Assembly (NCBI GenBank): GCA_964019425.1
Contig: OZ025780.1
Coordinates: 1,674,001 to 1,738,000 of the forward strand
Length of the DNA: 64,000 bases
Origin: Flectonema sp. DT1601
Taxonomy: Eukaryota
Direction: 5' to 3'
A model generated the notes under the pieces. It had not been told where the DNA came from. It searched no databases and saw nothing but the letters and a program-made list of their open reading frames with translations. Positions within the stretch are counted from its first letter, which is position 1, and each line of letters starts with the position of its first letter. Made by a program: the position numbers and the translations under genes. Below, piece by piece: positions 1 to 64,000 of this stretch.

Positions 1-344
1 TTTCATTTTATAATAAAATAATTTTTTCCTCAAATCCTAACCTCTTATTGTGGAGCTATCCCCTCTTCATCTCTAGTAGTGGGAGGTTGACAACAAAAAA
101 AAAAAAAAAAAAAAAAAAAAACGGAGAAAACAGATATTCAAAAAAAAAAAAAAACAACCATAATGCTTTAACAATGACTATAAATGTAATGATGTTTTCT
201 GTGGTCGTTTTACGTTATTTTAAAAAAGGAATTTAGTTCTTGACATCAACAGATGTGTAATTATTTTGTGTTTGGTTGTGGTTTGGGTTTTTGTAATTAT
301 TTTTCGTTTTCTCAGTTTTAGTATTTGCGACTAATTTAAAAACA

Positions 345-839
345 ATGGCCTGCGGATTAAACAGCTGTGGACCACCGCAACCGTGTCCGATGCCACAGCC
401 GGTTATCCCTCGTGGGTTACCTCCGCCAGCGTGCTTTCAACCACCTCAGTCATGTTGTCAGCCGCCTCCACCTCAGCCGTGCTGCTTACCGCCTCCACCT
501 CCACCGCAGCCATGCTGCTTGCCACCACCACCACCACCGCAGCCGTGCTGCCTGCCACCTCCACCTCCGCCGCAACAGTGCTGTCAGCCAGTTCAGTGTT
601 GTCCTCCAGTTGATAATTGTTGTGACAGAACTGATCGAATTGTAAATCCAATGGACCTATCTCCTCTTCCACCTGGTCTGAGAGATATGAATCCTTGCAA
701 CCCAGTAGCTTGTCCACAACCATATAGAGTTCCAGGGGGTGAAAACTGCCCTCCTTGGGTTCGCTGGGGAGGACCAGTTGGTTTCAACCCCGGCTGGGGT
801 GGCTCACTTTGGCCTGGGAATTCTAATAGTCGAAACTAA
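345..839 (+). CDS. Pro/Cys/Gln-rich low-complexity protein (164 aa) with QPCCLPPPPPP repeats
   Basis: ATG after A-rich context, Y-rich AG at 314-315, GC-rich ORF in AT-rich background; 11-aa (33-nt) repeats differ mostly at synonymous positions. Confidence 0.8.
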   Translation: MACGLNSCGPPQPCPMPQPVIPRGLPPPACFQPPQSCCQPPPPQPCCLPPPPPPQPCCLPPPPPPQPCCLPPPPPPQQCCQPVQCCPPVDNCCDRTDRIVNPMDLSPLPPGLRDMNPCNPVACPQPYRVPGGENCPPWVRWGGPVGFNPGWGGSLWPGNSNSRN

Positions 840-1371
840 GCTTTTTTGAGAATTGTATTGTTTGTTCTTTCCTTTGTTTCCCGTACCTCTAGCATGTCGA
901 ATTTCTGCACTCTAGCGAGTGCATGACAGTGTGGGCTATTTCCCTACGTGATTGGTGATTCTTACCGGTTGAGAACTCTCGTGTTGGCAGCCCATCGCAC
1001 GTTCTGAATGAAAGCCCTATACACGTATTATATTGTCTTGTCTTTCCCTTTTGATTGGCGCCTGTCGATAGCAGTGCACCTCCCCTTACACACCCTTGAT
1101 TTTATATATATTTTTCCTTTGTACTTGACCTGAGTTCTGGTTGTCGCGTTGCGTTGGTTTATAAGAGCATAACGCTTCCGAAATTGTTAAAAAAAAAAAA
1201 AAAAAAAAAAAAATTATTATATTGTTTTTTTGTACTCCCTTACATGTTGCCCATTTTTTCATTAATGTCAAGTATCAGTAACATGTAATACATCTTTTCC
1301 TCCCTTCAGAAAACATCTTTGTTGTGGTTTGATCCAGTGTGTTGTAGTGTGTTCATATATTATCTCTAACG

Positions 1372-3018
1372 ATGTCTTTAGTAAATCTATGTGATGATAT
1401 ATTGTTAGATATGTCAGTCTGTTTGGAGATTAGGGATCGTGTCAGATTGTCTCTCGTAAATAAAAAATTAAAAAGACTACTATCAATAAATAATATTGAG
1501 TCTTTGGACATGTCTAACACGATTCCATCCAAAGTTGAAAAAGTATTAAATTGGTTGATCCGTTGTAGGCATAGCAGTTTAAAATCTCTTAATTTACACG
1601 GTTGTTCATCAACACAGTTATCGACACTGTTGCCTAGTTTGTTTAATAATAATATTCACATTCAACGATTAAATGTACAACATTGTCCAAGCATTGAGGA
1701 ATCAACTATTCGTTGTATTGCACAACTGAAAGATTTGAGACAGTTGTCTTTATATGAAACGAGAGAGGGTTTAATTAACAGTAAAATCCTTGGTGAGATA
1801 TTCGAATCGTGTTCTAAATTGGAAATAATTGACATCAGAGGACAGCGGCTTGCCGATGACGTAATTGCTGCTAGAATGGCGGAGTTGCCGAATTTAAAAA
1901 AAATATCGTTGGTGGCGACGTCAATTACGGAGTTTGGTTTCAACCTTCTACTTCAAAAATGCAACCAATTACAACGAATAGGCTCAATGGACCTTCACAG
2001 TAATGGAGGACCGTTTGTAAGTGAGTCTGATTCTGTAGAAGAGCTACAAATCGGATATACTAATACACCTCTTTCCGTTGATATTTCAAAATTTCCAAAA
2101 ATAAAATTTCTTGGAGTTTCAGCTCTGTCTCTCGTCTGGTCAGGTATAGATTGGAGTGTGTTAGCCAAGTCAAAGACTATTCGTCAGATAACAGCTGAAA
2201 ATAATCGAAGTTACCCATCAGAATTTATTTCATGTCTTATTGCTGTTAGAAAACAATTAATTCATCTGAGTGTTGGTGAAATCGATGATTCAGATTTTGA
2301 ATCAGCCGTATCTGAAATGATTTCTATGAAACATCTTTCTGTTGAAAACCCCAGCGTGGGGTTACTTCAAAACATCTCTCAACTCCCTGAGCTACGTCAG
2401 CTTGAAATCGAGGAAGTGGATTCAGAAGTCTTTTCATCGTTTATATCATGGTTGTCTCTTTCTGATCAACGAGACACTTCTTTCGTTAACGTCAACGGAC
2501 TTCAATTGTCATTTTCGAATGAAAATGAATCTTCAACAGAACAAAATGATATAATCTCACTCATTAAAACCTGTAAACAGCTGACGTCGTTTTATATCGG
2601 AAGTCACAGTTGCGATACTGCGATGCTTATTAAATCACTTCCTGTCTTGCAGATGACGGATTTCAAAACAAGAGAGTTTGGAGGAGTTTTAGGCGATTCC
2701 ATCGACACGATTTCAATGATGAAAAATTTAGTGACTTTCGATTTTCCTTCTCATGTGTTGTCTTCTGTGGAGGCTGAAGCACTCTCAGAAGTAGTTTATT
2801 CTCTTCAGAAACTAGTTGTCGTTAATTTAGATCACCGATTCGTTTTCGAAGACAGATTCTTCTCGTGGCGTAAAATTAGTGGATCGGGTCCTCCTCGTTT
2901 TTTCAGACATTTCAACCCTTTTGGATACCTTGAAGAATCAGGTATCAAACCACATGCGACCTTCTTAACTATTTTTGAGGACTACAATGATTCTCGTTTT
3001 GGAATCATTAGGCCATAA
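1372..3018 (+). CDS. F-box/leucine-rich repeat protein (548 aa)
   Basis: N-terminal F-box-like segment (LVNLCDDILLDMSVCLEIRDRVRLSLVNKKL) followed by Cys-containing LRRs (LKSLNLHGC, IQRLNVQHCPSI). Confidence 0.8.
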   Translation: MSLVNLCDDILLDMSVCLEIRDRVRLSLVNKKLKRLLSINNIESLDMSNTIPSKVEKVLNWLIRCRHSSLKSLNLHGCSSTQLSTLLPSLFNNNIHIQRLNVQHCPSIEESTIRCIAQLKDLRQLSLYETREGLINSKILGEIFESCSKLEIIDIRGQRLADDVIAARMAELPNLKKISLVATSITEFGFNLLLQKCNQLQRIGSMDLHSNGGPFVSESDSVEELQIGYTNTPLSVDISKFPKIKFLGVSALSLVWSGIDWSVLAKSKTIRQITAENNRSYPSEFISCLIAVRKQLIHLSVGEIDDSDFESAVSEMISMKHLSVENPSVGLLQNISQLPELRQLEIEEVDSEVFSSFISWLSLSDQRDTSFVNVNGLQLSFSNENESSTEQNDIISLIKTCKQLTSFYIGSHSCDTAMLIKSLPVLQMTDFKTREFGGVLGDSIDTISMMKNLVTFDFPSHVLSSVEAEALSEVVYSLQKLVVVNLDHRFVFEDRFFSWRKISGSGPPRFFRHFNPFGYLEESGIKPHATFLTIFEDYNDSRFGIIRP

Positions 3019-3247
3019 AAAAAAATTTTTTTTTTTTCAATCTGTGAGTGTTTCTCTGTACTCGCCTTTTTTGTGTTCACAGTGGTTAAACGTCTTACAA
3101 CTATCCTGTTATGTTTGGTACAGACGATTGTTTTTTTAAAAAAAAAAAAAATAATTAGACTCTTTTTGTTAATAAAATTATGTGTGCTTCTAATCATCGT
3201 TGAACTTTGAAAACAACAGGAGGGATACAAAAAAAAAAAAAAAAAAA

Positions 3248-4729
3248 ATGAGATTTGGAAGTATCTTGGAAACGGTTGGGCGGACACCAGTCGTGCGACT
3301 GACTCGAATGGGCCCAAAGAATGTAAATATGTTCGTGAAGTTGGAGTCTTTCAATCCAATGGGCAGTGTTAAGGACCGACTAGCCCTTGGCGTTATCGAA
3401 GACGCTGAGCAGAGCGGTAGCCTTAAACCAGGACAGACAGTAGTTGAAGCAACCTCGGGCAACACTGGAATTGGTCTTGCTATGGTTTGTGCTCAGAAAG
3501 GTTATCCTTTAGTTGTTACAATGGCTGAAAACATGTCCGTTGAAAGGAGGAGAATAATGAGATTTTTAGGAGCGAAAGTCATCCTAACTCCAGCTCACAT
3601 GAAGGCATTGGGAATGGTTCTAAAAGCTGAAGAGCTTTCTGACAAACACGGATGGTTCTACACCAGACAGTTCACAAACGAAGCCAACGCAGAAATCCAC
3701 ATGAGGACTACCGCACAAGAGATTCTTGAAGACTTCAAAGATGACAAGCTCGACTACTGGGTTACAGGATACGGAACTGGAGGAACATTAAAGGGAGTTA
3801 GCACCGTTTTAAAGAATTCTGAGCAAACAAAGAACACGAAAATCTGCCTCGTCGAACCAGACAACTCCGCCCTCGTAGCATCAAAAATTGAACAAACCTA
3901 CAAAGAGAACGGAGACCCAACAGAGTTTCATCCATCTTTTAGACCTCATCTAATGATGGGTTGGGTTCCTGACTTTATTGGAAAGTTAACAAATGATGGA
4001 AGTAAGAATGTTGATAATTTATATCAAGTAAGTGGTGAAGATGCTATGAACACTGCTAAACAATTAGCTCAGAAAGAAGGAATATTCGTTGGAGTCACTG
4101 CAGGTGCGACTATCGCAGGAGGACTTCAAGTTGCTAGCAAAGCACCAGATGGATCAAATATCCTTTGTATGGTTCCAGACACTGGTGAGAGATATTTAAC
4201 AACTCCTATGTTCGACTGCATTGAAACAGAAATGAATGAGGACGAAGTTGAAATCTCAAAATCAACTGACAGCGCTCGATTCGACACTGCTGCTCCTGCT
4301 CCAAAACCTGCCAAACCTGCAGCAGCTGTCCCAGCAACAGATGAGAGCAGAGCACACTTTCAAAAGGTTATTTCAGAAAATAAGATTGTGATATTCTCAT
4401 TGGAATGGTGTGAGTTTTGTTGGTCTGCCAAGAAATTCTTTACCAAGATTGGAATCAAGTACACACCTGTTAACATCGACTCTGCAGAAATGGCAAAAGA
4501 CAATTGGGGTGCACAGGTCCGTGCCGCTGCTACAGAAGTTACTTCATGCAAGACTATTCCACAGATATTCGTTGGTGGAAAGTTTCTTGGTGGTGCTACT
4601 GACGTCTTCAATGAATTTAAAGACGGACAGCTCCAAGCAAAACTAAAAGCAGCTGAATGTCCCTTCGATGATTCAGTTAAGGTAGACCCTTACAGTTTTC
4701 TTCCAAAGTGGTTGCATCCAAGATCGTAG
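3248..4729 (+). CDS. cysK: Cysteine synthase (O-acetylserine thiol-lyase, CysK family) fused to a C-terminal glutaredoxin domain (493 aa)
   Basis: FNPMGSVKDR (PLP Lys), EATSGNTG, GTGGT and PDTGERYL motifs; Ala/Pro linker; then WCEFCW, TIPQIF and GGATD glutaredoxin motifs. Start reassigned to ATG 3248. Confidence 0.92.
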   Translation: MRFGSILETVGRTPVVRLTRMGPKNVNMFVKLESFNPMGSVKDRLALGVIEDAEQSGSLKPGQTVVEATSGNTGIGLAMVCAQKGYPLVVTMAENMSVERRRIMRFLGAKVILTPAHMKALGMVLKAEELSDKHGWFYTRQFTNEANAEIHMRTTAQEILEDFKDDKLDYWVTGYGTGGTLKGVSTVLKNSEQTKNTKICLVEPDNSALVASKIEQTYKENGDPTEFHPSFRPHLMMGWVPDFIGKLTNDGSKNVDNLYQVSGEDAMNTAKQLAQKEGIFVGVTAGATIAGGLQVASKAPDGSNILCMVPDTGERYLTTPMFDCIETEMNEDEVEISKSTDSARFDTAAPAPKPAKPAAAVPATDESRAHFQKVISENKIVIFSLEWCEFCWSAKKFFTKIGIKYTPVNIDSAEMAKDNWGAQVRAAATEVTSCKTIPQIFVGGKFLGGATDVFNEFKDGQLQAKLKAAECPFDDSVKVDPYSFLPKWLHPRS

Positions 4730-5636
4730 AATAATTGTTTTCAAATTATCTTATTTCCTTGTTATTAACACCGGTAGCCATTGTTATTGGTGCGAGTGTG
4801 ATTTATTCTTTTACTTCTCATCCATGTTTTTGTTACGGAATCAAACTTTGGAATTACAGCCGACGATGATCTTTTTCAGAAGCGGCATTCGAAAGCAAAT
4901 AAAGATACCCTTTCATGTTTCGTGGAGGTGAATTACTCGTATCCTTTTTTTTTTTTTTTCTCTCTTAACATTCTTCTCACTTGTTTTGTTCACGGTTCTT
5001 TTTTTCTTTTTTTTTTTTTGAAATTTGAAAAAAAAAAAAAAAAAAAAAAGGAGAGAGAGTGAGTGAGAATACCGTTTCCCCCTCGCGGTCCCCCCTCCTC
5101 TCTAACTTGATTTGTGATTATTCTGATCTGTCAGTGTGTCATAAAGCTTTGGGCGATGAACGTAACGTACTGAGACAAAACTAACTAATCGTGGTATATT
5201 TATTTTTATACTGTGCCACGGCTCTACACTTTTTCCTCTTTTCCTCTTTTTTTTTTTTTTTTTTTTTTCTCGTTCCATGGATTTACTCACGCATAGTATC
5301 AACGAACAAGCGGTCGATTTACTTTGGAAAAACTTCTACTTCCACCAATTTTTTTTTCCCGATTTTCTTTTTACCCATTTCTGTTATGGTGATTTCGAGT
5401 GGCTTTGTGGTGATTTTCCGAAACTATTTTTATGGAAATAGGAGTTTTTCCCTTTCATTTTTTCTTTTTCAATGATGTGTTTGGAGGTTAAAAGTCACTG
5501 AGTTCATCTCCTTTCCTATTTAACGTTAAGAACTACTTTTTTTTTTTGAAACTAATTTTACAGGAAAAACTTGAAATAAAATGCATTTTTTAATAATCTA
5601 AATTATCTTCTTTTCAAGGGCTATTTGGGCAATCAC

Positions 5637-7280
5637 ATGGCGCAGCAGTTAAGAGGTATAACGGACTTATGCAATGATACGATTATATGTATTTCAGCAT
5701 ACCTGACATTGCGAGAGAGGTCAAAGTTGATGATAACATCGAAAAGATATCAAACTTGTTTAAATAAAGTAATGAGAGTTAGTATTGATTTATCTAACAC
5801 ACATCCATCGAAAGCTGAACAAGTACTGATATGGTTGGCTGGTAATCAGGTAAGCGGTGTTAGGTCAATAGATTTACACGGATGTCCACTTAGTAATATC
5901 AGCAATCTGCTTATTGATATCATCAAAGCATATGGTCATATTCTACGATCAATAAACCTAGCACACTGTCCAAAAGTAGATGATAAAGTTATAGAAGCAT
6001 TGGCGACTCATTCACGAGACTTGGAGAGTATTACTTTATTCGAAGCGGGTAAGCTTAGTCAAAATGCAATTCATTCTCTTATAGAGAATTGCACGAGAAT
6101 ACGATTTTTAGATGTGAGAGCTCAACAGGCAGTTACAGATGAAACGGCTACTTTAATGTGCAACAGTTTAAAAGAATTACAGCAAGTCTTACTCGTTGGT
6201 ACTAATATTACTGTCAAAGGGTTTGTTGAGATCAGCAACACCTGTTCATCACTGGATAAAATTGGTTGCATTCAACTATCGGGTGAGTCTCTATCGGTTC
6301 CACCATTAGAATCTAGTTCTTTGGAGGAGTTGCAGATCACTTCTTGTGCGACTGATGTGCGAATTAATTTTAAAAAACTTCCAAAACTTACATTTCTCGG
6401 ATGCAATAGCGTTCCCATGGACCTCCTGAACTGGAACGACATCGCACAGTACTGTACTGATTTAAAACAAATTATGTTCGTGTCAGAGATTGGTTACTGT
6501 ACGGGGTTTTTAGAATGCCTCAGAAGACGTGCTGATCAGCTTCTACATCTCGCGGTAGGTCAGATTCCTGACACAGACTACGCCAGAGTGTTGTGGTCAA
6601 TGAAAAGATTGATTCAACTTAGAGTTCACTTTGTATCCCTTGGTCTGCTTCAAGTAGCTGCTGAACTACCCAGCTTACAGATGCTCACTTTAGTCGGATT
6701 CCCAAGAGAGAGTTTAAGCACTGGAAATGAACGAATCTTTGGTTGGCTATTCTCAACTATCACAAATCCATTTCGCAGTCTTCTTCATTTACATCTTGTG
6801 CTTGCTTCTGGTTGGGATGCAGTTCCCGTCTTGTTAAAAGCTTGTCCAATGCTGAGACATTTTCACTTTCATCCAACAAGAGCTCCAACGAATTTAAAAG
6901 AAATAATAAAATCACTTCCTGCAGAGCAGATGGAAACCTTTGTGTTGGCTGATTCATTCTCTATAGAAGACATTGAGGAGATCGTTCCTCTCCTTGTGAA
7001 AATGACGAAATTAACATCTTTAAGACTTGGAAGAGTATCAATTCCGATGGATGTCGCAACTGAATTGGTATTCAGTTTGCCAAACTTACAAGTATTTGAG
7101 TCTCCTGGATATGAGTTTAGTGCGTGGACTTGTTATGAGTCAGTTACTTCAGGGAAGAAATGGCTTCGACATGCTCCTACTAAGGGGTTTTACGAAAGTG
7201 ATGCGTTGAAGCCGAGTGGAGGATTTTTAACTCTTTTTAGAGATGTCAGTGATCCAGTCTTCGGCGTTGATATTCCGTGA
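5637..7280 (+). CDS. F-box/leucine-rich repeat protein (547 aa), paralogue of 1372..3018
   Basis: F-box-like start, LRRs (IDLHGC, INLAHCPKV), shared motifs with the first copy (DLSNTHPSKAEQVLIWL vs DMSNTIPSKVEKVLNWL); first ATG at 5637. Confidence 0.8.
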   Translation: MAQQLRGITDLCNDTIICISAYLTLRERSKLMITSKRYQTCLNKVMRVSIDLSNTHPSKAEQVLIWLAGNQVSGVRSIDLHGCPLSNISNLLIDIIKAYGHILRSINLAHCPKVDDKVIEALATHSRDLESITLFEAGKLSQNAIHSLIENCTRIRFLDVRAQQAVTDETATLMCNSLKELQQVLLVGTNITVKGFVEISNTCSSLDKIGCIQLSGESLSVPPLESSSLEELQITSCATDVRINFKKLPKLTFLGCNSVPMDLLNWNDIAQYCTDLKQIMFVSEIGYCTGFLECLRRRADQLLHLAVGQIPDTDYARVLWSMKRLIQLRVHFVSLGLLQVAAELPSLQMLTLVGFPRESLSTGNERIFGWLFSTITNPFRSLLHLHLVLASGWDAVPVLLKACPMLRHFHFHPTRAPTNLKEIIKSLPAEQMETFVLADSFSIEDIEEIVPLLVKMTKLTSLRLGRVSIPMDVATELVFSLPNLQVFESPGYEFSAWTCYESVTSGKKWLRHAPTKGFYESDALKPSGGFLTLFRDVSDPVFGVDIP

Positions 7281-7674
7281 TGTGATTTGATATATTGCTA
7301 GGCCTTGATCAGTTGATTACCGTTTTTCGGTTAGCATTAGAGTATTATTGCGTGTGGAGCTTCTGTCAAGACTCTTGGTTGGTGTAGCATTTTCTAACTA
7401 AGGTCGTTGGATAATTTTGGTAGAAAAACTAAAGATGATTGAAAATAATAATATAAAAAAAAAAAAATAAAAAAAAATCTGTTTCTGCTCTGCCCTGCTC
7501 TTTTCAGTTTCAGTCCCTTTCCCACCTCCACTCTTTAGTTTGGTTTGGAGAGGTTTACTGCGTGTTATTGATTTAATCTTTATTCGTTGTTTTGGAAAAA
7601 ATAATAAAAAAATAATAATAATAATTCATCTGTTTTCCCCCTTTTCTTATGTTTAGCTTTTTACACAACCAGCA

Positions 7675-10091
7675 ATGGCACATACAAAGCAATTACAACA
7701 AAAAATACATCAAAAATTGCAAAGTGGACAGTTTGAGGCACATACGTTAGAATCTCTTCCGCTAACACATCTGTTTCATGTTCTTTGGGAAGGTTCTACT
7801 AATTGGTGTTTGACTCACAGGGTGTCTCGACCAGCACAAGACAAATCATCATTTTTATTGCGCAGAATACCTGATACGGTCGTATGGGAAAATAACATCC
7901 CAAAAGGTTGGTATCGCTACGAAGAGGAGATGGAAGAAGGTACTGATGGACAAAAGGTAAAAGTCGGCAACATAAAAAAAGATAAAGTTGACACAAAGAA
8001 AGTTGACTACTCATTCACAAACGGCAAACACGATGACGACATCGTCGCAATGTATCTCGCTAAAGCATTGGATGGGGTTAAAGAGATAATCAGAATCGAC
8101 TATTTAACAACAACAAATCTTCGAGCTTTTCTCTTCTCTAGAAATAGAGGTAAGGGTACCTGTCTTCTTCAACGTTGGGTTGAACCTCAAAACAGAGAAT
8201 TCAACGACGTCATTCAGGCAGTGTGGACTTCCAGTCTGAAATGCCTTGTTGAACGTAGAAGGGTTTGTCATTTTTTTTTTTTTTTGTCTTGTCTCATCTC
8301 TCCTTTTCGGGAAAAAAAAAAAAAAAAAAAAAACAGAATAAAACACACCTTCTCGATGAAAGAGTTTGTCTCAGAGAAAGATGTGTCACATTTGATGGTC
8401 CTCCACATCTGTCATCAACAACAAACTTGAGTCCAAGGCTAACCGAACAGGTGAGTATATCATGCGCGAGTATCGCTGAGCATTTTAAAAGTAACGTATC
8501 ACTAACGAGACAACAACCAAAACATGAAATAACGAGAATGATTGTTCAGTTTAAAATAGACTCAAACTGTCACTTGGTATTACTCGGAGTATTAGGAGTT
8601 AGAGTTCCGAACAGATTGAGGAAAAAGGATCTGTTTGTTGCCTTAGATCTCGCACCTGTTTATCAACATATAACACACGCAGTTACAGATGAATCATCAG
8701 AGACCATAAATCCAACATCAGGTCAACGTAGAGTTAGTATTCAAACTGTTGAAGCTCCTGAGGAAGTTGAGAATGATGAAGATGACTTTGCTTCATGGCT
8801 AGCTGGTAGAGTGAAAGCCCGTCGTAGATCAACTGTGACATCAACTCCGTGGTCACGACGTCAAAGTAAAGTTCAGAGAGAACCTTCAAAAAGAAAATCA
8901 AAACAACCATCACTTCGTATGCCTGTTGACCACAGCGCCTGGAAAGGAAACACCGCCATCTGGGGAAAACAAGGCGGTGGCTTCATCACTAGAGATGATA
9001 TTGGTGTCCGTAAATCAAAAGAACCAAAGTTACGAGGAACTGAAAAGCGAATCCTCGAGAAACTAATTCATTGCGAGGAACAGTTGACTAATAAAATAAT
9101 GCCAGTAGCGAAGATTAACATGTTGACGAAGATGATGGTAAATACTTCGACTGGTCCTGAGGTTCAAATAGTCTCCAAAATAAAAGAACAATTCTTCCGA
9201 GGTCTCAACGTAGCTCCGACAGCTGCAGACGTAGACAACTTAGAGTCTACTTGGTGTATGTTATCATCGCACATTCAAAAGCGAAGACAAACAGAAACAA
9301 AGCGCGACAGTAATCCGAAATCAGTTAAAGCAGACAACACTCACACGATGAAAGCAGTATCTTCTCCTTTTGATGCTCGGCATCGATGGCAGCTATTGAG
9401 GACGGCTGTTAAATCAAGATTCATACTTCCCAAGATATCAAGTCAGACTCTAATTCACGATTTAACTGACGCGGTGTACATGTTGGAATCTAATAAATTA
9501 CTTAGAAAAGGCGAAGTTCCATTTTCTTTCACTGTGAGAAGTGTTCCTGAGATGCTGACTTTATTTCTTGACGTCTTCATTGATTCCATTAACGCCACTG
9601 AAATTCCAACCGACAACCGAAGTGAAAGAACCTACATAATTGAGGCAAGGGATATACTACCTGTCCACACTTGTGATATCGCTCTGCAAACTGCTGTTAA
9701 AAATATAAGCAAAGCTCTTAATACGAGACAACAAGCAGTTCTGCGAAACGATGGTGGTGGAGCAGCACATATTTTATATGCGTTGGGATCTTTAACTCGA
9801 AGTCAGCAATGTTCTACTCCACCACCTCAAATGGTGAGTTCACCAGTATTGGGTTATGATGATTGTCGGCCACAAACTGCAGGTGAGAGAATCAGAAGAT
9901 CACTGGATGATATTGTTGAAGACTCCACTTGGATTGATGATGCTGACACTCAACAGTTTCAGAGTAGTATGGATCTTAATCAAACGACTACTACTACTAC
10001 TTCAAATAATAGTTTTAATCATAATAATAAAAGTCTTAAATGTGATGACGAGTTGTCTAGTTCAACGTATTCTGAAAATGGAGGATGGTAG
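7675..10091 (+). CDS. Uncharacterised protein (780 aa), join(7675..8262,8337..10091); N-terminal half possibly a divergent ATP-grasp-like fold
   Basis: Removing intron 8263..8336 joins the two ORFs in frame (LVERRR|NKTHLLDER); LLQRWVEP and MIVQFKIDSNCHLVLL resemble ATP-grasp strands (tentative). Confidence 0.75.
8263..8336 (+). other. Spliceosomal intron, 74 nt, phase 0
   Basis: GTTTGT...poly(T)...poly(A)CAG; restores frame. Confidence 0.85.
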
Positions 10092-10616
10092 CACCCTGAA
10101 TGCTGCTTCACCACTTTTTTATTAGTCATAAAGGTTCAAAATGTTATTTTTTTTTTTTTTTATATTCCTTTTTGGTTTGTTGTTCCATTTTCTGTGATTT
10201 CTGTTTTTTCTATTTTTTTTTACTGTGTACACCTATTCTACAGTAGGTTTACTTGGGTTAAAGCCCTCACGTACTGGACTCGTATGTGCTTTAAAATACT
10301 CATTATGGTCGACTTTAATTCTGACTTGTCAGATATAAAGTTGACACGTTTCACCGAACTGGTAGTTAGACACCCACCTCCCCTTCTACACTACACAAAG
10401 GGCTACTGCTACCTTATAGTTGTAATCACTTACTTTCACTCAGCCATCCATTCTTTTGTTTTTGACAACTAGTCTGGGTTTAACGCTTTGAGCTAATTAC
10501 CTTCTCTTGTATTTTTTTTTTTTTTTTTTTTTTTTTAATAAAAAGGTGTCAACGTGATGGTTCTCAAAAAAAAAAATATAATAATTCATAAACCAGTAAA
10601 AAAAAGTAATAATTAA

Positions 10617-11543
10617 ATGATTCGTGTATCATTACTATTGACTTTGTGTGCTTTATCATGTGGATATGAGTTACCACCTCGGCTTAATGATCTTTGGGAG
10701 CGAGTATCATGTATTGATGGGGTAATGGATTCAAATGAAATAGGTATTTGGTTTTGGATACCTGGAGGACAACATGTTGGGAAGACGTTAATAGTTTTAG
10801 GAGGAGATAATATCGGTGAATTAGTAAACTTAGTTAGAGATGGATACATGGTTTGGACTCGAAGGGATAATTGCAAAGATTATCGACCGAAATTACATGC
10901 GCAGGTCTGTCGTGAGTATTTTGGTTATTTCAGCTACCTTGCCGACAATGATCCAAGAAAACCAGATCCTCCTTCGGTAGCATTCATCCATGGACATGAG
11001 AATTCATGGCATCAACGATTCGGTTGGGCATCCCTACGTGCTGCGACTAACTGCGCTCTAGCAAAGGAGAGATTCATCCCTATTGTCAGAATGGAATGGG
11101 AAGTAGCTAATAATGGATACAAGAATTATAGGGATTACACTGCGTCGATTAAACTTCCAAAATATATTTTAAAAACCAGCAACTCAAATAAATCTTACAT
11201 CGCTTTTTGGAATAGATATTTTGGAAATATCCGATCGATAAGTGCCCACCAACTTGGTGGATGGTGTTGCGGTCAGTTTGTTGTTCCCAGAAGCGTCATT
11301 CACAGAAATCCACATGAATTTTATGCTCAACTATTACCAATATTAAAAACAGGTAAGGGTGGATTTACTGGTTCTTTCAACGGATTCTTTTTAGAATACG
11401 TTATCCATTTATTTTTTGGTGAACCTGCACAAATAAATCCATACACACAATCTTCGTGTATAGATGATGATGGCAACGAAGATTTAGTGTTTCTAAATCA
11501 TAGTAAGGTTAAAAACTTTGAATACGATTTGATGGCAAAGTAG
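10617..11543 (+). CDS. Secreted DUF3431-family protein (308 aa)
   Basis: Signal-peptide-like N-terminus; FIHGHENSWHQ, CCGQFVV and FLEYVIHLFFGEP motifs typical of DUF3431. Confidence 0.75.
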   Translation: MIRVSLLLTLCALSCGYELPPRLNDLWERVSCIDGVMDSNEIGIWFWIPGGQHVGKTLIVLGGDNIGELVNLVRDGYMVWTRRDNCKDYRPKLHAQVCREYFGYFSYLADNDPRKPDPPSVAFIHGHENSWHQRFGWASLRAATNCALAKERFIPIVRMEWEVANNGYKNYRDYTASIKLPKYILKTSNSNKSYIAFWNRYFGNIRSISAHQLGGWCCGQFVVPRSVIHRNPHEFYAQLLPILKTGKGGFTGSFNGFFLEYVIHLFFGEPAQINPYTQSSCIDDDGNEDLVFLNHSKVKNFEYDLMAK

Positions 11544-11930
11544 GTATCCTTTCTTTTTTTTTGTTTCGATCGATATTCGTGTTCTGTTTTACACAGTTCT
11601 TTTTTTTTTTTACAGAAATCCGGGCATTGATTTCTACTGTCAGTTATTACCAACGGAATAGCTTCTATAGTAAGGAAAATGTTTGGATTGGGGAGAAGAA
11701 AAAAAAAAAAGGAACGGATATGATGAATCTCTCGTTTATCTAGTGATGCATCATTCAGGGTGTAAGGCATTTTATGATTTGAATCATATATTTTTCCCCC
11801 CTTATTTCTTTTTTTCCCTACTTCTTCCCCCACCATTATGGTTGTGTAAGGATATACCTACACTCAGATGCGGCCGTCTGTGAAATTGAAAAAAAATTCT
11901 CATTTTTTCATATCCACAGAAAATACAAAA

Positions 11931-13406
11931 ATGGAAAGGCCACAGCAATTTGTAGAACTGAATGAGATTGACAGCAACGGGAATGAGGAAGTTCAAACTG
12001 CGCAAATTCCAGTGAAGGAACCACTAAGATGGAGGACTGCGACAGCAATGAGACAAGAAAAAGAACAACGTCAGGAACTTTGTATATTTATTGTTTTAAT
12101 GATTTTCGCAGCGGTTGGTTTTGGATTCGTTTTAATATTCTGCGGACGTTCATGGCTTAAGGGACAAGCCATACCTCCATTGCTTGCTTTGCTTACGGTT
12201 TTCGCAATGCCTCTGTTCGCAGTTCTTTGGATAGACATCAAGGCAAAAGAATTCCCTCAAACTTGGGCAAAGGTAATGAGAATGTTTACGTTATCATTTC
12301 TTCCTTTGGTTCTTCCCTTTGTACTAATTTCATTGTTTTTAAGTTGTTCACACAGCGCAAACGACTTTCTTTCCCAACTGAACGATGAAGAAAACTATTC
12401 CAAAACCATCTGCGAACTTGACAAACAAAGCTGCGCTCTACGTTCACCTAAAACCTGTCCTGGAGACTTGAATTTATATAACAGCGATTTGAGCTTTTTG
12501 AACGACACCGGTATGTCTATTATTTGAAATTCTTACTGCTGTATAATCACATACCAAAAACAACAACAACAACAAAAAAAAACAGTTTGTGAGAATTCAC
12601 ATAATTTTACATGCTTCTTAAAAAAGAGTGCTCCATGTACGTCAGATGTAAGGCTTACAATTGGTACGTATGCAGATAAAATGGAAGTCGCTGGTTCATT
12701 AGAAATAACTCTATTAGGATCGGTGTTATACACAATACTTGCGATTGTGTCTACAATGATGATATCCTACAATTATTTATTTGGTAAGAAAGTTATTCAG
12801 TGTGATGAAGATCCTTCGATGAAATTTGTTATAACTAATGAAGATCAGAGTATTTTAAAAACGGTTTTAACGAGGAATCAATTAATGATTTTATCGGTAA
12901 TTATCGCATTCTGCTTAGTCAGTGGTGGTGTTATTGGTATGGTGTTTAGTGTCACTGTCGCGACACCGTCCATTGCGAATAGTGATTACAGACAATCATG
13001 TGAACTTGTTAACGTTTTACGTGAAGATTCGGTTCATTGTTCTGGCAATTACAGACAAAGAACTTATTTAGTTAGCGTTCCTGCTTTTAAAAATGAAGAA
13101 TTCTTATTAGCTGACGGTGATTGTGAGTCTATGTTCAGTGACACTCCTCATACGGAGTGTTTCTTTAACGAAGATGGTTCTGAAATTGAGTTAAATTATC
13201 CATTCCCTGAGAACATCATAGGGATTACTGCAAATGGAACTTTAGTTTTCGGTGTTTTGATGTTTTTTCTAGTGATCTATTTTGATAGCGGTGAGGTTAA
13301 AAAGGAAGTTGAGCAGGATTTACAACCCCAAGAAATATCCCCATCTGGAACTGGAACTTCACACCACTCAGAAGTGCAATCAGAGAGTGATGTCGTCCTA
13401 CGATAA
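11931..13406 (+). CDS. Multi-pass membrane protein (466 aa), join(11931..12510,12586..13406)
   Basis: About six hydrophobic segments with Cys-rich loops; a phase-1 intron joins the two ORFs in frame. Confidence 0.75.
12511..12585 (+). other. Spliceosomal intron, 75 nt, phase 1
   Basis: GTATGT...(CAA)n-poly(A)-CAG; restores frame. Confidence 0.85.
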
Positions 13407-14359
13407 GTATAGTTCTGAACTGTGAATACGCGCTCCAAGCGTCTTCCAAACTTGGAGCTCATTTCTTATGAACCAATACATTCCAATGGTGGTACACTCT
13501 TATGGAGCTGTTAGCGTGTGCGTACCTTTTCTTTAATTACCAACTACAAAAAAAAATAAAATAATTGGCATTGTTGACGTGTTCACTCTTCCGTTCTTTT
13601 TTTAAGTGTAAATACGTCATCTTTGCTTTTTTTTTTTTTTTTTCTAAATTGCTTTTTCTAAAAAAGAAAAAATGCTTAATCTAATCTTCTGTTATTACCT
13701 TATTTATTTTTTTTTTGTTTTATAAACTTTTGTTACTGTCGAACTACTACCCCTTTCTTTTTCAGGTTAGTCCCTGCATTCACTTTGATTGTTACTCTTA
13801 AGCGCAGTTTTCATTCAGAAATCACTTCATCTCTCTTCGCATATTGCGGAAGACGGATTACTCCTGTTTAGGGTTTTTGAAGGCAAATTTAAATGAAAGA
13901 GGAAGGATAATTTTTTTGCCATTTTCTCTGGTTTTGGTTTTGGTATGAGTTATGGTTCACCTTTATTTGGTATGAAGGAAATCTTATGATTTTTTCGTGT
14001 CAAAATCTCTCTCTGATTACATACCCTTTTGTTGTTTTGTTATTATATTTTTTTAAATCTATAGATATTTGTCAATACAATACCCTCTGACCAACCCCCT
14101 AAAGTCATCAAATATTATTCTGAAATATTATTTTTGAGATCTTTTTGACTGTTTTGGTTAGTTTTTCATGTGAATTTTGTATGAATAATTGCTATGTATT
14201 TATTGCCCTTTTTTTTCGTCATCGACACAGCAATTGAGGGGTTTTTTTTTTTTTTTGCTTATTAAAAGCTAAATTTGCTACTTATCATGTTTGTTGTTAC
14301 TTTTATTAACTTATTTCATTTTTTTTTTATAAAAAAAAAAAGGGTTAACAGCAATACAA

Positions 14360-17245
14360 ATGAGCGCACGAGCGAGACCTCCGATTGCAGAGCTGTCCTT
14401 GAACACCCCTGTGAAGAAAAAAGAAAAACGTCGACGGGATTCATCTGGTCCTCCTGCGAGGAAACAACAACTTGCAACACCGCAGACAACTCCGCGATTC
14501 AAAACAAATTTAAAAAGCCACGCCGATAGATCGACTACAGAAGGTATTCACAGAAGCAGATGTCCCTGCGTAATTTTAAAAGAATTAAAGAGGGAGCTTC
14601 AACTTCATGATGACCTCAGCGACAAGTCTGAAGAAATAAAATCACAAATAGCTGAACTTGAATTGAACGGATGTCACAATCACAGAGAAATGTCAACACG
14701 TTTAATTACAAGACAACAAATTGAAAAGAATCAAGAAAAAGTTTCAATGCACACCGTCAGAGGAAAGCAAAAAATGATTAGAGAACTCGAACGTGATGAG
14801 TTCGAAGACAGAAAACGAAGATGCAACACGGAACTTCAAATGAGAAAAAAAGTCTTCTTCGTAATGAAAGAACATGAAACGTCACAAATTGATAAATTAA
14901 ATGCTCAATCGGAATTCAAAACATTCGAACTGTTCAGACGTACCGAACTAGCAGCTCAAATAAATTTAGAATTCTTAAAACTGTACAATCGTTGTAACGA
15001 AAGCCGCGTATTGTTCTTTAGAGAAGAAGAAACTAGAGTTCGATCAGATTATCAAAAAGATCAATTAAACATTTTTCAATCAATCATTTCATCAGAACTT
15101 TTACAACAAGAAGAATACTCTTCACGGATAAACCTTTTATGTGAACATCAAGAAGGAGTGCAATATATTTATGATTGTTCTTGTCAGAGTACTCAAAGAA
15201 ACCTCTTGCTTGAAGAGAATACATTTAGAGATGTGATTGAAAAAGGAGAGAAGTGTACTATTAGAATGATATCATCAGAGTGCCGTAGGAATGAGATCGC
15301 AACTGAAATTGCTATTCAAGAAACATCGTCTCGGTTGTCAATCAGAGCATCAGAATCATACGAGGCGGATGAAATTTATTTAGCTGCCTGTGGCGGCAGA
15401 GTTCAACACTGTAAGCATAGTGAAGCTTGTCAAAGAGGAGATATTGAATCTGAACAGTCGACTACTTTTTATTCAATTCATAAGTTAATGATCCACGAAG
15501 GAAGAATACATCATTTGGTCAATTCTGAATCACAATTTAGACGTGAATACAAGACGAAATACCACACTGAAATACTCGATACTTGCATTAGATCTCAACG
15601 TCTATCAGAAACTGCGATCGCTAACTTAGAACACCGTGAATTTTCAATCTTATCACGTCTATTTAGCGATGAGTCTGCAAGGCAATATTTCATTCATGAA
15701 ACAGAGTATATGGCGAGGTGTAGTGTTGTTCATGATTTCTGGGTAGACTTGGTATCAGCATTCAACATATGGGACGTTGAGAGAACTAATATGTTACTTG
15801 ACGAAGAAGTAGAAGTCAGAGATTTAATCTTATCCTCTGAACGCGATTCCAGATTAGGACTACTCGTCGTAATTGATGAGATCCACATTATGGAAGACGA
15901 GATAGCTGAGAGGGAATGCATTGAGACGATCGCTTTTGAAAATCTGACTGAGCTATGCCACACGATGTTTGATGAACACTTCGTGTATTTGGAAGTATCG
16001 GAATCAGAGTATCGTTCATTCACAGAGTCATCTGAGATGTCTTCGAGAGAACAGATTGCGATTACGTTTTTTGGAAATATTGCAACGACAATGCTCGTTG
16101 AGTGTGAGGAACAATCCCGTTTTAAATTGGAATCAAAATTCTATCAAATATCTGAAAAGATAAATTTATCAATTCAGTCAGAAGTGTTCTTCATAACGGA
16201 GACATCTGAAGAAGAAGAACGACACCAAATTCTGAACGATGAAGCAGCGGCAATCCACCAACTGTATAACGCCAATGAGTTTGAAAACAGAACTTTGAGA
16301 ATCCTACACTTTGAGAATGAATCTCGTTCGGAAATTATTTCTGAGGAAGAACTAATCATCAGAGAGGGTTTCTTATTTAAGGAACACCTTCACAGATCCT
16401 GCACTATTGAAGTTGAGGGTCTAGTCAGGAGTGAACTGTGGAGCTTCTTCATGGCAAGAGGAATTATTAGAGCCGAGGCTGAAAATCGTTACAGTGGTAT
16501 AATGCAAGAATTGACTGAAAGGAAACAAATAATAACAACAGCTGAATGGTTACACAGATGTGATTTAGAAAGTCAATCGGAAATGTTTTGGTGGGGAATT
16601 CGTAAAACGAGATCATTGGCTCTGAGTATGTCGACGTTTCACATGGCGTGTGATGCGACTGCTCAGGATATTTTAAATGAGCAAAGCCGTTCATGGGACG
16701 AACTAATGACTTCACATTATGAAGAATCAAAATATCTATTTGAATACATCGAAGAATTCAGAGCCTTAAAACAACACTTCAATGACAAGCAGGTGATCCT
16801 TTCTCAAGGAAAATGGGAACTCCCTGACGGTATGGAACGTCGATGTGCTGGTGATCCACAATTCTTCAACCTTTTAAGACATGCTACGTACCTCTGTGAC
16901 GCTACAGAGTATCATTATAAAGCTATGTTAGACAGAAGTTATTCTGACATTGGACGTCTTCGCGCTGAACTGTCATCATCAAAAGCTGAAATCAGTCGAA
17001 CTAAAGAAGACTTAAGAGAAACTGATACACACTTGCGTCTTGAAAACAGTAATAGAATTAAACTACAGGCTTCATTTAAGACTGTTAAGGATAAGTGTGA
17101 GCAACTAGATAGGGAAAGACGCTCGACATCATCTGCGAATGAAAAAACAAAATTAGAAAAGAGAATTCGCGATCTTGAATTACATCTTCACACTACTCAA
17201 AATGCTTTGGAAAAGGAGAGATCAAGGTCTATCAGAAGGCGTTGA
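14360..17245 (+). CDS. Long helical/coiled-coil protein with degenerate EExxRxxIxxxE repeats (961 aa)
   Basis: Uninterrupted ORF; recurring EExxR units (EEETRVRSDY, EENTFRDVIE, EEVEVRDLIL, EEEERHQIL); C-terminal coiled coil. Confidence 0.85.
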   Translation: MSARARPPIAELSLNTPVKKKEKRRRDSSGPPARKQQLATPQTTPRFKTNLKSHADRSTTEGIHRSRCPCVILKELKRELQLHDDLSDKSEEIKSQIAELELNGCHNHREMSTRLITRQQIEKNQEKVSMHTVRGKQKMIRELERDEFEDRKRRCNTELQMRKKVFFVMKEHETSQIDKLNAQSEFKTFELFRRTELAAQINLEFLKLYNRCNESRVLFFREEETRVRSDYQKDQLNIFQSIISSELLQQEEYSSRINLLCEHQEGVQYIYDCSCQSTQRNLLLEENTFRDVIEKGEKCTIRMISSECRRNEIATEIAIQETSSRLSIRASESYEADEIYLAACGGRVQHCKHSEACQRGDIESEQSTTFYSIHKLMIHEGRIHHLVNSESQFRREYKTKYHTEILDTCIRSQRLSETAIANLEHREFSILSRLFSDESARQYFIHETEYMARCSVVHDFWVDLVSAFNIWDVERTNMLLDEEVEVRDLILSSERDSRLGLLVVIDEIHIMEDEIAERECIETIAFENLTELCHTMFDEHFVYLEVSESEYRSFTESSEMSSREQIAITFFGNIATTMLVECEEQSRFKLESKFYQISEKINLSIQSEVFFITETSEEEERHQILNDEAAAIHQLYNANEFENRTLRILHFENESRSEIISEEELIIREGFLFKEHLHRSCTIEVEGLVRSELWSFFMARGIIRAEAENRYSGIMQELTERKQIITTAEWLHRCDLESQSEMFWWGIRKTRSLALSMSTFHMACDATAQDILNEQSRSWDELMTSHYEESKYLFEYIEEFRALKQHFNDKQVILSQGKWELPDGMERRCAGDPQFFNLLRHATYLCDATEYHYKAMLDRSYSDIGRLRAELSSSKAEISRTKEDLRETDTHLRLENSNRIKLQASFKTVKDKCEQLDRERRSTSSANEKTKLEKRIRDLELHLHTTQNALEKERSRSIRRR

Positions 17246-17915
17246 TCTGTCCCTTTTTTTTTTTTTTTTCCCCTCACAAAAAAAATTATAGACACTTTGC
17301 ACGTCTTAGAAATATTTTCTTTTCTTCATTCCAAGTGACGATTTTTCTTCTCTTGGATAGAAACACAACCTCCGTCCTCCATTTAGATTTGTGGAATGAT
17401 GTTCGGATGATTGTCTTCTTGTATGTGTGTCAATGCCAACTCTCGGATTTATTCATCTGTTTTAAGAAAAGGCCACCGTCTTTTATTTTCCTTCTTTCTT
17501 TTGTTTATTTAGATGTTTTTTTATTCTTCTTTTTTTTTTATTTCCCCCCAACAAAAAAAGAAAACTAGACTAGAACCGTCCTATAGAACGAGTAACTTAT
17601 CTTCCATTGAATTTAAATTTTATTTTTTCTCCCTCCGCAGATAAGTTAGAAACATTAATTATAATGTAGAGTAGGTGCGTCGTTAGTAGAGTGTTAGCCT
17701 GTCTGTGTCATTATTCCCCTTGAGCTTAGTAATTCATATCAATTTACCCATTTTTACAGCTCTCAAATTAAGCTACGAACACACTATGCAAAGTGGTTCA
17801 TTAATTAAAGACACAAATGTTATTCTCCCAAAAATTAAACTTTAATACAAACAATTATAGGGAATTCAATTATGGGTTAGTTACTTACGTTTCAGACACC
17901 TTAAAACTGATAAAA

Positions 17916-18128
17916 ATGGAAAACAAAGAAAAGGTGGAAGCGAAAAATAAAGGAACGAATGAAATGCCCACTAAAAAGTCAACCAGAGATGGGTACGCAT
18001 GTGTGCCACCATCGATGTTGATGCGATCTTCTGGGAAGTCGGGATTTCAACTACATCAACCTGATAAAAAGAACACCACCAGCACCTCTTCAAAATCTAT
18101 TAAGAAGAAAGTGAAGACAACAGAGTGA
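17916..18128 (+). CDS. Possible small basic protein (70 aa)
   Basis: ATG 20 nt after a Y-rich AG (17894-17895); hydrophilic Lys-rich ORF with no recognisable domain. Confidence 0.45.
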   Translation: MENKEKVEAKNKGTNEMPTKKSTRDGYACVPPSMLMRSSGKSGFQLHQPDKKNTTSTSSKSIKKKVKTTE

Positions 18129-18134
18129 CTAACT

Positions 18135-18700
18135 TAGGTTCAGAGCAGCAATGAACTCTGAAAAACTAACTCACTCTCATCGGAGGTTCCTTTTTGATTC
18201 TATTCCATACAGATTGATATGGTTATTCGTGGTATGCGAGGGCATTAGACACGTGTCATTATTTCATGAAGAAGGGTTTTAGATACGGAATTTTTTTTTT
18301 TTATTTTAAAAAATTATTTATTACTCTCATTTACGCTCTCTCTGATTATTTCTTTCCTTTTTTTTTTTTTTTTTTTTTGTTTTTGAACCATTTTATTCTG
18401 ATCCTACCAGCCGAAGCTATAAAAACACAATCTCTTGTGATTGGATTACCCTGCTCCTCATCAGTTCCAGACTTACTTACTAACTAGTTGGAACCATTTA
18501 TAACAAAAAACTAATGCTAACTCTTGTTAAATCCAGAGCAGCTGTGACCTCTGAAAAACTGACTCTCTCCCATCAGAGATTCCTCTTGATTCTGTTCCCC
18601 TACTGATTGATGTAGTTATTCGTGTTGCCCGTAATTTTTTTATGCGAGGGCATTAGACGTGTGATTATTTCATGAGAAAGGGTTTTGGATTAGGAATCTG
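18135..18700 (+). repeat. Diverged direct repeat of about 150-170 nt (copies about 18135-18295 and 18530-18700)
   Basis: Colinear blocks CAGAGCAGC, CTCTGAAAAACT, GTTATTCGTG, TATGCGAGGGCATTAGAC, ATTATTTCATGA and AAGGGTTTT in both copies. Confidence 0.85.
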
Positions 18701-18985
18701 TTTTTTTTTTTAATATGACTAGTCCTATGCAGTTTTTCACTACTATTTTATTGTACCTTCTTATTGTACCTACACATTAATGTTTTCAAGCTGTAACGAC
18801 CTGCAGGGCATGGAATGCTCAACCTGTGGTGTAAGGTATCCAGTTATAATGATTCATGTCTAATTTGTTTCGTGTTAATCACTTGATTTATTTATCCAAG
18901 TTCTCCCCTCCTATTAGAAGGAATTTATACTCATGAGAGAGAGGTTGTATTTCGTTGATTTAAATTAGAAGAGAGGATAGTTAAA

Positions 18986-21900
18986 ATGTTGTCAAGTTCG
19001 CTTCCAATCGTGAAATGGATGAATGACATGGAGCAGGCTGGTGCTGTAAAAGTTATATCAAAAAGAATTACTGCTAATAGAGAGCATTTAATGAAATTTC
19101 AAGAAAACTTGGAAGGAATGTCACTGCAGGCAATCATATCACTGATGCTGTTGACATATAAAAGTGATAGCAATTTAGTTGAACGGTTACTTGCAATGTT
19201 AAAACGGAAAGAGTACTCGAAGATACCACTTTATGCTCCGTGGATAAAGCTGATTGATCAAGGGTTGAGTTGGCTTCCTACTACTAGTTCAGTTTCTTGG
19301 CAATACACGACTATAGAAGAAGAAAATAATTTTGAATTAATTTCGTACTGTATGTCGATAAAGAGAAATTATACTCCTGAGTATGAGAGGAGGAGTTCAC
19401 CTGAAAGTTTATTTTTTTTTGTTGGTTGTGGGAAGTCTGTTTCTATGTTAAATCCTCACTGGAGGTGTGAAATTGTTCACCAGCGATCCTCACGGATGCA
19501 AGTGATGTTCAGATTCCCGAGACATATTTCTGACTGTGGTGTTAGCACACTTCAACTTGCTGTCATATCTCCAAAACAAACTACATCAACACCAAACTTT
19601 GAACGTAAATTCCTAACTGACGGAGTTAGACATCTTTCTTGGCTATTTAAAGATTTCGATGATTATTATTTATCTCAAACACTTACCCCGATTAGTAGAT
19701 CACAACCAAATATCGCCATAGAGGACATGCTGTCAGAATGGCTCCTCCCTCCGACAAAATCACCCGCTCATGGGGTTTCTATATCGTCTCCAAGAGGATC
19801 CGGTAAAACAATATTATCTCAAAAAGTATTTTTATGGGGTCTACAACACGAAGTATTAGTTATTTACTGTGACCTTTCACTCTTTATTAATCGTGAGAAT
19901 ACATCAGTCCCGTTAAGAGGTGAAATTCAAAAATACCTAAGTAAGAATTATAAATTTACATACATCAGACACGTAGATAGTTGTATGAAGTTGTTTGTTT
20001 TTGATAATGTGGATGAATGTGAAAAAGTCCATTTTGGATCAGGCATGTTTAAGGAAATATCAAAGTGCGTCGCAGAATCTCCAGGCTATCATACTAGCAC
20101 TCATAAGGTTATGTGTCTCACTACCAATGAGTTTGTGCAGTTTTCAGAACCGAACTTTTCTGGTTGTATCAACTACAGATTAGACCCTCTTACGCGTGTG
20201 CAATCAAACACTTTAATCAAGCGGTCTCTATCGTCATCGTGTAGTGTTGCACAACAACTCGTTAAATCATCAAAGGGAAAAGGGTCTCTCTTAAAAATGG
20301 GTATTGCAGTACTTAACAACAAGAAATTAAATAAATGTAAAGAACCTGTCGACTTTTCAGATGAAAAAGGAATTCTGAGAAGTTATTTTCAAATTATTAA
20401 AAATAATCCATCTCAGGCAGATGCTCTACACCAACTGGTAGTTCCGTCGGTGGTGAAAAACCCACCTTCAGGTGTTTTTAAAGACAGTATGAAATATAAC
20501 GAAAATATACCTCTTTCGGAACTGAAATTACCATTGGTGGATACTGCGTCAGATAAGAGTTGTTTTTACGCTGTTGATAGAGATTTGGCTGCTATGGTAT
20601 ATGCTAATAGTTGTTGTAGGAGTACTGATACGTTTAAGGCAATCACGGAATCGGAATCGGGAGAGAATTCAAAATTAACATTTGTTGCTGATGTGTTGCA
20701 CTGTTACCTTGACATGATCCCTGATCATTCCTCTGAAGAGTTCATTTCATCTCATTCAACTATAGGAACTGATACTGACATTGCAGGTAGAACAATCCTT
20801 CACTACTCTGCCGCAAGAGGATACTCAAATGTCATAAAATTCTTATTAACATACTGTCAAGAAGCGATTGATACCACTCAGATTGACAAGTTGGGATATA
20901 CTGCTTTGGCATTTTCAGTTTTAAATAATAATATAGGTTGCGTTGAGTTGTTGTCTGCTGTGAAGTCTGCTGTCAATGCTCCAGGGTTTAGTAATTCCCT
21001 TTCAAAGGGAACTAATATCGCACAAATGTGGGCGATACATGGAAATGAAGAGATCTTCGAAATCTTAATTAGTACTCAAATTGAAAAATCAAATTTCTTT
21101 TTAACGAACGAGTTAGAAAGCGCATCGAAACTGTTAGCAGTAGCGGCTGTCAGCGGAATTTCAAAAACTATGTTTGAAAAATTAATAATCATTTTGACAA
21201 AGTCTCAAACACTGTCACAAATCATATCCGCAGACAATAAACGAACAGCAGCACACGCTGCGGTTAGAGGCGGACACATCCACCTGTTGGATTATCTGGC
21301 AGAAATTGATATTTCACTTGTCACGCTTCCCGACTCAGAAGGTCGTTGTCTTCTACATTACGCAGCAATCATGGGAGAATTTCAAATTTTTGATTGGTAC
21401 ATAAAATTACTGCTAAAACACAAGGGTGAGATCTCACTGGATTCTCTCAGTGACAATTCTGGCTGCACTCCTCTTCACTATTGTTGTATGTTGGGATACG
21501 TTGCCTACGAGGCTCTATTAAATTGCCTAAGTGAAAATGCCACAGACCCTTCTATCTACATAAATCACTTACTAGACACATCTGATAAATCAGGGTATCT
21601 TCCTATTCATTATGCATGTAGTTTTAGTGATTGTGCGACTGTGGAGGCGATTTTGCAAGAGAGACCTGATCAACTTGGTCAAGCGAGTACTGTTCACAGG
21701 AGGACACCGTTGATGCTTGTTGCAAAACATGATAATTTAAAAGCGTATTACATGTTGATGAAGATGATTAAAAAGTTTAAAAAAGATGATCGAAAGAAGT
21801 TGATTAACGCCGTAGACTATAGGAAGCAAACGGCATTACAAATTGGAGTATCAACATCGTGTAACTATTCATGGGTTTCGGAAGACTTGGTATCCATTTC

Positions 21901-22765
21901 TGCGACTGACGTCTTCCATAGAGATGATCTTCAGTGTGATGCTAACCTTATCGCAGCTGCAAAAGGAAAATCACGTTTTATTAAATTAGTTTTTGGAAAA
22001 TTTTATTTTAACATATCAATCAATGACGTGTTTGGAATGCATGTCCTTCATCATGTTTGCGCAAGTGGTCATTCAGATATCCTGAAATATCTGTTGGAGT
22101 CAGCAGAAGAATTACTTATACTTCCATACACAACTAATCATATTGGACAGACTCCATGGCATATTATAGCTTTGTCAGGAAGTGTGGAATCGTATTCTGC
22201 AATGTCAGGTCAAAAAGGAATTACTGAAGTTGATAATTACGAACGAACACCTCTTCATTGCGCATTAGATTCTCGTAATGTTGGTATCAGTTTGGAACTT
22301 TTATCACACGGAGTTAATCAAAATGCTCAAGACATAAACGGTGAGAGTTGCGTTTTATATTTAGCAGCGTGGTGTAATTGCGAAGTCCTTCAAAAAATGA
22401 CGCAACTCACATCTCCAAAAACAAACTTCTCGCTGACTGACAATCGAAAGAGAACAGCTATTCATATTGCTTCACTCTGTCATAATCGGACTTTTGTGCG
22501 TAGGTTGCTCTCTCTTTGTGATGTTTCTGCCTTATCTCGAGATGAGGCAGGGCTGACACCCCTTCACTACGCTGCTTCAGTAGTTGATAGAAGTACTTGT
22601 CGTCAGCTATTATTTAAAGCACCAGAACTAGTGACTGCTCGTGATAATAAAGGATTAACTCCAATGCACTACGCAATGATTGGACCCCACACTAACTCAT
22701 TGAAATTTTCTTGGGGACGGTATTCGTCTTTTCTTCCAAATCACATTTACTACACGGACAGTTGA
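18986..22765 (+). CDS. NACHT/STAND-like P-loop NTPase with C-terminal ankyrin repeats and an N-terminal degenerate ADP-ribosyltransferase-like domain (1259 aa)
   Basis: Walker A SPRGSGKT (19787-19810), Walker B LFVFDNVDE, more than a dozen ankyrin-like units (GRTILHYSAARG, GCTPLHYCC, GLTPLHYAA). Confidence 0.8.
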   Translation: MLSSSLPIVKWMNDMEQAGAVKVISKRITANREHLMKFQENLEGMSLQAIISLMLLTYKSDSNLVERLLAMLKRKEYSKIPLYAPWIKLIDQGLSWLPTTSSVSWQYTTIEEENNFELISYCMSIKRNYTPEYERRSSPESLFFFVGCGKSVSMLNPHWRCEIVHQRSSRMQVMFRFPRHISDCGVSTLQLAVISPKQTTSTPNFERKFLTDGVRHLSWLFKDFDDYYLSQTLTPISRSQPNIAIEDMLSEWLLPPTKSPAHGVSISSPRGSGKTILSQKVFLWGLQHEVLVIYCDLSLFINRENTSVPLRGEIQKYLSKNYKFTYIRHVDSCMKLFVFDNVDECEKVHFGSGMFKEISKCVAESPGYHTSTHKVMCLTTNEFVQFSEPNFSGCINYRLDPLTRVQSNTLIKRSLSSSCSVAQQLVKSSKGKGSLLKMGIAVLNNKKLNKCKEPVDFSDEKGILRSYFQIIKNNPSQADALHQLVVPSVVKNPPSGVFKDSMKYNENIPLSELKLPLVDTASDKSCFYAVDRDLAAMVYANSCCRSTDTFKAITESESGENSKLTFVADVLHCYLDMIPDHSSEEFISSHSTIGTDTDIAGRTILHYSAARGYSNVIKFLLTYCQEAIDTTQIDKLGYTALAFSVLNNNIGCVELLSAVKSAVNAPGFSNSLSKGTNIAQMWAIHGNEEIFEILISTQIEKSNFFLTNELESASKLLAVAAVSGISKTMFEKLIIILTKSQTLSQIISADNKRTAAHAAVRGGHIHLLDYLAEIDISLVTLPDSEGRCLLHYAAIMGEFQIFDWYIKLLLKHKGEISLDSLSDNSGCTPLHYCCMLGYVAYEALLNCLSENATDPSIYINHLLDTSDKSGYLPIHYACSFSDCATVEAILQERPDQLGQASTVHRRTPLMLVAKHDNLKAYYMLMKMIKKFKKDDRKKLINAVDYRKQTALQIGVSTSCNYSWVSEDLVSISATDVFHRDDLQCDANLIAAAKGKSRFIKLVFGKFYFNISINDVFGMHVLHHVCASGHSDILKYLLESAEELLILPYTTNHIGQTPWHIIALSGSVESYSAMSGQKGITEVDNYERTPLHCALDSRNVGISLELLSHGVNQNAQDINGESCVLYLAAWCNCEVLQKMTQLTSPKTNFSLTDNRKRTAIHIASLCHNRTFVRRLLSLCDVSALSRDEAGLTPLHYAASVVDRSTCRQLLFKAPELVTARDNKGLTPMHYAMIGPHTNSLKFSWGRYSSFLPNHIYYTDS

Positions 22766-23310
22766 ATTTGATCATGACTGGTGAAATATTCTATTTTACC
22801 TTTTTTTATGTATTTATATGTGTGTTGTGTGTTTTGTTTTGTTTTGTCGCATCGGTCGGTAACACGCAGTTGCAACAACAACAAAAAAAAGTATACTAGC
22901 ATTATGTTTTTCCCGGGATTTAAAAAAAAAAAAAGCTGGAATAAGACGACGGCTTTTGTTTTGTGCAACGCAAAGAATCTCAGCAGAGAATGATTTGAAT
23001 CACCTCCAAAAGACATAGTCGTCCCTCCAGCACCCCGGGTTTTTCCTGTTGCTGTATGTCGAGACAACGATCAGAGTCAGAAGAAAAGAGTATATTTCAC
23101 ATTTATGGATTCTTATATTCTAAGAGGCGAAGAATGGAGTTTCCTTTATATTTTCGTGGAAAAAAAAAAAAAAGTGTCTTTGTCTTCTTATCAGTTGAGT
23201 GGCTTTCATTCAACAGGTCATATTCTTATCTGTCTCCAGCGAACCGTCAATTTTTGTTTGGAAATTTCTCTTCGTGGTATTTCTTTCTTTCAGTTAAAAA
23301 TAAATAAATA

Positions 23311-24129
23311 ATGAGTTTAGTACTTAGGTCAAGCAGGGTTTTGCGTACGGCTTTTCGTCCTAGTGCTCCTCTTCATGGAGCACTTCGACCAACTGGAGTC
23401 AGGTTTTTGAAGATGGCATTGCATCCTGATGACCCTCGTAACTTGGAGACAAAAGAGTACGTTGATGAAAACCAAACTAGACTACAGAAAGTTGCTAGAC
23501 CTGGAACTAAACCGGGAAACGCTCTTCAATGGGTTATGACCAAATTGGTACACTTTAGAGACTTTGCTTTCGCTTCATCTCTTTGGCCGCTTACGTTTGG
23601 ACTTGCCTGTTGTGCCGTTGAAATGATGCACACGATGTGTTCCCGTTACGATCTTGATAGATTTGGGATTGTTCCTCGTGCTGTGCCTAAGTATGATTAT
23701 GACAGTCTTATTAAAAAAAAAAAAAAAAATCATTTTAATTTTTTTAAAACAAACAAACAAACAGACAAGCTGACTTAATCATCGTAAGTGGAACTCTTTG
23801 TAATAAAATGGCTCCCATGTTTCGAGTCTGTTATGATCAGATGCCTTATCCAAAGTGGATAGTTTCTATGGTTTGTGATTTTTTATTTATTTTTTTTATT
23901 GTGTTTTTTTATTTTAACAAAAAATGTGTTAAAATAACAAAAAAATCAGGGATCATGTGCGAACGGAGGAGGTTACTACCACTATTCCTATTCAGTGGTA
24001 CGAGGTTGTGATCAAATAGTACCAGTTGATTGTTATGTACCTGGGTGTCCTCCACCGGCAGAAGCTCTTTTATACGGACTCCTACTGCTATCAAGGAAGA
24101 TTAGAAATCAGGAGATTCACACAATCTAG
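23311..24129 (+). CDS. NDUFS7: NADH:ubiquinone oxidoreductase PSST/20 kDa Fe-S subunit (221 aa), join(23311..23690,23765..23870,23950..24129)
   Basis: [32 protein letters not shown] and VPGCPP motifs after removing two introns; Arg-rich mitochondrial presequence. Confidence 0.96.
23691..23764 (+). other. Spliceosomal intron, 74 nt, phase 2
   Basis: GTATGA...(AAAC)n-AG; gives VPRAVPK|QAD, matching NDUFS7 spacing. Confidence 0.93.
23871..23949 (+). other. Spliceosomal intron, 79 nt, phase 0
   Basis: GTTTGT, T-rich then A-rich, AAAAATCAG; gives VSM|GSCANG. Confidence 0.95.
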
Positions 24130-24205
24130 GGAGGTCTACCTTCTTAATCGTTGTACGAAAGACGAGAAGCATTTTGTTTCTGGAATGATGGAAAATGGTG
24201 ATTAG

Positions 24206-24237
<32 letters not shown>

Positions 24238-24975
24238 ACTATTTCCATAACAACCACGCAGGGGAACTTTTTTTTTCTTCTAATTTTAAAAAAAAAAAAA
24301 GTTCGAATCGTTATTCCCGTGTAGCATAATGTCTTTTATGGCGTTATCGTTTCTTACGGTTTCGCGACGATCAACGTTGAGGTTAGGGACCCTGAGTTCA
24401 GTCTGTGGGGATATTTCCCTATTTTTTTTTTTAAATTTTTATTAGCGACATTTTTTATTTCGTATCGTAGTCTCTGTCTGTACTACAGGCCGTATAAGAC
24501 TATGAGTGTACAAAAAAAAAAAAAGGAAGAAGAAGAAAAATAGCAGAAAGTGTTTTTGTCATCTCGGTTTTCTTAAGTTTGGTTTAAGTGAATGATATTT
24601 CTCAGTTTTTTTTTTTTTTTTTTTTTTTTTTGTTTGTTGAGTTTACAAAGAAAAAAAAAAAAAAAAAAAAACCGAAAAATTCACTTTCGGTTTTTAGAAC
24701 AATAGCAGGCACGCCGAATAGTAGTGTTTTCTAATGTCATTCGTGAACTATTTTGTCGTATTTTTGTAGCATTCTATTTTTTTTAAAAAAAAAAAATTGA
24801 TTTGACCTCCATCTTAACTAAGACACCATACAATGACGTTACTGCTTGGATGTTTATTTCGTGAGACACGACTAACTGAATTGTAATAATAGTATTTTCT
24901 CTCCCTTCAGATCGAAGAAAACACACACGAAAATAAGAAGCAAATAAAAAAAAAAAAGAGTAAAAAAAAAAAAAA

Positions 24976-26200
24976 ATGATGCGTTGTTTCACTACTCTAA
25001 TGCTATCAGCGGTGGTTACTGGTGAAATAATTTATCCTAAAGTCTTGGGGAATCCAGCTCTTGGACATGAAGGAATTAAGATGTTGAAAATATACATGGG
25101 AAAAGTAACACTGAGTTATCACTATGGTGCTTTTGGTTTATGTACTGAAGACTACGATGCGAATGGTGTTAAGAATGGGTATTCCAAGCTGACGTTAAAT
25201 GACCGTCAGATTTACAAGCAGAAATACTCCGACAGGTGTTCCACTCCTGTAGGAAGAGCAGAACTCACTAACACAGAATTGCAACTCGACAGTGGTGATC
25301 CATACAGAATGTTACAATATATACAAAAGATAAACAATGGAGGCTATGACTTTAAAGAGTATGCCTCAGGTGATTGCCACCCATCTCTCGCAATTAAAGC
25401 AACCGACGTAAAGAAAAAGGTCAGTAGTGGTCCATCACTACTACCACTTCACCCAATTGGTATTTGTACCAAGTCGGAGATTGACTCTTTCGGATTAGCT
25501 AGAGATGGGACTATCTGTATTGAGAAGAGAAGGTTCACAAACCCATCTTGTTCAGGAACTCCTAGTAATACTCGTTTGAAATTATACAACACCTGTTTTG
25601 CGAAGGAGGGTTCTTCCTATGCTGACTTCATTACGTTTACGGGATTTACTCCTGACGATTTAAAGGAAGCATTGTGCATGCGTGCATTGATTGATAAAAC
25701 ATTCTCACCTTCAGGTACCTGCGGTGATATTCCAGCGGCGGACACCGCTGAGCTTTGTAAGGAGATTGGTCTTAACATTCATGAAGTTACGCATTCTCCT
25801 CCTACTGGATCGGGTTCAGGCAGTTCAACGTCAGTTGCAGCGACTCTCTTTGTATGTATTTTTATGTTTAGATGTACATGTGATCTACAAAACAACAACA
25901 AACAAAAAAAATAACAACAAACAGATAATCTTCTTAGTATTAGTATTCTTGTACTGCTTTATTGGTGCTGGATGGAGATATCAACACGGGGCTAAGGGGC
26001 TAGCATTGATTCCTCATCACGAAGCACTATCAAAGCTTGCTGACAGAAAACGTGGATGGTTCCAAGTCACAGGTGCTCAACAAAGTGAACTCGACTTCGT
26101 TGAAGATGAAAGTGTTAACGAGTTGCAGGATTCTAATGACGTTCTCGACGTTATTGAAGACACCGACATGGTCGGAGATGTTGATGTTACAGTGCAGTAA
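24976..26200 (+). CDS. Type I membrane protein with ATG27/cation-dependent M6P-receptor-like TM and cytosolic motif (383 aa), join(24976..25851,25925..26200)
   Basis: Signal peptide, Cys-containing lumenal part, Ser/Gly linker, TM split by the intron, YCFIGAGWRYQHGAKGLALIPH motif, acidic tail. Confidence 0.7.
25852..25924 (+). other. Spliceosomal intron, 73 nt, phase 0
   Basis: GTATGT...(CAA/A)-rich-CAG; joins two halves of one TM helix. Confidence 0.88.
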
Positions 26201-27817
26201 TCTTTTCTTTACCTACACAATTTTTTGATACAAGTCTTTTTATCGCGGTAGGTTTATCTTTCTTGACCTTCCAGCTGAGGCGTTTCCCGTATTGAGGGCC
26301 GTCCTTGTTTCGTGTTTTGGTAACTTCCTTACGATTTTCGTTGGAGTTCCTGCTATTTTCTTCGTTCAATTTTTTTTAGTTTGGGAGTTCGGAATTTTTG
26401 CACACGTCGCCGTGCTGATTAAGCGTTTTTAGTTTTTTCTTTTTTTTTTTTTGCATATAAAAATCTAAATAATAACGCTGTGTCACATCAACGATCAATA
26501 AAGAGGAAAAAAAAAATGCGGCGGACTTCTTTTTACTGAGACCTTTTTATTTTTTTTTATAGAAAATTCTTACTTATTATTAACTAATTCTGTCTTAATG
26601 TGTACTTTCTCTTTTTGTAGTTTGTGCCTAGCCCCCCTCTTCCATATGTTGATCGGAGTTGCTTATACAATTTTGGGGGAGGATCCATGCTATTTTTGAG
26701 GAAAAAAAATAAAAAAAATTAAAAAAAAAAATATTAACGTGATTCTAATTAAATATTCTTATACTGAAAAAAAAAAAAACAAAAAAAAAAATAGGTTTTT
26801 GAGGTAGGATGCTATGTGTTAGTTGGAGATTTAGGAAAAACCACAAAAAATAGCCTTGAGAGGCAAATCGCCGATAACCTTCATCGGAAGACCTCCCCAA
26901 TATCGGTTTTGTCTTCCTTTGAAAAAAAAAATAAAAATAATCGAACGTACTGCAAAACAGGCGCTCTATCAAAGTGGTGAGGAGCTGAGCCTTCGAAATC
27001 CTAATATTGAGCGGCCGGTACGTATTTAGGGTGGAGCTTAGCAACGTGAGTAAGAAAAAGAAGAAAGAAAAAAAGAAAAAAAAAACCGTCTTCCTTTCCA
27101 CCTTTTTTCTGGCATTGATCTTGTGGTTTCTATTAACTAAAATTTGAACATTTATTTTATTTAAAGTTGTTGTAGATAAACAAAAATGAGGTAATTAAAA
27201 TGCCCGATCGCGTTTTCCCTTATGTGAACCGAATTAATATAAAAGTCTTCTTTTCCCCTTCCTCCCCTTTCTCCCAATTCCTATTATTTGGGTCCGACGC
27301 AGTTATGACCATAAACTGACTGCCATCTTATCTGATCGTTTTCATTTCTTACTGAGAGATACTGCCCGATTTTTATGGTGCTTTTATAGGGTAAGCTTTG
27401 AACGAGAACGATCCTCGGTACCGTTCCGGGGGTTTCTATTTTCTTCCTGTGTATGTCATGTGATCGTATTATAAAGAAAGATTCTGTATGGAATAAAAAA
27501 GATTTTTTATTTTATTTTTTTTTTCACTTTCCCCAACTCCTGGATCATTTTTTTTTCCCTTCTTTTCTTTAGTTGTTTTTTTCAACCTGGCCTCTAGGCA
27601 AGGTGGGACTGGGAGTCGATCTTCCGGCCGAAGCTATAAAACTACAATCATCGCGATTGAGTCCTTACTGATGCGGGCCACTCAGACCCCTCGTAGTCTT
27701 CAGTTCTGTATTGTGCTTTGATTCTTTTTTTTGATTGACTGATAATTATTAATACGAACTATTATTAGGTCTGAAGAAAGATGTTTTCCTATGAATTTTT
27801 GATTTTGATTTTGATTT

Positions 27818-27855
<38 letters not shown>

Positions 27856-28234
27856 ATTGACATATTCATACTAACTAACTAATGGATGACCCAAAAGAAA
27901 GATTTCTTTTTTAAAATTTTATCCCGAGAAGCCTAACATTATTTGTTTGTTGTCCTACGATTTTTTTTTGAATTTCATTTTTTTTTTTTTCAATTTGACT
28001 GATATTTATTAAATACCGATTATTTCATGACAACGATGCCTGGGATAAGTATTTTTCTTTTCTCATTGCTCGCGCCGATGAAAAAAAAAAAAAAAAAAAT
28101 TCAATAAAAAGGGATCTTGAAATTGAAATTTTTTTATAATTAAAAGTTTTTCTGTATCTTGTCTTGCAAACCAAAACTTATATTGTTCTTTTTTTCCCCA
28201 ACACAGCATTTAATTATTTTTCACATAATTTAAA

Positions 28235-28556
28235 ATGTCCATAGCTGGAAATCAATCTGTAGTATGTCGTTACCTTGTTGGATTGTATTAAGAAGTTTAT
28301 TGGAATTTAAAAAAAAAAAAAATAAATAATACAGACGGCTGCAGCAGCTTGGATGAGTTCACACAATTTCATAACCAGCACCAATATAATGGAAAAACCA
28401 TACGCTATCTCAGCATGTGGTGCTGATAGTTGTCCATCCACATATAAACAAGTCGATAGCTGTACTGGTGCTCCTTGCAACATCTGGATAAAAAAAAGTG
28501 GTTCAGAAGCCTGTCCACAAGGAACTGGTGACAGACTTGTATGTCGTAAACGGTAA
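28235..28556 (+). CDS. Small six-cysteine protein (82 aa), join(28235..28261,28335..28556)
   Basis: ATG after a Y-rich AG (28205-28206), 9-codon first exon, intron of consensus type and length, in-frame join to ORF 28353..28556. Confidence 0.65.
28262..28334 (+). other. Spliceosomal intron, 73 nt, phase 0
   Basis: GTATGT...poly(A)...TACAG; in frame. Confidence 0.7.
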
Positions 28557-28692
28557 TTAGACAGATATGATTAATTTACACTTTGATCCTCACATATCGT
28601 GGAGCTGTATTCGTTTTATGTTCCTTTCTATATAAAGTAAACTATTAATATTTAATCAGGAAGGCCACAAAGTATAAAGGTCTCACATAAAC

Positions 28693-31600
28693 ATGAATAC
28701 ATCGTACAGAATAGGAGATGAGGTACATGGAGCAATAAGTAATCAGTGGTGGAGGGGTGTTATTATTGAAGTCAATGCGATTGAGGGAGTAGCTCGGATA
28801 CGATGGGAAGATGATACTTCGTCGGAGTTAGGATTTGTTGATATTCGGTATCCTCCACCATCAACTCATGCTGCAGTAACCCCCCAGGACAGGTTTGGGT
28901 TTAGCTCTGGTGGATTACGTTCATTGGCTATGTCAAGACAGGCAATTCAAGAAGCAACCCCCCGAGCTCCTTTGGTGAGAAAACGAGGAGCGAATAACGT
29001 CCGAAAATCAAATTCTCAACGACTTACCAAAATAGTAACTCACACTCCATCGACACAATCAAAAAACGAATACGACTTTACCTACATGAAAGTTGTTCAG
29101 CACACACTGGCAACACCAAAACCTATTTGGTACAGTTGCGCTTTCTTAACTTTAGGAGCGATCTTCTTCTTACTTCTCATGATTTTGGTACCACCTTCTG
29201 AAGACACTAAAATCTGGTGGGGAGCATGTATAGTTTTTTGCGGTGCAACGGTGTTTCAGGTTTTGTTGTTTTTGAATAACGACCGTTTGGCTAGAAAGCT
29301 TAACCAGACATACATTGGTGGAGGGAGGCTACCAGAATTAATGAAGGGAGAAGAACTGGCAGAGGTTCTAAAAAGAGCGGAGCAAAAAGTAACTCAACGA
29401 CATGCGATGTTTGATATTGTAAATACATTGAGAGAGAGAATTGTTGACACTTGGCATAATTCACCAATCATTACTAGTATTGAGAATTGTTATAAGGCTG
29501 CGGGATTCAACAAGGCAGCTGACATCATTCATGATAAATCTGAAAGTGAAATAGATTGGTATGGAAAATGGCTTCCATTACATGAAGAAATGAAAACTAA
29601 AGATGGGAAGATATTAAAAGTTGAGTTCGGTTCGAATATGAGAAAGTTATATTTTCATTTGGGAGCCGGGTACTTAAACGGAGCCATGTACGGGGCGACC
29701 CCACGACCTATTCTACACGGAAAGAGGCAATGGGTTGAAAGTTTTCAAAATAATCCAGTTGAATTCAGATTCAAAGCCCTGTCTCTCCGAATTCGACAAA
29801 CAGCCACAGAAGTTGCGCAGTTCCTGGGTGCCGATCCCGACGATACTGTCCTCCTCACGAATCAAGATACTGCATTTTCGAGTATCATAAAAAGTCTTCC
29901 ATGGGAGTGTGGTGATTGTTTATTAGCCTTTGACTTCGGAAATTCAAATACATACAGAGCAGCTCACAAATACTTGGCCACAAGCCATGGTGTATTTATT
30001 GATTTTATAGATATTGAGCTTCCTATCTCTAATAAAGATATAAAAAAACAGGTAAAAAACCATCTTAAAATTCGTAAAAACAAAGGAGAGTTACCAAAAA
30101 TTGCACATGTGCCGCATGTGACTGCGTGTACTGCTTTTGTTTTACCGATTAGAGAATTGACAGAAATATTTCACAGTTTTAATATTTCTGTGATTGTTGA
30201 TGGTAATCAAGCTGTCGGTAACATTCCTGTTGATTTGTCAAAAATAAAAAGTGATTGGTACTATGGAATGCTAAGCAGATGGTTATTCGCAGCTCCAGGA
30301 GTCAGCTTCTTAGTAACTCAACCTCACAAACAAAAAGTAACGACAACTCTAACTGTTGCTTACAATGATGGAGATGGTTACACTAGTGAGTTTGGTTATA
30401 CTGGTCTTCAAGATTGGTCAGCATATTTCTCTTGCATTGATTCGTTTGATTTTATTAATAAGATGTGTGGTGGATTCCCAACAGTATACGAGTACAATAG
30501 TAGACAAGCTGTGAGAGCTGTTCATATTCTAACTACAGGATGGAACACAGCATGCTATCAAGGATCTTCTTCAAAGTATGGCTGCATGCCAATCGTTCTA
30601 TTGCCTGGAGGAACACATTCCCAAGAATGTGATGCGTTTACCCTAACGGAATACCTGATAGCAAAGTATCAAATTACAGCTCATATTTTATCTGTTCGTT
30701 TTGATGGGCATGACATACTAGCTGTCAGATGTTGTTGTCAAATCTACACTGATGATAATGATTGGTGTAGACTGCGAGATGCTATCTTACAAATTAACCC
30801 ACCACCACATACAAACCGTGAACCTTATAAACACTTAGAAATGAGTCCTGTTTTGATCGATTATCAACCTTGTAAGGACGCAATGGGTCGTACGCTTGAT
30901 GAAATTCAAGTAATTGATGAAGAAAGTGAACAAGATGAATTAATAAATAGTATCCAGTCAGGATCGTACGGTTCAATCACCATAGTAAGACCAGAGTCCT
31001 TTAATAGTCAAGGTTTTAGGAGGGATATTTATCAACCAACATATACAAACATAGTTCATCATTTGGTACAGGTCGCACCAAAGATTCTATTAATTATTAT
31101 CCCAGCGATTCTAATGTGGTGTTCTGTGATCTTGTTTATCTGTCTACTTGGGTTTTCAAAACCTAGTGATAGTATTGATGCTTGGAAATGTTGTGTTGCT
31201 TACTTGGTAGTTGCGGTTCTGTTTGTGTCGTATGCTGATCAAGGCATCCTTAAAAAGAAGAGAAAACTTAGAAAATATCAACCATCTCCGAAAGACATTT
31301 TACTGAGGAAAGGAATGGAAAATAAAATGGCGAAGCTCGTTGATAACAGAGAAAGCCTTTTATCTCAGTCATTGACTGACTTAGTGCCTGGGAATTTAGA
31401 GGCACTTGGATCAAAAGTTTATCGTCTTGCAGGAAGAATTCCACAGGCTCATGAAGACCCGAACCGACCACTGATTGAGTGGAATACCAGATGGACATCA
31501 CTCGGAAGTAATATGAGCCTTCGACCATTCAGCTCTACCATACTAAAAGTTGCTTACGGTAGTAACGTACGACGGTTATACTTTCGTCATGAAAAAGGAT

Positions 31601-32876
31601 ATATAAACGGAGCCTCGTATGGGGCCACACCTATCCCAATTATTGAAGCGCAGTATAAGTGGATGAAAATAATTCAACAAAATCCCTGGGAATGGAGATT
31701 TAAAAATTTATTCTCCCGAGTGAGTGAAGTAGAAGCCATGATCGCTAGTGAAATTAATTCTAACCCCGCTGACACAAAGTTAATGATAAATGCTAACGCG
31801 GCTACGTCAACAGTTTTAAAAAGTATCATTTGGAAAGACACCGACAGAATATTAATATTTGACATCGATTATGATGCGACTAAGCTGGCAGTTCAGTGGC
31901 TATCAAGGAGGTTCGGAATTACCGTTTTAACTATGAAAGTCAAACTACCAATCACAGACTATGACTTGTGTAATCAGCTGGGTGACTACCTTGCAGAAAT
32001 ACGCAATCGCAATCCGGAGGAGCTTCCGTTTCTTGCTAACTTCTGTCACATCACATCGAAAACTGCATATGAGTTTCCAGTCAGGAAACTGACTAAAGTC
32101 TTTCATTCATTTGGTTGCCTTGTTATGGTTGATGGTGCCCAAGCAGTGGGTCAGACCAGTGTAGATGTTCAGTCTTATGGATGTGATTGGTATTGTGGAA
32201 CACTTCACAAATGGATGTATACTTGTCCGGTATGTCTTACTAACAAATAATAAAAAAAAAAATTCAAAAAAAAAAAAAATAATAAAAAAAAAACCCCAAA
32301 CAGGGAGTTGCATTCTTGGTATCAAGAGAGGAAAAACATCGAGAAACCAAATCACTTACTGTGACTCCAGGAGATAACTCCTTTGGAAAATTATCGTATC
32401 AAAACATATCAGAAGATGTTAGCACATGGATAACTGCATTAGACTCAAGAGATTTCGTAGATTACGTCTTTGGTGGGATTCACAGCATAAGAAACGCTCT
32501 CTCTCAACAATGTAAGGAAGTAGTTTCATTCCTACAGTCTGAATGGAACACGACTGTTTTTCAAATCGACAGTGATGGAAAAGCACATTACAACTTACTT
32601 CCTATTATCCCTTTACCAAATGGTGAGGGTGCTTCACCTTTAGATGCTTTAAAAGTTATGGCGTATCTCGCAATGAAGCATGACCTGACAGCTTTTTGTA
32701 TGGTGATTCCTATAACTAAGAATGGAACAACAACAGATACTCTCTGTATTCGATGCACAATCCAAATATGGACTGATATGGATGACTGGAAAACTCTGGC
32801 GAAAGCAGTTAAAAGCCTCGGAGGTGACTACGGATCTCTGAATATAGTAAAAGGAGCAGTTTGGATGAAGGGATGA
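28693..32876 (+). CDS. Tudor-like domain followed by two [2 TM + class-V PLP-dependent aminotransferase/C-S lyase-like] modules (1369 aa), join(28693..32229,32304..32876)
   Basis: Two copies of YxNGAxYGATP, HxT, VDGxQAVG and DWYxG motifs; the second has HKW; resembles the isopenicillin N epimerase / Egt2 / L-cysteine desulfhydrase group. Confidence 0.85.
32230..32303 (+). other. Spliceosomal intron, 74 nt, phase 0
   Basis: GTATGT...TACTAAC...poly(A)...AAACAG; gives HKWMYTCP|GVAFL, parallel to FAAPGVSFL in copy 1. Confidence 0.92.
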
Positions 32877-33639
32877 TTTTTGTCTCCCCTGTTTTTAAAT
32901 TAGATTATTGGTTTCCTTTTTTTTTTTTTTTTTTTTTTTTTTGTTCTCTCCTCTCAGTCTTCGGTATCTTGCTGCTCACTGACAGACCCAGCAGTTTTAT
33001 TTATTTATTTTTGGAAATTTCTTGTCTTTCTTAATCGAGTGTTTTTCCCTTTACCATTTGATGCGAGGGCAGGTTTTTCCAAAAAAAAAAAAAAAAAAAA
33101 AAAAAACAGTACCAATATTTCTTCCCTTCTTTTTTTTAAAACTTTTTGTAGTTAATTCCAGCATCAAAAGTAAGTCAAACAACGTTCAAGTGTTCCTTCA
33201 GCGACATATTTATTTTGACAGTCGTTTGATACGCTGCCGCTGACAGTAGTTTTTCTTCAGTCGTAAGACATTAAAAATAATAATAATAATTCAATTTACG
33301 TTCTTTTTTTTTGCCATAATTTCGCAAGACCAATATTTTAATATTTTATTCGATTTAATAAAAGTTCTCTCTGTCTCCAGGTTGAAACCTTTATTATAGT
33401 TCTATTATCACTGTCAGTTTTTTTTTTGTTGTTGTTGTTTGTTGTTGTTGGCAGGACCAGTACTTTATCGAAACTAACAAAATAACTCCTTTCGAGATTA
33501 TTTAGAGATCTCTCGAAGAATTACTTTCTCTTTGAGGAGACACTTCAAATAATACTCGGTAGCATGTTGTTAACCTTTCCCTCGTTTTTTTTTTTCAGAT
33601 TTAATTAAACGTCGATGACATGTCCCCAAATCTATTCTT

Positions 33640-34545
33640 CATTCATACCAATGATGAGAGAGAGGTGAATAGGTATATAGATTACTCTCGAAACCCCTAA
33701 ATAGTTTACTTTAAAAGGCTAATAATAATAATAATAATAAGAAGTTAAGCATCACTAAAGTTCCCTTGTGTTGTACAATTCGGTTGTATCTTTCCTCCCA
33801 TTTTCCCCCCGTTGTGATATAATTATGGCCTTCTCAGTTTATACTTGGTACTTTATTTTTAGGTATTTTCAAAAGTCACCCTTTCTTCGTGGTACGTAGA
33901 CTACTCTCGCTATACAGTCCAATGATTTCGTTGAGAATTTTTTTTTTTTTTTTTTTTTGTACCGACGTAGTCGGAGAAGAAGCTATTCAGATTGAAAGCC
34001 GTTATTTCTTGTGATCATGACTTCCGTTTGCAACAGGATTCTGTCTGCGTTCAACGAAATATAAGGCTATTCTGAATGGTTTTTTTAAAGTGTGTTTGCT
34101 GGCGAGTCCTTTTCGGTTTATAGAACATCTTCTCTCCGAGTTATGGTTTTGTTGGTGGAGGTAGCAGTGAGAAGAAAACATTTGATTTCTTTTTAGTGTC
34201 TTTGACACCTTTTCCTTGATTTATATTAAGTTTTAATTTTTTATTTTTTTTTTTTATTGTTTCAGCGCTCTGTAATTGGCGACAGACAATCGAACGGTTT
34301 TCTTTTCCCCCCTCCTTTTCACTATTAGTGAGCTACGAACTAGTAACAGCAAAAAATATGTTTTTTTTATTTATGAACATGAAACTCAAAGTAACTACAT
34401 TCCAGTCCTGCAAACTGGAATGACTCAGTCTCAGCATTTGACTGACTTACTTCTACACCATACTGATGAGAGAGAATAGAGGTAAGAGGTATATGGATTA
34501 CTCTCGAAACCTAATAGTTACTTTAATATGCTAAGTTGCGCATCA
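33640..34545 (+). repeat. Diverged direct repeat of about 90-110 nt (copies about 33640-33755 and 34457-34545)
   Basis: Shared TGATGAGAGAGA, AGGTATAT, GATTACTCTCGAAACC, AATAGTT, TACTTTAA and GCATCAC in the same order. Confidence 0.8.
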
Positions 34546-34914
34546 CCCTTAGTCACTGTATTTAAAACTAATGTTAAATTATCTTTATGTTTTTATGATA
34601 CAACACAGTTGTAATTTTTACAAAATCGAACATACATCCCCCTCCTTTTTTTTCCCTCAACCAAAAACCCGTTGGAAACTAGTTGTTAAAATCTACGATG
34701 TGCGAGAATTCAATTTCCTCACAATCTGGTTTCCTTTGGTCAGCTTGGTTTTGATTTCGTTATATCGTTTTTTTACCACAAAAAAAAAAAAATAAACAAA
34801 ACTATATTTCAGAATATTTCTCAAAATTATATAATTTTTAAGTTGTTTAATAATGCTAGACTGGAACTGCCTGTCTGCGGTGGTAGCGAGTGTTCGTGTT
34901 ACGCTTTCAATGAT

Positions 34915-35027
34915 GTGAAAGCATGGCCTAATAACGATCCTTTGGTCTCGCTCCATGTTCAAGGGATGAAGCCGGAGGTGACAGAAATATTACCACAGGG
35001 ATAACTGGCTTATCGTTCATAGCGACG
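34915..35027 (+). pseudogene. Degenerate fragment of cytosolic LSU (28S-type) rRNA, domain V
   Basis: GTGAAAGCATGGCCTA..CGATCCTTT..GAGGTGACAGAAATATTACCACAGGGATAACTGGCTT..CGTTCATAGCGACG matches conserved eukaryotic LSU sequence, with about 10 nt deleted and no flanking rDNA. Confidence 0.85.
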
Positions 35028-36236
35028 CTGGGATAAGTGGCTCCGTCAACTTACTTTCTCATTATGCATTATGAATTATCAGTTTTTTTTTTTTTTTTTT
35101 TTTTGTAATCACCACGTTCGTATTTTATTGTTTTCCCTCTTTTTTCTTTTCCCCTGTTTTTCTCTAAAGTACAATATTCTTCAGTCGAGTATTTTGATAT
35201 TAATTTTGTTTTAATACCTAAAAATTGTTATTGTTTTTCCGTTGTCAAAAGTTGCACCCCTATTTTCTATAACAAATAGGTAAATGTGCGATTTTTGATT
35301 TCTGGAAAGGTCATGTCTTCGTTGTTTCGTCTATTGTGTTTTGACACTGGTATGAATAGCTCTCCCCTTTTTTCTGGTATATCTTCTGGTCAATAAGACA
35401 AAAAAAAATATATTTCTTTTTTCTTTTTTTCTAAACAACTGCAAATAGTTTCAGTCAAGTACTTGATATTTATTTGCCTAAAGTTGTTGCTGTTTTTACA
35501 TTGTCAACGTTTCTCCTCCTCCTTTTTTATTTCCCCATCCTTTTTTTGTGTAGTTGAACCTTATAGTCTTTTGCTCCAATATATATATCGGAGTCCATCA
35601 TTCGAGTAGCCTCTTGACGACATCGATTAAAAAAAAAAAAAAAAAGTAATTTTTTCTTTTTTAAAGTCCTAGTCACAAGATTGCATAAGATTTTTTTTTT
35701 TTTTTTTTTTTTCCATCTCTGAGACATGTTTTTCGAGCGAAAGAGAATTTGTGGCAGCGTAACAACGTTAGCAACCTTTACTATATAGGCTTGTTTCCAG
35801 TTGTGCGCAAATGAAATATGGCACAACAATGTTGACACCTTATCTGTAGACGCCATTGCTTTTTTTCTTTTTTTTTTTTTTTTTTGAATATGGAAAAAGA
35901 AAGTACTTAGTCTTTCAAGTAGTTATTTAATAGTGTTCGTTGTAGTTTTGTAACGCACCAACAACAAAAAAAAAAAAGAAATTCATTATATGAAAAAAAA
36001 GGAAAATACAACGCACGTGGGGATAACTGATACCTGTGTGTTCTTCCTTTGACAACTGGGAGGAAAAAAAAAAAAAAAATATCCGAAGACCACATTAAGA
36101 CTCATGTAGAAGTACTTGTCTATAATGCTCCATCTGTTTCGTGAATGTTGATTTTATTTTTTTTCTACGTTTATCTCTCTTCTCTACAGGAGTGCCATCT
36201 TACACTAATTATTTACACACATCGAAATGACAATTA

Positions 36237-37905
36237 ATGAGGTGTTTCACATCACAATCAATTCGTCACCAGAGTTTCATCGCTTTGGTTTTTATTTGTT
36301 GTGTTAGCATACTGCTTGTCGTATTGTCTTTTCGTGAAATTCAGCTACTGCGAGGGAGAGGGAGAGAACATGTTTCGATAAAAGAAGAGTTCAGGAATCT
36401 GGATGATGATTTGAGTGTGTTTTCAGCATCCACAATGAGACGTTGGGACAATTTAACGTCAACCGTGTCATCCATTGCAACGACAGAGAGCTATTTGAGG
36501 AAATTGGGAAGTTTTCCAAAAATGTGTGGCAAGAGTGCACCTATTATTCTAAGATCCAGTTCAGTCGAAGAAAAAAAACCCGTAGTCCACGTAGGCAAAG
36601 GAAGTAATGCGGCAGCGCAATACCTACTTACTGGTGAGGGTTGGTATCAATATTTGCGAATAATTGAAAATAAAAATCCGTCAAAGTGGAATTTATTTTA
36701 TTCAACAAAAAAACGAACCGCTCAGCAGTTGGCAGTACCTCCAGTGGTGACACCACGTGAGCTGAACATGTCTAAAAACTGGCCTGTCTGGTCTCAAGGA
36801 GGACATGATAAGGGAAACTGGCACGTCTCTTGGGATGGTTCTAACCGTCTGCCGAATATCATTTTACCATCGCCACCTCTTTGGTTTCTTACTATTAAAG
36901 ATGCATTCATATTTGACTATTCGGTAGCGACTTGTTCATATGTCTTAACGTCTGGGGGATGTGTAGTTCCAAAATTTGGGTTCCTTCCAACGGTGTCATA
37001 CCAAAAGGGTTTGTTTCCCTCTTCTTTTTTTTTTAATAATAAAATTTTTTTTCCACGAAAAAAAAAAAAAAAATAATAATTATATTGAAACAAAAACAGT
37101 TGCTCTGTTTTGTGATGGTTGGTGTGGCGGTTATTTCCATTTTGTATTTGAGCACCTCCCACGGATTGCTTTAATAATAGACATTCTCAACAAGAACCCT
37201 GAGATTAAAATTACTTTACCAATCCTGGGAGGGAAAAAACCAGGATTCCCGATACACGCAGTGCAATATTTAGTTGACGTATTTAAAATACAAAGAAACA
37301 GACTCATTGATGGTAGTAAATCGATCCATAGCACCCTCACTCTACTTCCAATGCCAATGCCATGCGGGAATATGTATCGTAATGCGCTGTTACATTTGAG
37401 AAAAATAGTTTATAATGAATTGAAGTTAAGTGAAGTTAGGGAGAACAAGTTGTTTAAGATTATTTTAGCTGAGAGAAATCACTCACGGATGCCGATAAAC
37501 TGGTCTGAAATCGTCTTAGCAATTAAAAATATATCCGAAATAGAATTGGTGATTACACAACCTAACTTATCAGTATCTGATCAAATTAAATTATTCCATT
37601 CTGCTGATATAGTCATTGGTCCACACGGTGCAAATCTCGCCAACACGATTTGGATGCTACCATCATCAACTGTTCTAGAACTACACTCATACCATTATGG
37701 AAATATGTGTTATTACAAAGCAGGTCAACAAATTGGGATCAAGTGGAGATTTGCCCTTCATATGAAAGAAAAAGAATCAACCAATTATACAATACCAGTA
37801 GATGATGTAATGTTTCATATTAACGATGCTATGAATATATTTTTTTTAAAAAATTATTTTTCCCATTCGGGAAGAGCCAATCACCCTATGCAAGTGATTC
37901 TTTAA
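36237..37905 (+). CDS. Type II membrane glycosyltransferase, family GT61 (DUF563) (525 aa), join(36237..37008,37100..37905)
   Basis: N-terminal TM; YFHFVFEHLPRI and QIKLFHSADIVIGPHGANLAN motifs. Confidence 0.85.
37009..37099 (+). other. Spliceosomal intron, 91 nt, phase 1
   Basis: GTTTGT...poly(T)...poly(A)...AAAAACAG; restores frame. Confidence 0.85.
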
Positions 37906-37992
37906 CTCTATTGTACTTCACTATGAATTATTAAACAAGATCAATGTCACAATTATGTATTTTTTATATTCTAATTCAGGTAGATCATCACA

Positions 37993-40900
37993 ATGAAGAT
38001 TACCGGCTTATCGGATGAAGTGTTGAGCAGCAGTTGGTTCATTGAAAGCCACAGCGCTACATCTGAAGACACATTTACAATTGTTTTAAAAGAGGGAGTA
38101 GATGAGCTGAAATCGGCTGAAATGATTTGCCGTGAAGGAGGGGTATTAAAATATCAACCGATCAAAGAAAGAGAATCCCCAACAGGTAACATGAGCTACA
38201 TAGCAGTCAGAGCTATTGCGATGGATGACGGAGTTGTTTCCATTCCGGAGATCGATGGGATTTCGTTTAGTGAAATAATCAAAACCGATGAAGGCAATTC
38301 AAGCATTTGTGTAATTGGTGGTATCGACTTGTCATTAGAACAGTGGGTTGAGATTCGTTTAAAACTAGTAAAAAGCAATTCTTATTTTATAACATCGAAA
38401 TCACATCGGTGTTTTAGACTGCCAACTCATGGAGTTTACAGCAGTAAGACACCAGCTGTTTTACGACCAATTCCGTTATCCGGAAGACCAATTGAAGAAC
38501 ATATTTACCACTTGTCATATCATCTGGCTGCTTCACTTGTAATTAACAACATAGACGCCACTAACACTGAAAATAAAAATATTCAGGGGGGTATCGGCGA
38601 CTCGAGGTTCACAGTTATTACAATGATTAGTCCAAATATAAAATGCAAATCATGCACGACTGCAATAAATAGATCTCTGAGTAAGAATTTAAAATTGACT
38701 CCGATGGTTGACTTTACTCAGGTTCTTGATAAAAAATGTTTATATGTAGCAATAAGACACGATAAATCATCTACTTCTGATGATAGAGAGGCTGAAATTA
38801 GAAAATTAATATCGGAGGTAGAATCTCAACTAACGGAACTAAACTTAGCAGCAGAACAAATTGATACAGTCGAGGTTATTATTAGTGAGAATGATAGAGA
38901 ATTGGATGAAATATGTAACAAAGGTTATCAAGAAAAGATAGCAGAACCATCTTATGAATTTAACATTCCGACTGTTGGAGAAACCATTCAGGCAGATCAA
39001 GAAACTGAAATCGCATCTCCGCCACCGGTTTGTGAAATCGAAGAGTTTTCTTTTGTTGTAAAAGGAATGACATGTGCTGCTTGTGCATTGGAAATAGAGC
39101 ATCACTTTGAGGACCACTTCGAAGATGTTCAAAAAGTTGCTGTTAACTTCGCGATATCGAACGCGAAAATAACTGTAAAAAAGAATGAATACACTCCTCA
39201 GCAATTATCTCAGATTATTAACGGGCTTGGGTTTACAGCCATAGCAATCTCTTCTAACGATGAGGCATCAAGGGACCTACTTAGAAAATCACTGAGCAAT
39301 GAAGATGACATCATTCAAAAACGTCGTGCAGCATACAGCAGTATGGCATTTTCAGTTCCACTTCTGTTTTTGATCCTGATACTTTCGCACATTGATATGG
39401 TTCACAAAGTGTTATCAACTAAAGTATTATGTGACGTTACCGTGTTACCACTTATCGAAATAGCAGTCTCAACACCTGTTGTGTTTTATTGGGGTTCTCC
39501 ATTTTTCATAAAAACAAAAATCGCACTCAGCAACAAAACATTCACCATGGACGTGTTGGTGACATTGGGAGTGTCGACCGCATATTTTTCTTCATTGGGA
39601 ATGCTTATAGCCGCATTGCGTAATAATAGTGATAAAAAATACCACTATGGATTTCATACTGCTGCTTCATTGATTGCTTTTATGTTGTTAGGGAAGTATA
39701 TTGAACAAAGGGCTAAGTCGAAAACAACATCAGCATTGCTTCACTTAATGGATTTACAACCGTCAGTTGCAGCTGTATTAGTGCCTGAATGGTTATCAAT
39801 TCCAATAAAACAAATTGTTAAAGGAGACTCAGTGAAAGTATCAGGTTTAACTAACGTACCAACAACATCAATCGTTGAATCTGGTGAGCTTCAAGATAAT
39901 AACGGAAAGATATTTCGAAAAGGAGCTATTGTTGAAGAAGGAACAATAATAAAGCAACCCTGCACAGTAGTTCTAACATCAACAGCCAATGGTACTATTG
40001 ATGGCAAGGCTGAGGTACTACGAGGTGAATACATGGAACAACCTGTCTCAGAAGTACAAAAAGGTGACTTCGTCAGAGTCACTGCCGGAGGATCAATTCC
40101 TGTTGATGGAGAAGTAAAATCTGGAGAAATGGCAGTCGATGAAAGTATGCTCACAGGCGAATCAATACCTGTACCAAAAACTGTATCTGATAAAGTAGCA
40201 GGTGGTAGTTTATGCAAAGATGGCTCAGCAGTCGTTAGAGTCACTGCCGTTGGAGCAGACTCATGCGTCTCTCAAATTATTGCACTCGTCAGCAATGCTC
40301 AAACATCTAAAGCACCTATTCAGAAGTATGCCGACAGGGTTGCTGGGGTATTTGTCCCAGCTGTAATTATCTATTCTGCTGTTGTTTTTACTATTTGGTT
40401 TCTTCTTGGAGTGACTGAAACATATCCTGAACACTGCAAGAAGGATGATATCTGTATCAGCCTTGCGATGAATTTCCTTATTGCAACCTTAGTCATTGCA
40501 TGTCCATGTGCGATGGGACTCGCTACACCAACAGCGGTAATGGTTGGAACTGGTATCGGTGCGAAGAATGGAATATTTATAAAAGGAGGAGACATCCTTG
40601 AGCAAGCACACCATTGCAACACCGTTATATTTGATAAGACGGGTACATTATCTAGTGGGGATATCTCAGTTATAGAGTGTCAACACAGTTGTTCAACTCC
40701 TCCTCAAATTCACTTGGCTGCAATTAGAGAAGTGGAAGATCAGTCATCGCACCCAATAGCAATATCAATTAACCACTTCATCGGTGACGTGGGTGAAAAA
40801 CCAACCGTCGACAACCATAAAACGATACCTGGAAAGGGTGTGACAGCTACTGCTAATAATTTCGTAGTTAAGATTGGTTCTTATGCTTGGTTTAAACCTG

Positions 40901-41700
40901 AAGAGATTCCTTATCCTGATATTAACGCTGCTGCAGAGCAATGGTTAGCTGGGGGTTTCACAGTTGTTGTAGCAACAACACAGAAATTAGAATCACAAGA
41001 AGCCCCGACAGTATCAATATTTGCTCTTAGAGATCAACCAAAACCTGAAGCAACCGCCGTAGTAAATCATCTTCAAAGAAAAGGCATTGAAGTATACCTT
41101 GTGTCTGGTGATGCGAAGTCTGCAGCTCATCATTTTGCAAGTTTGGTAGGCATCCCTCAACGAAGAGTGTTCGCAGAACAACTACCAAAAGAAAAAGCTG
41201 ACATTGTAGAAGCAATCCAAAAGGGACAACTTCAAGATGAGAGTGAACTAGAAAGTTCAATTGCAGTCGACGTAGAGATGTCAGATGTCAGAATGTTAGC
41301 CTCAGATGAAGCAGACGACAGTAAGAAGAACACGGTTGCGTTTGTTGGAGATGGAATTAACGATGCTGTTGCATTGGCAGCTGCTGATGTTGGTATTGCT
41401 TTAGGTGCCGGGACATCAGTAGCGCTTGAAGCAGCATCGTGTGTTTTAACTAGAAATAACCTTCGTGATGTTGTTACTTTCTTAAGCCTCTCTACTACAG
41501 TCATGAACAGGATTAAGTTAAACTTTTTCTGGGCTTTTGGTTACAATGTCTTAGCCATTCCTATTGCCAGTGGATTTTTCTATCCAATTTGGCATTGGCA
41601 ACTACCACCTACCGCAGGTGGTATCGCGATGATCTTTTCGTCTATTGCAGTGTTGTTGTCTTCGTTACATTTAAAAATGTTTTCGCCTCCGAAATTTTAG
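37993..41700 (+). CDS. Copper(I)-transporting P1B-type ATPase, ATP7/CopA-like (1235 aa)
   Basis: GMTCAAC metal-binding domain, TGES, CPC, DKTGT, SSHP, GDGIND, and YN and MxxSS in the last TMs. Confidence 0.95.
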   Translation: MKITGLSDEVLSSSWFIESHSATSEDTFTIVLKEGVDELKSAEMICREGGVLKYQPIKERESPTGNMSYIAVRAIAMDDGVVSIPEIDGISFSEIIKTDEGNSSICVIGGIDLSLEQWVEIRLKLVKSNSYFITSKSHRCFRLPTHGVYSSKTPAVLRPIPLSGRPIEEHIYHLSYHLAASLVINNIDATNTENKNIQGGIGDSRFTVITMISPNIKCKSCTTAINRSLSKNLKLTPMVDFTQVLDKKCLYVAIRHDKSSTSDDREAEIRKLISEVESQLTELNLAAEQIDTVEVIISENDRELDEICNKGYQEKIAEPSYEFNIPTVGETIQADQETEIASPPPVCEIEEFSFVVKGMTCAACALEIEHHFEDHFEDVQKVAVNFAISNAKITVKKNEYTPQQLSQIINGLGFTAIAISSNDEASRDLLRKSLSNEDDIIQKRRAAYSSMAFSVPLLFLILILSHIDMVHKVLSTKVLCDVTVLPLIEIAVSTPVVFYWGSPFFIKTKIALSNKTFTMDVLVTLGVSTAYFSSLGMLIAALRNNSDKKYHYGFHTAASLIAFMLLGKYIEQRAKSKTTSALLHLMDLQPSVAAVLVPEWLSIPIKQIVKGDSVKVSGLTNVPTTSIVESGELQDNNGKIFRKGAIVEEGTIIKQPCTVVLTSTANGTIDGKAEVLRGEYMEQPVSEVQKGDFVRVTAGGSIPVDGEVKSGEMAVDESMLTGESIPVPKTVSDKVAGGSLCKDGSAVVRVTAVGADSCVSQIIALVSNAQTSKAPIQKYADRVAGVFVPAVIIYSAVVFTIWFLLGVTETYPEHCKKDDICISLAMNFLIATLVIACPCAMGLATPTAVMVGTGIGAKNGIFIKGGDILEQAHHCNTVIFDKTGTLSSGDISVIECQHSCSTPPQIHLAAIREVEDQSSHPIAISINHFIGDVGEKPTVDNHKTIPGKGVTATANNFVVKIGSYAWFKPEEIPYPDINAAAEQWLAGGFTVVVATTQKLESQEAPTVSIFALRDQPKPEATAVVNHLQRKGIEVYLVSGDAKSAAHHFASLVGIPQRRVFAEQLPKEKADIVEAIQKGQLQDESELESSIAVDVEMSDVRMLASDEADDSKKNTVAFVGDGINDAVALAAADVGIALGAGTSVALEAASCVLTRNNLRDVVTFLSLSTTVMNRIKLNFFWAFGYNVLAIPIASGFFYPIWHWQLPPTAGGIAMIFSSIAVLLSSLHLKMFSPPKF

Positions 41701-43521
41701 GGAAGGGAAAAAAAAAAAAAAAAAAAAAAATTGTAATCCCCCGTCAATTCTCAGTTATTAGCACTGATTCGATAAATTATTTTGTCTTTTTCAAAACTGA
41801 AACCTAACTTCCCTATTTTAATAATAATAAAAAAAAAAAAACGAAAAACAAAAAAACAAACAAACAAAAAACGATGCTTATCTAACTCTCTTAAAAACTG
41901 TCAATGAAATAAGAAATAAATCTCCCTCTCAAGGGGGAAGTCCATCTTGTTGATAGTACGAATGGATGTGAATTAGGATTCAAGGCCTACTCAACCCTTG
42001 CGAACACACTTGATCGCGTAAAAGGTCAGGGGAGTTTCAAGTGCCTCGTAGAATCGAAAAAAAAAAACTTGTGTGAATTTTATGTACACATATGTCACAT
42101 GTGTGTTTTTACGTTTTGTATTTCTTTCTGTTATTTCGGATTATTTGGGAGGGGGTGGGGGGGGGGAGATCTCACTGTTATTTATTTTATGTTATTTGTA
42201 GGCAAAGCAAACTTTGATACAGAACTTGTGGTGGTTTTCACCATCGTGTCTTCCAGCTACTGACTGGAATGACGCAAAGAGGTGCCTAAGTTTGTCTTGC
42301 AATGATCAACTAGCTCCTCTCTCGTAGTATTGAACTCTACATCGCACACAGGGAAGAGGTGTCGGCTTTGAGTCAAAGTGCTTAGATTAGACTTGACTCA
42401 GGCAGGTGTATCAACAAAAAATATATTTCTGCTTGATTTCTGCACCTGTGCTTGCAATGTAAGGTATCAATCTTCCTCCTTATCGTCTGTGGTTGTCGTT
42501 CTCCATCGTATGTGTAGCTCAGTGTACTTCTAAACAAACCTTTACTATGTTTCTCCAGCTCTGCACTTGTAGTGCAGAGAGAGAGGGCGCAACAAGGACT
42601 GCGCAACAAAGCAGTTGAACTTCTGATAAACGACTATTTTTAATTTTTTTCTTCTTCCTTCGCCTTAAGACGTGACACAATTCCCGAGGTGTCTCTACGT
42701 GAGTACATTGTCAAGGGTTCTGCGTGTGTTTTTTTTTAAAACTCTCTATTTCCTTTTAGCTTATCTCTCCATTAAGTTTGAAGGTTAACAGCTTTTTTCA
42801 GGATTTGTTTTTTTTTTTTCGAGGGCTGATCTACTCGTTGAGCGGCGGACGATTTTCTTTACGTTGTTCTTTTTCTTTTTTTTTTTTCCATTTGTGACGG
42901 CTATCCCAAATTTGATTAATTTTCGTTTTTTTTTGTATCAAGTAAGGCTTTGGGTAAAAAATTGCAGATCAAAAAAAAAAAGGTTCTCTAGCCATGCCAT
43001 CCATCGCAGCCAATGAATGCAACGTTTTCACGTTTATCCAGACAAAAGAAAAAAAATAAGGAGGGAATACATTGCCTTTTTCCTTCGATAGTGGAGGGGG
43101 TAAAAAAGCTGTGTGCGTTGTTGCGCAATTGCTGCAGAATAAAGAACCGTTGGATCAATGTAACCTGTACAGGAACTTGTATAGGGAAAAAAAAAAAAAA
43201 GAAAGAGAAAAAGAAAAAGAATCGTGCATTCAGTTTTTTTTTTTTTTCTTTTCTTCCCGTAGCGTATTTTTCCAACCGCGTGCATTATGTGCACAAAGGT
43301 GCAAAAGAGAGTGAACCAAAATGAAGAAAAAAAGAAAAAAAAAAAAAAAAAGGACGAACCCCGCTCAAAAAAAGCTCAATGTGGTTTGTGTTTCTACTGT
43401 TGGAATAATGTGTATTCATAGTGTTAATTCGCTAAAAAAGCATCGAAATACCCCACATGTAATTGGTACTCTGCGTTTTTCGTTCACTCAAAACTGTATT
43501 TCTTTTCCAGCAGCAAGAAAG

Positions 43522-44106
43522 ATGACAACTTCTGATGAAGATCATTATATTGATTCTTCGGAAATAGAAATGGATGACTGCATTAGATGGCGAGTCGATT
43601 TAAAAAAATTATCAAAACAAATGGAAGATAAAACCCACATCTGGGTTAGAATAAATGAAAAACAGAAATTTCGAATTGAAAAAGGAGAATCCGAATTGGA
43701 TATTTGCGTCAGCTATGATGAGGCTCTTGAGAATGATTTTATATGTCCAGAAGACCCTTGGATTCAACTTCAGAAAGACCACGAAGAATTGACTGCAAGG
43801 CAACCAGTTCCTTCATCAGATTTCGACTACGGAGACACCACAGATTTCGATGAAATATACCTTCACAGAAATACTCAACCCGCACTCCAACGAGCTTGCG
43901 ATTTCGCAACCGACCAAGACAACGACAATCTCTCAGAACAAGTTGGAGATCATTTCTTTGCAGAAGCCCTTCGTCAAGAAGCATACGGCATCCAATCGGA
44001 AGGCAAAGCAGTAGAAATCTCCAAGCAATTTGCGGGGATGAAGTTCCCTGTGATGGAGCCAGAAAACAACACAAAAACCGGAACTACTGTACCACAAGAA
44101 GATTAA
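43522..44106 (+). CDS. Acidic hypothetical protein (194 aa)
   Basis: Coding-like composition from ATG 43522, 11 nt after a Y-rich AG (43509-43510); upstream part of the listed ORF is homopolymer-derived. Confidence 0.7.
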   Translation: MTTSDEDHYIDSSEIEMDDCIRWRVDLKKLSKQMEDKTHIWVRINEKQKFRIEKGESELDICVSYDEALENDFICPEDPWIQLQKDHEELTARQPVPSSDFDYGDTTDFDEIYLHRNTQPALQRACDFATDQDNDNLSEQVGDHFFAEALRQEAYGIQSEGKAVEISKQFAGMKFPVMEPENNTKTGTTVPQED

Positions 44107-44296
44107 TAATATAAAGCATCAAATATTGTGAATATGCTACACCCTAACTGAAGACTTACTCTGCTGTATGTTCATACGCTGTCCCTATCCACCGTGTGAT
44201 CTGATTTTCATGTTCGAACTATGTCGTGCCAACAACAGGTTTTGACACATGTTATGTCATTGTTTTTTTTTCATCAGGTAGCCGGAAACAACAACA

Positions 44297-46093
44297 ATGC
44301 AATTTCCGGGAACCGGTCCCGGTCCGTTTCAGCCGGGGCAGGAAGCTCAAGGGGGAACGGCAATGGGAGGAATGAACCCGTTTAAAAGTCAGCTGTGGAA
44401 GTTGAATCAAGAAATTGAAGGATTCTCAAGAAGAGTAACTGGAGGAAGCGTTCCAAATACTGGAAATGAAATGTCATTTGAGTCCTCAGGTTCAGGATTA
44501 GGATATTCAGGGCTCGGATCACCAATTAGTGCTGCTGGTAGTAATCAATTAATTAATAATAATCCTGGTATTGATATCCAACAGCAAGTTGGAGGTCTTC
44601 AAAACACACTTGAACAAGTTAATGGACATCTACAACGAGAACAACTTGAAAAACGAAAAGTACAAGACGAACTCGATCAACTTAAAGTACGTCTTTCTAT
44701 AGTCACAACTCAACAACAACATCAGCAACATCAGCAAGAGCAATCTGCTCCCAGAGATGATGAGATTCGTGAAAAGAATGAAACTATTTCAACTCTCCGT
44801 GAAGAGAAAGCAGTCATGAAAGAATGGCTAGACAGGGGAGTTGAAGAATGTCGTCGAGTTGCAGAGGAAGTTCAGCGACTTCGATCTGAAATAACTGACG
44901 GAGACAACGAGCGAGGAAGACTCGGTGAAGAGAAAGTCCGACTAGAGCAGATGTTAGAGCAGGTGATGTCTGAAGTTAGAAACACATCAACTCGATTAGA
45001 CCAAGAGAAAGGTGACAAAGAAACAGCGCTTGGACAAGCTGCTGAGAAACAACGAGAAATGATCGTCAATGGAGAACAACTGAAACAAACTCGCGCTGAA
45101 TGTGATAGACTCGCTTCTGAAGTAGCTCGTCTGATAGAGAAAGTCAGAGAAACAGAAGAATCTGAAACACATCTGAGAGTTATCGTATCTGGTGCTAAGA
45201 GAATGGCTGTTGCTTTCTTATCACTTCACACAGCAGTTGAACAGGAAAGGTTTACTGAATTAGTTTCAATTGATAACACAACAGATACTACTGCTGGTAC
45301 TGGAACTGTATCAGATGTATCTCTTCAGGGGAAAACTGCATTGAGTGAGTTGCAGGATGTTCTACTGGCGCTTCGATCTATTGTCCGAACTCGTTTTGAA
45401 GAAACACAAAACAGATGTCTTGAAGCAGCCAGAAGAGAAGAGTTCACAGCTAAGCAAGCCATGGAAGGAGCTATGAGAACAGAACAAGAACTACGAGAGC
45501 GCCATGCAATCGAACGTCGGCTTCTTGAAGGAAAACTTTCTGAAATGCAGGCGGAACTACATACGCTCAGTGATGCTCCAAGATTTGAACCGACTCCCTC
45601 GGAATACCAACAGCTCTCTTCACAACATCAGCAACCAGCAGACGCGGCCTCCTACGCTAAACTTTCGAAGATAGAGGCTCAAAATGCTAAGCTGAAGGAA
45701 AAAAATAAAAAATTAAAAATCGATTGGCACAAAATAACAGACATACGCAAATCCAACGAGAGACTTGAAATAGAAAAGAAGACTATGCTGGGATACATCG
45801 AAGGATTGGAAAGGGAATTACAAAATCACCAACAACGAAGCAGCCATCAAAATCCGATATATGGAAACCCTCCAGGAGGAACTGCAAGAGGAATGTCTCC
45901 AAGCAAGCGTTACGAATCAGAGCAAACTAGCCAAATGTGGAAGGAATGGAAACGCGGAGCTCTATCTTGGGATAGTTGGCAAAAATCACATTCTGAACAC
46001 ACCCCAAGACAAGCCTATTCAGGAACCCCTTCTTACCATCGAACGAGAGTTTCACCAGCGAGAGCTTCAGGTCCTTGGATGCCATCTCCATAA
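44297..46093 (+). CDS. Coiled-coil protein (598 aa)
   Basis: Long ORF, heptad-rich E/Q/R/L core, disordered G/P/S-rich termini. Confidence 0.85.
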   Translation: MQFPGTGPGPFQPGQEAQGGTAMGGMNPFKSQLWKLNQEIEGFSRRVTGGSVPNTGNEMSFESSGSGLGYSGLGSPISAAGSNQLINNNPGIDIQQQVGGLQNTLEQVNGHLQREQLEKRKVQDELDQLKVRLSIVTTQQQHQQHQQEQSAPRDDEIREKNETISTLREEKAVMKEWLDRGVEECRRVAEEVQRLRSEITDGDNERGRLGEEKVRLEQMLEQVMSEVRNTSTRLDQEKGDKETALGQAAEKQREMIVNGEQLKQTRAECDRLASEVARLIEKVRETEESETHLRVIVSGAKRMAVAFLSLHTAVEQERFTELVSIDNTTDTTAGTGTVSDVSLQGKTALSELQDVLLALRSIVRTRFEETQNRCLEAARREEFTAKQAMEGAMRTEQELRERHAIERRLLEGKLSEMQAELHTLSDAPRFEPTPSEYQQLSSQHQQPADAASYAKLSKIEAQNAKLKEKNKKLKIDWHKITDIRKSNERLEIEKKTMLGYIEGLERELQNHQQRSSHQNPIYGNPPGGTARGMSPSKRYESEQTSQMWKEWKRGALSWDSWQKSHSEHTPRQAYSGTPSYHRTRVSPARASGPWMPSP

Positions 46094-46503
46094 CCCAACT
46101 TCCTTCAATAGTAGTTTTTTAGGTTCCATTTATTGAATTAAAAAAAAAAAAAAAAGACTTTTTTTGTGGAAAAAAAACAAAACAAATGGTCCTCGATTTT
46201 GACTCAAAGTCATTGATGGAATTATAATTAATAAGTTATTGGTTTGGAAAAAAAAAAAAAAAAAAATGAAGAAAAAAAGTAGAACAAAACAGAACAGAAA
46301 CCTAGATGTTGTGTCAAATATATATAGTACCAAACAAAAAAAAAAAAAAAAAAAGGAAAACGTTTCATATTTTTGTGAGTTTGGGAGGTAAAAAAGAATG
46401 TATTTTTTTCTGTAAGTTATATTGTATTAGTGTGTACATCGTTTAATAACAATATAATAACATCTCATTGCCTACATCAGGTGCTAACAAATAACAAAAA
46501 TTA

Positions 46504-46782
46504 ATGCTTCGTCGTAGTATATCACGTAAGGGTTACTCTCCTTTGATATTCTCAACAAGAACAAAGATTTATAAAGTAAACGAGTTACAAGACTCTATCG
46601 ATGACACAACAAAAGATCCAATTGGGGTGCAGTATTATGATAAATTAAATTGGAGAGAGAGATTCGGATCAAAGCTGTTTTGGTGGTCGTGGGGGTTCGC
46701 AACAGTTCTTTATATTTATAGTTCCCTTGTTAGAAGAGCGAATGAAGGGCGGAGCGGATTAATAGCTGATGGTCACAGGTAG
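46504..46782 (+). CDS. Small probable mitochondrial single-pass membrane protein (92 aa)
   Basis: MLRRS start typical of short euglenozoan mitochondrial presequences; one hydrophobic/aromatic segment. Confidence 0.65.
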   Translation: MLRRSISRKGYSPLIFSTRTKIYKVNELQDSIDDTTKDPIGVQYYDKLNWRERFGSKLFWWSWGFATVLYIYSSLVRRANEGRSGLIADGHR

Positions 46783-46819
46783 ACTTTCTACACGTGTCAC
46801 TATTCTACATAACAAAATA

Positions 46820-46981
46820 ATGCTTCGTCGTAGTATATCACGTAAGGGTTACTCTCCTTTGATACTCTCAACAAGAACAAAGATTTATTACGTAAACGAG
46901 TTACAAGACACAATCGATATAGTTCCCTTGTTGGAAGAGTGAATGAAGGACGGGGTGTGATAGCGACAGGTAGACTTTCTA
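46820..46981 (+). pseudogene. Tandem duplicate of 46504..46782 with an internal deletion of about 115 nt and a frameshift
   Basis: First 33 codons nearly identical; sequence equivalent to about 46603-46717 missing; TGA at codon 41; 3' end GGTAGACTTTCTA retained. Confidence 0.88.
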
Positions 46982-47191
46982 ACACAACGTCCGGTAGTGC
47001 AACACATCACAATTCGATACAACAAATTGATGAAAAGTCTGCGAAGATTCAGTTGCGGTGTCTGCTGAACGCAACTTGTTTGTGTTTCGTCTTTTTTTTT
47101 TTTTAGCTTTATTTTTGTAATTCTCTCCTTCAAGCTTATTTTTTCGCAACAGCTCCACCCTTTACTTTAAATATAAAAAAAAAAAAAAACG

Positions 47192-47437
47192 ATGTCAACA
47201 ATTTCTGGTCAGCTTGGTAACGAAAACACCCAACAAGCATCAACAATCGAACAAACCCAACGTCTTTCAGCATTACCAATCGGTGCGTATCTTGATGAAG
47301 CGGTAGTCCCTGTCTTATTACAAGGACTTGCAGCCTTAACAAGAGAGAGACCTGAAAACCCAGTTGATTTTCTTGGAAATTTCTTGTTGAAAAACAATCC
47401 AAACAGAAGAGGACTTGTTGAGCAATCACTTAATTAA
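47192..47437 (+). CDS. DPY30: Dpy-30 motif protein (81 aa)
   Basis: [41 protein letters not shown] matches the Dpy-30 motif. Confidence 0.88.
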
Positions 47438-47870
47438 AATTAGTCATCCGAGAGCGTGACTTCAAACAGTTAGATGCAAGCAGGCAGCAAAGATAAAGTT
47501 CTCCTTATACAGACTTTTATTTAGATATTATTTTCCATTCGGTTTTTTTCCCTTCTTTTTCTTTCCTGCTGTCCCCTCCCATTTCCCATTTTCTTTTTTT
47601 TGATATGTCGTGCGAACCCATAAGAAGGGAAGGAGATGTTCTTACTTTATAAGTTCGTTAAATTATTTAGAAAAATCTGGCATTGAATATGTGCATTATT
47701 TAGTGAAGTTTGGCTTTGTGCAGTTAAATTTACCTTCCATTCTTTTTTTTTTAAAGCAGCCATAACGAATTTAGTACAAGTGAAACGTAATATTAAAAAA
47801 AAAAAAAAAAAAAAAATAAGTTTTACTGCTACATTCTGACAGATTTTTTTTAAAAAAAAACCTTAAAAAA

Positions 47871-48306
47871 ATGGTCACCGTAAGCGGCAACAAATCAGGA
47901 CGTCCATGGAAGAAGGGAAAGAAGAAGGTCTCAACTCTAAACGCAACCGCAGCATCGAAAACAACATTCGCTCAAAGACGTGAAAAACAAAAGAAACAGC
48001 AGGCTGTTAAAGTTATTGCCGATGAACTAAAGAAGGGAGCAGACAGAAAGAAGGAACAAGAGAGAAAACGATTGGAAGCCATGAAGAAGAAGAAGAGTGA
48101 AGACTTACTTAAGTCTGTTAAGGTACAGGTTATTAAGGATGCTAGAAAGGTTTGTATTTATTGTATTTAAAAAAAAAAAAACACTAATTATCATTCCCAT
48201 TACACTACCAACACAGATAAAACGTATGTCGAAAAAGCAAATCGTCAAGTCAAGGATCTACCTAAACTCTCACCTTAATAGAGCCGCAGGTGTCTCCGAC
48301 CGATAA
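47871..48306 (+). CDS. CCDC86: CCDC86/Cgr1-family nucleolar coiled-coil protein (122 aa), join(47871..48149,48217..48306)
   Basis: KSGRPWK start, Lys/Glu helix and VQVIKDARK|IKRMSKKQI motif after splicing. Confidence 0.8.
48150..48216 (+). other. Spliceosomal intron, 67 nt, phase 0
   Basis: GTTTGT...poly(A)...ACTAAT...CCAACACAG; restores the family motif. Confidence 0.88.
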
Positions 48307-48823
48307 TCAGCGTAGGCACTGCTCTGTTTGTTTGTAAGTATGACTGGCTAAGTTATCCAGTTCGTGTTCATAGGCAGGTCAAAGCCATTATAATCTATCC
48401 CTGAGTAAGGTTCCTAGGCAGGCAAGATGTCTGCCTTGTTGTTTTATTTTTTCTTTTTTTTTTCTTCCTTTTTTTTTTATCATACATTTGGTGGTCAATC
48501 ATTAAAAAAAAAAAAAAAAAAAAAAAACATTTATCTGGTTTGTTTCCCTTGTTTCTCGTTTCCTCGATTTTTCCGTTCCTTTCTTCCCAAAGAAAGGGGA
48601 TTGAAAAAAAAAAAAAAAAAAAAAAAACACTTTATAATAAAATTACGGATCCCTAATATTTATCAGTCTGGATGCTTCAATTAAATTAAGATTATTGGAA
48701 ATGATGTGTTTTTTTAATAACTTTGTTCTTCTCTCAGAGTAGTTATTTAACAACAAAAATAAAATAAGAACAGATCAAAACTCCAATATCATTAGCTTAT
48801 TCTTTCACAGGCTATTTCAGGGA

Positions 48824-51800
48824 ATGGATGACGCGAAAGACGCAAAGGATGAAAAGGACAGTAAAGACTCAAAGGATGAAAAGGACAGTAAAGACAGTAA
48901 AGATGAATCAGATACAACACGAACAGTAACAATACTACAACAACAACAAACATCTAGTCCTGCTGTTGTCGTGACTTCTGAGCCAACCGAATCACCACCT
49001 GTGAGTATCATCAGAACTGAGATGCCCACCACTGAGATGCCCACTGAGATGCCTACCACTGAGATGCCCACTGAGATGCCCACCGCTGAGATGCCCACCA
49101 CTGACATCCCGACAACTATGATACCATCGACTGAGAACCCTGACACTGCTGTTCCACTCATCACGAGCTCTCCGACAGTACAGAATACTGAAGTACCCAC
49201 CAGTGAATCACCTGTTAATTTAATCACTGAAGTGCCTCAGATAGCAACTACCGAAGTACCTCAAACTACTGTACCAGACTCACCGATACCCTCCACACTT
49301 CTATTAGAACAACCCGTAGAATCTGGTATTGTTATAAAAACAATAACAGACACCTGGGTGATTAGACAACCACAAGATGGTCAACAGATCGTAACAGTCA
49401 GGATACCGTTTTTAAAACTTTCGAATTGCTCTGGAGGAGTTGTTGAAGCATTGCGTTCGTACGTGGAATGGTACAAAATATATTATAATCCGAACAGTAA
49501 ACACGTACATTGTACTGAACATTCTATTCACATACCAACACCAAGACTTACAGCTGTTAGTAGTTCTGTTGTGTTAGGAAGTGATGTGGAACTTGAAGTT
49601 CCGGATTGGAAAATTCCGATAAATTCAAAATTAAGAAATCAAATCCTTGTTGATGAGTGGCTTCTAATAGAACGAGTTAGTTCCACTGCAAAGATTGAAA
49701 ATTTGGGATTCGGTGCGAAAATTATAACATACGAAGTGATTGACACTGAAAACAACAATGAATCAGTATGGGCAGTGTCAACTGCTGTTAGGATTCACCA
49801 GTCTGTAAATGCCTCGGAATTCACTGAGCAGAATGTAACGAAAATAGTGCAATCGGTTGATTCAATTTCTAATCCTGACGTTCAGACATTACGACTTAGG
49901 CTTGCAGCTGAATTCATAGCAGACGCATCCGCTAACAATGTTGATAGTAGTATTGCTCTCTCTGGTATTAATGACCTCTTTAGTATTCATTCTGATAATG
50001 ATCCTTTTAATAAAGATCAACGAACTAGTAGGGGACTACTGAATGCTGCATTGAGAAGTGTTAGGAAAAGCAAATTAGGACTTCCGTATCATTCAGAATA
50101 CTTTTCAGCGATCGTTCAAGCAGGTCAGAATATCATAAAAACAACGACAGCATACTACAGTACTAAATTGTCATCATTGACTCAGAATGATACGATCTTT
50201 CCAGAGGTTTATTTGACAAGTCGTTCTGGATCATTATTGCTTCAGCTTAATCAGCGATTTCTACTACCCTGGCCATGTAGTATCCAATACGTATTGTGGA
50301 GCAGTTCATCACGTCGTTGGGAGTATGGAGGTGATATTCGTATACCGAGGAGTGTTTACAGTAGTCTTCAACCTGATGGAGAGGATACCCGATCTTGTTA
50401 TGATTTTACTATTGAGGGATTGAGAGGCTTTAATGTTCTCTCGAATGAAACATCTGAAGAAATGATTAATGTTTTAGTTAATGATGTGCCTGCTGATGTT
50501 CCGGTGGCATTATCAACGAATTCAAAAGCGATGGAATATGAAAATATATTAGTATATGGAGGAGGTATTGAGGGAGAAGATGATAACACTGTAACCTTAC
50601 CATTACTTATTGTTATATTTTTAATGGGTTGGATCGTTGGGGTTGTTGTACTTCATAGAGCTGACAGTGATGCAGATCAGCTTGAAATTGATGTTCCGCT
50701 GTTTGAGTTTTCTGAAGTCCCAACTTTCGATCTCCGAGACCTACCTCCAAATGAACACGCAAGACCATCCTGGTCTGGTCCAGAATTAATAGACGATGAG
50801 AAACACAATAAAATCGCGTTTCCGTTTTTTAAAGTTTCCTCTCTTCAGATATTAGACAGGCATCCCTTAGATCCTTACATGAGACGTGATAAGATAGTTG
50901 CTTGGTGCTTATCGGTTTCTTTAATAGTGCTGGTTCTCGTTTTGTGTAGTCAAGGAGGCTCTGAGTCGCCTCTTACCGCCGGTCAGTATGTAATCATAGC
51001 TGTTGTTACATCAGTTTTAGTCCTTCCTTTGGTGTTTTTCGTGTCGTTGTTGTTTAGAAGAAGAAATGTTAGCGACGTCAACGATGAGGTCACTCCATTG
51101 AGTGTTGTGAGAAATGACAATGCGAATCTCGTAAACATTCATGTGTTAGCAATTAGAGGAGGTCCTGGATTCTTAGAAAGCACTTCATATGTTGTTGGGA
51201 TTGGATCTCTGGAAGTATCGACTAAAAACGGACGTCTTCCTGGTATTGATGTTCACGTTCCAGAAGCTACTCTGTTTTCTGATCCAGCTGGAGAATCAAT
51301 TCCAATAAGCATTGTTCATAATAGCAGTGGAAAGAAACGTCACATTTGTACAGGTCAATTAGTCATTCCTCATACTGATGTTGATTTCTCAAGTTGTAGT
51401 TGGATTCCACTTGGTGAGTCTGGAGTCAAAGCAAAAATCAGCTACACAGTAATCCCAGGAGCCGGTAGTAAGGATGTCTTAGCAGCAGCTGATTCGATGG
51501 AATTGACGAAAATTCAAATAATTTTCGAGAGAATTCCTCTTTTAGTAACCTTACTGGCGATCACAGCTGTAATATCAGGAACCCTAAACTGTTACTTTTC
51601 CATTCCGGGGATGTTAATAACGACCGTTGCAGGAGTCCCTTCATTATCTCCTTTAGTCGGAATGGCGTTATACACTTTACTAAGTGTCGTGTTTACTTCA
51701 ATAATATCAGAAAACTGGCTCCCATCAGTCGCCTTCATTGTTTTGGTTATAACTGTGATTGGTTCTGTTTTTTGCATCAAATTAAAACGACGTTTTCTGG

Positions 51801-52468
51801 TAGGGGTTGTCTTAGTAACTGGAATGACGTTAATATTTGTTGTCATTTTGATAAATTATAACTTTAGACCGATGTGGTGTGTTTGTTCAGTTCAACTGCA
51901 GCTTTTATTATGCTTTATATCAATTGGGTGTGTGAACTCACCTAGACGTGGGATGTTTAAGTGGGATAGTATTTTACATCAACCAGTTGACTGTGCGAGT
52001 ATTGGTTGTTGTGTACTAAGTGCGACTATTCATTTAATAGTTTTGCTGTCATACCATCGAGACTTGGACGATCCTTTCGTGAATGAAAGAGTTGCTGTTG
52101 GTAGTTCTGAAGTAGTCGCAATTCCTCTTTCATTCTTTACATCAATTTCCATTCCTATCTTGTTGTTTGGCGTTCTATCTGATTCGTTGGTTGTACCTCA
52201 ATCAATATCTCCTATGTTGAGTAGAGTAATTCATGTTTCTGCTACTGGTGTTGCAGTTGTTCTTCTAGCCTTAACATGGTCTACGTCATTGTCATGGAAC
52301 TCAGATAAGCAAACTTGTGTTATTGCTGCTGCTTTTGTTGGAATAAGTAACCAAATGCTATGCTGTACTGTTAGTCGATTACTTGGTAAGCTCGCTATTG
52401 AGAGATGTTTTGGAATTACTTCTCTTCGGAGGATAATATTTAAACTGAAGGAATGGTCGTCCGAATGA
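48824..52468 (+). CDS. Large multi-pass membrane protein with KD(S/E/A) and EMPTT mucin-like N-terminal repeats; weakly polycystin-1-like layout (1214 aa)
   Basis: T/P-rich stalk, long soluble region, one TM, loop, two TMs, beta-rich loop, then a further cluster of TMs; family not securely recognised. Confidence 0.75.
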   Translation: MDDAKDAKDEKDSKDSKDEKDSKDSKDESDTTRTVTILQQQQTSSPAVVVTSEPTESPPVSIIRTEMPTTEMPTEMPTTEMPTEMPTAEMPTTDIPTTMIPSTENPDTAVPLITSSPTVQNTEVPTSESPVNLITEVPQIATTEVPQTTVPDSPIPSTLLLEQPVESGIVIKTITDTWVIRQPQDGQQIVTVRIPFLKLSNCSGGVVEALRSYVEWYKIYYNPNSKHVHCTEHSIHIPTPRLTAVSSSVVLGSDVELEVPDWKIPINSKLRNQILVDEWLLIERVSSTAKIENLGFGAKIITYEVIDTENNNESVWAVSTAVRIHQSVNASEFTEQNVTKIVQSVDSISNPDVQTLRLRLAAEFIADASANNVDSSIALSGINDLFSIHSDNDPFNKDQRTSRGLLNAALRSVRKSKLGLPYHSEYFSAIVQAGQNIIKTTTAYYSTKLSSLTQNDTIFPEVYLTSRSGSLLLQLNQRFLLPWPCSIQYVLWSSSSRRWEYGGDIRIPRSVYSSLQPDGEDTRSCYDFTIEGLRGFNVLSNETSEEMINVLVNDVPADVPVALSTNSKAMEYENILVYGGGIEGEDDNTVTLPLLIVIFLMGWIVGVVVLHRADSDADQLEIDVPLFEFSEVPTFDLRDLPPNEHARPSWSGPELIDDEKHNKIAFPFFKVSSLQILDRHPLDPYMRRDKIVAWCLSVSLIVLVLVLCSQGGSESPLTAGQYVIIAVVTSVLVLPLVFFVSLLFRRRNVSDVNDEVTPLSVVRNDNANLVNIHVLAIRGGPGFLESTSYVVGIGSLEVSTKNGRLPGIDVHVPEATLFSDPAGESIPISIVHNSSGKKRHICTGQLVIPHTDVDFSSCSWIPLGESGVKAKISYTVIPGAGSKDVLAAADSMELTKIQIIFERIPLLVTLLAITAVISGTLNCYFSIPGMLITTVAGVPSLSPLVGMALYTLLSVVFTSIISENWLPSVAFIVLVITVIGSVFCIKLKRRFLVGVVLVTGMTLIFVVILINYNFRPMWCVCSVQLQLLLCFISIGCVNSPRRGMFKWDSILHQPVDCASIGCCVLSATIHLIVLLSYHRDLDDPFVNERVAVGSSEVVAIPLSFFTSISIPILLFGVLSDSLVVPQSISPMLSRVIHVSATGVAVVLLALTWSTSLSWNSDKQTCVIAAAFVGISNQMLCCTVSRLLGKLAIERCFGITSLRRIIFKLKEWSSE
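49018..49110 (+). repeat. Coding tandem repeat ACTGAGATGCCC(ACC), 12-15 nt units (EMPT/EMPTT)
   Basis: Directly visible tandem units. Confidence 0.9.
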
Positions 52469-54907
52469 TTTCTTTTTTTGTTTTCACTCCCTTCTTTGAT
52501 TCTCTCTTCTATTTTTTTGTGGAATTAGTTTTCCTGCCTCCTAGAGACTATAAATGCAAACTTTTCTGAAACAATTTTTTTTTTTTTTTTTTAAATTTTA
52601 CATCCATTGTTAACGGAGTGCAAAGCATGGGGCGCTCAACTTGTACGTGGCCCCCAAACTACCAGATTCAACAGCGATTTCTGGATACTAGTACTAATGT
52701 TATTTTTGTGATGTACGAGTTTAATACACTTATCTTTGCATTTTCTGTCGTACTACTACTCAGTTGTTAACTTTATTTATTTATCTTTTGAGTATTTAAA
52801 AGTTTACTACTGTTTTCTATATTGTTAAACTATCACTCTATGAATAACTGTTACAGTAGTATAGGTTTGAGACGCGCGTTATTTTTAGTTTTTCCTTTCA
52901 ATGTGAAAGACTTCAGCCGTTTCTTACACTACCTGCTCGTGCATGCGGTGGGTTTTAGTGGTCAATGACTTCTGGTTAAAACTATGTCTCTTCTCGCCTG
53001 TGAGAGTCTCACGGTTGTGGTGGAACCTCGCGAGCTTCCACCTTAAGGGTTTTGACTTTCCTGACTTCAACACAACAACAACAACAAAAAAAAATATATA
53101 TCAGTCATTCCTTTTTTTTGCGAACAGATTCTGGACACTGAAAATTTTTTTCAAAAAAAAATTGTAAAAATTTCGATCGAAGCGGCATTTTAATGCGCTG
53201 CATCGTTCGGTTCATTTCCGTCCGAAATCGGGAGGTTGGCATCACATACTTGTCTCCCGAATTGAGAAAAGAGATTTTGTGGTTTACTAAATCAGCTCAG
53301 CCGTGGACAAGTACCAAAACTAAAAATTAATCGAAGGGTCTAATTTTACACTGCTGACCCAGCGGGATTCAGAGAAAAAATAATCGAGCAAAAATATATT
53401 AAAGAGTACTCAGCATGTGCCGGTGAGGCAGATTTTTACTACCTGTCTTTTTGGACCTACTTTGATACTTAATGAAAACATTTTCTTTATATAGATGCAA
53501 CATTTTCCTTACATAATTGCTACTAGGGTTGATTAGTTAGCAAAAAGGTGCATATCTCCTGAGTTCGGGAGAAGGGAAAAAAAATAGTAAAAAAAAAAAA
53601 TTAGGGGTGTTTTTTACTCAGATTTTCTCGATCTTTCCATTCCAGGTCTGGGATTAATATTTATCATTGAGTAGTACCAAGGAAATCTTGCAAAGAGACG
53701 TTTATCTCTTTTTAGCAGCACTTACCATGTTTAAAAGTATATCCCTATGCCTAATTTTACAGATCGCACCCTCCCCGATTCCAAAAAATAAAAAATCGAG
53801 CAAAAGTAACATATCGTGTAACCTTGCTCAGGCGGTGAGAAAATGGTGTTTTTTGTTCGCAAAAAAAAGGAATGACTGATATATCGATTTACCTTTTATT
53901 GTGATTGGTATAAATGTTCTCTGCTTTTGGTTTTAATTTTTTTTTTTCCTTCTTTTTTTTTGAAATATGGATTCCACAGCTTCTGTTTTATTTTTCAGCA
54001 AGTAATTGTTTTCATTTTCACGTAGCCACATCGCACTATTCAGAAAACGTTTGGATTTGAATAAAACCTAAATTAAACAAAACCGGCAGTATGTATGAAT
54101 GATTGATTTAAGTAATAAACGATCCCCGCCCGTTTCCGTTTTTTTTTTTTTTTTTTTAAAAAAAACTATAACAAGTTTTTCCATTCTCTACTCTCTTTAG
54201 TTAACATTAGTATTTCTTCATTTTGTGTCAGTAATAATAAGAGAGTGAACTACCTCTTTTTTTTTTTTTTTTTTTGGGTTGTTTCTGCTGCTTTTTTAAA
54301 GTTTTGTTTAATTTCTAGTCAATAAGACAAAAAATATATTTTTTTCCCTTTTGTATTTTTCTAAAACGAAACCTTTTCTTTCAACAACTGCAAAATGTTT
54401 TTTTTTTTTTTTTTTTTTTTTTCCAATCAATGTACCTTTAATATTTAAAAAGACGGTACTGTTTTTATGTTGTCAAAAGTTTCACTAAAACTAATCTAAT
54501 ATGAAAGCTTTATCTTTCTGTAGTTTTTTTTTTTTTTTTTTTTCCAGTTTAGCCTTATTACTTTATTTTAGTATTATTAAATGGTTTCCTTATATAGTTT
54601 TAGGTTTTTTTTTTTCAAGACAAATATAATTATTAATTTAAAATACTCATGAGTTATATTAACGGCAATATAAGCAAGTGGCACTCAGCTATGTTCACGT
54701 GGGCTTCCCCCCCCCCAGTCATTTACTACGCTGCCGCTGACAGTCAAAGATTGTCTGAGATTGTTGTTTCCTAATATAGTATCCATTATTCCCTTTCTTC
54801 TGTAGACACTTATCACCCTTCTCAAGGAAGTTAAGTTGAGGGAAAAAAAGAGAAAACAAACTTCTTTCCTATTGGATGAGGAGACTGTTTTTCTTTTTTT
54901 CATTATC

Positions 54908-54939
<32 letters not shown>

Positions 54940-57051
54940 ATTTGTTGTGTTTTTTTATCTTGTGAATGTATTCTATTTCTGGTCTACTGTTCTGATTTGA
55001 TTTGTACCCTAATAAGGATATTCCCTTAATCTACTGATGATAATGTCCTCCGTCTATATGAGTGCTTCCGATAGGGAAGGCGACTCTATGTAGTAGTCTG
55101 TAATTTAGTCGTTAATCCATCAAGTCAGTCTTGGTAGAGTCTCTCAGGATTTATTGAGGAAGCACACAGGAAAGCTTCACAGCAAATTGTTTATCAAACT
55201 TACATGTGTTGATTCTCAGTCTTGCAGCTCAGCAGAGATGAGCAGTACCTAAACATGGTATCGTTCTATCGCTTGCCTTCAACGGTAAGAATAACAACAT
55301 TGTTAATGATGATATGTTTTTTTTTTTTTTTTTTTAGTTACTGTGAACAACAGATCTTTTTCTTTTACAACATTAGTTTACTCCTTTCCCTCTTTTTTTT
55401 TGTTCTCCTTCATTTCGAGTTGTTTGATGATATTTTTCACAAACTAGTTTTCCATCCTCTGAGGGCAACCTACTTAATACTAAATACTAATATTCGTTGC
55501 AATAAGTAGTTGTCGTTACCGAGTCTCAAGGTGGAGTTCAACTCCCCTGACTGAATAGTGTTTGAGAAAATTCTGTTAAGACTTTGTAAGGTCACTTACA
55601 TGGTTGACAAACGTCTACTTTTTTCTTTTTTTTTTTTTTTGAAAAAAAAAATTTTTATTTTTCATGCATCTCTTATTTAAAACATATCTTTGGCTGTGTA
55701 TATGTTACACGCATATGTAATATGAGAGATTACTGTTTTTTTTCGCTTTTTTGCGCTACTAGCATATTTTGGGCCCCCATATATCGCCCAAGGTCAGGGG
55801 GATTTTTTTTTTTTTTTTTTCCTAAAAAAAAAAATCTTCCCTACATGCTAATCCCTGTCTATGCAGTGGAATCCTAAGCTTTGCCAGCTTTTTTGCTGAC
55901 AGTTTTTTTTTTTTTTTTTTTTTTTTTGTGGAAAATTTTTAGGCCAAAAAAAATCCCTATAGAAAATAAACTGCACTCAGCACATCGTCTGATAGAAATA
56001 ATTCTTGCATCGTGACCGAGTAAGAAGAAGCCTTACTAATGCTAACAGTCCAGGGAGGTTAACGATAACAACTGTGCGACTGACAGAATTACGTTGGTGA
56101 TCGTACTCGCCAAGCGATGAGTGTTTTCCCGAAGTCCTAGACTCGCGTCTGTAGTGACACTAGGGAAGTACTTTTTTTTTTATATAATATGTTGTGTGTT
56201 TTTTAGTTTTCAGGTTCCCCTCTCCCCTCCTTTCTTTTTTTCGATTCGTATCTTTTTTTTAAAAAAAAACGGGAAAAAAAAATAAAAAAAAAATGTCACT
56301 AAAATAAAACATTGCGTCAATATGCGATTAATTATTATGGGTTCCAATCGATGTGCCTACGCCTAGCTATAGTTCTTTTCTTTGGTTACTGAGTTGGGAT
56401 GAACTCGACACGATTGTCAACCTCTCTAACGATCAACTACTGCGGCCAGTAAGGAGACGATTTGAGCTTTAGTTGCAACCTCATATTTTTATTGCTTCAA
56501 TTTTTGAAAGCCGACTTCTGCTGACCTCTGCTTGACTACTTTACTATTGTGGAATACTAACACAAATGGTAATTTAACCTTCTTACAATTTGATCTGAAA
56601 ACAAGTGGCACGAAGCTGCTGTTCTTTTATTTTCGTGCGTTTGGTGGATTATCCCCCCCCTTTTTTTTTTGTTTTTTTGTTTTGTTTTTATTTTCCCCTT
56701 CAACATGTCAATCTCTGCGTGAATAAGCAGGGTGGGAAACAATAGTAATTTTCCTTATTCGCGATAAAAATAAGGTGATCGAGTAGCATCAGTTCGTTCC
56801 CTTTGGATAAACTAATTGTCTGCAAAGCTACCGGTTGCGGTCGTTGTTTTCTTGGTACAGTTACAGGTATGAATCCTGAAGTTATGTTTTGGTTTTATGT
56901 GTTTTCGATTCTCGTTATAATTGCTTCCAGTCTGATCATTACATAGTTTTTACAGGACAATACAATAGGTAATCTTATGAAAAGAAAGATAATAAGGAGT
57001 TTTTTTTTAAGTTTTTTTTTTATTTTTTATTACTTTGAAACAGAATACAAA

Positions 57052-58278
57052 ATGCGTTTCATGTTGACGCTTTGCGGGCTAACTAGTGCAGCCCTAGCAA
57101 GTGAAATGCCTCTCATTAGGCTAAACAAAGCTGAGGCAGTCTCACGAGGTGCTGTTTGCCTTGATGGTTCGGAACCAGCAATTTATTTTGAACCGAACAG
57201 AACAGGATCAGATCCAACTAAGTGGGTTTTGTTTTTTAAGGGAGGAGGATGGTGTTATGATGAAGAAGACTGTGCTGGAAGGTACCACAGCGAGTTGGGC
57301 ACGACTACCAACATTCCAAGCAAATACGGATACTCTGGGGTCATTGATAACAACTCATCGATTAATCCAACCTTTGCGAACTTTAATAGAGTTCTACTTT
57401 GGTATTGTGACGGAGGTTCCTGGTCTGGAGATCGCTCTGAACCAATATCATGGCCTGATCCAAAGCAGCCTGGGAAGAACCTAACAATGTACATGCGTGG
57501 TCATCGTATTCTTGATTTCACTTTAGAAGTCTTGAAACGTGATTATGGACTTTCTCACGCAAAGGAAGTTCTGATCGCTGGTGGTTCTGCTGGGGGTCTT
57601 AGTACTTACCTCCACTCAGACTACATTGTTAGTACATTCCCTGAGGATACAAAAATTAAAACTGTCGCTCAATCAGGATTCTTCTTGCTGCATAACAATT
57701 ATGAGAACATACCACTGTACCCAAACAGGATGCGTTATGTTTTTCACATGCAAAACGCAACAAACAACGTCAACAAAGCCTGTATAAAAAATGAGAAAGA
57801 AAATCCAAGCAATTGTATGTTTGCTAACTACAGCTATTCGTATACGACTACTCCGATATTTCCATTACAGTCTGCTGTTGATGCCTGGCAGATGGCTAAC
57901 ATATGGCAGGGTGACCATGGCTGCACCAGCAACAACTTCGAACATTGTAACTCCAGTCAGATTGCTGATCTTAATAAGTACCACGATGACTTTATGGTAG
58001 ACTTGACTAGGAGTGAAAAGTTTAAAAGAAATGGAGAAGGTGGTTTTGTAGAATCCTGTCTGGAACATGACTCTGCAGAAACGGAAACCGCATTCACCCA
58101 CTACAACATTAATGGAACTATCGAACGTGATGCTGTTACAAGATGGTGGTTCTCTGAAAATGAACCAGCGTCAAACCATTGGTTTCTCCCATGTAAACTA
58201 AACACTGAATCTCCTCATCAATGCAACCCTTCGTGTACAGCGAAGAACTATATCTGTAATCAGTTTGGTTGTGAATGA
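57052..58278 (+). CDS. Secreted pectin acetylesterase/Notum-family (CE13) hydrolase (408 aa)
   Basis: Signal peptide; AVCLDGS, GGGWC, YCDGGSWSGD and GGSAGG motifs; candidate Asp (SAVDAWQ) and His (SCLEH); start reassigned to ATG 57052. Confidence 0.92.
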   Translation: MRFMLTLCGLTSAALASEMPLIRLNKAEAVSRGAVCLDGSEPAIYFEPNRTGSDPTKWVLFFKGGGWCYDEEDCAGRYHSELGTTTNIPSKYGYSGVIDNNSSINPTFANFNRVLLWYCDGGSWSGDRSEPISWPDPKQPGKNLTMYMRGHRILDFTLEVLKRDYGLSHAKEVLIAGGSAGGLSTYLHSDYIVSTFPEDTKIKTVAQSGFFLLHNNYENIPLYPNRMRYVFHMQNATNNVNKACIKNEKENPSNCMFANYSYSYTTTPIFPLQSAVDAWQMANIWQGDHGCTSNNFEHCNSSQIADLNKYHDDFMVDLTRSEKFKRNGEGGFVESCLEHDSAETETAFTHYNINGTIERDAVTRWWFSENEPASNHWFLPCKLNTESPHQCNPSCTAKNYICNQFGCE

Positions 58279-58740
58279 GCATTTCCCCTCCTTTTAAAGC
58301 AATGCAGTAGTCACATAATGACCTATTGTGAGACCCAGTTGTCTTTTAGGTTCGTGACTTCAATAGAACTGATATCTGACTAAGTTTTTTGTTTTCCCCC
58401 CTTTCCACTCCTCCACCCCAATCGTATTGAAAAGTTCTGAATGGTTCCTTAAATGTTAAAAGTACATAACTCTAATGAATACATTCAAATAACCCAACAC
58501 ATCGATTCCCTCATCTATTTGCTCTGAGCCTCCTCTTGTGGTTTACACGTGTGGTGTTTTACTGTTCCTGTCGTGTGTTGAAGGCTCACATTAGAGTTGT
58601 ATCATTTAATTAGTAGTCAAATGTTGTTTCTTATCCAGGTACTTATTAGTAATGAAGATGATTAGAACTTTAGTCTACTTGTCTTAATGGTTTAATTTTG
58701 TTTTTCTTTTATGATTATTTCAACCTGAAGGTACAACCCA

Positions 58741-61700
58741 ATGCGAATAAAGATGTGGGTTGTAGCGTGGGTATTGTTGGTGTTGTTGTCTGTTGAGGTG
58801 GCGTCGCAGACGACAACTGCAACACTGACTGCAACCAACTCTTATACAATAACGGATGTGTCATTGTCGTCTTCATTATCTCTGACGGTTGGCTCTTCCA
58901 CACTTACTAGTTCGATAACAAGAACTTTATCAAAGACTCCCTTAACAAGTACAGAGACGGATACATTGCGTTCATTGACACCTTCGTCTACAACGACCGC
59001 TTCTCTCTCTCAAACAGTGAGTATCATTTCTGTGACTCGTACACTAACAGGAACTGGTTCGACTACTATCTCAAACACTCGTACAGCGACATTGGCGTCC
59101 AGTACAAGTACTTTTTCAAAAACAAAAATACTACCGACCGCGACACTTTCTAGCACAAAGACAATAACTGAAGTACCAACAATGACTGCAACACTTGCAT
59201 CCCCTACTGTTACCCAGACATTGGAGAAGGTACCAACAGCAACACTAATTTCTCGAACTGGTACCCAGTCGACAACCTCCAGTAGATCTATTAGTGTTCC
59301 TTCAATGACGAACACGATTACTATTCCGACAGGTACGGTTACTACTTCAGTTACGATACCTGTAATGGTTTCACCAACTATGTCTCGTACGATGATTAAA
59401 TCTACAACTCCGACTGTTGTATCTCTTACTGACACTGGTTCAAATACAGTTCAAATACTTTCCCGCACTGGTACAAGTAGTAAAACAGTTCCAACGTCGA
59501 CACGTACTTCATTGCGAACTGTTAGTTTGTCTCCAACAGCAACAACAACAAGTTCAAAAACAATTGTTGCTTTATCTCTCACCAGAACAGTTAGTGAAAC
59601 AGGTACTTCATCATTACGAACTCTTACTAACTTTATGTCTTCAACATCAACTCAAACGGGTACAGCTTCAGTCACTAATACGGTAGTGTCTCGCACTGGA
59701 ACCGTCAGTAGCACTTTGATAACACCAACGAGTTCTATGTCATTACGAACCCTTACTAAAGTAACATCTTCGACACTAACTGTTGTGTCGCGTACTGATA
59801 CAGAAACCTCGAAAATAACCTCACTTACAAACACAATAAGTAGTACGAGACCTCAGCCAACTAGAACAGGTACATTACGCACTTCTACTAACGTTATATC
59901 TTCAACAGTGACTGTAAGCCGAACGGGTTCTGAAACATTACAACTGAGAACTGATACGGATACTCTTAGTCAAACTCAACAAACTCTTACTCGTACTCCA
60001 TCTTTAAGAACTGGTACTGTGAGTGAGTCTAAAACTCAAACCGAAAGTCGTACTCAAATAGTCCCTCCAACTCCGACTTTCATATCAAGAACGAAAACAC
60101 CTTCACCTACAAGCACACTGACGGGATCACAAACTATTGTCTTACTGCCTTCATTGACAAGTACTCTGCCTACGACTACTCTCCCAACAAGCACAAGAAC
60201 CATTACTGTGGTGACTCCTCCAACCCCAACTGTCGTCTCTCGAACTGGTAGCGCTTCGGCAACAATTAGAATTCCCCCTACAAGTTCGGATACCGTCACT
60301 GTTGTGACCCCTCCTACTCCCACCATCGTTTCTCGTACTAGGAGTGCTTCAGAAACAATTGAAGTACCCGCCACGAGTACGGAAACAGCTACTTCTATTC
60401 TTCCTCCAACTCTCACTGTTGTCTCTCGCACTAGGAGTGTTTCAGCGACAATTGAAGTACCGCCAACTGGTACAAATACTGCCACTGTGATTCCGCCGCC
60501 TACTCCTACTGTCGTCTCTCGGACCAGTAGCGCTTCAGAAACAATTAGAATTCCTCCGACAAGTACGGATACCGTCACTGTTGTGGCTCCTCCTACTCCC
60601 ACCATCGTTTCTCGTACTAGGAGTGCTTCAGAAACAATTGAAGTACCCGCCACGAGAACGGATACCGTCACTGTTGTGACCAGTCCTACTCCCACTATCG
60701 TCTCTCGTACTAGGAGTGTTTCGGAAACAATTAGAATTCCCACGGGAACCGTTACTGTTGTGCCTACTTCAACCCCGACTGTCGGCACTCGCACTGAAAG
60801 TGTTTCACAAACAATTGAAGTACCCGCCACGAGTACGGAAACAGCTACTCCTACTCTTCCTCCAACTCTCACTATGAGCGTCACGAAGACTATTCGAATT
60901 CCACCCACGAGTACTAATACCGTGATCCCATCCCGAACTCCGACTGTTGTCATTCCGACGAGCACTAAGAGTGTTTCAAGAACAATAGAAGTCCCACCAA
61001 CGAGTACTCCTCTCGTATCGCTCACTACCACGCGAACTGATTCAATGACTGTTCAGCAACTATCTAATACAATAACTTTGTTTTCTACACCAACTGTTAC
61101 GAAACAAATCTCATACACAACTACGATGACCAAAACGATAGCAATTCCAGAGTCGAAAACCAAAACCGAAACCAATACGGTAGTTGTAATGAACACGTTG
61201 ACTAATACTATTAATATACCACCCAGTGATACCATCACACAAGACAGAGTTCCTTCTATTACTGAGAGTGTTGTTGTTGTTAATTCAAAAACCGCAACTC
61301 CCGAAAGTGTTGAAACGACTACAGCAACAACAGTTCAGAATCAGAGATCTACTACGATGACAGAAATTAATGTACCAGACAATAGTATGACTGCAACAAC
61401 TAATGGTGTAAGTGGTACTACTGAGTCAGCAACTATTGTACCAGCTGATGGAGGTGTCACAAGTACAGTTACTGAACCAGGTACTACTGTGGCTCCAACA
61501 GCAGCACCTGTCACTGAAACAGTTGTTGTAACTGCTGCTCCTACAGCGGTGCCAACGCCTGCACCTCCAACACCGTCCCCAAGTCTGGCGCCTTGTTTAG
61601 TTTCTGATATTGTTATTCAGCCTTCTGGTATTGTAAACTCATGTTCCTCAACTAATGTATCACACGGATCATTCTGTTCTGGAACTTTTACTGGTTACGC

Positions 61701-63576
61701 TTGTCCAGATGTTGAATGTGTATCAGGAAGATGGATACCTGACACAATACAATGTCGTGAAGTAGGATGTTCATATGATGATTTAGCAATGGTTACTTAT
61801 GATAATTTATATGGAGCGAATTGCAGAGTTGGTGGTCAAGTTGTTAGTGGAGGATCATGTATTTATGTAAGGACTGGTTATGACTGTGGAGAAGCTGTTT
61901 GTGCAATGGGTGCTTGGGCAATGTGGACTGGCTTTCCTCAATGCACAGAATCAAGTTGTTCATTTGATCAATTAGTCATCCCCACAGATGTGACAGCTGC
62001 GGGTACTAACTGTGCTGCGGGAAGTCAAATATCTAGTGGGGAACAATGCAGTTTTACAAAAACGGGAAACACCTGCGAGCCAGCCCTCTGTACCAGAGGA
62101 CTTTGGAACAACACTGTGCCGAGGTGTGAAGAGAACAAATGCCCTTATAATGACATCATTGCACATCCAACAGCTACACCTGTTGGTGTTGGATGCCTCA
62201 GAGATGGAGAGGCTTTGAGTGGATCAAGTTGTATATTTACCCTTCCTGGTCACACTTGCGAATCTGCAATCTGTGATATGGGACTGTGGAATAGTTCCAC
62301 TACAGGAATAACATGTTATCCGAATCCGTGTAATTTTTCATATTCGAGAGTAACAAAACCAACTAGTGATGCACAGCTTACCAATGGATGTAGGGAAGGA
62401 GGTTTGATATTGTCTGGTGATCTCTGTGAAATTACATCAACGGGATCATACTGCGAACCAGTTCTCTGTACTGCTGGTGAATGGAATACAACGTCTCCAG
62501 TTTGTAAGGCGTACGGATGTTTGATATCACAAATTGGAATTCCTACGATGGCATCAGCAGAATGCACGCCTTTAGATAGCAGTTCTAGTGGACTCGCTTT
62601 ACATGGAGCGACGTGTTCTTATGCAAGAGATGGCTTTAGCTGTTCTGAGTCAGTTTGTAATTTTGGTGTTTGGACGGAAGAAGCTCCAGCTTGCAACCCG
62701 AACTCCTGTCTTTTTGATAACCTTCGCTTACCTCGCGATGTTCCTCTTCAAAACGTTGGGTTCGGTTGTTCAGCTGGTAACACAGTAGCACCTAATGCGA
62801 CATGTCACTTTACAGCACCATCTCCTTATAATTGTACGACTGTTCATTGTATTGATGGGTACTGGACTAACGAAACTGTACTTTGTGAAATTGATCCTCT
62901 GCTGGCAGCTGCAAATTCAAAATCCAGCGATGATTCTGGTACGTGGATACTTTTATTTATTATAGTATTGGTAGCTCTTTGTATTTTATGTTGTTGTCTA
63001 GTGGTTGGGTTTATCTTACATAAGAGAGGTGTTGAAGCTGAGAGGGGTGCGATCTCACCTTCTCCTCAGAAATCAGACACTTCAGACGTGGATAGTGACG
63101 TGTCTGATTTAATTGGTATTCCGAACAAGAATGTGTTGGGTCTTCCTCCAGACACACCAAAGAGTAGTGATAGTCCAATGGAAATGGTTAAGAAAGGAAC
63201 GTTTTCAGATCTCTTTAAAGATGGAGATGCTTCTGGAGAGGAACCTGTTACTGTACCTCCTCCTGTTTTAAAGCCACTTCCAATGGCTCCCGTTGGTGAA
63301 CCACCTTCAGCTATGGGAGGCGTTCTTAATCCGTCTGTTTACCAATCTCGTGTGATTCCAAGGATGGGATCTCTCTCTCCTCCGACAGGATTTTCGGGGG
63401 GTCGAGTGAATCCTCCATCTGGGTTCTCTGGAGCAAGAATAGTTCATCATACCCCAAGTAGTCATTATGTACCAATAAACATACCCCCTGCGTCTGTAGA
63501 CAGGACTTCATCCATGTCTCCTGGGGGACGCATTCGAACTAAAGAACCGTTTGTTGGGAATCCATTATCGATTTAG
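58741..63576 (+). CDS. Type I mucin-like surface glycoprotein with Thr/Ser stalk, Cys-rich sushi-like repeats, TM and Pro-rich tail (1611 aa)
   Basis: Signal peptide, about 900 aa T/S-rich region, about seven CxxGxW-containing modules, TM ending CILCCCL. Confidence 0.88.
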   Translation: MRIKMWVVAWVLLVLLSVEVASQTTTATLTATNSYTITDVSLSSSLSLTVGSSTLTSSITRTLSKTPLTSTETDTLRSLTPSSTTTASLSQTVSIISVTRTLTGTGSTTISNTRTATLASSTSTFSKTKILPTATLSSTKTITEVPTMTATLASPTVTQTLEKVPTATLISRTGTQSTTSSRSISVPSMTNTITIPTGTVTTSVTIPVMVSPTMSRTMIKSTTPTVVSLTDTGSNTVQILSRTGTSSKTVPTSTRTSLRTVSLSPTATTTSSKTIVALSLTRTVSETGTSSLRTLTNFMSSTSTQTGTASVTNTVVSRTGTVSSTLITPTSSMSLRTLTKVTSSTLTVVSRTDTETSKITSLTNTISSTRPQPTRTGTLRTSTNVISSTVTVSRTGSETLQLRTDTDTLSQTQQTLTRTPSLRTGTVSESKTQTESRTQIVPPTPTFISRTKTPSPTSTLTGSQTIVLLPSLTSTLPTTTLPTSTRTITVVTPPTPTVVSRTGSASATIRIPPTSSDTVTVVTPPTPTIVSRTRSASETIEVPATSTETATSILPPTLTVVSRTRSVSATIEVPPTGTNTATVIPPPTPTVVSRTSSASETIRIPPTSTDTVTVVAPPTPTIVSRTRSASETIEVPATRTDTVTVVTSPTPTIVSRTRSVSETIRIPTGTVTVVPTSTPTVGTRTESVSQTIEVPATSTETATPTLPPTLTMSVTKTIRIPPTSTNTVIPSRTPTVVIPTSTKSVSRTIEVPPTSTPLVSLTTTRTDSMTVQQLSNTITLFSTPTVTKQISYTTTMTKTIAIPESKTKTETNTVVVMNTLTNTINIPPSDTITQDRVPSITESVVVVNSKTATPESVETTTATTVQNQRSTTMTEINVPDNSMTATTNGVSGTTESATIVPADGGVTSTVTEPGTTVAPTAAPVTETVVVTAAPTAVPTPAPPTPSPSLAPCLVSDIVIQPSGIVNSCSSTNVSHGSFCSGTFTGYACPDVECVSGRWIPDTIQCREVGCSYDDLAMVTYDNLYGANCRVGGQVVSGGSCIYVRTGYDCGEAVCAMGAWAMWTGFPQCTESSCSFDQLVIPTDVTAAGTNCAAGSQISSGEQCSFTKTGNTCEPALCTRGLWNNTVPRCEENKCPYNDIIAHPTATPVGVGCLRDGEALSGSSCIFTLPGHTCESAICDMGLWNSSTTGITCYPNPCNFSYSRVTKPTSDAQLTNGCREGGLILSGDLCEITSTGSYCEPVLCTAGEWNTTSPVCKAYGCLISQIGIPTMASAECTPLDSSSSGLALHGATCSYARDGFSCSESVCNFGVWTEEAPACNPNSCLFDNLRLPRDVPLQNVGFGCSAGNTVAPNATCHFTAPSPYNCTTVHCIDGYWTNETVLCEIDPLLAAANSKSSDDSGTWILLFIIVLVALCILCCCLVVGFILHKRGVEAERGAISPSPQKSDTSDVDSDVSDLIGIPNKNVLGLPPDTPKSSDSPMEMVKKGTFSDLFKDGDASGEEPVTVPPPVLKPLPMAPVGEPPSAMGGVLNPSVYQSRVIPRMGSLSPPTGFSGGRVNPPSGFSGARIVHHTPSSHYVPINIPPASVDRTSSMSPGGRIRTKEPFVGNPLSI
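60205..60960 (+). repeat. Coding tandem repeat, 93-nt (31-aa) unit, about 7-8 copies
   Basis: Repeated VVxPPTPTxVSRTxSxSETIxxPxTxTxTxT; unit starts at 60205 and 60298 are 93 nt apart. Confidence 0.9.
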
Positions 63577-64000
63577 TGTCTTTTATTTATCGACTGCTAT
63601 TTCTTATTCGTTTATTTAGAAATTGGAAGAAAAGGGGAAAAAGAAAAAAAAAAAAAAAAAGAAATAAATAAAGAATCTGTCTATGTTACTCATCATTTCT
63701 TGATGAAGTTTGCTACGTATTTTTGTCATAACAACTTCCTTATTTCGAAGGTCATTTATTTGAATTCTTCATTCACTTTTTCTTAATGTTTTACGATCGT
63801 TTATCTCTGTCTATGACATTTAATTTAGCGAGGGTCTTGCCGTAGTGATTTGAAAAAAAAAATGAATAAAAAAAATTAAATAACAATAATGGATACGCCT
63901 AGAATGAACCTCAGATTACTTGTGCGTTGTTGTTTTTTTAACAAAACTTTTTTTTTGTTGCACCGACGAAGTCGGAGAAGGAAAAACTATTCAGATTAAG

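Follow-up and report, generated by a model that had tools for sequence, protein, structure and literature searches.

The 64,000-nt stretch of Flectonema sp. DT1601 analysed here (hereafter the window) contains nine introns and 23 genes, and all counts given below come from this one stretch. Its sequence had been attributed to a euglenozoan, which the best matches of the window's proteins bear out, pointing specifically to a diplonemid, a marine protist; the best named match is Flectonema neradi (88%). All 12 frames longer than 400 aa lie on the + strand, i.e. the window is a one-strand gene cluster, and every interval cited below is on that strand. In D. papillatum, essentially all mRNAs carry the spliced leader (SL; PMC10161547). 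A search of the window against Rfam returned no match. Metagenomes were scanned with an alignment of the aminotransferase, giving 127 pattern matches with no relative among them, and with exon 1 of NDUFS7, for which 80 loci were kept at 49-74% identity, none near enough to suggest a diplonemid.

As originally predicted, all nine introns start with a GT(A/T)TG(T/A) donor (GTATG in five, GTTTG in four) and end in CAG. Four are confirmed by homology that runs gap-free across the junction. Two of these interrupt the gene for NDUFS7 (the complex I PSST subunit) at 23691..23764 (74 nt) and 23871..23949 (79 nt): aligned to PDB chain 5gpn_a, exon 1 reaches residue 117 and exon 3 resumes at residue 154, and splicing leaves exactly 36 residues in the gap. 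The third (32230..32303, 74 nt) falls within an aminotransferase class-V gene that is doubled, in its second half, and the spliced protein aligns without a gap over the junction to the transcript-derived D. japonicum protein P0122. The fourth (37009..37099, 91 nt), in a glycosyltransferase-61 gene (Pfam PF04577), is covered in the same way by P0128 (E 6e-75). Reading-frame rescue supports three more. Removal of 8263..8336 (74 nt, U-rich in its 5′ part and with poly(A) ahead of the CAG) joins frames of 196 aa and 584 aa into 780 aa, compared to 251 aa unspliced; the junction lies outside the stretch covered by the one homologue. Intron 12511..12585 (75 nt) has (CAA)n and A before its CAG and an in-frame stop inside, and its removal gives 466 aa rather than 198 aa, whilst 25852..25924 (73 nt), with a (CAA)n/A-rich end, gives 383 aa rather than 312 aa. 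Support is weakest for the remaining two, which from their sequence are probable cis introns. That at 28262..28334 (73 nt) lies in a small 82-aa gene and was identified by signals, length and frame rescue only, a Pfam search with exon 2 of this gene giving no match. That at 48150..48216 (67 nt) has an A/C-rich, U-poor end and lies in a Cgr1-like gene (122 aa spliced, 99 aa unspliced), the Cgr1 match being weak, below the cut-off and confined to exon 1.

A composition-blind search for frame-breaking introns recovered six of the nine, including 8263, 12511 and 25852; the other three have exons under its length limits. Further consensus-donor candidates from this search, located within intact frames or at the ends of genes, were discarded on inspection by eye. 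A candidate in-frame intron at ~8450-8536 (GTGAGT donor), whose sole homologue begins just downstream, was excluded from the counts. Internal AGs are avoided within the introns (4 observed, 14.7 expected, with none of 2000 shuffles as low). A YTRAY branch-point motif is found 5-50 nt before the 3′ end in three introns and anywhere in five, counted without a chance control (published range 2-16%). The nine do not resemble nonconventional or intermediate euglenozoan introns, which have non-GT-AG borders and a stable end-joining stem: the borders here are canonical, and one of the nine folds better than shuffles.

The composition of acceptors was scored over the 20 nt before the CAG (positions -23..-4). 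Introns average 0.72 A and 0.14 U here (n = 9), with A between 0.60 and 1.0 in eight of them and U ≤0.30 in all. The suggestion that no intron has a pyrimidine tract beside its AG therefore holds for eight introns and fails for 48150, which is C-rich at these positions (pyrimidine 0.65, U 0.25) and has 22 nt of pyrimidine-rich sequence that stop 5 nt short of the AG. At intron ends U is scarcer than at exonic CAGs (n = 713, U 0.27, p = 1e-3) and at other noncoding CAGs (n = 198, U 0.35, p = 9e-5). The best pyrimidine tract ends a median of 39 nt ahead of the AG in introns and 5 nt ahead of it at start-proximal CAGs (p = 0.016); in size, the tracts of these two groups do not differ significantly. 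Moreover, an A content of ≥0.6 at the acceptor is found in 8/9 introns but in none of 35 exonic donor-CAG decoys (p = 5e-8), none of 46 minus-strand (antisense) decoys, none of six mixed decoys and one of 12 noncoding decoys (introns against noncoding, p = 4e-4). So near-perfect a split from exonic and noncoding decoys would suit an A/CA tract that acts as a positive cis signal with a binding protein of its own (a divergent U2AF large subunit or a poly(A)/CA-binding protein), SL avoidance being a by-product. According to the text of PMC12621601, several diplonemids have recurrent CA-rich motifs in their introns and T. brucei splices diplonemid introns poorly in reporters, both of which favour such a signal; however, D. 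japonicum has U2AF1/2 according to the same text, low G and high AT likewise tell introns from exonic decoys, and A makes up only 35% of the scored positions in intron 48150. We consider a dedicated A/CA signal distinctly unlikely.

The nine AGs originally listed upstream of start codons all exist, all are CAG, and their pyrimidine content at -23..-4 is 0.70-0.80 (the positions listed were those of the A, with the G one base later). These predicted trans-splice acceptors are 293..315 (a U-rich tract and CAG 29 nt before ATG 345; U 0.65), 1287..1309 (before ATG 1372; pyrimidine 0.80, with a closer CAG at 1337), 11897..11919 (before ATG 11931; pyrimidine 0.80), 23271..23293 (before the NDUFS7 ATG 23311; pyrimidine 0.80, U 0.65), 24888..24910 (before ATG 24976 and followed by an A-rich 5′ UTR; pyrimidine 0.75), 36167..36189 (before ATG 36237; pyrimidine 0.80), 37957..37979 (before ATG 37993 of a heavy-metal P-type ATPase identified by Pfam; pyrimidine 0.70), 43488..43510 (a tandem CAGCAG before ATG 43522; pyrimidine 0.70) and 44255..44277 (before ATG 44297; pyrimidine 0.80, U 0.70). 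As this list looks hand-picked, the contrast was retested using the nearest CAG before each of 23 start codons, blind to composition, a rule that also gives predicted acceptors at 28184..28206 (before ATG 28235) and at 5563, 7672, 17895, 47152, 47842, 48810/48820, 57043 and 58638. Under this rule, start-proximal CAGs have a pyrimidine content of 0.64 against 0.27 in introns (p = 2e-4) and a U content of 0.49 against 0.14 (p = 4e-5), the latter also exceeding the 0.35 of the 198 other noncoding CAGs (p = 2e-5). The contrast with introns persists in the 14 genes absent from the original list (U 0.43, p = 3e-4). It also persists when the first ATG is taken in each of 19 long ORFs, without hand edits (U 0.46, p = 2e-4), and is weaker when the nearest AG of any type is used (U 0.37, p = 0.006). 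What tells the two classes apart is U and not pyrimidine in general, U content giving the better separation; U reaches ≥0.4 in none of the nine introns and at 13 of the 19 unedited starts. Of the 23 starts, 16 have a pyrimidine-rich CAG within 100 nt, compared to 22.5% of noncoding anchor points (p = 2e-6), and 20 have one within 170 nt, compared to a background of 35%. Genes 10617, 18986 and 28693 have no CAG with pyrimidine ≥0.65 within 170 nt, and 35 pyrimidine-rich CAGs occur in noncoding DNA distant from any start. From the sequence we infer that the U-rich CAGs before starts are sites of SL addition.

The claim that base composition alone could separate cis from trans acceptors proved too strong, for three reasons. 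Firstly, pyrimidine-rich CAGs are not depleted from exons: 31 exonic CAGs have pyrimidine ≥0.7 against 30.9 expected from synonymous shuffles of 23 coding sequences, a comparison of modest power, and neither U-rich exonic CAGs (25 against 27.6 expected) nor a further count of pyrimidine- or U-rich CAG/YAG in exons (57 against 58.2) revealed purging. Purging of donor motifs from exons was also looked for and not seen. Secondly, in introns 8263, 23871 and 37009 long U/C tracts are followed by no AG before the cis acceptor itself; trypanosomes favour the first AG downstream of the tract (PMC6597758, in its text). Thirdly, every intron has a consensus donor 67-91 nt upstream of its acceptor, and this donor could by itself commit the intron to cis-splicing. 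That the two reactions do compete is clear from T. brucei, where the PAP1 intron acceptor receives SL (3 SL tags to 13 cis-spliced tags in the text of PMC2926603), and so the conflict is real. A hindrance of SL addition by purines before the AG would fit reporter data from T. brucei trans-splicing, where purine insertions in the tract are described as deleterious and C17 as inactive (PMC9639853).

Taken further, the weight of the donor leads to a rival reading, in which a nearby U1-bound donor imposes cis-splicing, a good acceptor without a donor (an outron) receives SL, and the A-rich end is filler with no SL-excluding role. Such filler would have arisen with intron length fixed at ~74 nt, G and AG avoided and dependence on U2AF loosened in very short introns, an AT-rich genome then leaving slippage-prone A runs in the 3′ half. 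The donors are indeed uniform, six of the nine introns measure 73-75 nt despite mostly homopolymer content, which argues for a length ruler, and donor strength predicts trans-splicing in Ciona (text of PMC11155486). Runs of A are also plentiful: noncoding DNA of the window holds 73 A-runs and 80 T-runs of ≥8, and the 5′ UTRs are A-rich as well (A 0.45, rising to 0.59 in the final 10 nt). However, filler would lack polarity, yet T makes up 52% of the introns' 5′ parts and A 70% of their 3′ parts, on a strand whose noncoding DNA is T-biased (38% T, 29% A). Moreover, U at intron ends is lower even than the exonic level, and the 35 exonic donor-CAG pairs with a fitting length lie within intact frames, so that donor and distance are insufficient to define an intron. 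We hold an explanation by donors only to be rather unlikely.

The same polarity could allow the U-rich 5′ half to pair with the A-rich 3′ half in a hairpin that joins the intron ends and hides the U-tract, similar to the intermediate introns of euglenids. Intron 8263 has a fold of -13.8 kcal/mol (z = -3.1) and U:A stems are also present in 23871 and 37009, but the other eight introns have z-scores of -1.5 to +0.9 against base shuffles, and 32230 and 48150 barely fold. With one intron in nine folding better than shuffles, the hairpin was rejected as a general rule, and we regard it as highly improbable.

U at intron ends is lower than at exonic and noncoding CAGs and at starts is higher than at noncoding CAGs, and it is thus actively low at the ends of introns and high before starts. 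The contrast likely helps the cell to distinguish cis- from trans-splicing. We give roughly an even chance to a two-layer rule parting cis-splicing from SL trans-splicing, of which the two classes of CAG, told apart by U content, form one layer. Under this rule a U-tract would, as in trypanosomes, need no donor to recruit 3′ recognition factors (U2AF65-like), whilst a U-poor intron end would be a weak acceptor alone, used only when U1 occupies a donor ~74 nt upstream (intron definition). Trypanosomes couple cleavage and polyadenylation to SL addition, and a U-poor end would thus attract little of either SL addition or the coupled cleavage/polyadenylation. Donor and distance would provide the second layer, composition helping but not sufficing alone.

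Two sites bear on these readings. The first, a candidate 5′-UTR cis intron of 63 nt at 14289..14351, was absent from the original prediction. It has a GTTTGT donor, a U-rich middle, an A-rich end and a CAG 8 nt before the ATG, with a pyrimidine-rich CAG upstream at 14230, and it is the sole pair with A ≥0.6 among 99 non-intron donor-CAG pairs. The acceptor at 14351 is the most A-rich exception among gene starts and a consensus donor of its own stands 63 nt upstream, which fits the prediction of the two-layer model. The second lies before a Dpy-30 gene, where a consensus GTTTGT donor stands 75 nt upstream of a U-rich CAG (47078..47152); it is predicted to be a cis intron if donors decide and a trans acceptor if composition decides.

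The question of how a single spliceosome decides between cis-splicing and SL addition is most acute in diplonemids, in which nearly all mRNAs undergo trans-splicing and many genes bear introns. A near-disjoint signal beside the AG would make a testable rule out of what is in print as an oddity, namely poly(A) where a pyrimidine tract is expected, and offers a simple filter for diplonemid gene prediction and for finding 5′-UTR introns. More tentatively, Diplonemidae as a whole may have split the 3′ splice signal by U content, a U-rich tract meaning add SL and cut and a U-poor one meaning cis only, possibly through separate or U2AF65-independent recognition; we consider this possible, if doubtful. 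In such a split, the U-poor end would be A-rich in AT-rich genomes and C- or CA-rich in GC-rich ones. The text of PMC12621601 describes C- or CA-rich intron ends in other diplonemids, which are apparently U-poor, and a weak preference for A in L. lanifica and R. humris (median intron of R. humris 74 nt). If true, this split would explain how intron-rich genes exist alongside universal trans-splicing of polycistronic RNA, and the near-absence of introns in kinetoplastids, which lack it.

Parts of this picture are already known, namely the A-rich cis intron end in D. japonicum (text of PMC12621601) and the U-richer trans acceptors in Schistosoma (text of PMC5832876). No report of a cis-versus-trans acceptor contrast in diplonemids was found in the literature searched; it may be shown in Additional file 1 of PMC10161547 or in the figures or supplements that accompany PMC12621601, which lie outside that search. 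Nor was a precedent found in the text of the dinoflagellate (PMC2488372) and cryptomonad (PMC5619915) papers. The introns of D. japonicum, as described in PMC12621601, are likewise GT-AG with a (G)/GTATG donor, a CAG end and A commonest in place of the pyrimidine tract, a form of end that 8/9 introns here share (A ≥0.6). They differ in a median length of 41 nt and in that four of nine donors here are GTTTG, and the organism here is distinct from D. japonicum, with identity at 41%; moreover, the text of that study takes the A-tract as spliceosome flexibility, SL acceptors being outside its analysis. In Schistosoma mansoni, too, trans acceptors exceed cis ones in U near the AG and in the length of the pyrimidine tract, but the text of PMC5832876 describes a quantitative shift between classes that overlap, 43% of SL sites being at cis acceptors, whereas the classes here are near-disjoint and the cis ends purine-rich. 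Kinetoplastids share the polypyrimidine tract and AG for SL addition, the GTATG donor and one-strand clusters (texts of PMC9639853, PMC6597758, PMC2926603 and PMC11613528); however, they have three intron genes only (PAP1, DBP2B and RBP20), retain pyrimidine tracts in those introns at no fixed position, and leak SL at the cis acceptor of PAP1. Lastly, AG acceptors are contested by cis- and trans-splicing in Ciona as well, but there, according to the text of PMC11155486, it is donor strength and outron composition that decide, and not an inverted base content beside the AG.

The analysis draws on the 64-kb window, its homologues and published papers. The window has a G+C content of 37.5%, and all 12 of its stop-to-stop frames longer than 400 aa lie on the + strand. 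For three of its proteins the closest named relatives come from diplonemids (Flectonema neradi at 88% and 59%, Diplonema japonicum/D. ambulator at 41-43%), which places the window within the Diplonemidae, in a species other than these. For D. papillatum, one-strand gene arrays and a spliced leader (SL) on essentially all mRNAs have been described (PMC10161547). Two long tracts (33000-36100 and 52500-56900) have no + strand ORF of at least 120 aa and hold many T-runs and pyrimidine-rich CAGs; they are possibly unannotated small genes or very long 3′ UTRs, which are reported in D. papillatum. A local duplicated segment at 46500-47000 (+; copies from ~46503 and 46818 onward), spotted by eye, has no long ORF.

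Several genes deserve individual mention. A cysteine synthase fused to a glutaredoxin domain (3248-4729, +) has no intron. Its Flectonema match is at 88% and the next best at ~60% identity, where the named matches are bacterial (e.g. Marinobacterium), a hint that suggests acquisition by horizontal transfer. The pectin acetylesterase (PF03283) at 56947-58278 (+) is consistent with the diplonemid polysaccharide-degrading repertoire (PMC10161547). A small Pro/Cys-rich repeat protein of 164 aa (345-839, +) gave no match in a Pfam search, and 93-bp tandem repeats (60184-60873, +) lie within a 1611-aa Ser/Thr-rich, mucin-like gene that carries cysteine-rich repeats further on.

Nine cis introns were predicted on the + strand, six of them 73-75 nt long. 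Homology confirms four, together with their spliced junctions. Two are in NDUFS7 (23691-23764 and 23871-23949): on PDB chain 5gpn_a exon 1 reaches residue 117 and exon 3 takes over at residue 154, and exactly 36 residues separate these points in the spliced product, which fits that chain. The introns at 32230-32303 and 37009-37099 give gap-free matches to a transcript-derived D. japonicum protein and to protein P0128, respectively. Three further introns (8263-8336, 12511-12585 and 25852-25924) rescue long frames and were recovered by a search that ignored composition, whilst those at 28262-28334 and 48150-48216 are probable, called from signals and frame. The 5′ part of the introns is 52% T and the 3′ part 70% A, and AG is scarce inside them (4 observed, 14.7 expected). 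A U:A hairpin is a very improbable explanation of the arrangement, as it was significant in just one of the nine.

Two of these genes have further peculiarities. In the 1369-aa gene at 28693-32876 (+), a ~680-aa membrane-anchored aminotransferase class-V protein occurs twice in tandem; transcripts from D. japonicum and D. ambulator encode it as a single copy. Intron 32230 sits in the second copy only, the equivalent site of the first being intronless; its gain or loss therefore postdates the duplication. For the gene at 8337-10091 (+; protein P0125), the ORF of the F. neradi transcript, seemingly labelled 'complete', opens precisely with the first Met of exon 2. This could reflect a retained intron, an internal acceptor that receives the SL, or a gene start of its own in F. 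neradi.

The original prediction held that intron ends and SL acceptors upstream of start codons differ in composition. We compiled a set of 23 start codons: ORFs of at least 120 aa supplied 19 (three shifted by eye to a later ATG, at 11931, 43522 and 57052), and small genes added by eye the other four. The nearest upstream CAG, picked blind to composition, was taken as the trans candidate of each gene and scored over the 20 nt before it (-23..-4). Pyrimidine content was 0.64 before the starts versus 0.27 in introns (p=2e-4), and U content 0.49 versus 0.14 (p=4e-5). Background CAGs had a U content of 0.35 in other noncoding DNA (n=198) and 0.27 in exons (n=713), so that gene starts exceed the background and intron ends fall below it. 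The contrast was kept with the unedited first ATG of the 19 ORFs (U 0.46, p=2e-4), in the 14 genes not originally listed (U 0.43, p=3e-4) and when the introns were restricted to the four confirmed by homology (p=0.014); it was weaker when the nearest AG of any kind replaced CAG (p=0.006; p=0.13 with the four confirmed introns). U discriminates better than pyrimidine because intron 48150 has a C-rich end. The claimed contrast is real and withstands composition-blind tests, and the window contains two sequence classes of CAG site.

Intron ends were also compared with decoys, in a total of 108 donor-CAG pairs spaced 60-95 nt on both strands. An A content of at least 0.6 was found in 8/9 introns, 0/35 exonic, 0/6 mixed, 0/46 minus-strand and 1/12 noncoding pairs. 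This single noncoding pair (14289-14351) ends 8 nt upstream of a start codon and is itself preceded, at 14230, by a CAG rich in pyrimidines; it looks like a candidate tenth intron, in a 5′ UTR; if so, the worst exception among the gene starts would be eliminated. At two other starts (10509-10596 and 3113-3219, +) the nearest CAG is A-rich or mixed and the upstream donors are non-consensus (GTATTT at 88 nt and GTTTGG at 107 nt); these are possible 5′-UTR introns or exceptions to the contrast. That A/CA is a positive cis signal with its own reader seems improbable to us.

The further claim that base composition alone could separate the acceptors was not supported. Exons keep their pyrimidine-rich CAGs (31 versus 30.9 in synonymous shuffles), with no purge of U-rich ones (25 versus 27.6). 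Another 35 pyrimidine-rich CAGs lie in noncoding DNA distant from starts, some of which may be genuine SL sites, and 3/23 genes have none within 170 nt of the start. Moreover, in introns 8263, 23871 and 37009, U/C tracts end 26, 32 and 41 nt upstream of the acceptor with no intervening AG; trypanosomes favour the first AG downstream of the tract (PMC6597758). The tract-to-AG distance differed between introns and start-proximal CAGs (median 39 versus 5 nt, p=0.016), with no significant difference in tract size (p=0.21). Noncoding DNA in the window is rich in homopolymers (73 A-runs, 80 T-runs) and 5′ UTRs are A-rich. A choice between cis and trans made by the donor alone, with A as filler, is rather unlikely.

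In trypanosomes, SL addition requires a pyrimidine tract, with purines harmful and pure C inactive (PMC9639853), and polyadenylation is coupled to that tract (PMC6597758). A cis acceptor can receive the SL, as at PAP1 (3 SL tags versus 13 cis-spliced ones; PMC2926603). We give roughly even chances to a reading in which a U-rich CAG would be a stand-alone SL acceptor, and a U-poor intron end a weak one, working only when paired with a donor ~74 nt upstream; weak without that donor, it would draw little SL. This reading overlaps with that of a positive A/CA signal, composition being functional in both.

Half of the feature, the A-rich intron ends, is already published. For D. japonicum introns, Thakur et al. 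2025 describe a GTATG donor, a terminal CAG and a tract region where A is the most frequent base; they report that the A signal is weaker in L. lanifica and R. humris and that the other species prefer C, and they also note CA-rich intron motifs; SL acceptors lie outside the analysis as presented there (PMC12621601). We found no cis-versus-trans acceptor contrast for diplonemids in the mostly open literature covered, the D. papillatum splicing/UTR supplement lying outside it. A near-disjoint split into U-rich and U-poor acceptors in a universally trans-splicing lineage appears to be undescribed, and is directly testable. The principle has a flatworm precedent: Schistosoma acceptors used for trans-splicing contain more U and have longer tracts than those used in cis (PMC5832876). 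Donor strength is of importance in Ciona (PMC11155486).

Follow-up and report, generated by a model that had tools for sequence, protein, structure and literature searches.

Gene and surroundings

The window, by which we mean the whole 64,000-nucleotide stretch analyzed, is AT-rich eukaryotic DNA. As originally predicted, it contains an open reading frame that encodes 1259 aa without interruption (Table 1), and all of the peptides quoted in that prediction are present in the translation. The protein database starts the frame at Met12, which gives a protein of 1248 aa (P0001). Nearly all frames of at least 150 aa in the window lie on the + strand (24 of 25), the sole exception being an antisense overlap with a Thr-rich ORF. 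The next gene downstream is nuclear NDUFS7, with short GT-AG introns read from the sequence; a pectin acetylesterase is also encoded in the window, and the neighbors of the ORF are housekeeping or metabolic genes. In these respects the locus resembles Diplonema papillatum, which is described as having gene arrays that run in one direction, introns of the GT-AG type and enzymes acting on pectin (PMC10161547, in part). The host is probably a protist and may be a diplonemid-like euglenozoan; a comparison of NDUFS7 with PDB sequences gave no placement of the clade. Recent gene transfer was considered and is not indicated by GC3, which is 0.315 in the ORF and 0.29-0.39 in nine neighboring ORFs. The 1259-aa protein has no membrane segment (peak 19-residue hydropathy 1.49), and a viral motif scan returned five matches, all chance.

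Table 1. Features of the reading frame, with positions in the window and residues of the 1259-aa translation.
Feature	Position	Residues	Strand	Basis
Whole ORF	18986..22765	1259 aa	+	uninterrupted
ART helical half and beta-1 (R-S-E clade, eukaryote-type)	19112..19315	43-110	+	profile match
Gln106 at NAD-binding Arg position	19301-19303		+	profile alignment
Probable beta half of ART fold	19316..19567	111-194	+	best register; not significant alone
Tyr121 at STS serine position, best register	19346-19348		+	profile alignment
Glu162 at catalytic Glu position, best register	19469-19471		+	profile alignment
Divergent P-loop NTPase, probably STAND class	19760..20335	259-450	+	Atlas, profiles, motifs
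Walker A	19787-19810	268-275	+	S268-PRGSGKT-275, read from sequence
Walker B	19991-20017	336-344	+	L336-FVFDNVDE-344, read from sequence
Predicted helical region where STAND helical/winged-helix domains would sit	20336..20770	451-595	+	secondary structure; position inferred
Divergent ankyrin-repeat array, presumed sensor	20771..22693	about 596-1236	+	Pfam Ank_2

Ankyrin array and central NTPase

The ankyrin array at about aa 596-1236, also part of the original prediction, is certain: Pfam Ank_2 matches 12 stretches at E=1.4e-55, and ankyrin repeats alone are recognized by Pfam at the level of the full protein. A local repeat profile gave 11 repeat matches, mostly weak, and the repeats are 21-31% identical to the 119 non-self matches listed of 483. 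Upstream of the array, aa 451-595 are helical in a prediction with pLDDT under 50. In STAND proteins a winged-helix domain follows the helical domain.

Residues 259-450 form an ASCE P-loop NTPase, with Walker A, Walker B and a sensor strand in ASCE order. The first Gly of Walker A is replaced (S268), and the sensor strand, V375-MCLTTN, ends in Asn381, which occupies the sensor Arg position of the NACHT profile. Pfam recognized this region only weakly, as AAA_14 (E 0.037) and AAA_7 (E 0.16), and PF05729 (NACHT) was not matched in the Pfam searches. In the ESM Atlas, aa 221-590 fell beside nSTAND_NTPase4, NPHP3_N, nSTAND3 and NACHT clusters at 0.95-0.96, the first match having a score of 0.96 and a recognition of 3322; among the 10 matches listed, 9 carry a Pfam family and 8 are NACHT, nSTAND or NPHP3_N. 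Shuffled proteins reach 0.95 about once in 100.

Our own profiles, built from 30 NACHT, 16 NB-ARC, 8 nSTAND3 and 17 other P-loop proteins (collected loci plus three matches from the protein search, all passing a Walker A filter), gave weak local scores (P 0.001-0.04; NACHT P=0.0055). Glocal core alignments ran in order and required the fewest long insertions with the NACHT profile; their z-scores were 7.4 for NACHT, 5.5 for NB-ARC, 1.3 for nSTAND3 and 6.8 for other P-loops, or 5.8, 3.8, 0.9 and 4.4, respectively, with Walker A fixed. An nSTAND3 identity, with z no higher than 1.3, was rejected. The absolute glocal scores for NACHT (-7.5) and generic AAA+ (-6.8) were similar, and P-loop proteins outside the NACHT family score at least as well as the NACHT figure. 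A GxP motif in the helical domain is a STAND feature; none is visible, and the NB-ARC alignment puts G-K-G-S-L-L (aa 432-437) roughly where the motif would be expected, in an uncertain register. Walker B, LFVFD-N-V-DE, has the NACHT spacing, with N where the published consensus, hhhhD[GAS]hDE, has [GAS] (PMC12258605, in part).

We therefore assign the domain to the ASCE group outright and consider STAND class likely and NACHT membership unproven. The STAND-type NTPase of the original prediction is supported by its Atlas neighbors, but our profiles do not separate NACHT from AAA+; the more specific NACHT identity suffers from the unmatched PF05729, the Asn in Walker B and Asn381.

An ART-like front domain

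The order of an R-S-E clade ADP-ribosyltransferase (ART) had been read by eye in about aa 40-180. Pfam returned no family at E<=10 for aa 1-210 or for aa 36-190, and neither ART nor NACHT was matched in Pfam, PHROGs, NCBIfam or PADLOC. Single-sequence structure models (pLDDT 35 and 53.5) were too poor for fold searches. A bacterial ART alignment (n=12, picked by Pfam match rather than by motif and validated by PDB matches) gave P=0.003 over aa 81-113, and hhalign a probability of 1.5%; bacterial-only profiles were set aside as too distant to serve as references.

Eukaryote-type ARTs gave a stronger match. This set (L055-L170), which we take to be rotifer-like, came from a metagenome motif scan in which 116 loci yielded 114 stretches bearing the motif, of which 77 were distinct and at least 150 aa long; all six of the latter that were checked were PF01129. 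Residues 43-110 matched it with a HMMER P of 1.4e-6, lower than with any other of the 11 ART profiles tried (range 1.4e-6 to 9e-3), and non-redundant subsets of 6, 9 and 23 sequences gave P = 4e-6, 1.4e-6 and 1.3e-5. With all three profiles, the front ranked first over 5,170 controls, made up of its own reverse, 169 real segments and 5,000 shuffles. These profile comparisons support homology between aa 43-110 and ARTs of the eukaryote type.

The front may nevertheless fall short of a whole ART fold, being either a helical relic of an ART fused to a beta domain of other origin, or a match by chance. We consider this unlikely, although several observations favor it. For a library the size of Pfam, the lowest P of the 11 profiles would correspond to an E of about 0.03. 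The half from beta-2 to the end scores -2.6 bits alone, equaled by 270 of 300 shuffles, and when anchored after beta-1 it is equaled by 394-425 of 2000. A blind Atlas search of the front placed three DUF7207 clusters first, at low recognition (1765). Against this reading, the helical half with beta-1 scores 25.8 bits, matched by 0/300 shuffles and 0/169 real segments, and the complete domain can be threaded across aa 43-191, in order and with few gaps, at a glocal score of -2.0 where control maxima were -15.1 (150 shuffles) and -20.8 (110 real segments). Strands are predicted, in a low-confidence model, at 117-122, 143-148, 160-167, 170-176 and 190-194, which would be the expected places of ART strands. 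The same blind Atlas search also found an ART-labeled cluster at 0.89, with ART on 10% of its members, and unnamed rotifer clusters in 14 of 30 matches (best 0.91); we treat these clusters as a lead only. DUF7207 itself was over the cut-off in 0/351 genomes, and no literature on it was found. As a separate candidate, aa 1-42 were aligned with the upstream helices of eukaryote-type ARTs and rejected, since 759-866 of 2000 shuffles did as well. The ART order originally proposed is supported for aa 43-110, but from beta-2 to beta-7 it is at chance level when taken alone.

Catalytic positions

The replacement of the YRG Arg by Gln was borne out: the NAD-binding Arg position falls on Gln106 in 6/6 profiles (posterior 0.69-0.99). 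The other two catalytic claims, an altered STS motif and a retained final Glu, depend on the register, because the beta half is no better than chance alone. The STS serine falls on Tyr121 (0.44-0.50) or Ser120 (0.20-0.33) in the four eukaryote-type profiles and on other residues in the two profiles that contain bacterial rows. The catalytic Glu, which in ARTs opens beta-5, falls on Glu162 with a posterior of 0.83-0.98 in 5/6 profiles and 0.48 in the sixth, within a half that carries no signal of its own. About eight residues are absent between beta-1 and beta-2 relative to ART. Arg, Ser and Glu do not vary among the 12 bacterial references, of which just 6 keep the Gly after Arg; the eukaryote-type set was picked by motif and is therefore silent on conservation of Arg or Ser. 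In ARTs the role of the Arg is to position NAD+ and that of the STS motif to stabilize the pocket (PMC8120803, in part), and a pseudo-enzyme is therefore the plain reading. The front domain has probably lost ART activity, and the pseudo-enzyme or decoy head of the original prediction fits the loss of Arg.

The triad that the best register yields, Q-Y-E, echoes the H-Y-E clade and the Q-Y-T of PARP9, although the Tyr is assigned with even odds at best. One could envision a head that works as an atypical ART or NADase, its triad being Q-Y-E or Q-S-E, and that oligomerization would trigger into consuming NAD+ or modifying a target, by analogy with TIR and TeTIR heads, in which oligomerization triggers NAD+ depletion. 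We regard this as improbable. Glu162 at the catalytic position and Tyr at the beta-2 position, both in the best register, the incomplete conservation of the Gly in bacterial references, and the mono-ADP-ribosylation activity tabulated for PARP9 (Q-Y-T) and ART4 (G-S-E) would all be compatible with it (Table 1 of PMC7955679). The Arg, however, is invariant in all 12 references, the Tyr121 posterior does not exceed 0.50, the segment between beta-1 and beta-2 is short, and one sequence cannot demonstrate conservation of Q, Y or E. Its fullest form, a euglenozoan NLR-like receptor whose effector is an R-S-E-fold ART that has moved to a PARP-like Q-Y-E and is still active, is more improbable still; if true, the active head would be a new class of NAD-consuming STAND effector, in a free-living protist.

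Relatives

Residues 1-590 are an orphan. They matched only themselves in a 5.8-billion protein set (where 7,443 proteins of 692-2204 aa were candidates) and in 1.84 billion representatives; in metagenome contigs, 0/139 pattern matches were confirmed; PDB sequences held no relative (best E 2.5); and aa 36-190 had none in phages. Because the two very large protein searches returned only the protein itself, the paralogue count suggested in the original prediction comes to none found in protein databases for aa 1-590, and no orthologue was found there either. Immune NLRs usually occur in expanded families with many paralogues, unlike this protein as seen in those databases.

The lack of paralogues there favors another explanation, that the same anatomy belongs to a scaffold or regulator outside immunity, its two enzyme domains having degenerated to surfaces for interaction. 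NPHP3 and TANC, single-copy STAND-repeat proteins, are models for such a role. The degenerate NTPase motifs, the housekeeping or metabolic character of the adjoining genes and the inactive head of NPHP3 (10.64898/2026.09.21.753143, in part) also speak for it. Housekeeping scaffolds, however, usually retain detectable orthologues, of which aa 1-590 have none in the databases searched, and the low identity of the ankyrin repeats to their listed matches fits fast evolution. On balance we find a scaffold rather unlikely. Poor sampling of the clade could also account for both the missing orthologues and the low repeat identity.

Discussion

The effector-NTPase-repeat layout originally proposed is borne out by the ART match of aa 43-110, the STAND neighbors in the Atlas and the Pfam match of the ankyrin array. 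Our preferred explanation, held tentatively, is an NLR-like STAND switch with a pseudo-ART head that would serve as an adaptor or decoy. It is supported by the resemblance of the layout to fungal NACHT-ankyrin NLRs (PMC12258605) and bacterial NACHT proteins (10.1101/2022.07.19.500537), as far as the consulted parts of both sources describe them. It is weakened by the beta half and aa 1-42, each at chance level alone, by a Walker A without its first Gly, by Asn at the sensor Arg position and by the failure to find a paralogue or orthologue in protein databases.

By analogy with STAND proteins, the ankyrin repeats would hold the nucleotide-bound NTPase closed until a ligand on the repeats promotes nucleotide exchange and oligomerization, which in turn would cluster the ART-derived heads. 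The heads may then bind other proteins, as an adaptor or decoy would, rather than turn over NAD+, for example by recruiting an active ART or by catching an ART inhibitor. The most likely role would be surveillance of non-self or stress, which is the weakest step of the proposal; we infer an immune or cell-death function by analogy only. Every functional step in this scheme is inferred from STAND biology (10.1101/2022.07.19.500537, in part).

The ART-STAND-ankyrin architecture was not found in the literature, as judged by titles and abstract openings. The string 'ribosyl' is absent from the main text of the preprint on bacterial NACHT proteins and from those of two surveys of fungal NLRs, including PMC12258605; an ART head could be among the entries in the supplementary domain tables of that preprint. 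Nor was the architecture met in the consulted parts of the ParA preprint, PMC7159879, the TeTIR preprint (10.64898/2026.09.21.753143) or PMC3482391, and a literature listing on NACHT in diplonemids gave a single paper, apparently unrelated. The layout would be a new variant among NLR-like signaling switches. STAND receptors use TIR, sirtuin and TeTIR heads for NAD+ consumption. Whether it is active or a decoy, a head with the ART fold would give these receptors a further NAD-linked effector type, and NLR-like architecture would then reach what is probably a diplonemid. The protein offers a concrete starting point for the question of whether innate immunity based on receptors exists in free-living marine protists. 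Its value is capped, as a single orphan sequence whose motifs have decayed and whose function is predicted.

Among known systems, fungal NACHT-ankyrin NLRs (T-NACHT/ANK) share the effector-NTPase-ankyrin layout and the D-x-h-D-E spacing of Walker B. Their canonical N-termini, however, are Goodbye, HeLo, HET, patatin, PNP_UDP, RelA_SpoT, sesB and amyloid, ART not being among those given in the part of the survey consulted (PMC12258605). Unlike them, our NTPase has no PF05729 match, and no paralogues were found. Eukaryote-type PF01129 ARTs align with aa 43-110, as described above, and two of them (L091 and L123) likewise place ART ahead of repeats, of the LRR type, in one frame; they differ from our protein in that its front has Gln for Arg and a beta half unrecognizable alone. 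GxxGxGK[ST] occurs in 0/11 of the reference frames of at least 340 aa, whereas our protein has a P-loop NTPase.

LRRC9 likewise joins a predicted pseudo-ART to repeats and has a speculative role in defense. Its pseudo-ART is instead likened to PARP and TASOR domains, is LRR-flanked and is conserved across eukaryotes, and an NTPase, present in our protein, is not mentioned for LRRC9 in the consulted part of that source (PMC7955679). The TeTIR-NACHT proteins TEP1, NWD2 and NPHP3 differ in having a TIR-like rather than an ART fold and WD40 or TPR rather than ankyrin repeats; in them a head derived from an NAD enzyme lies directly before a STAND NTPase, as would be the case in our protein. In NPHP3 the TeTIR is an inactive enzyme head on a NACHT protein, a precedent for the pseudo-ART head that we tentatively propose here (10.64898/2026.09.21.753143, in part).

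A repeated element 5' of the gene

Closely 5' of the gene (the open reading frame at 18986..22765) lie two copies of a non-coding element of ~180 bp, which share 76% identity and both end in a T run. A 13-base probe for the element recovered these two copies and no others within the window. The element had no match in Rfam at E<=1, and its predicted folding was nothing out of the ordinary (z -0.8 to 1.4). The pair may represent two small RNAs or, alternatively, a repeated 5' region.

Other genes in the window

The two LRR proteins, which resemble each other, are probably F-box/LRR paralogues, and the cysteine synthase gene sits between them. The enzyme part of the PALP-glutaredoxin fusion is 53-64% identical to proteins from six proteobacterial genomes; it could possibly have been acquired by gene transfer. 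Hydrophobic segments precede each aminotransferase domain of the 1185-aa frame, and the introns of NDUFS7, the next gene downstream, are short, GT-AG and rich in A and T runs.

Features in the window and in two metagenomic reference loci
Feature	Location	Strand
LRR protein, intronless	window 1372-3018	
PALP enzyme (cysteine-synthase-like)-glutaredoxin fusion	window 3248-4729	
LRR protein, intronless	window 5637-7280	
Non-coding element, copy 1	window 18141-18305	
Non-coding element, copy 2	window 18534-18712	
NDUFS7, nuclear	window 23311-24000	
Aminotransferase class V domains, two, in 1185-aa frame	window 28693-32250	
Heavy-metal P-type ATPase, long N-terminal extension	window 37993-41700	
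Pectin acetylesterase	window 56977-58278	
Mucin-like surface protein, Thr-rich, with Cys-rich repeats	window 58741-63576	
ART + LRR frame	L091:29-1720	-
ART + LRR frame	L123:449-1891	+

ART genes in other genomes

Small ADP-ribosyltransferase (ART) genes occur in tandem runs in two proteobacterial genomes, G079 (C11) and G215 (C4 and C46); examples are loci L016, L021-L023 and L025-L028. In these tandem genes the residue after the beta-1 Arg is Ala, Ile or Val instead of Gly. In the metagenomic loci L091 and L123, a eukaryote-type ART domain with Arg and Ser motifs is followed in the same frame by LRR repeats. We looked for a P-loop motif in both frames and found it absent; their layout, lacking this motif, is that of an enzyme joined to repeats.
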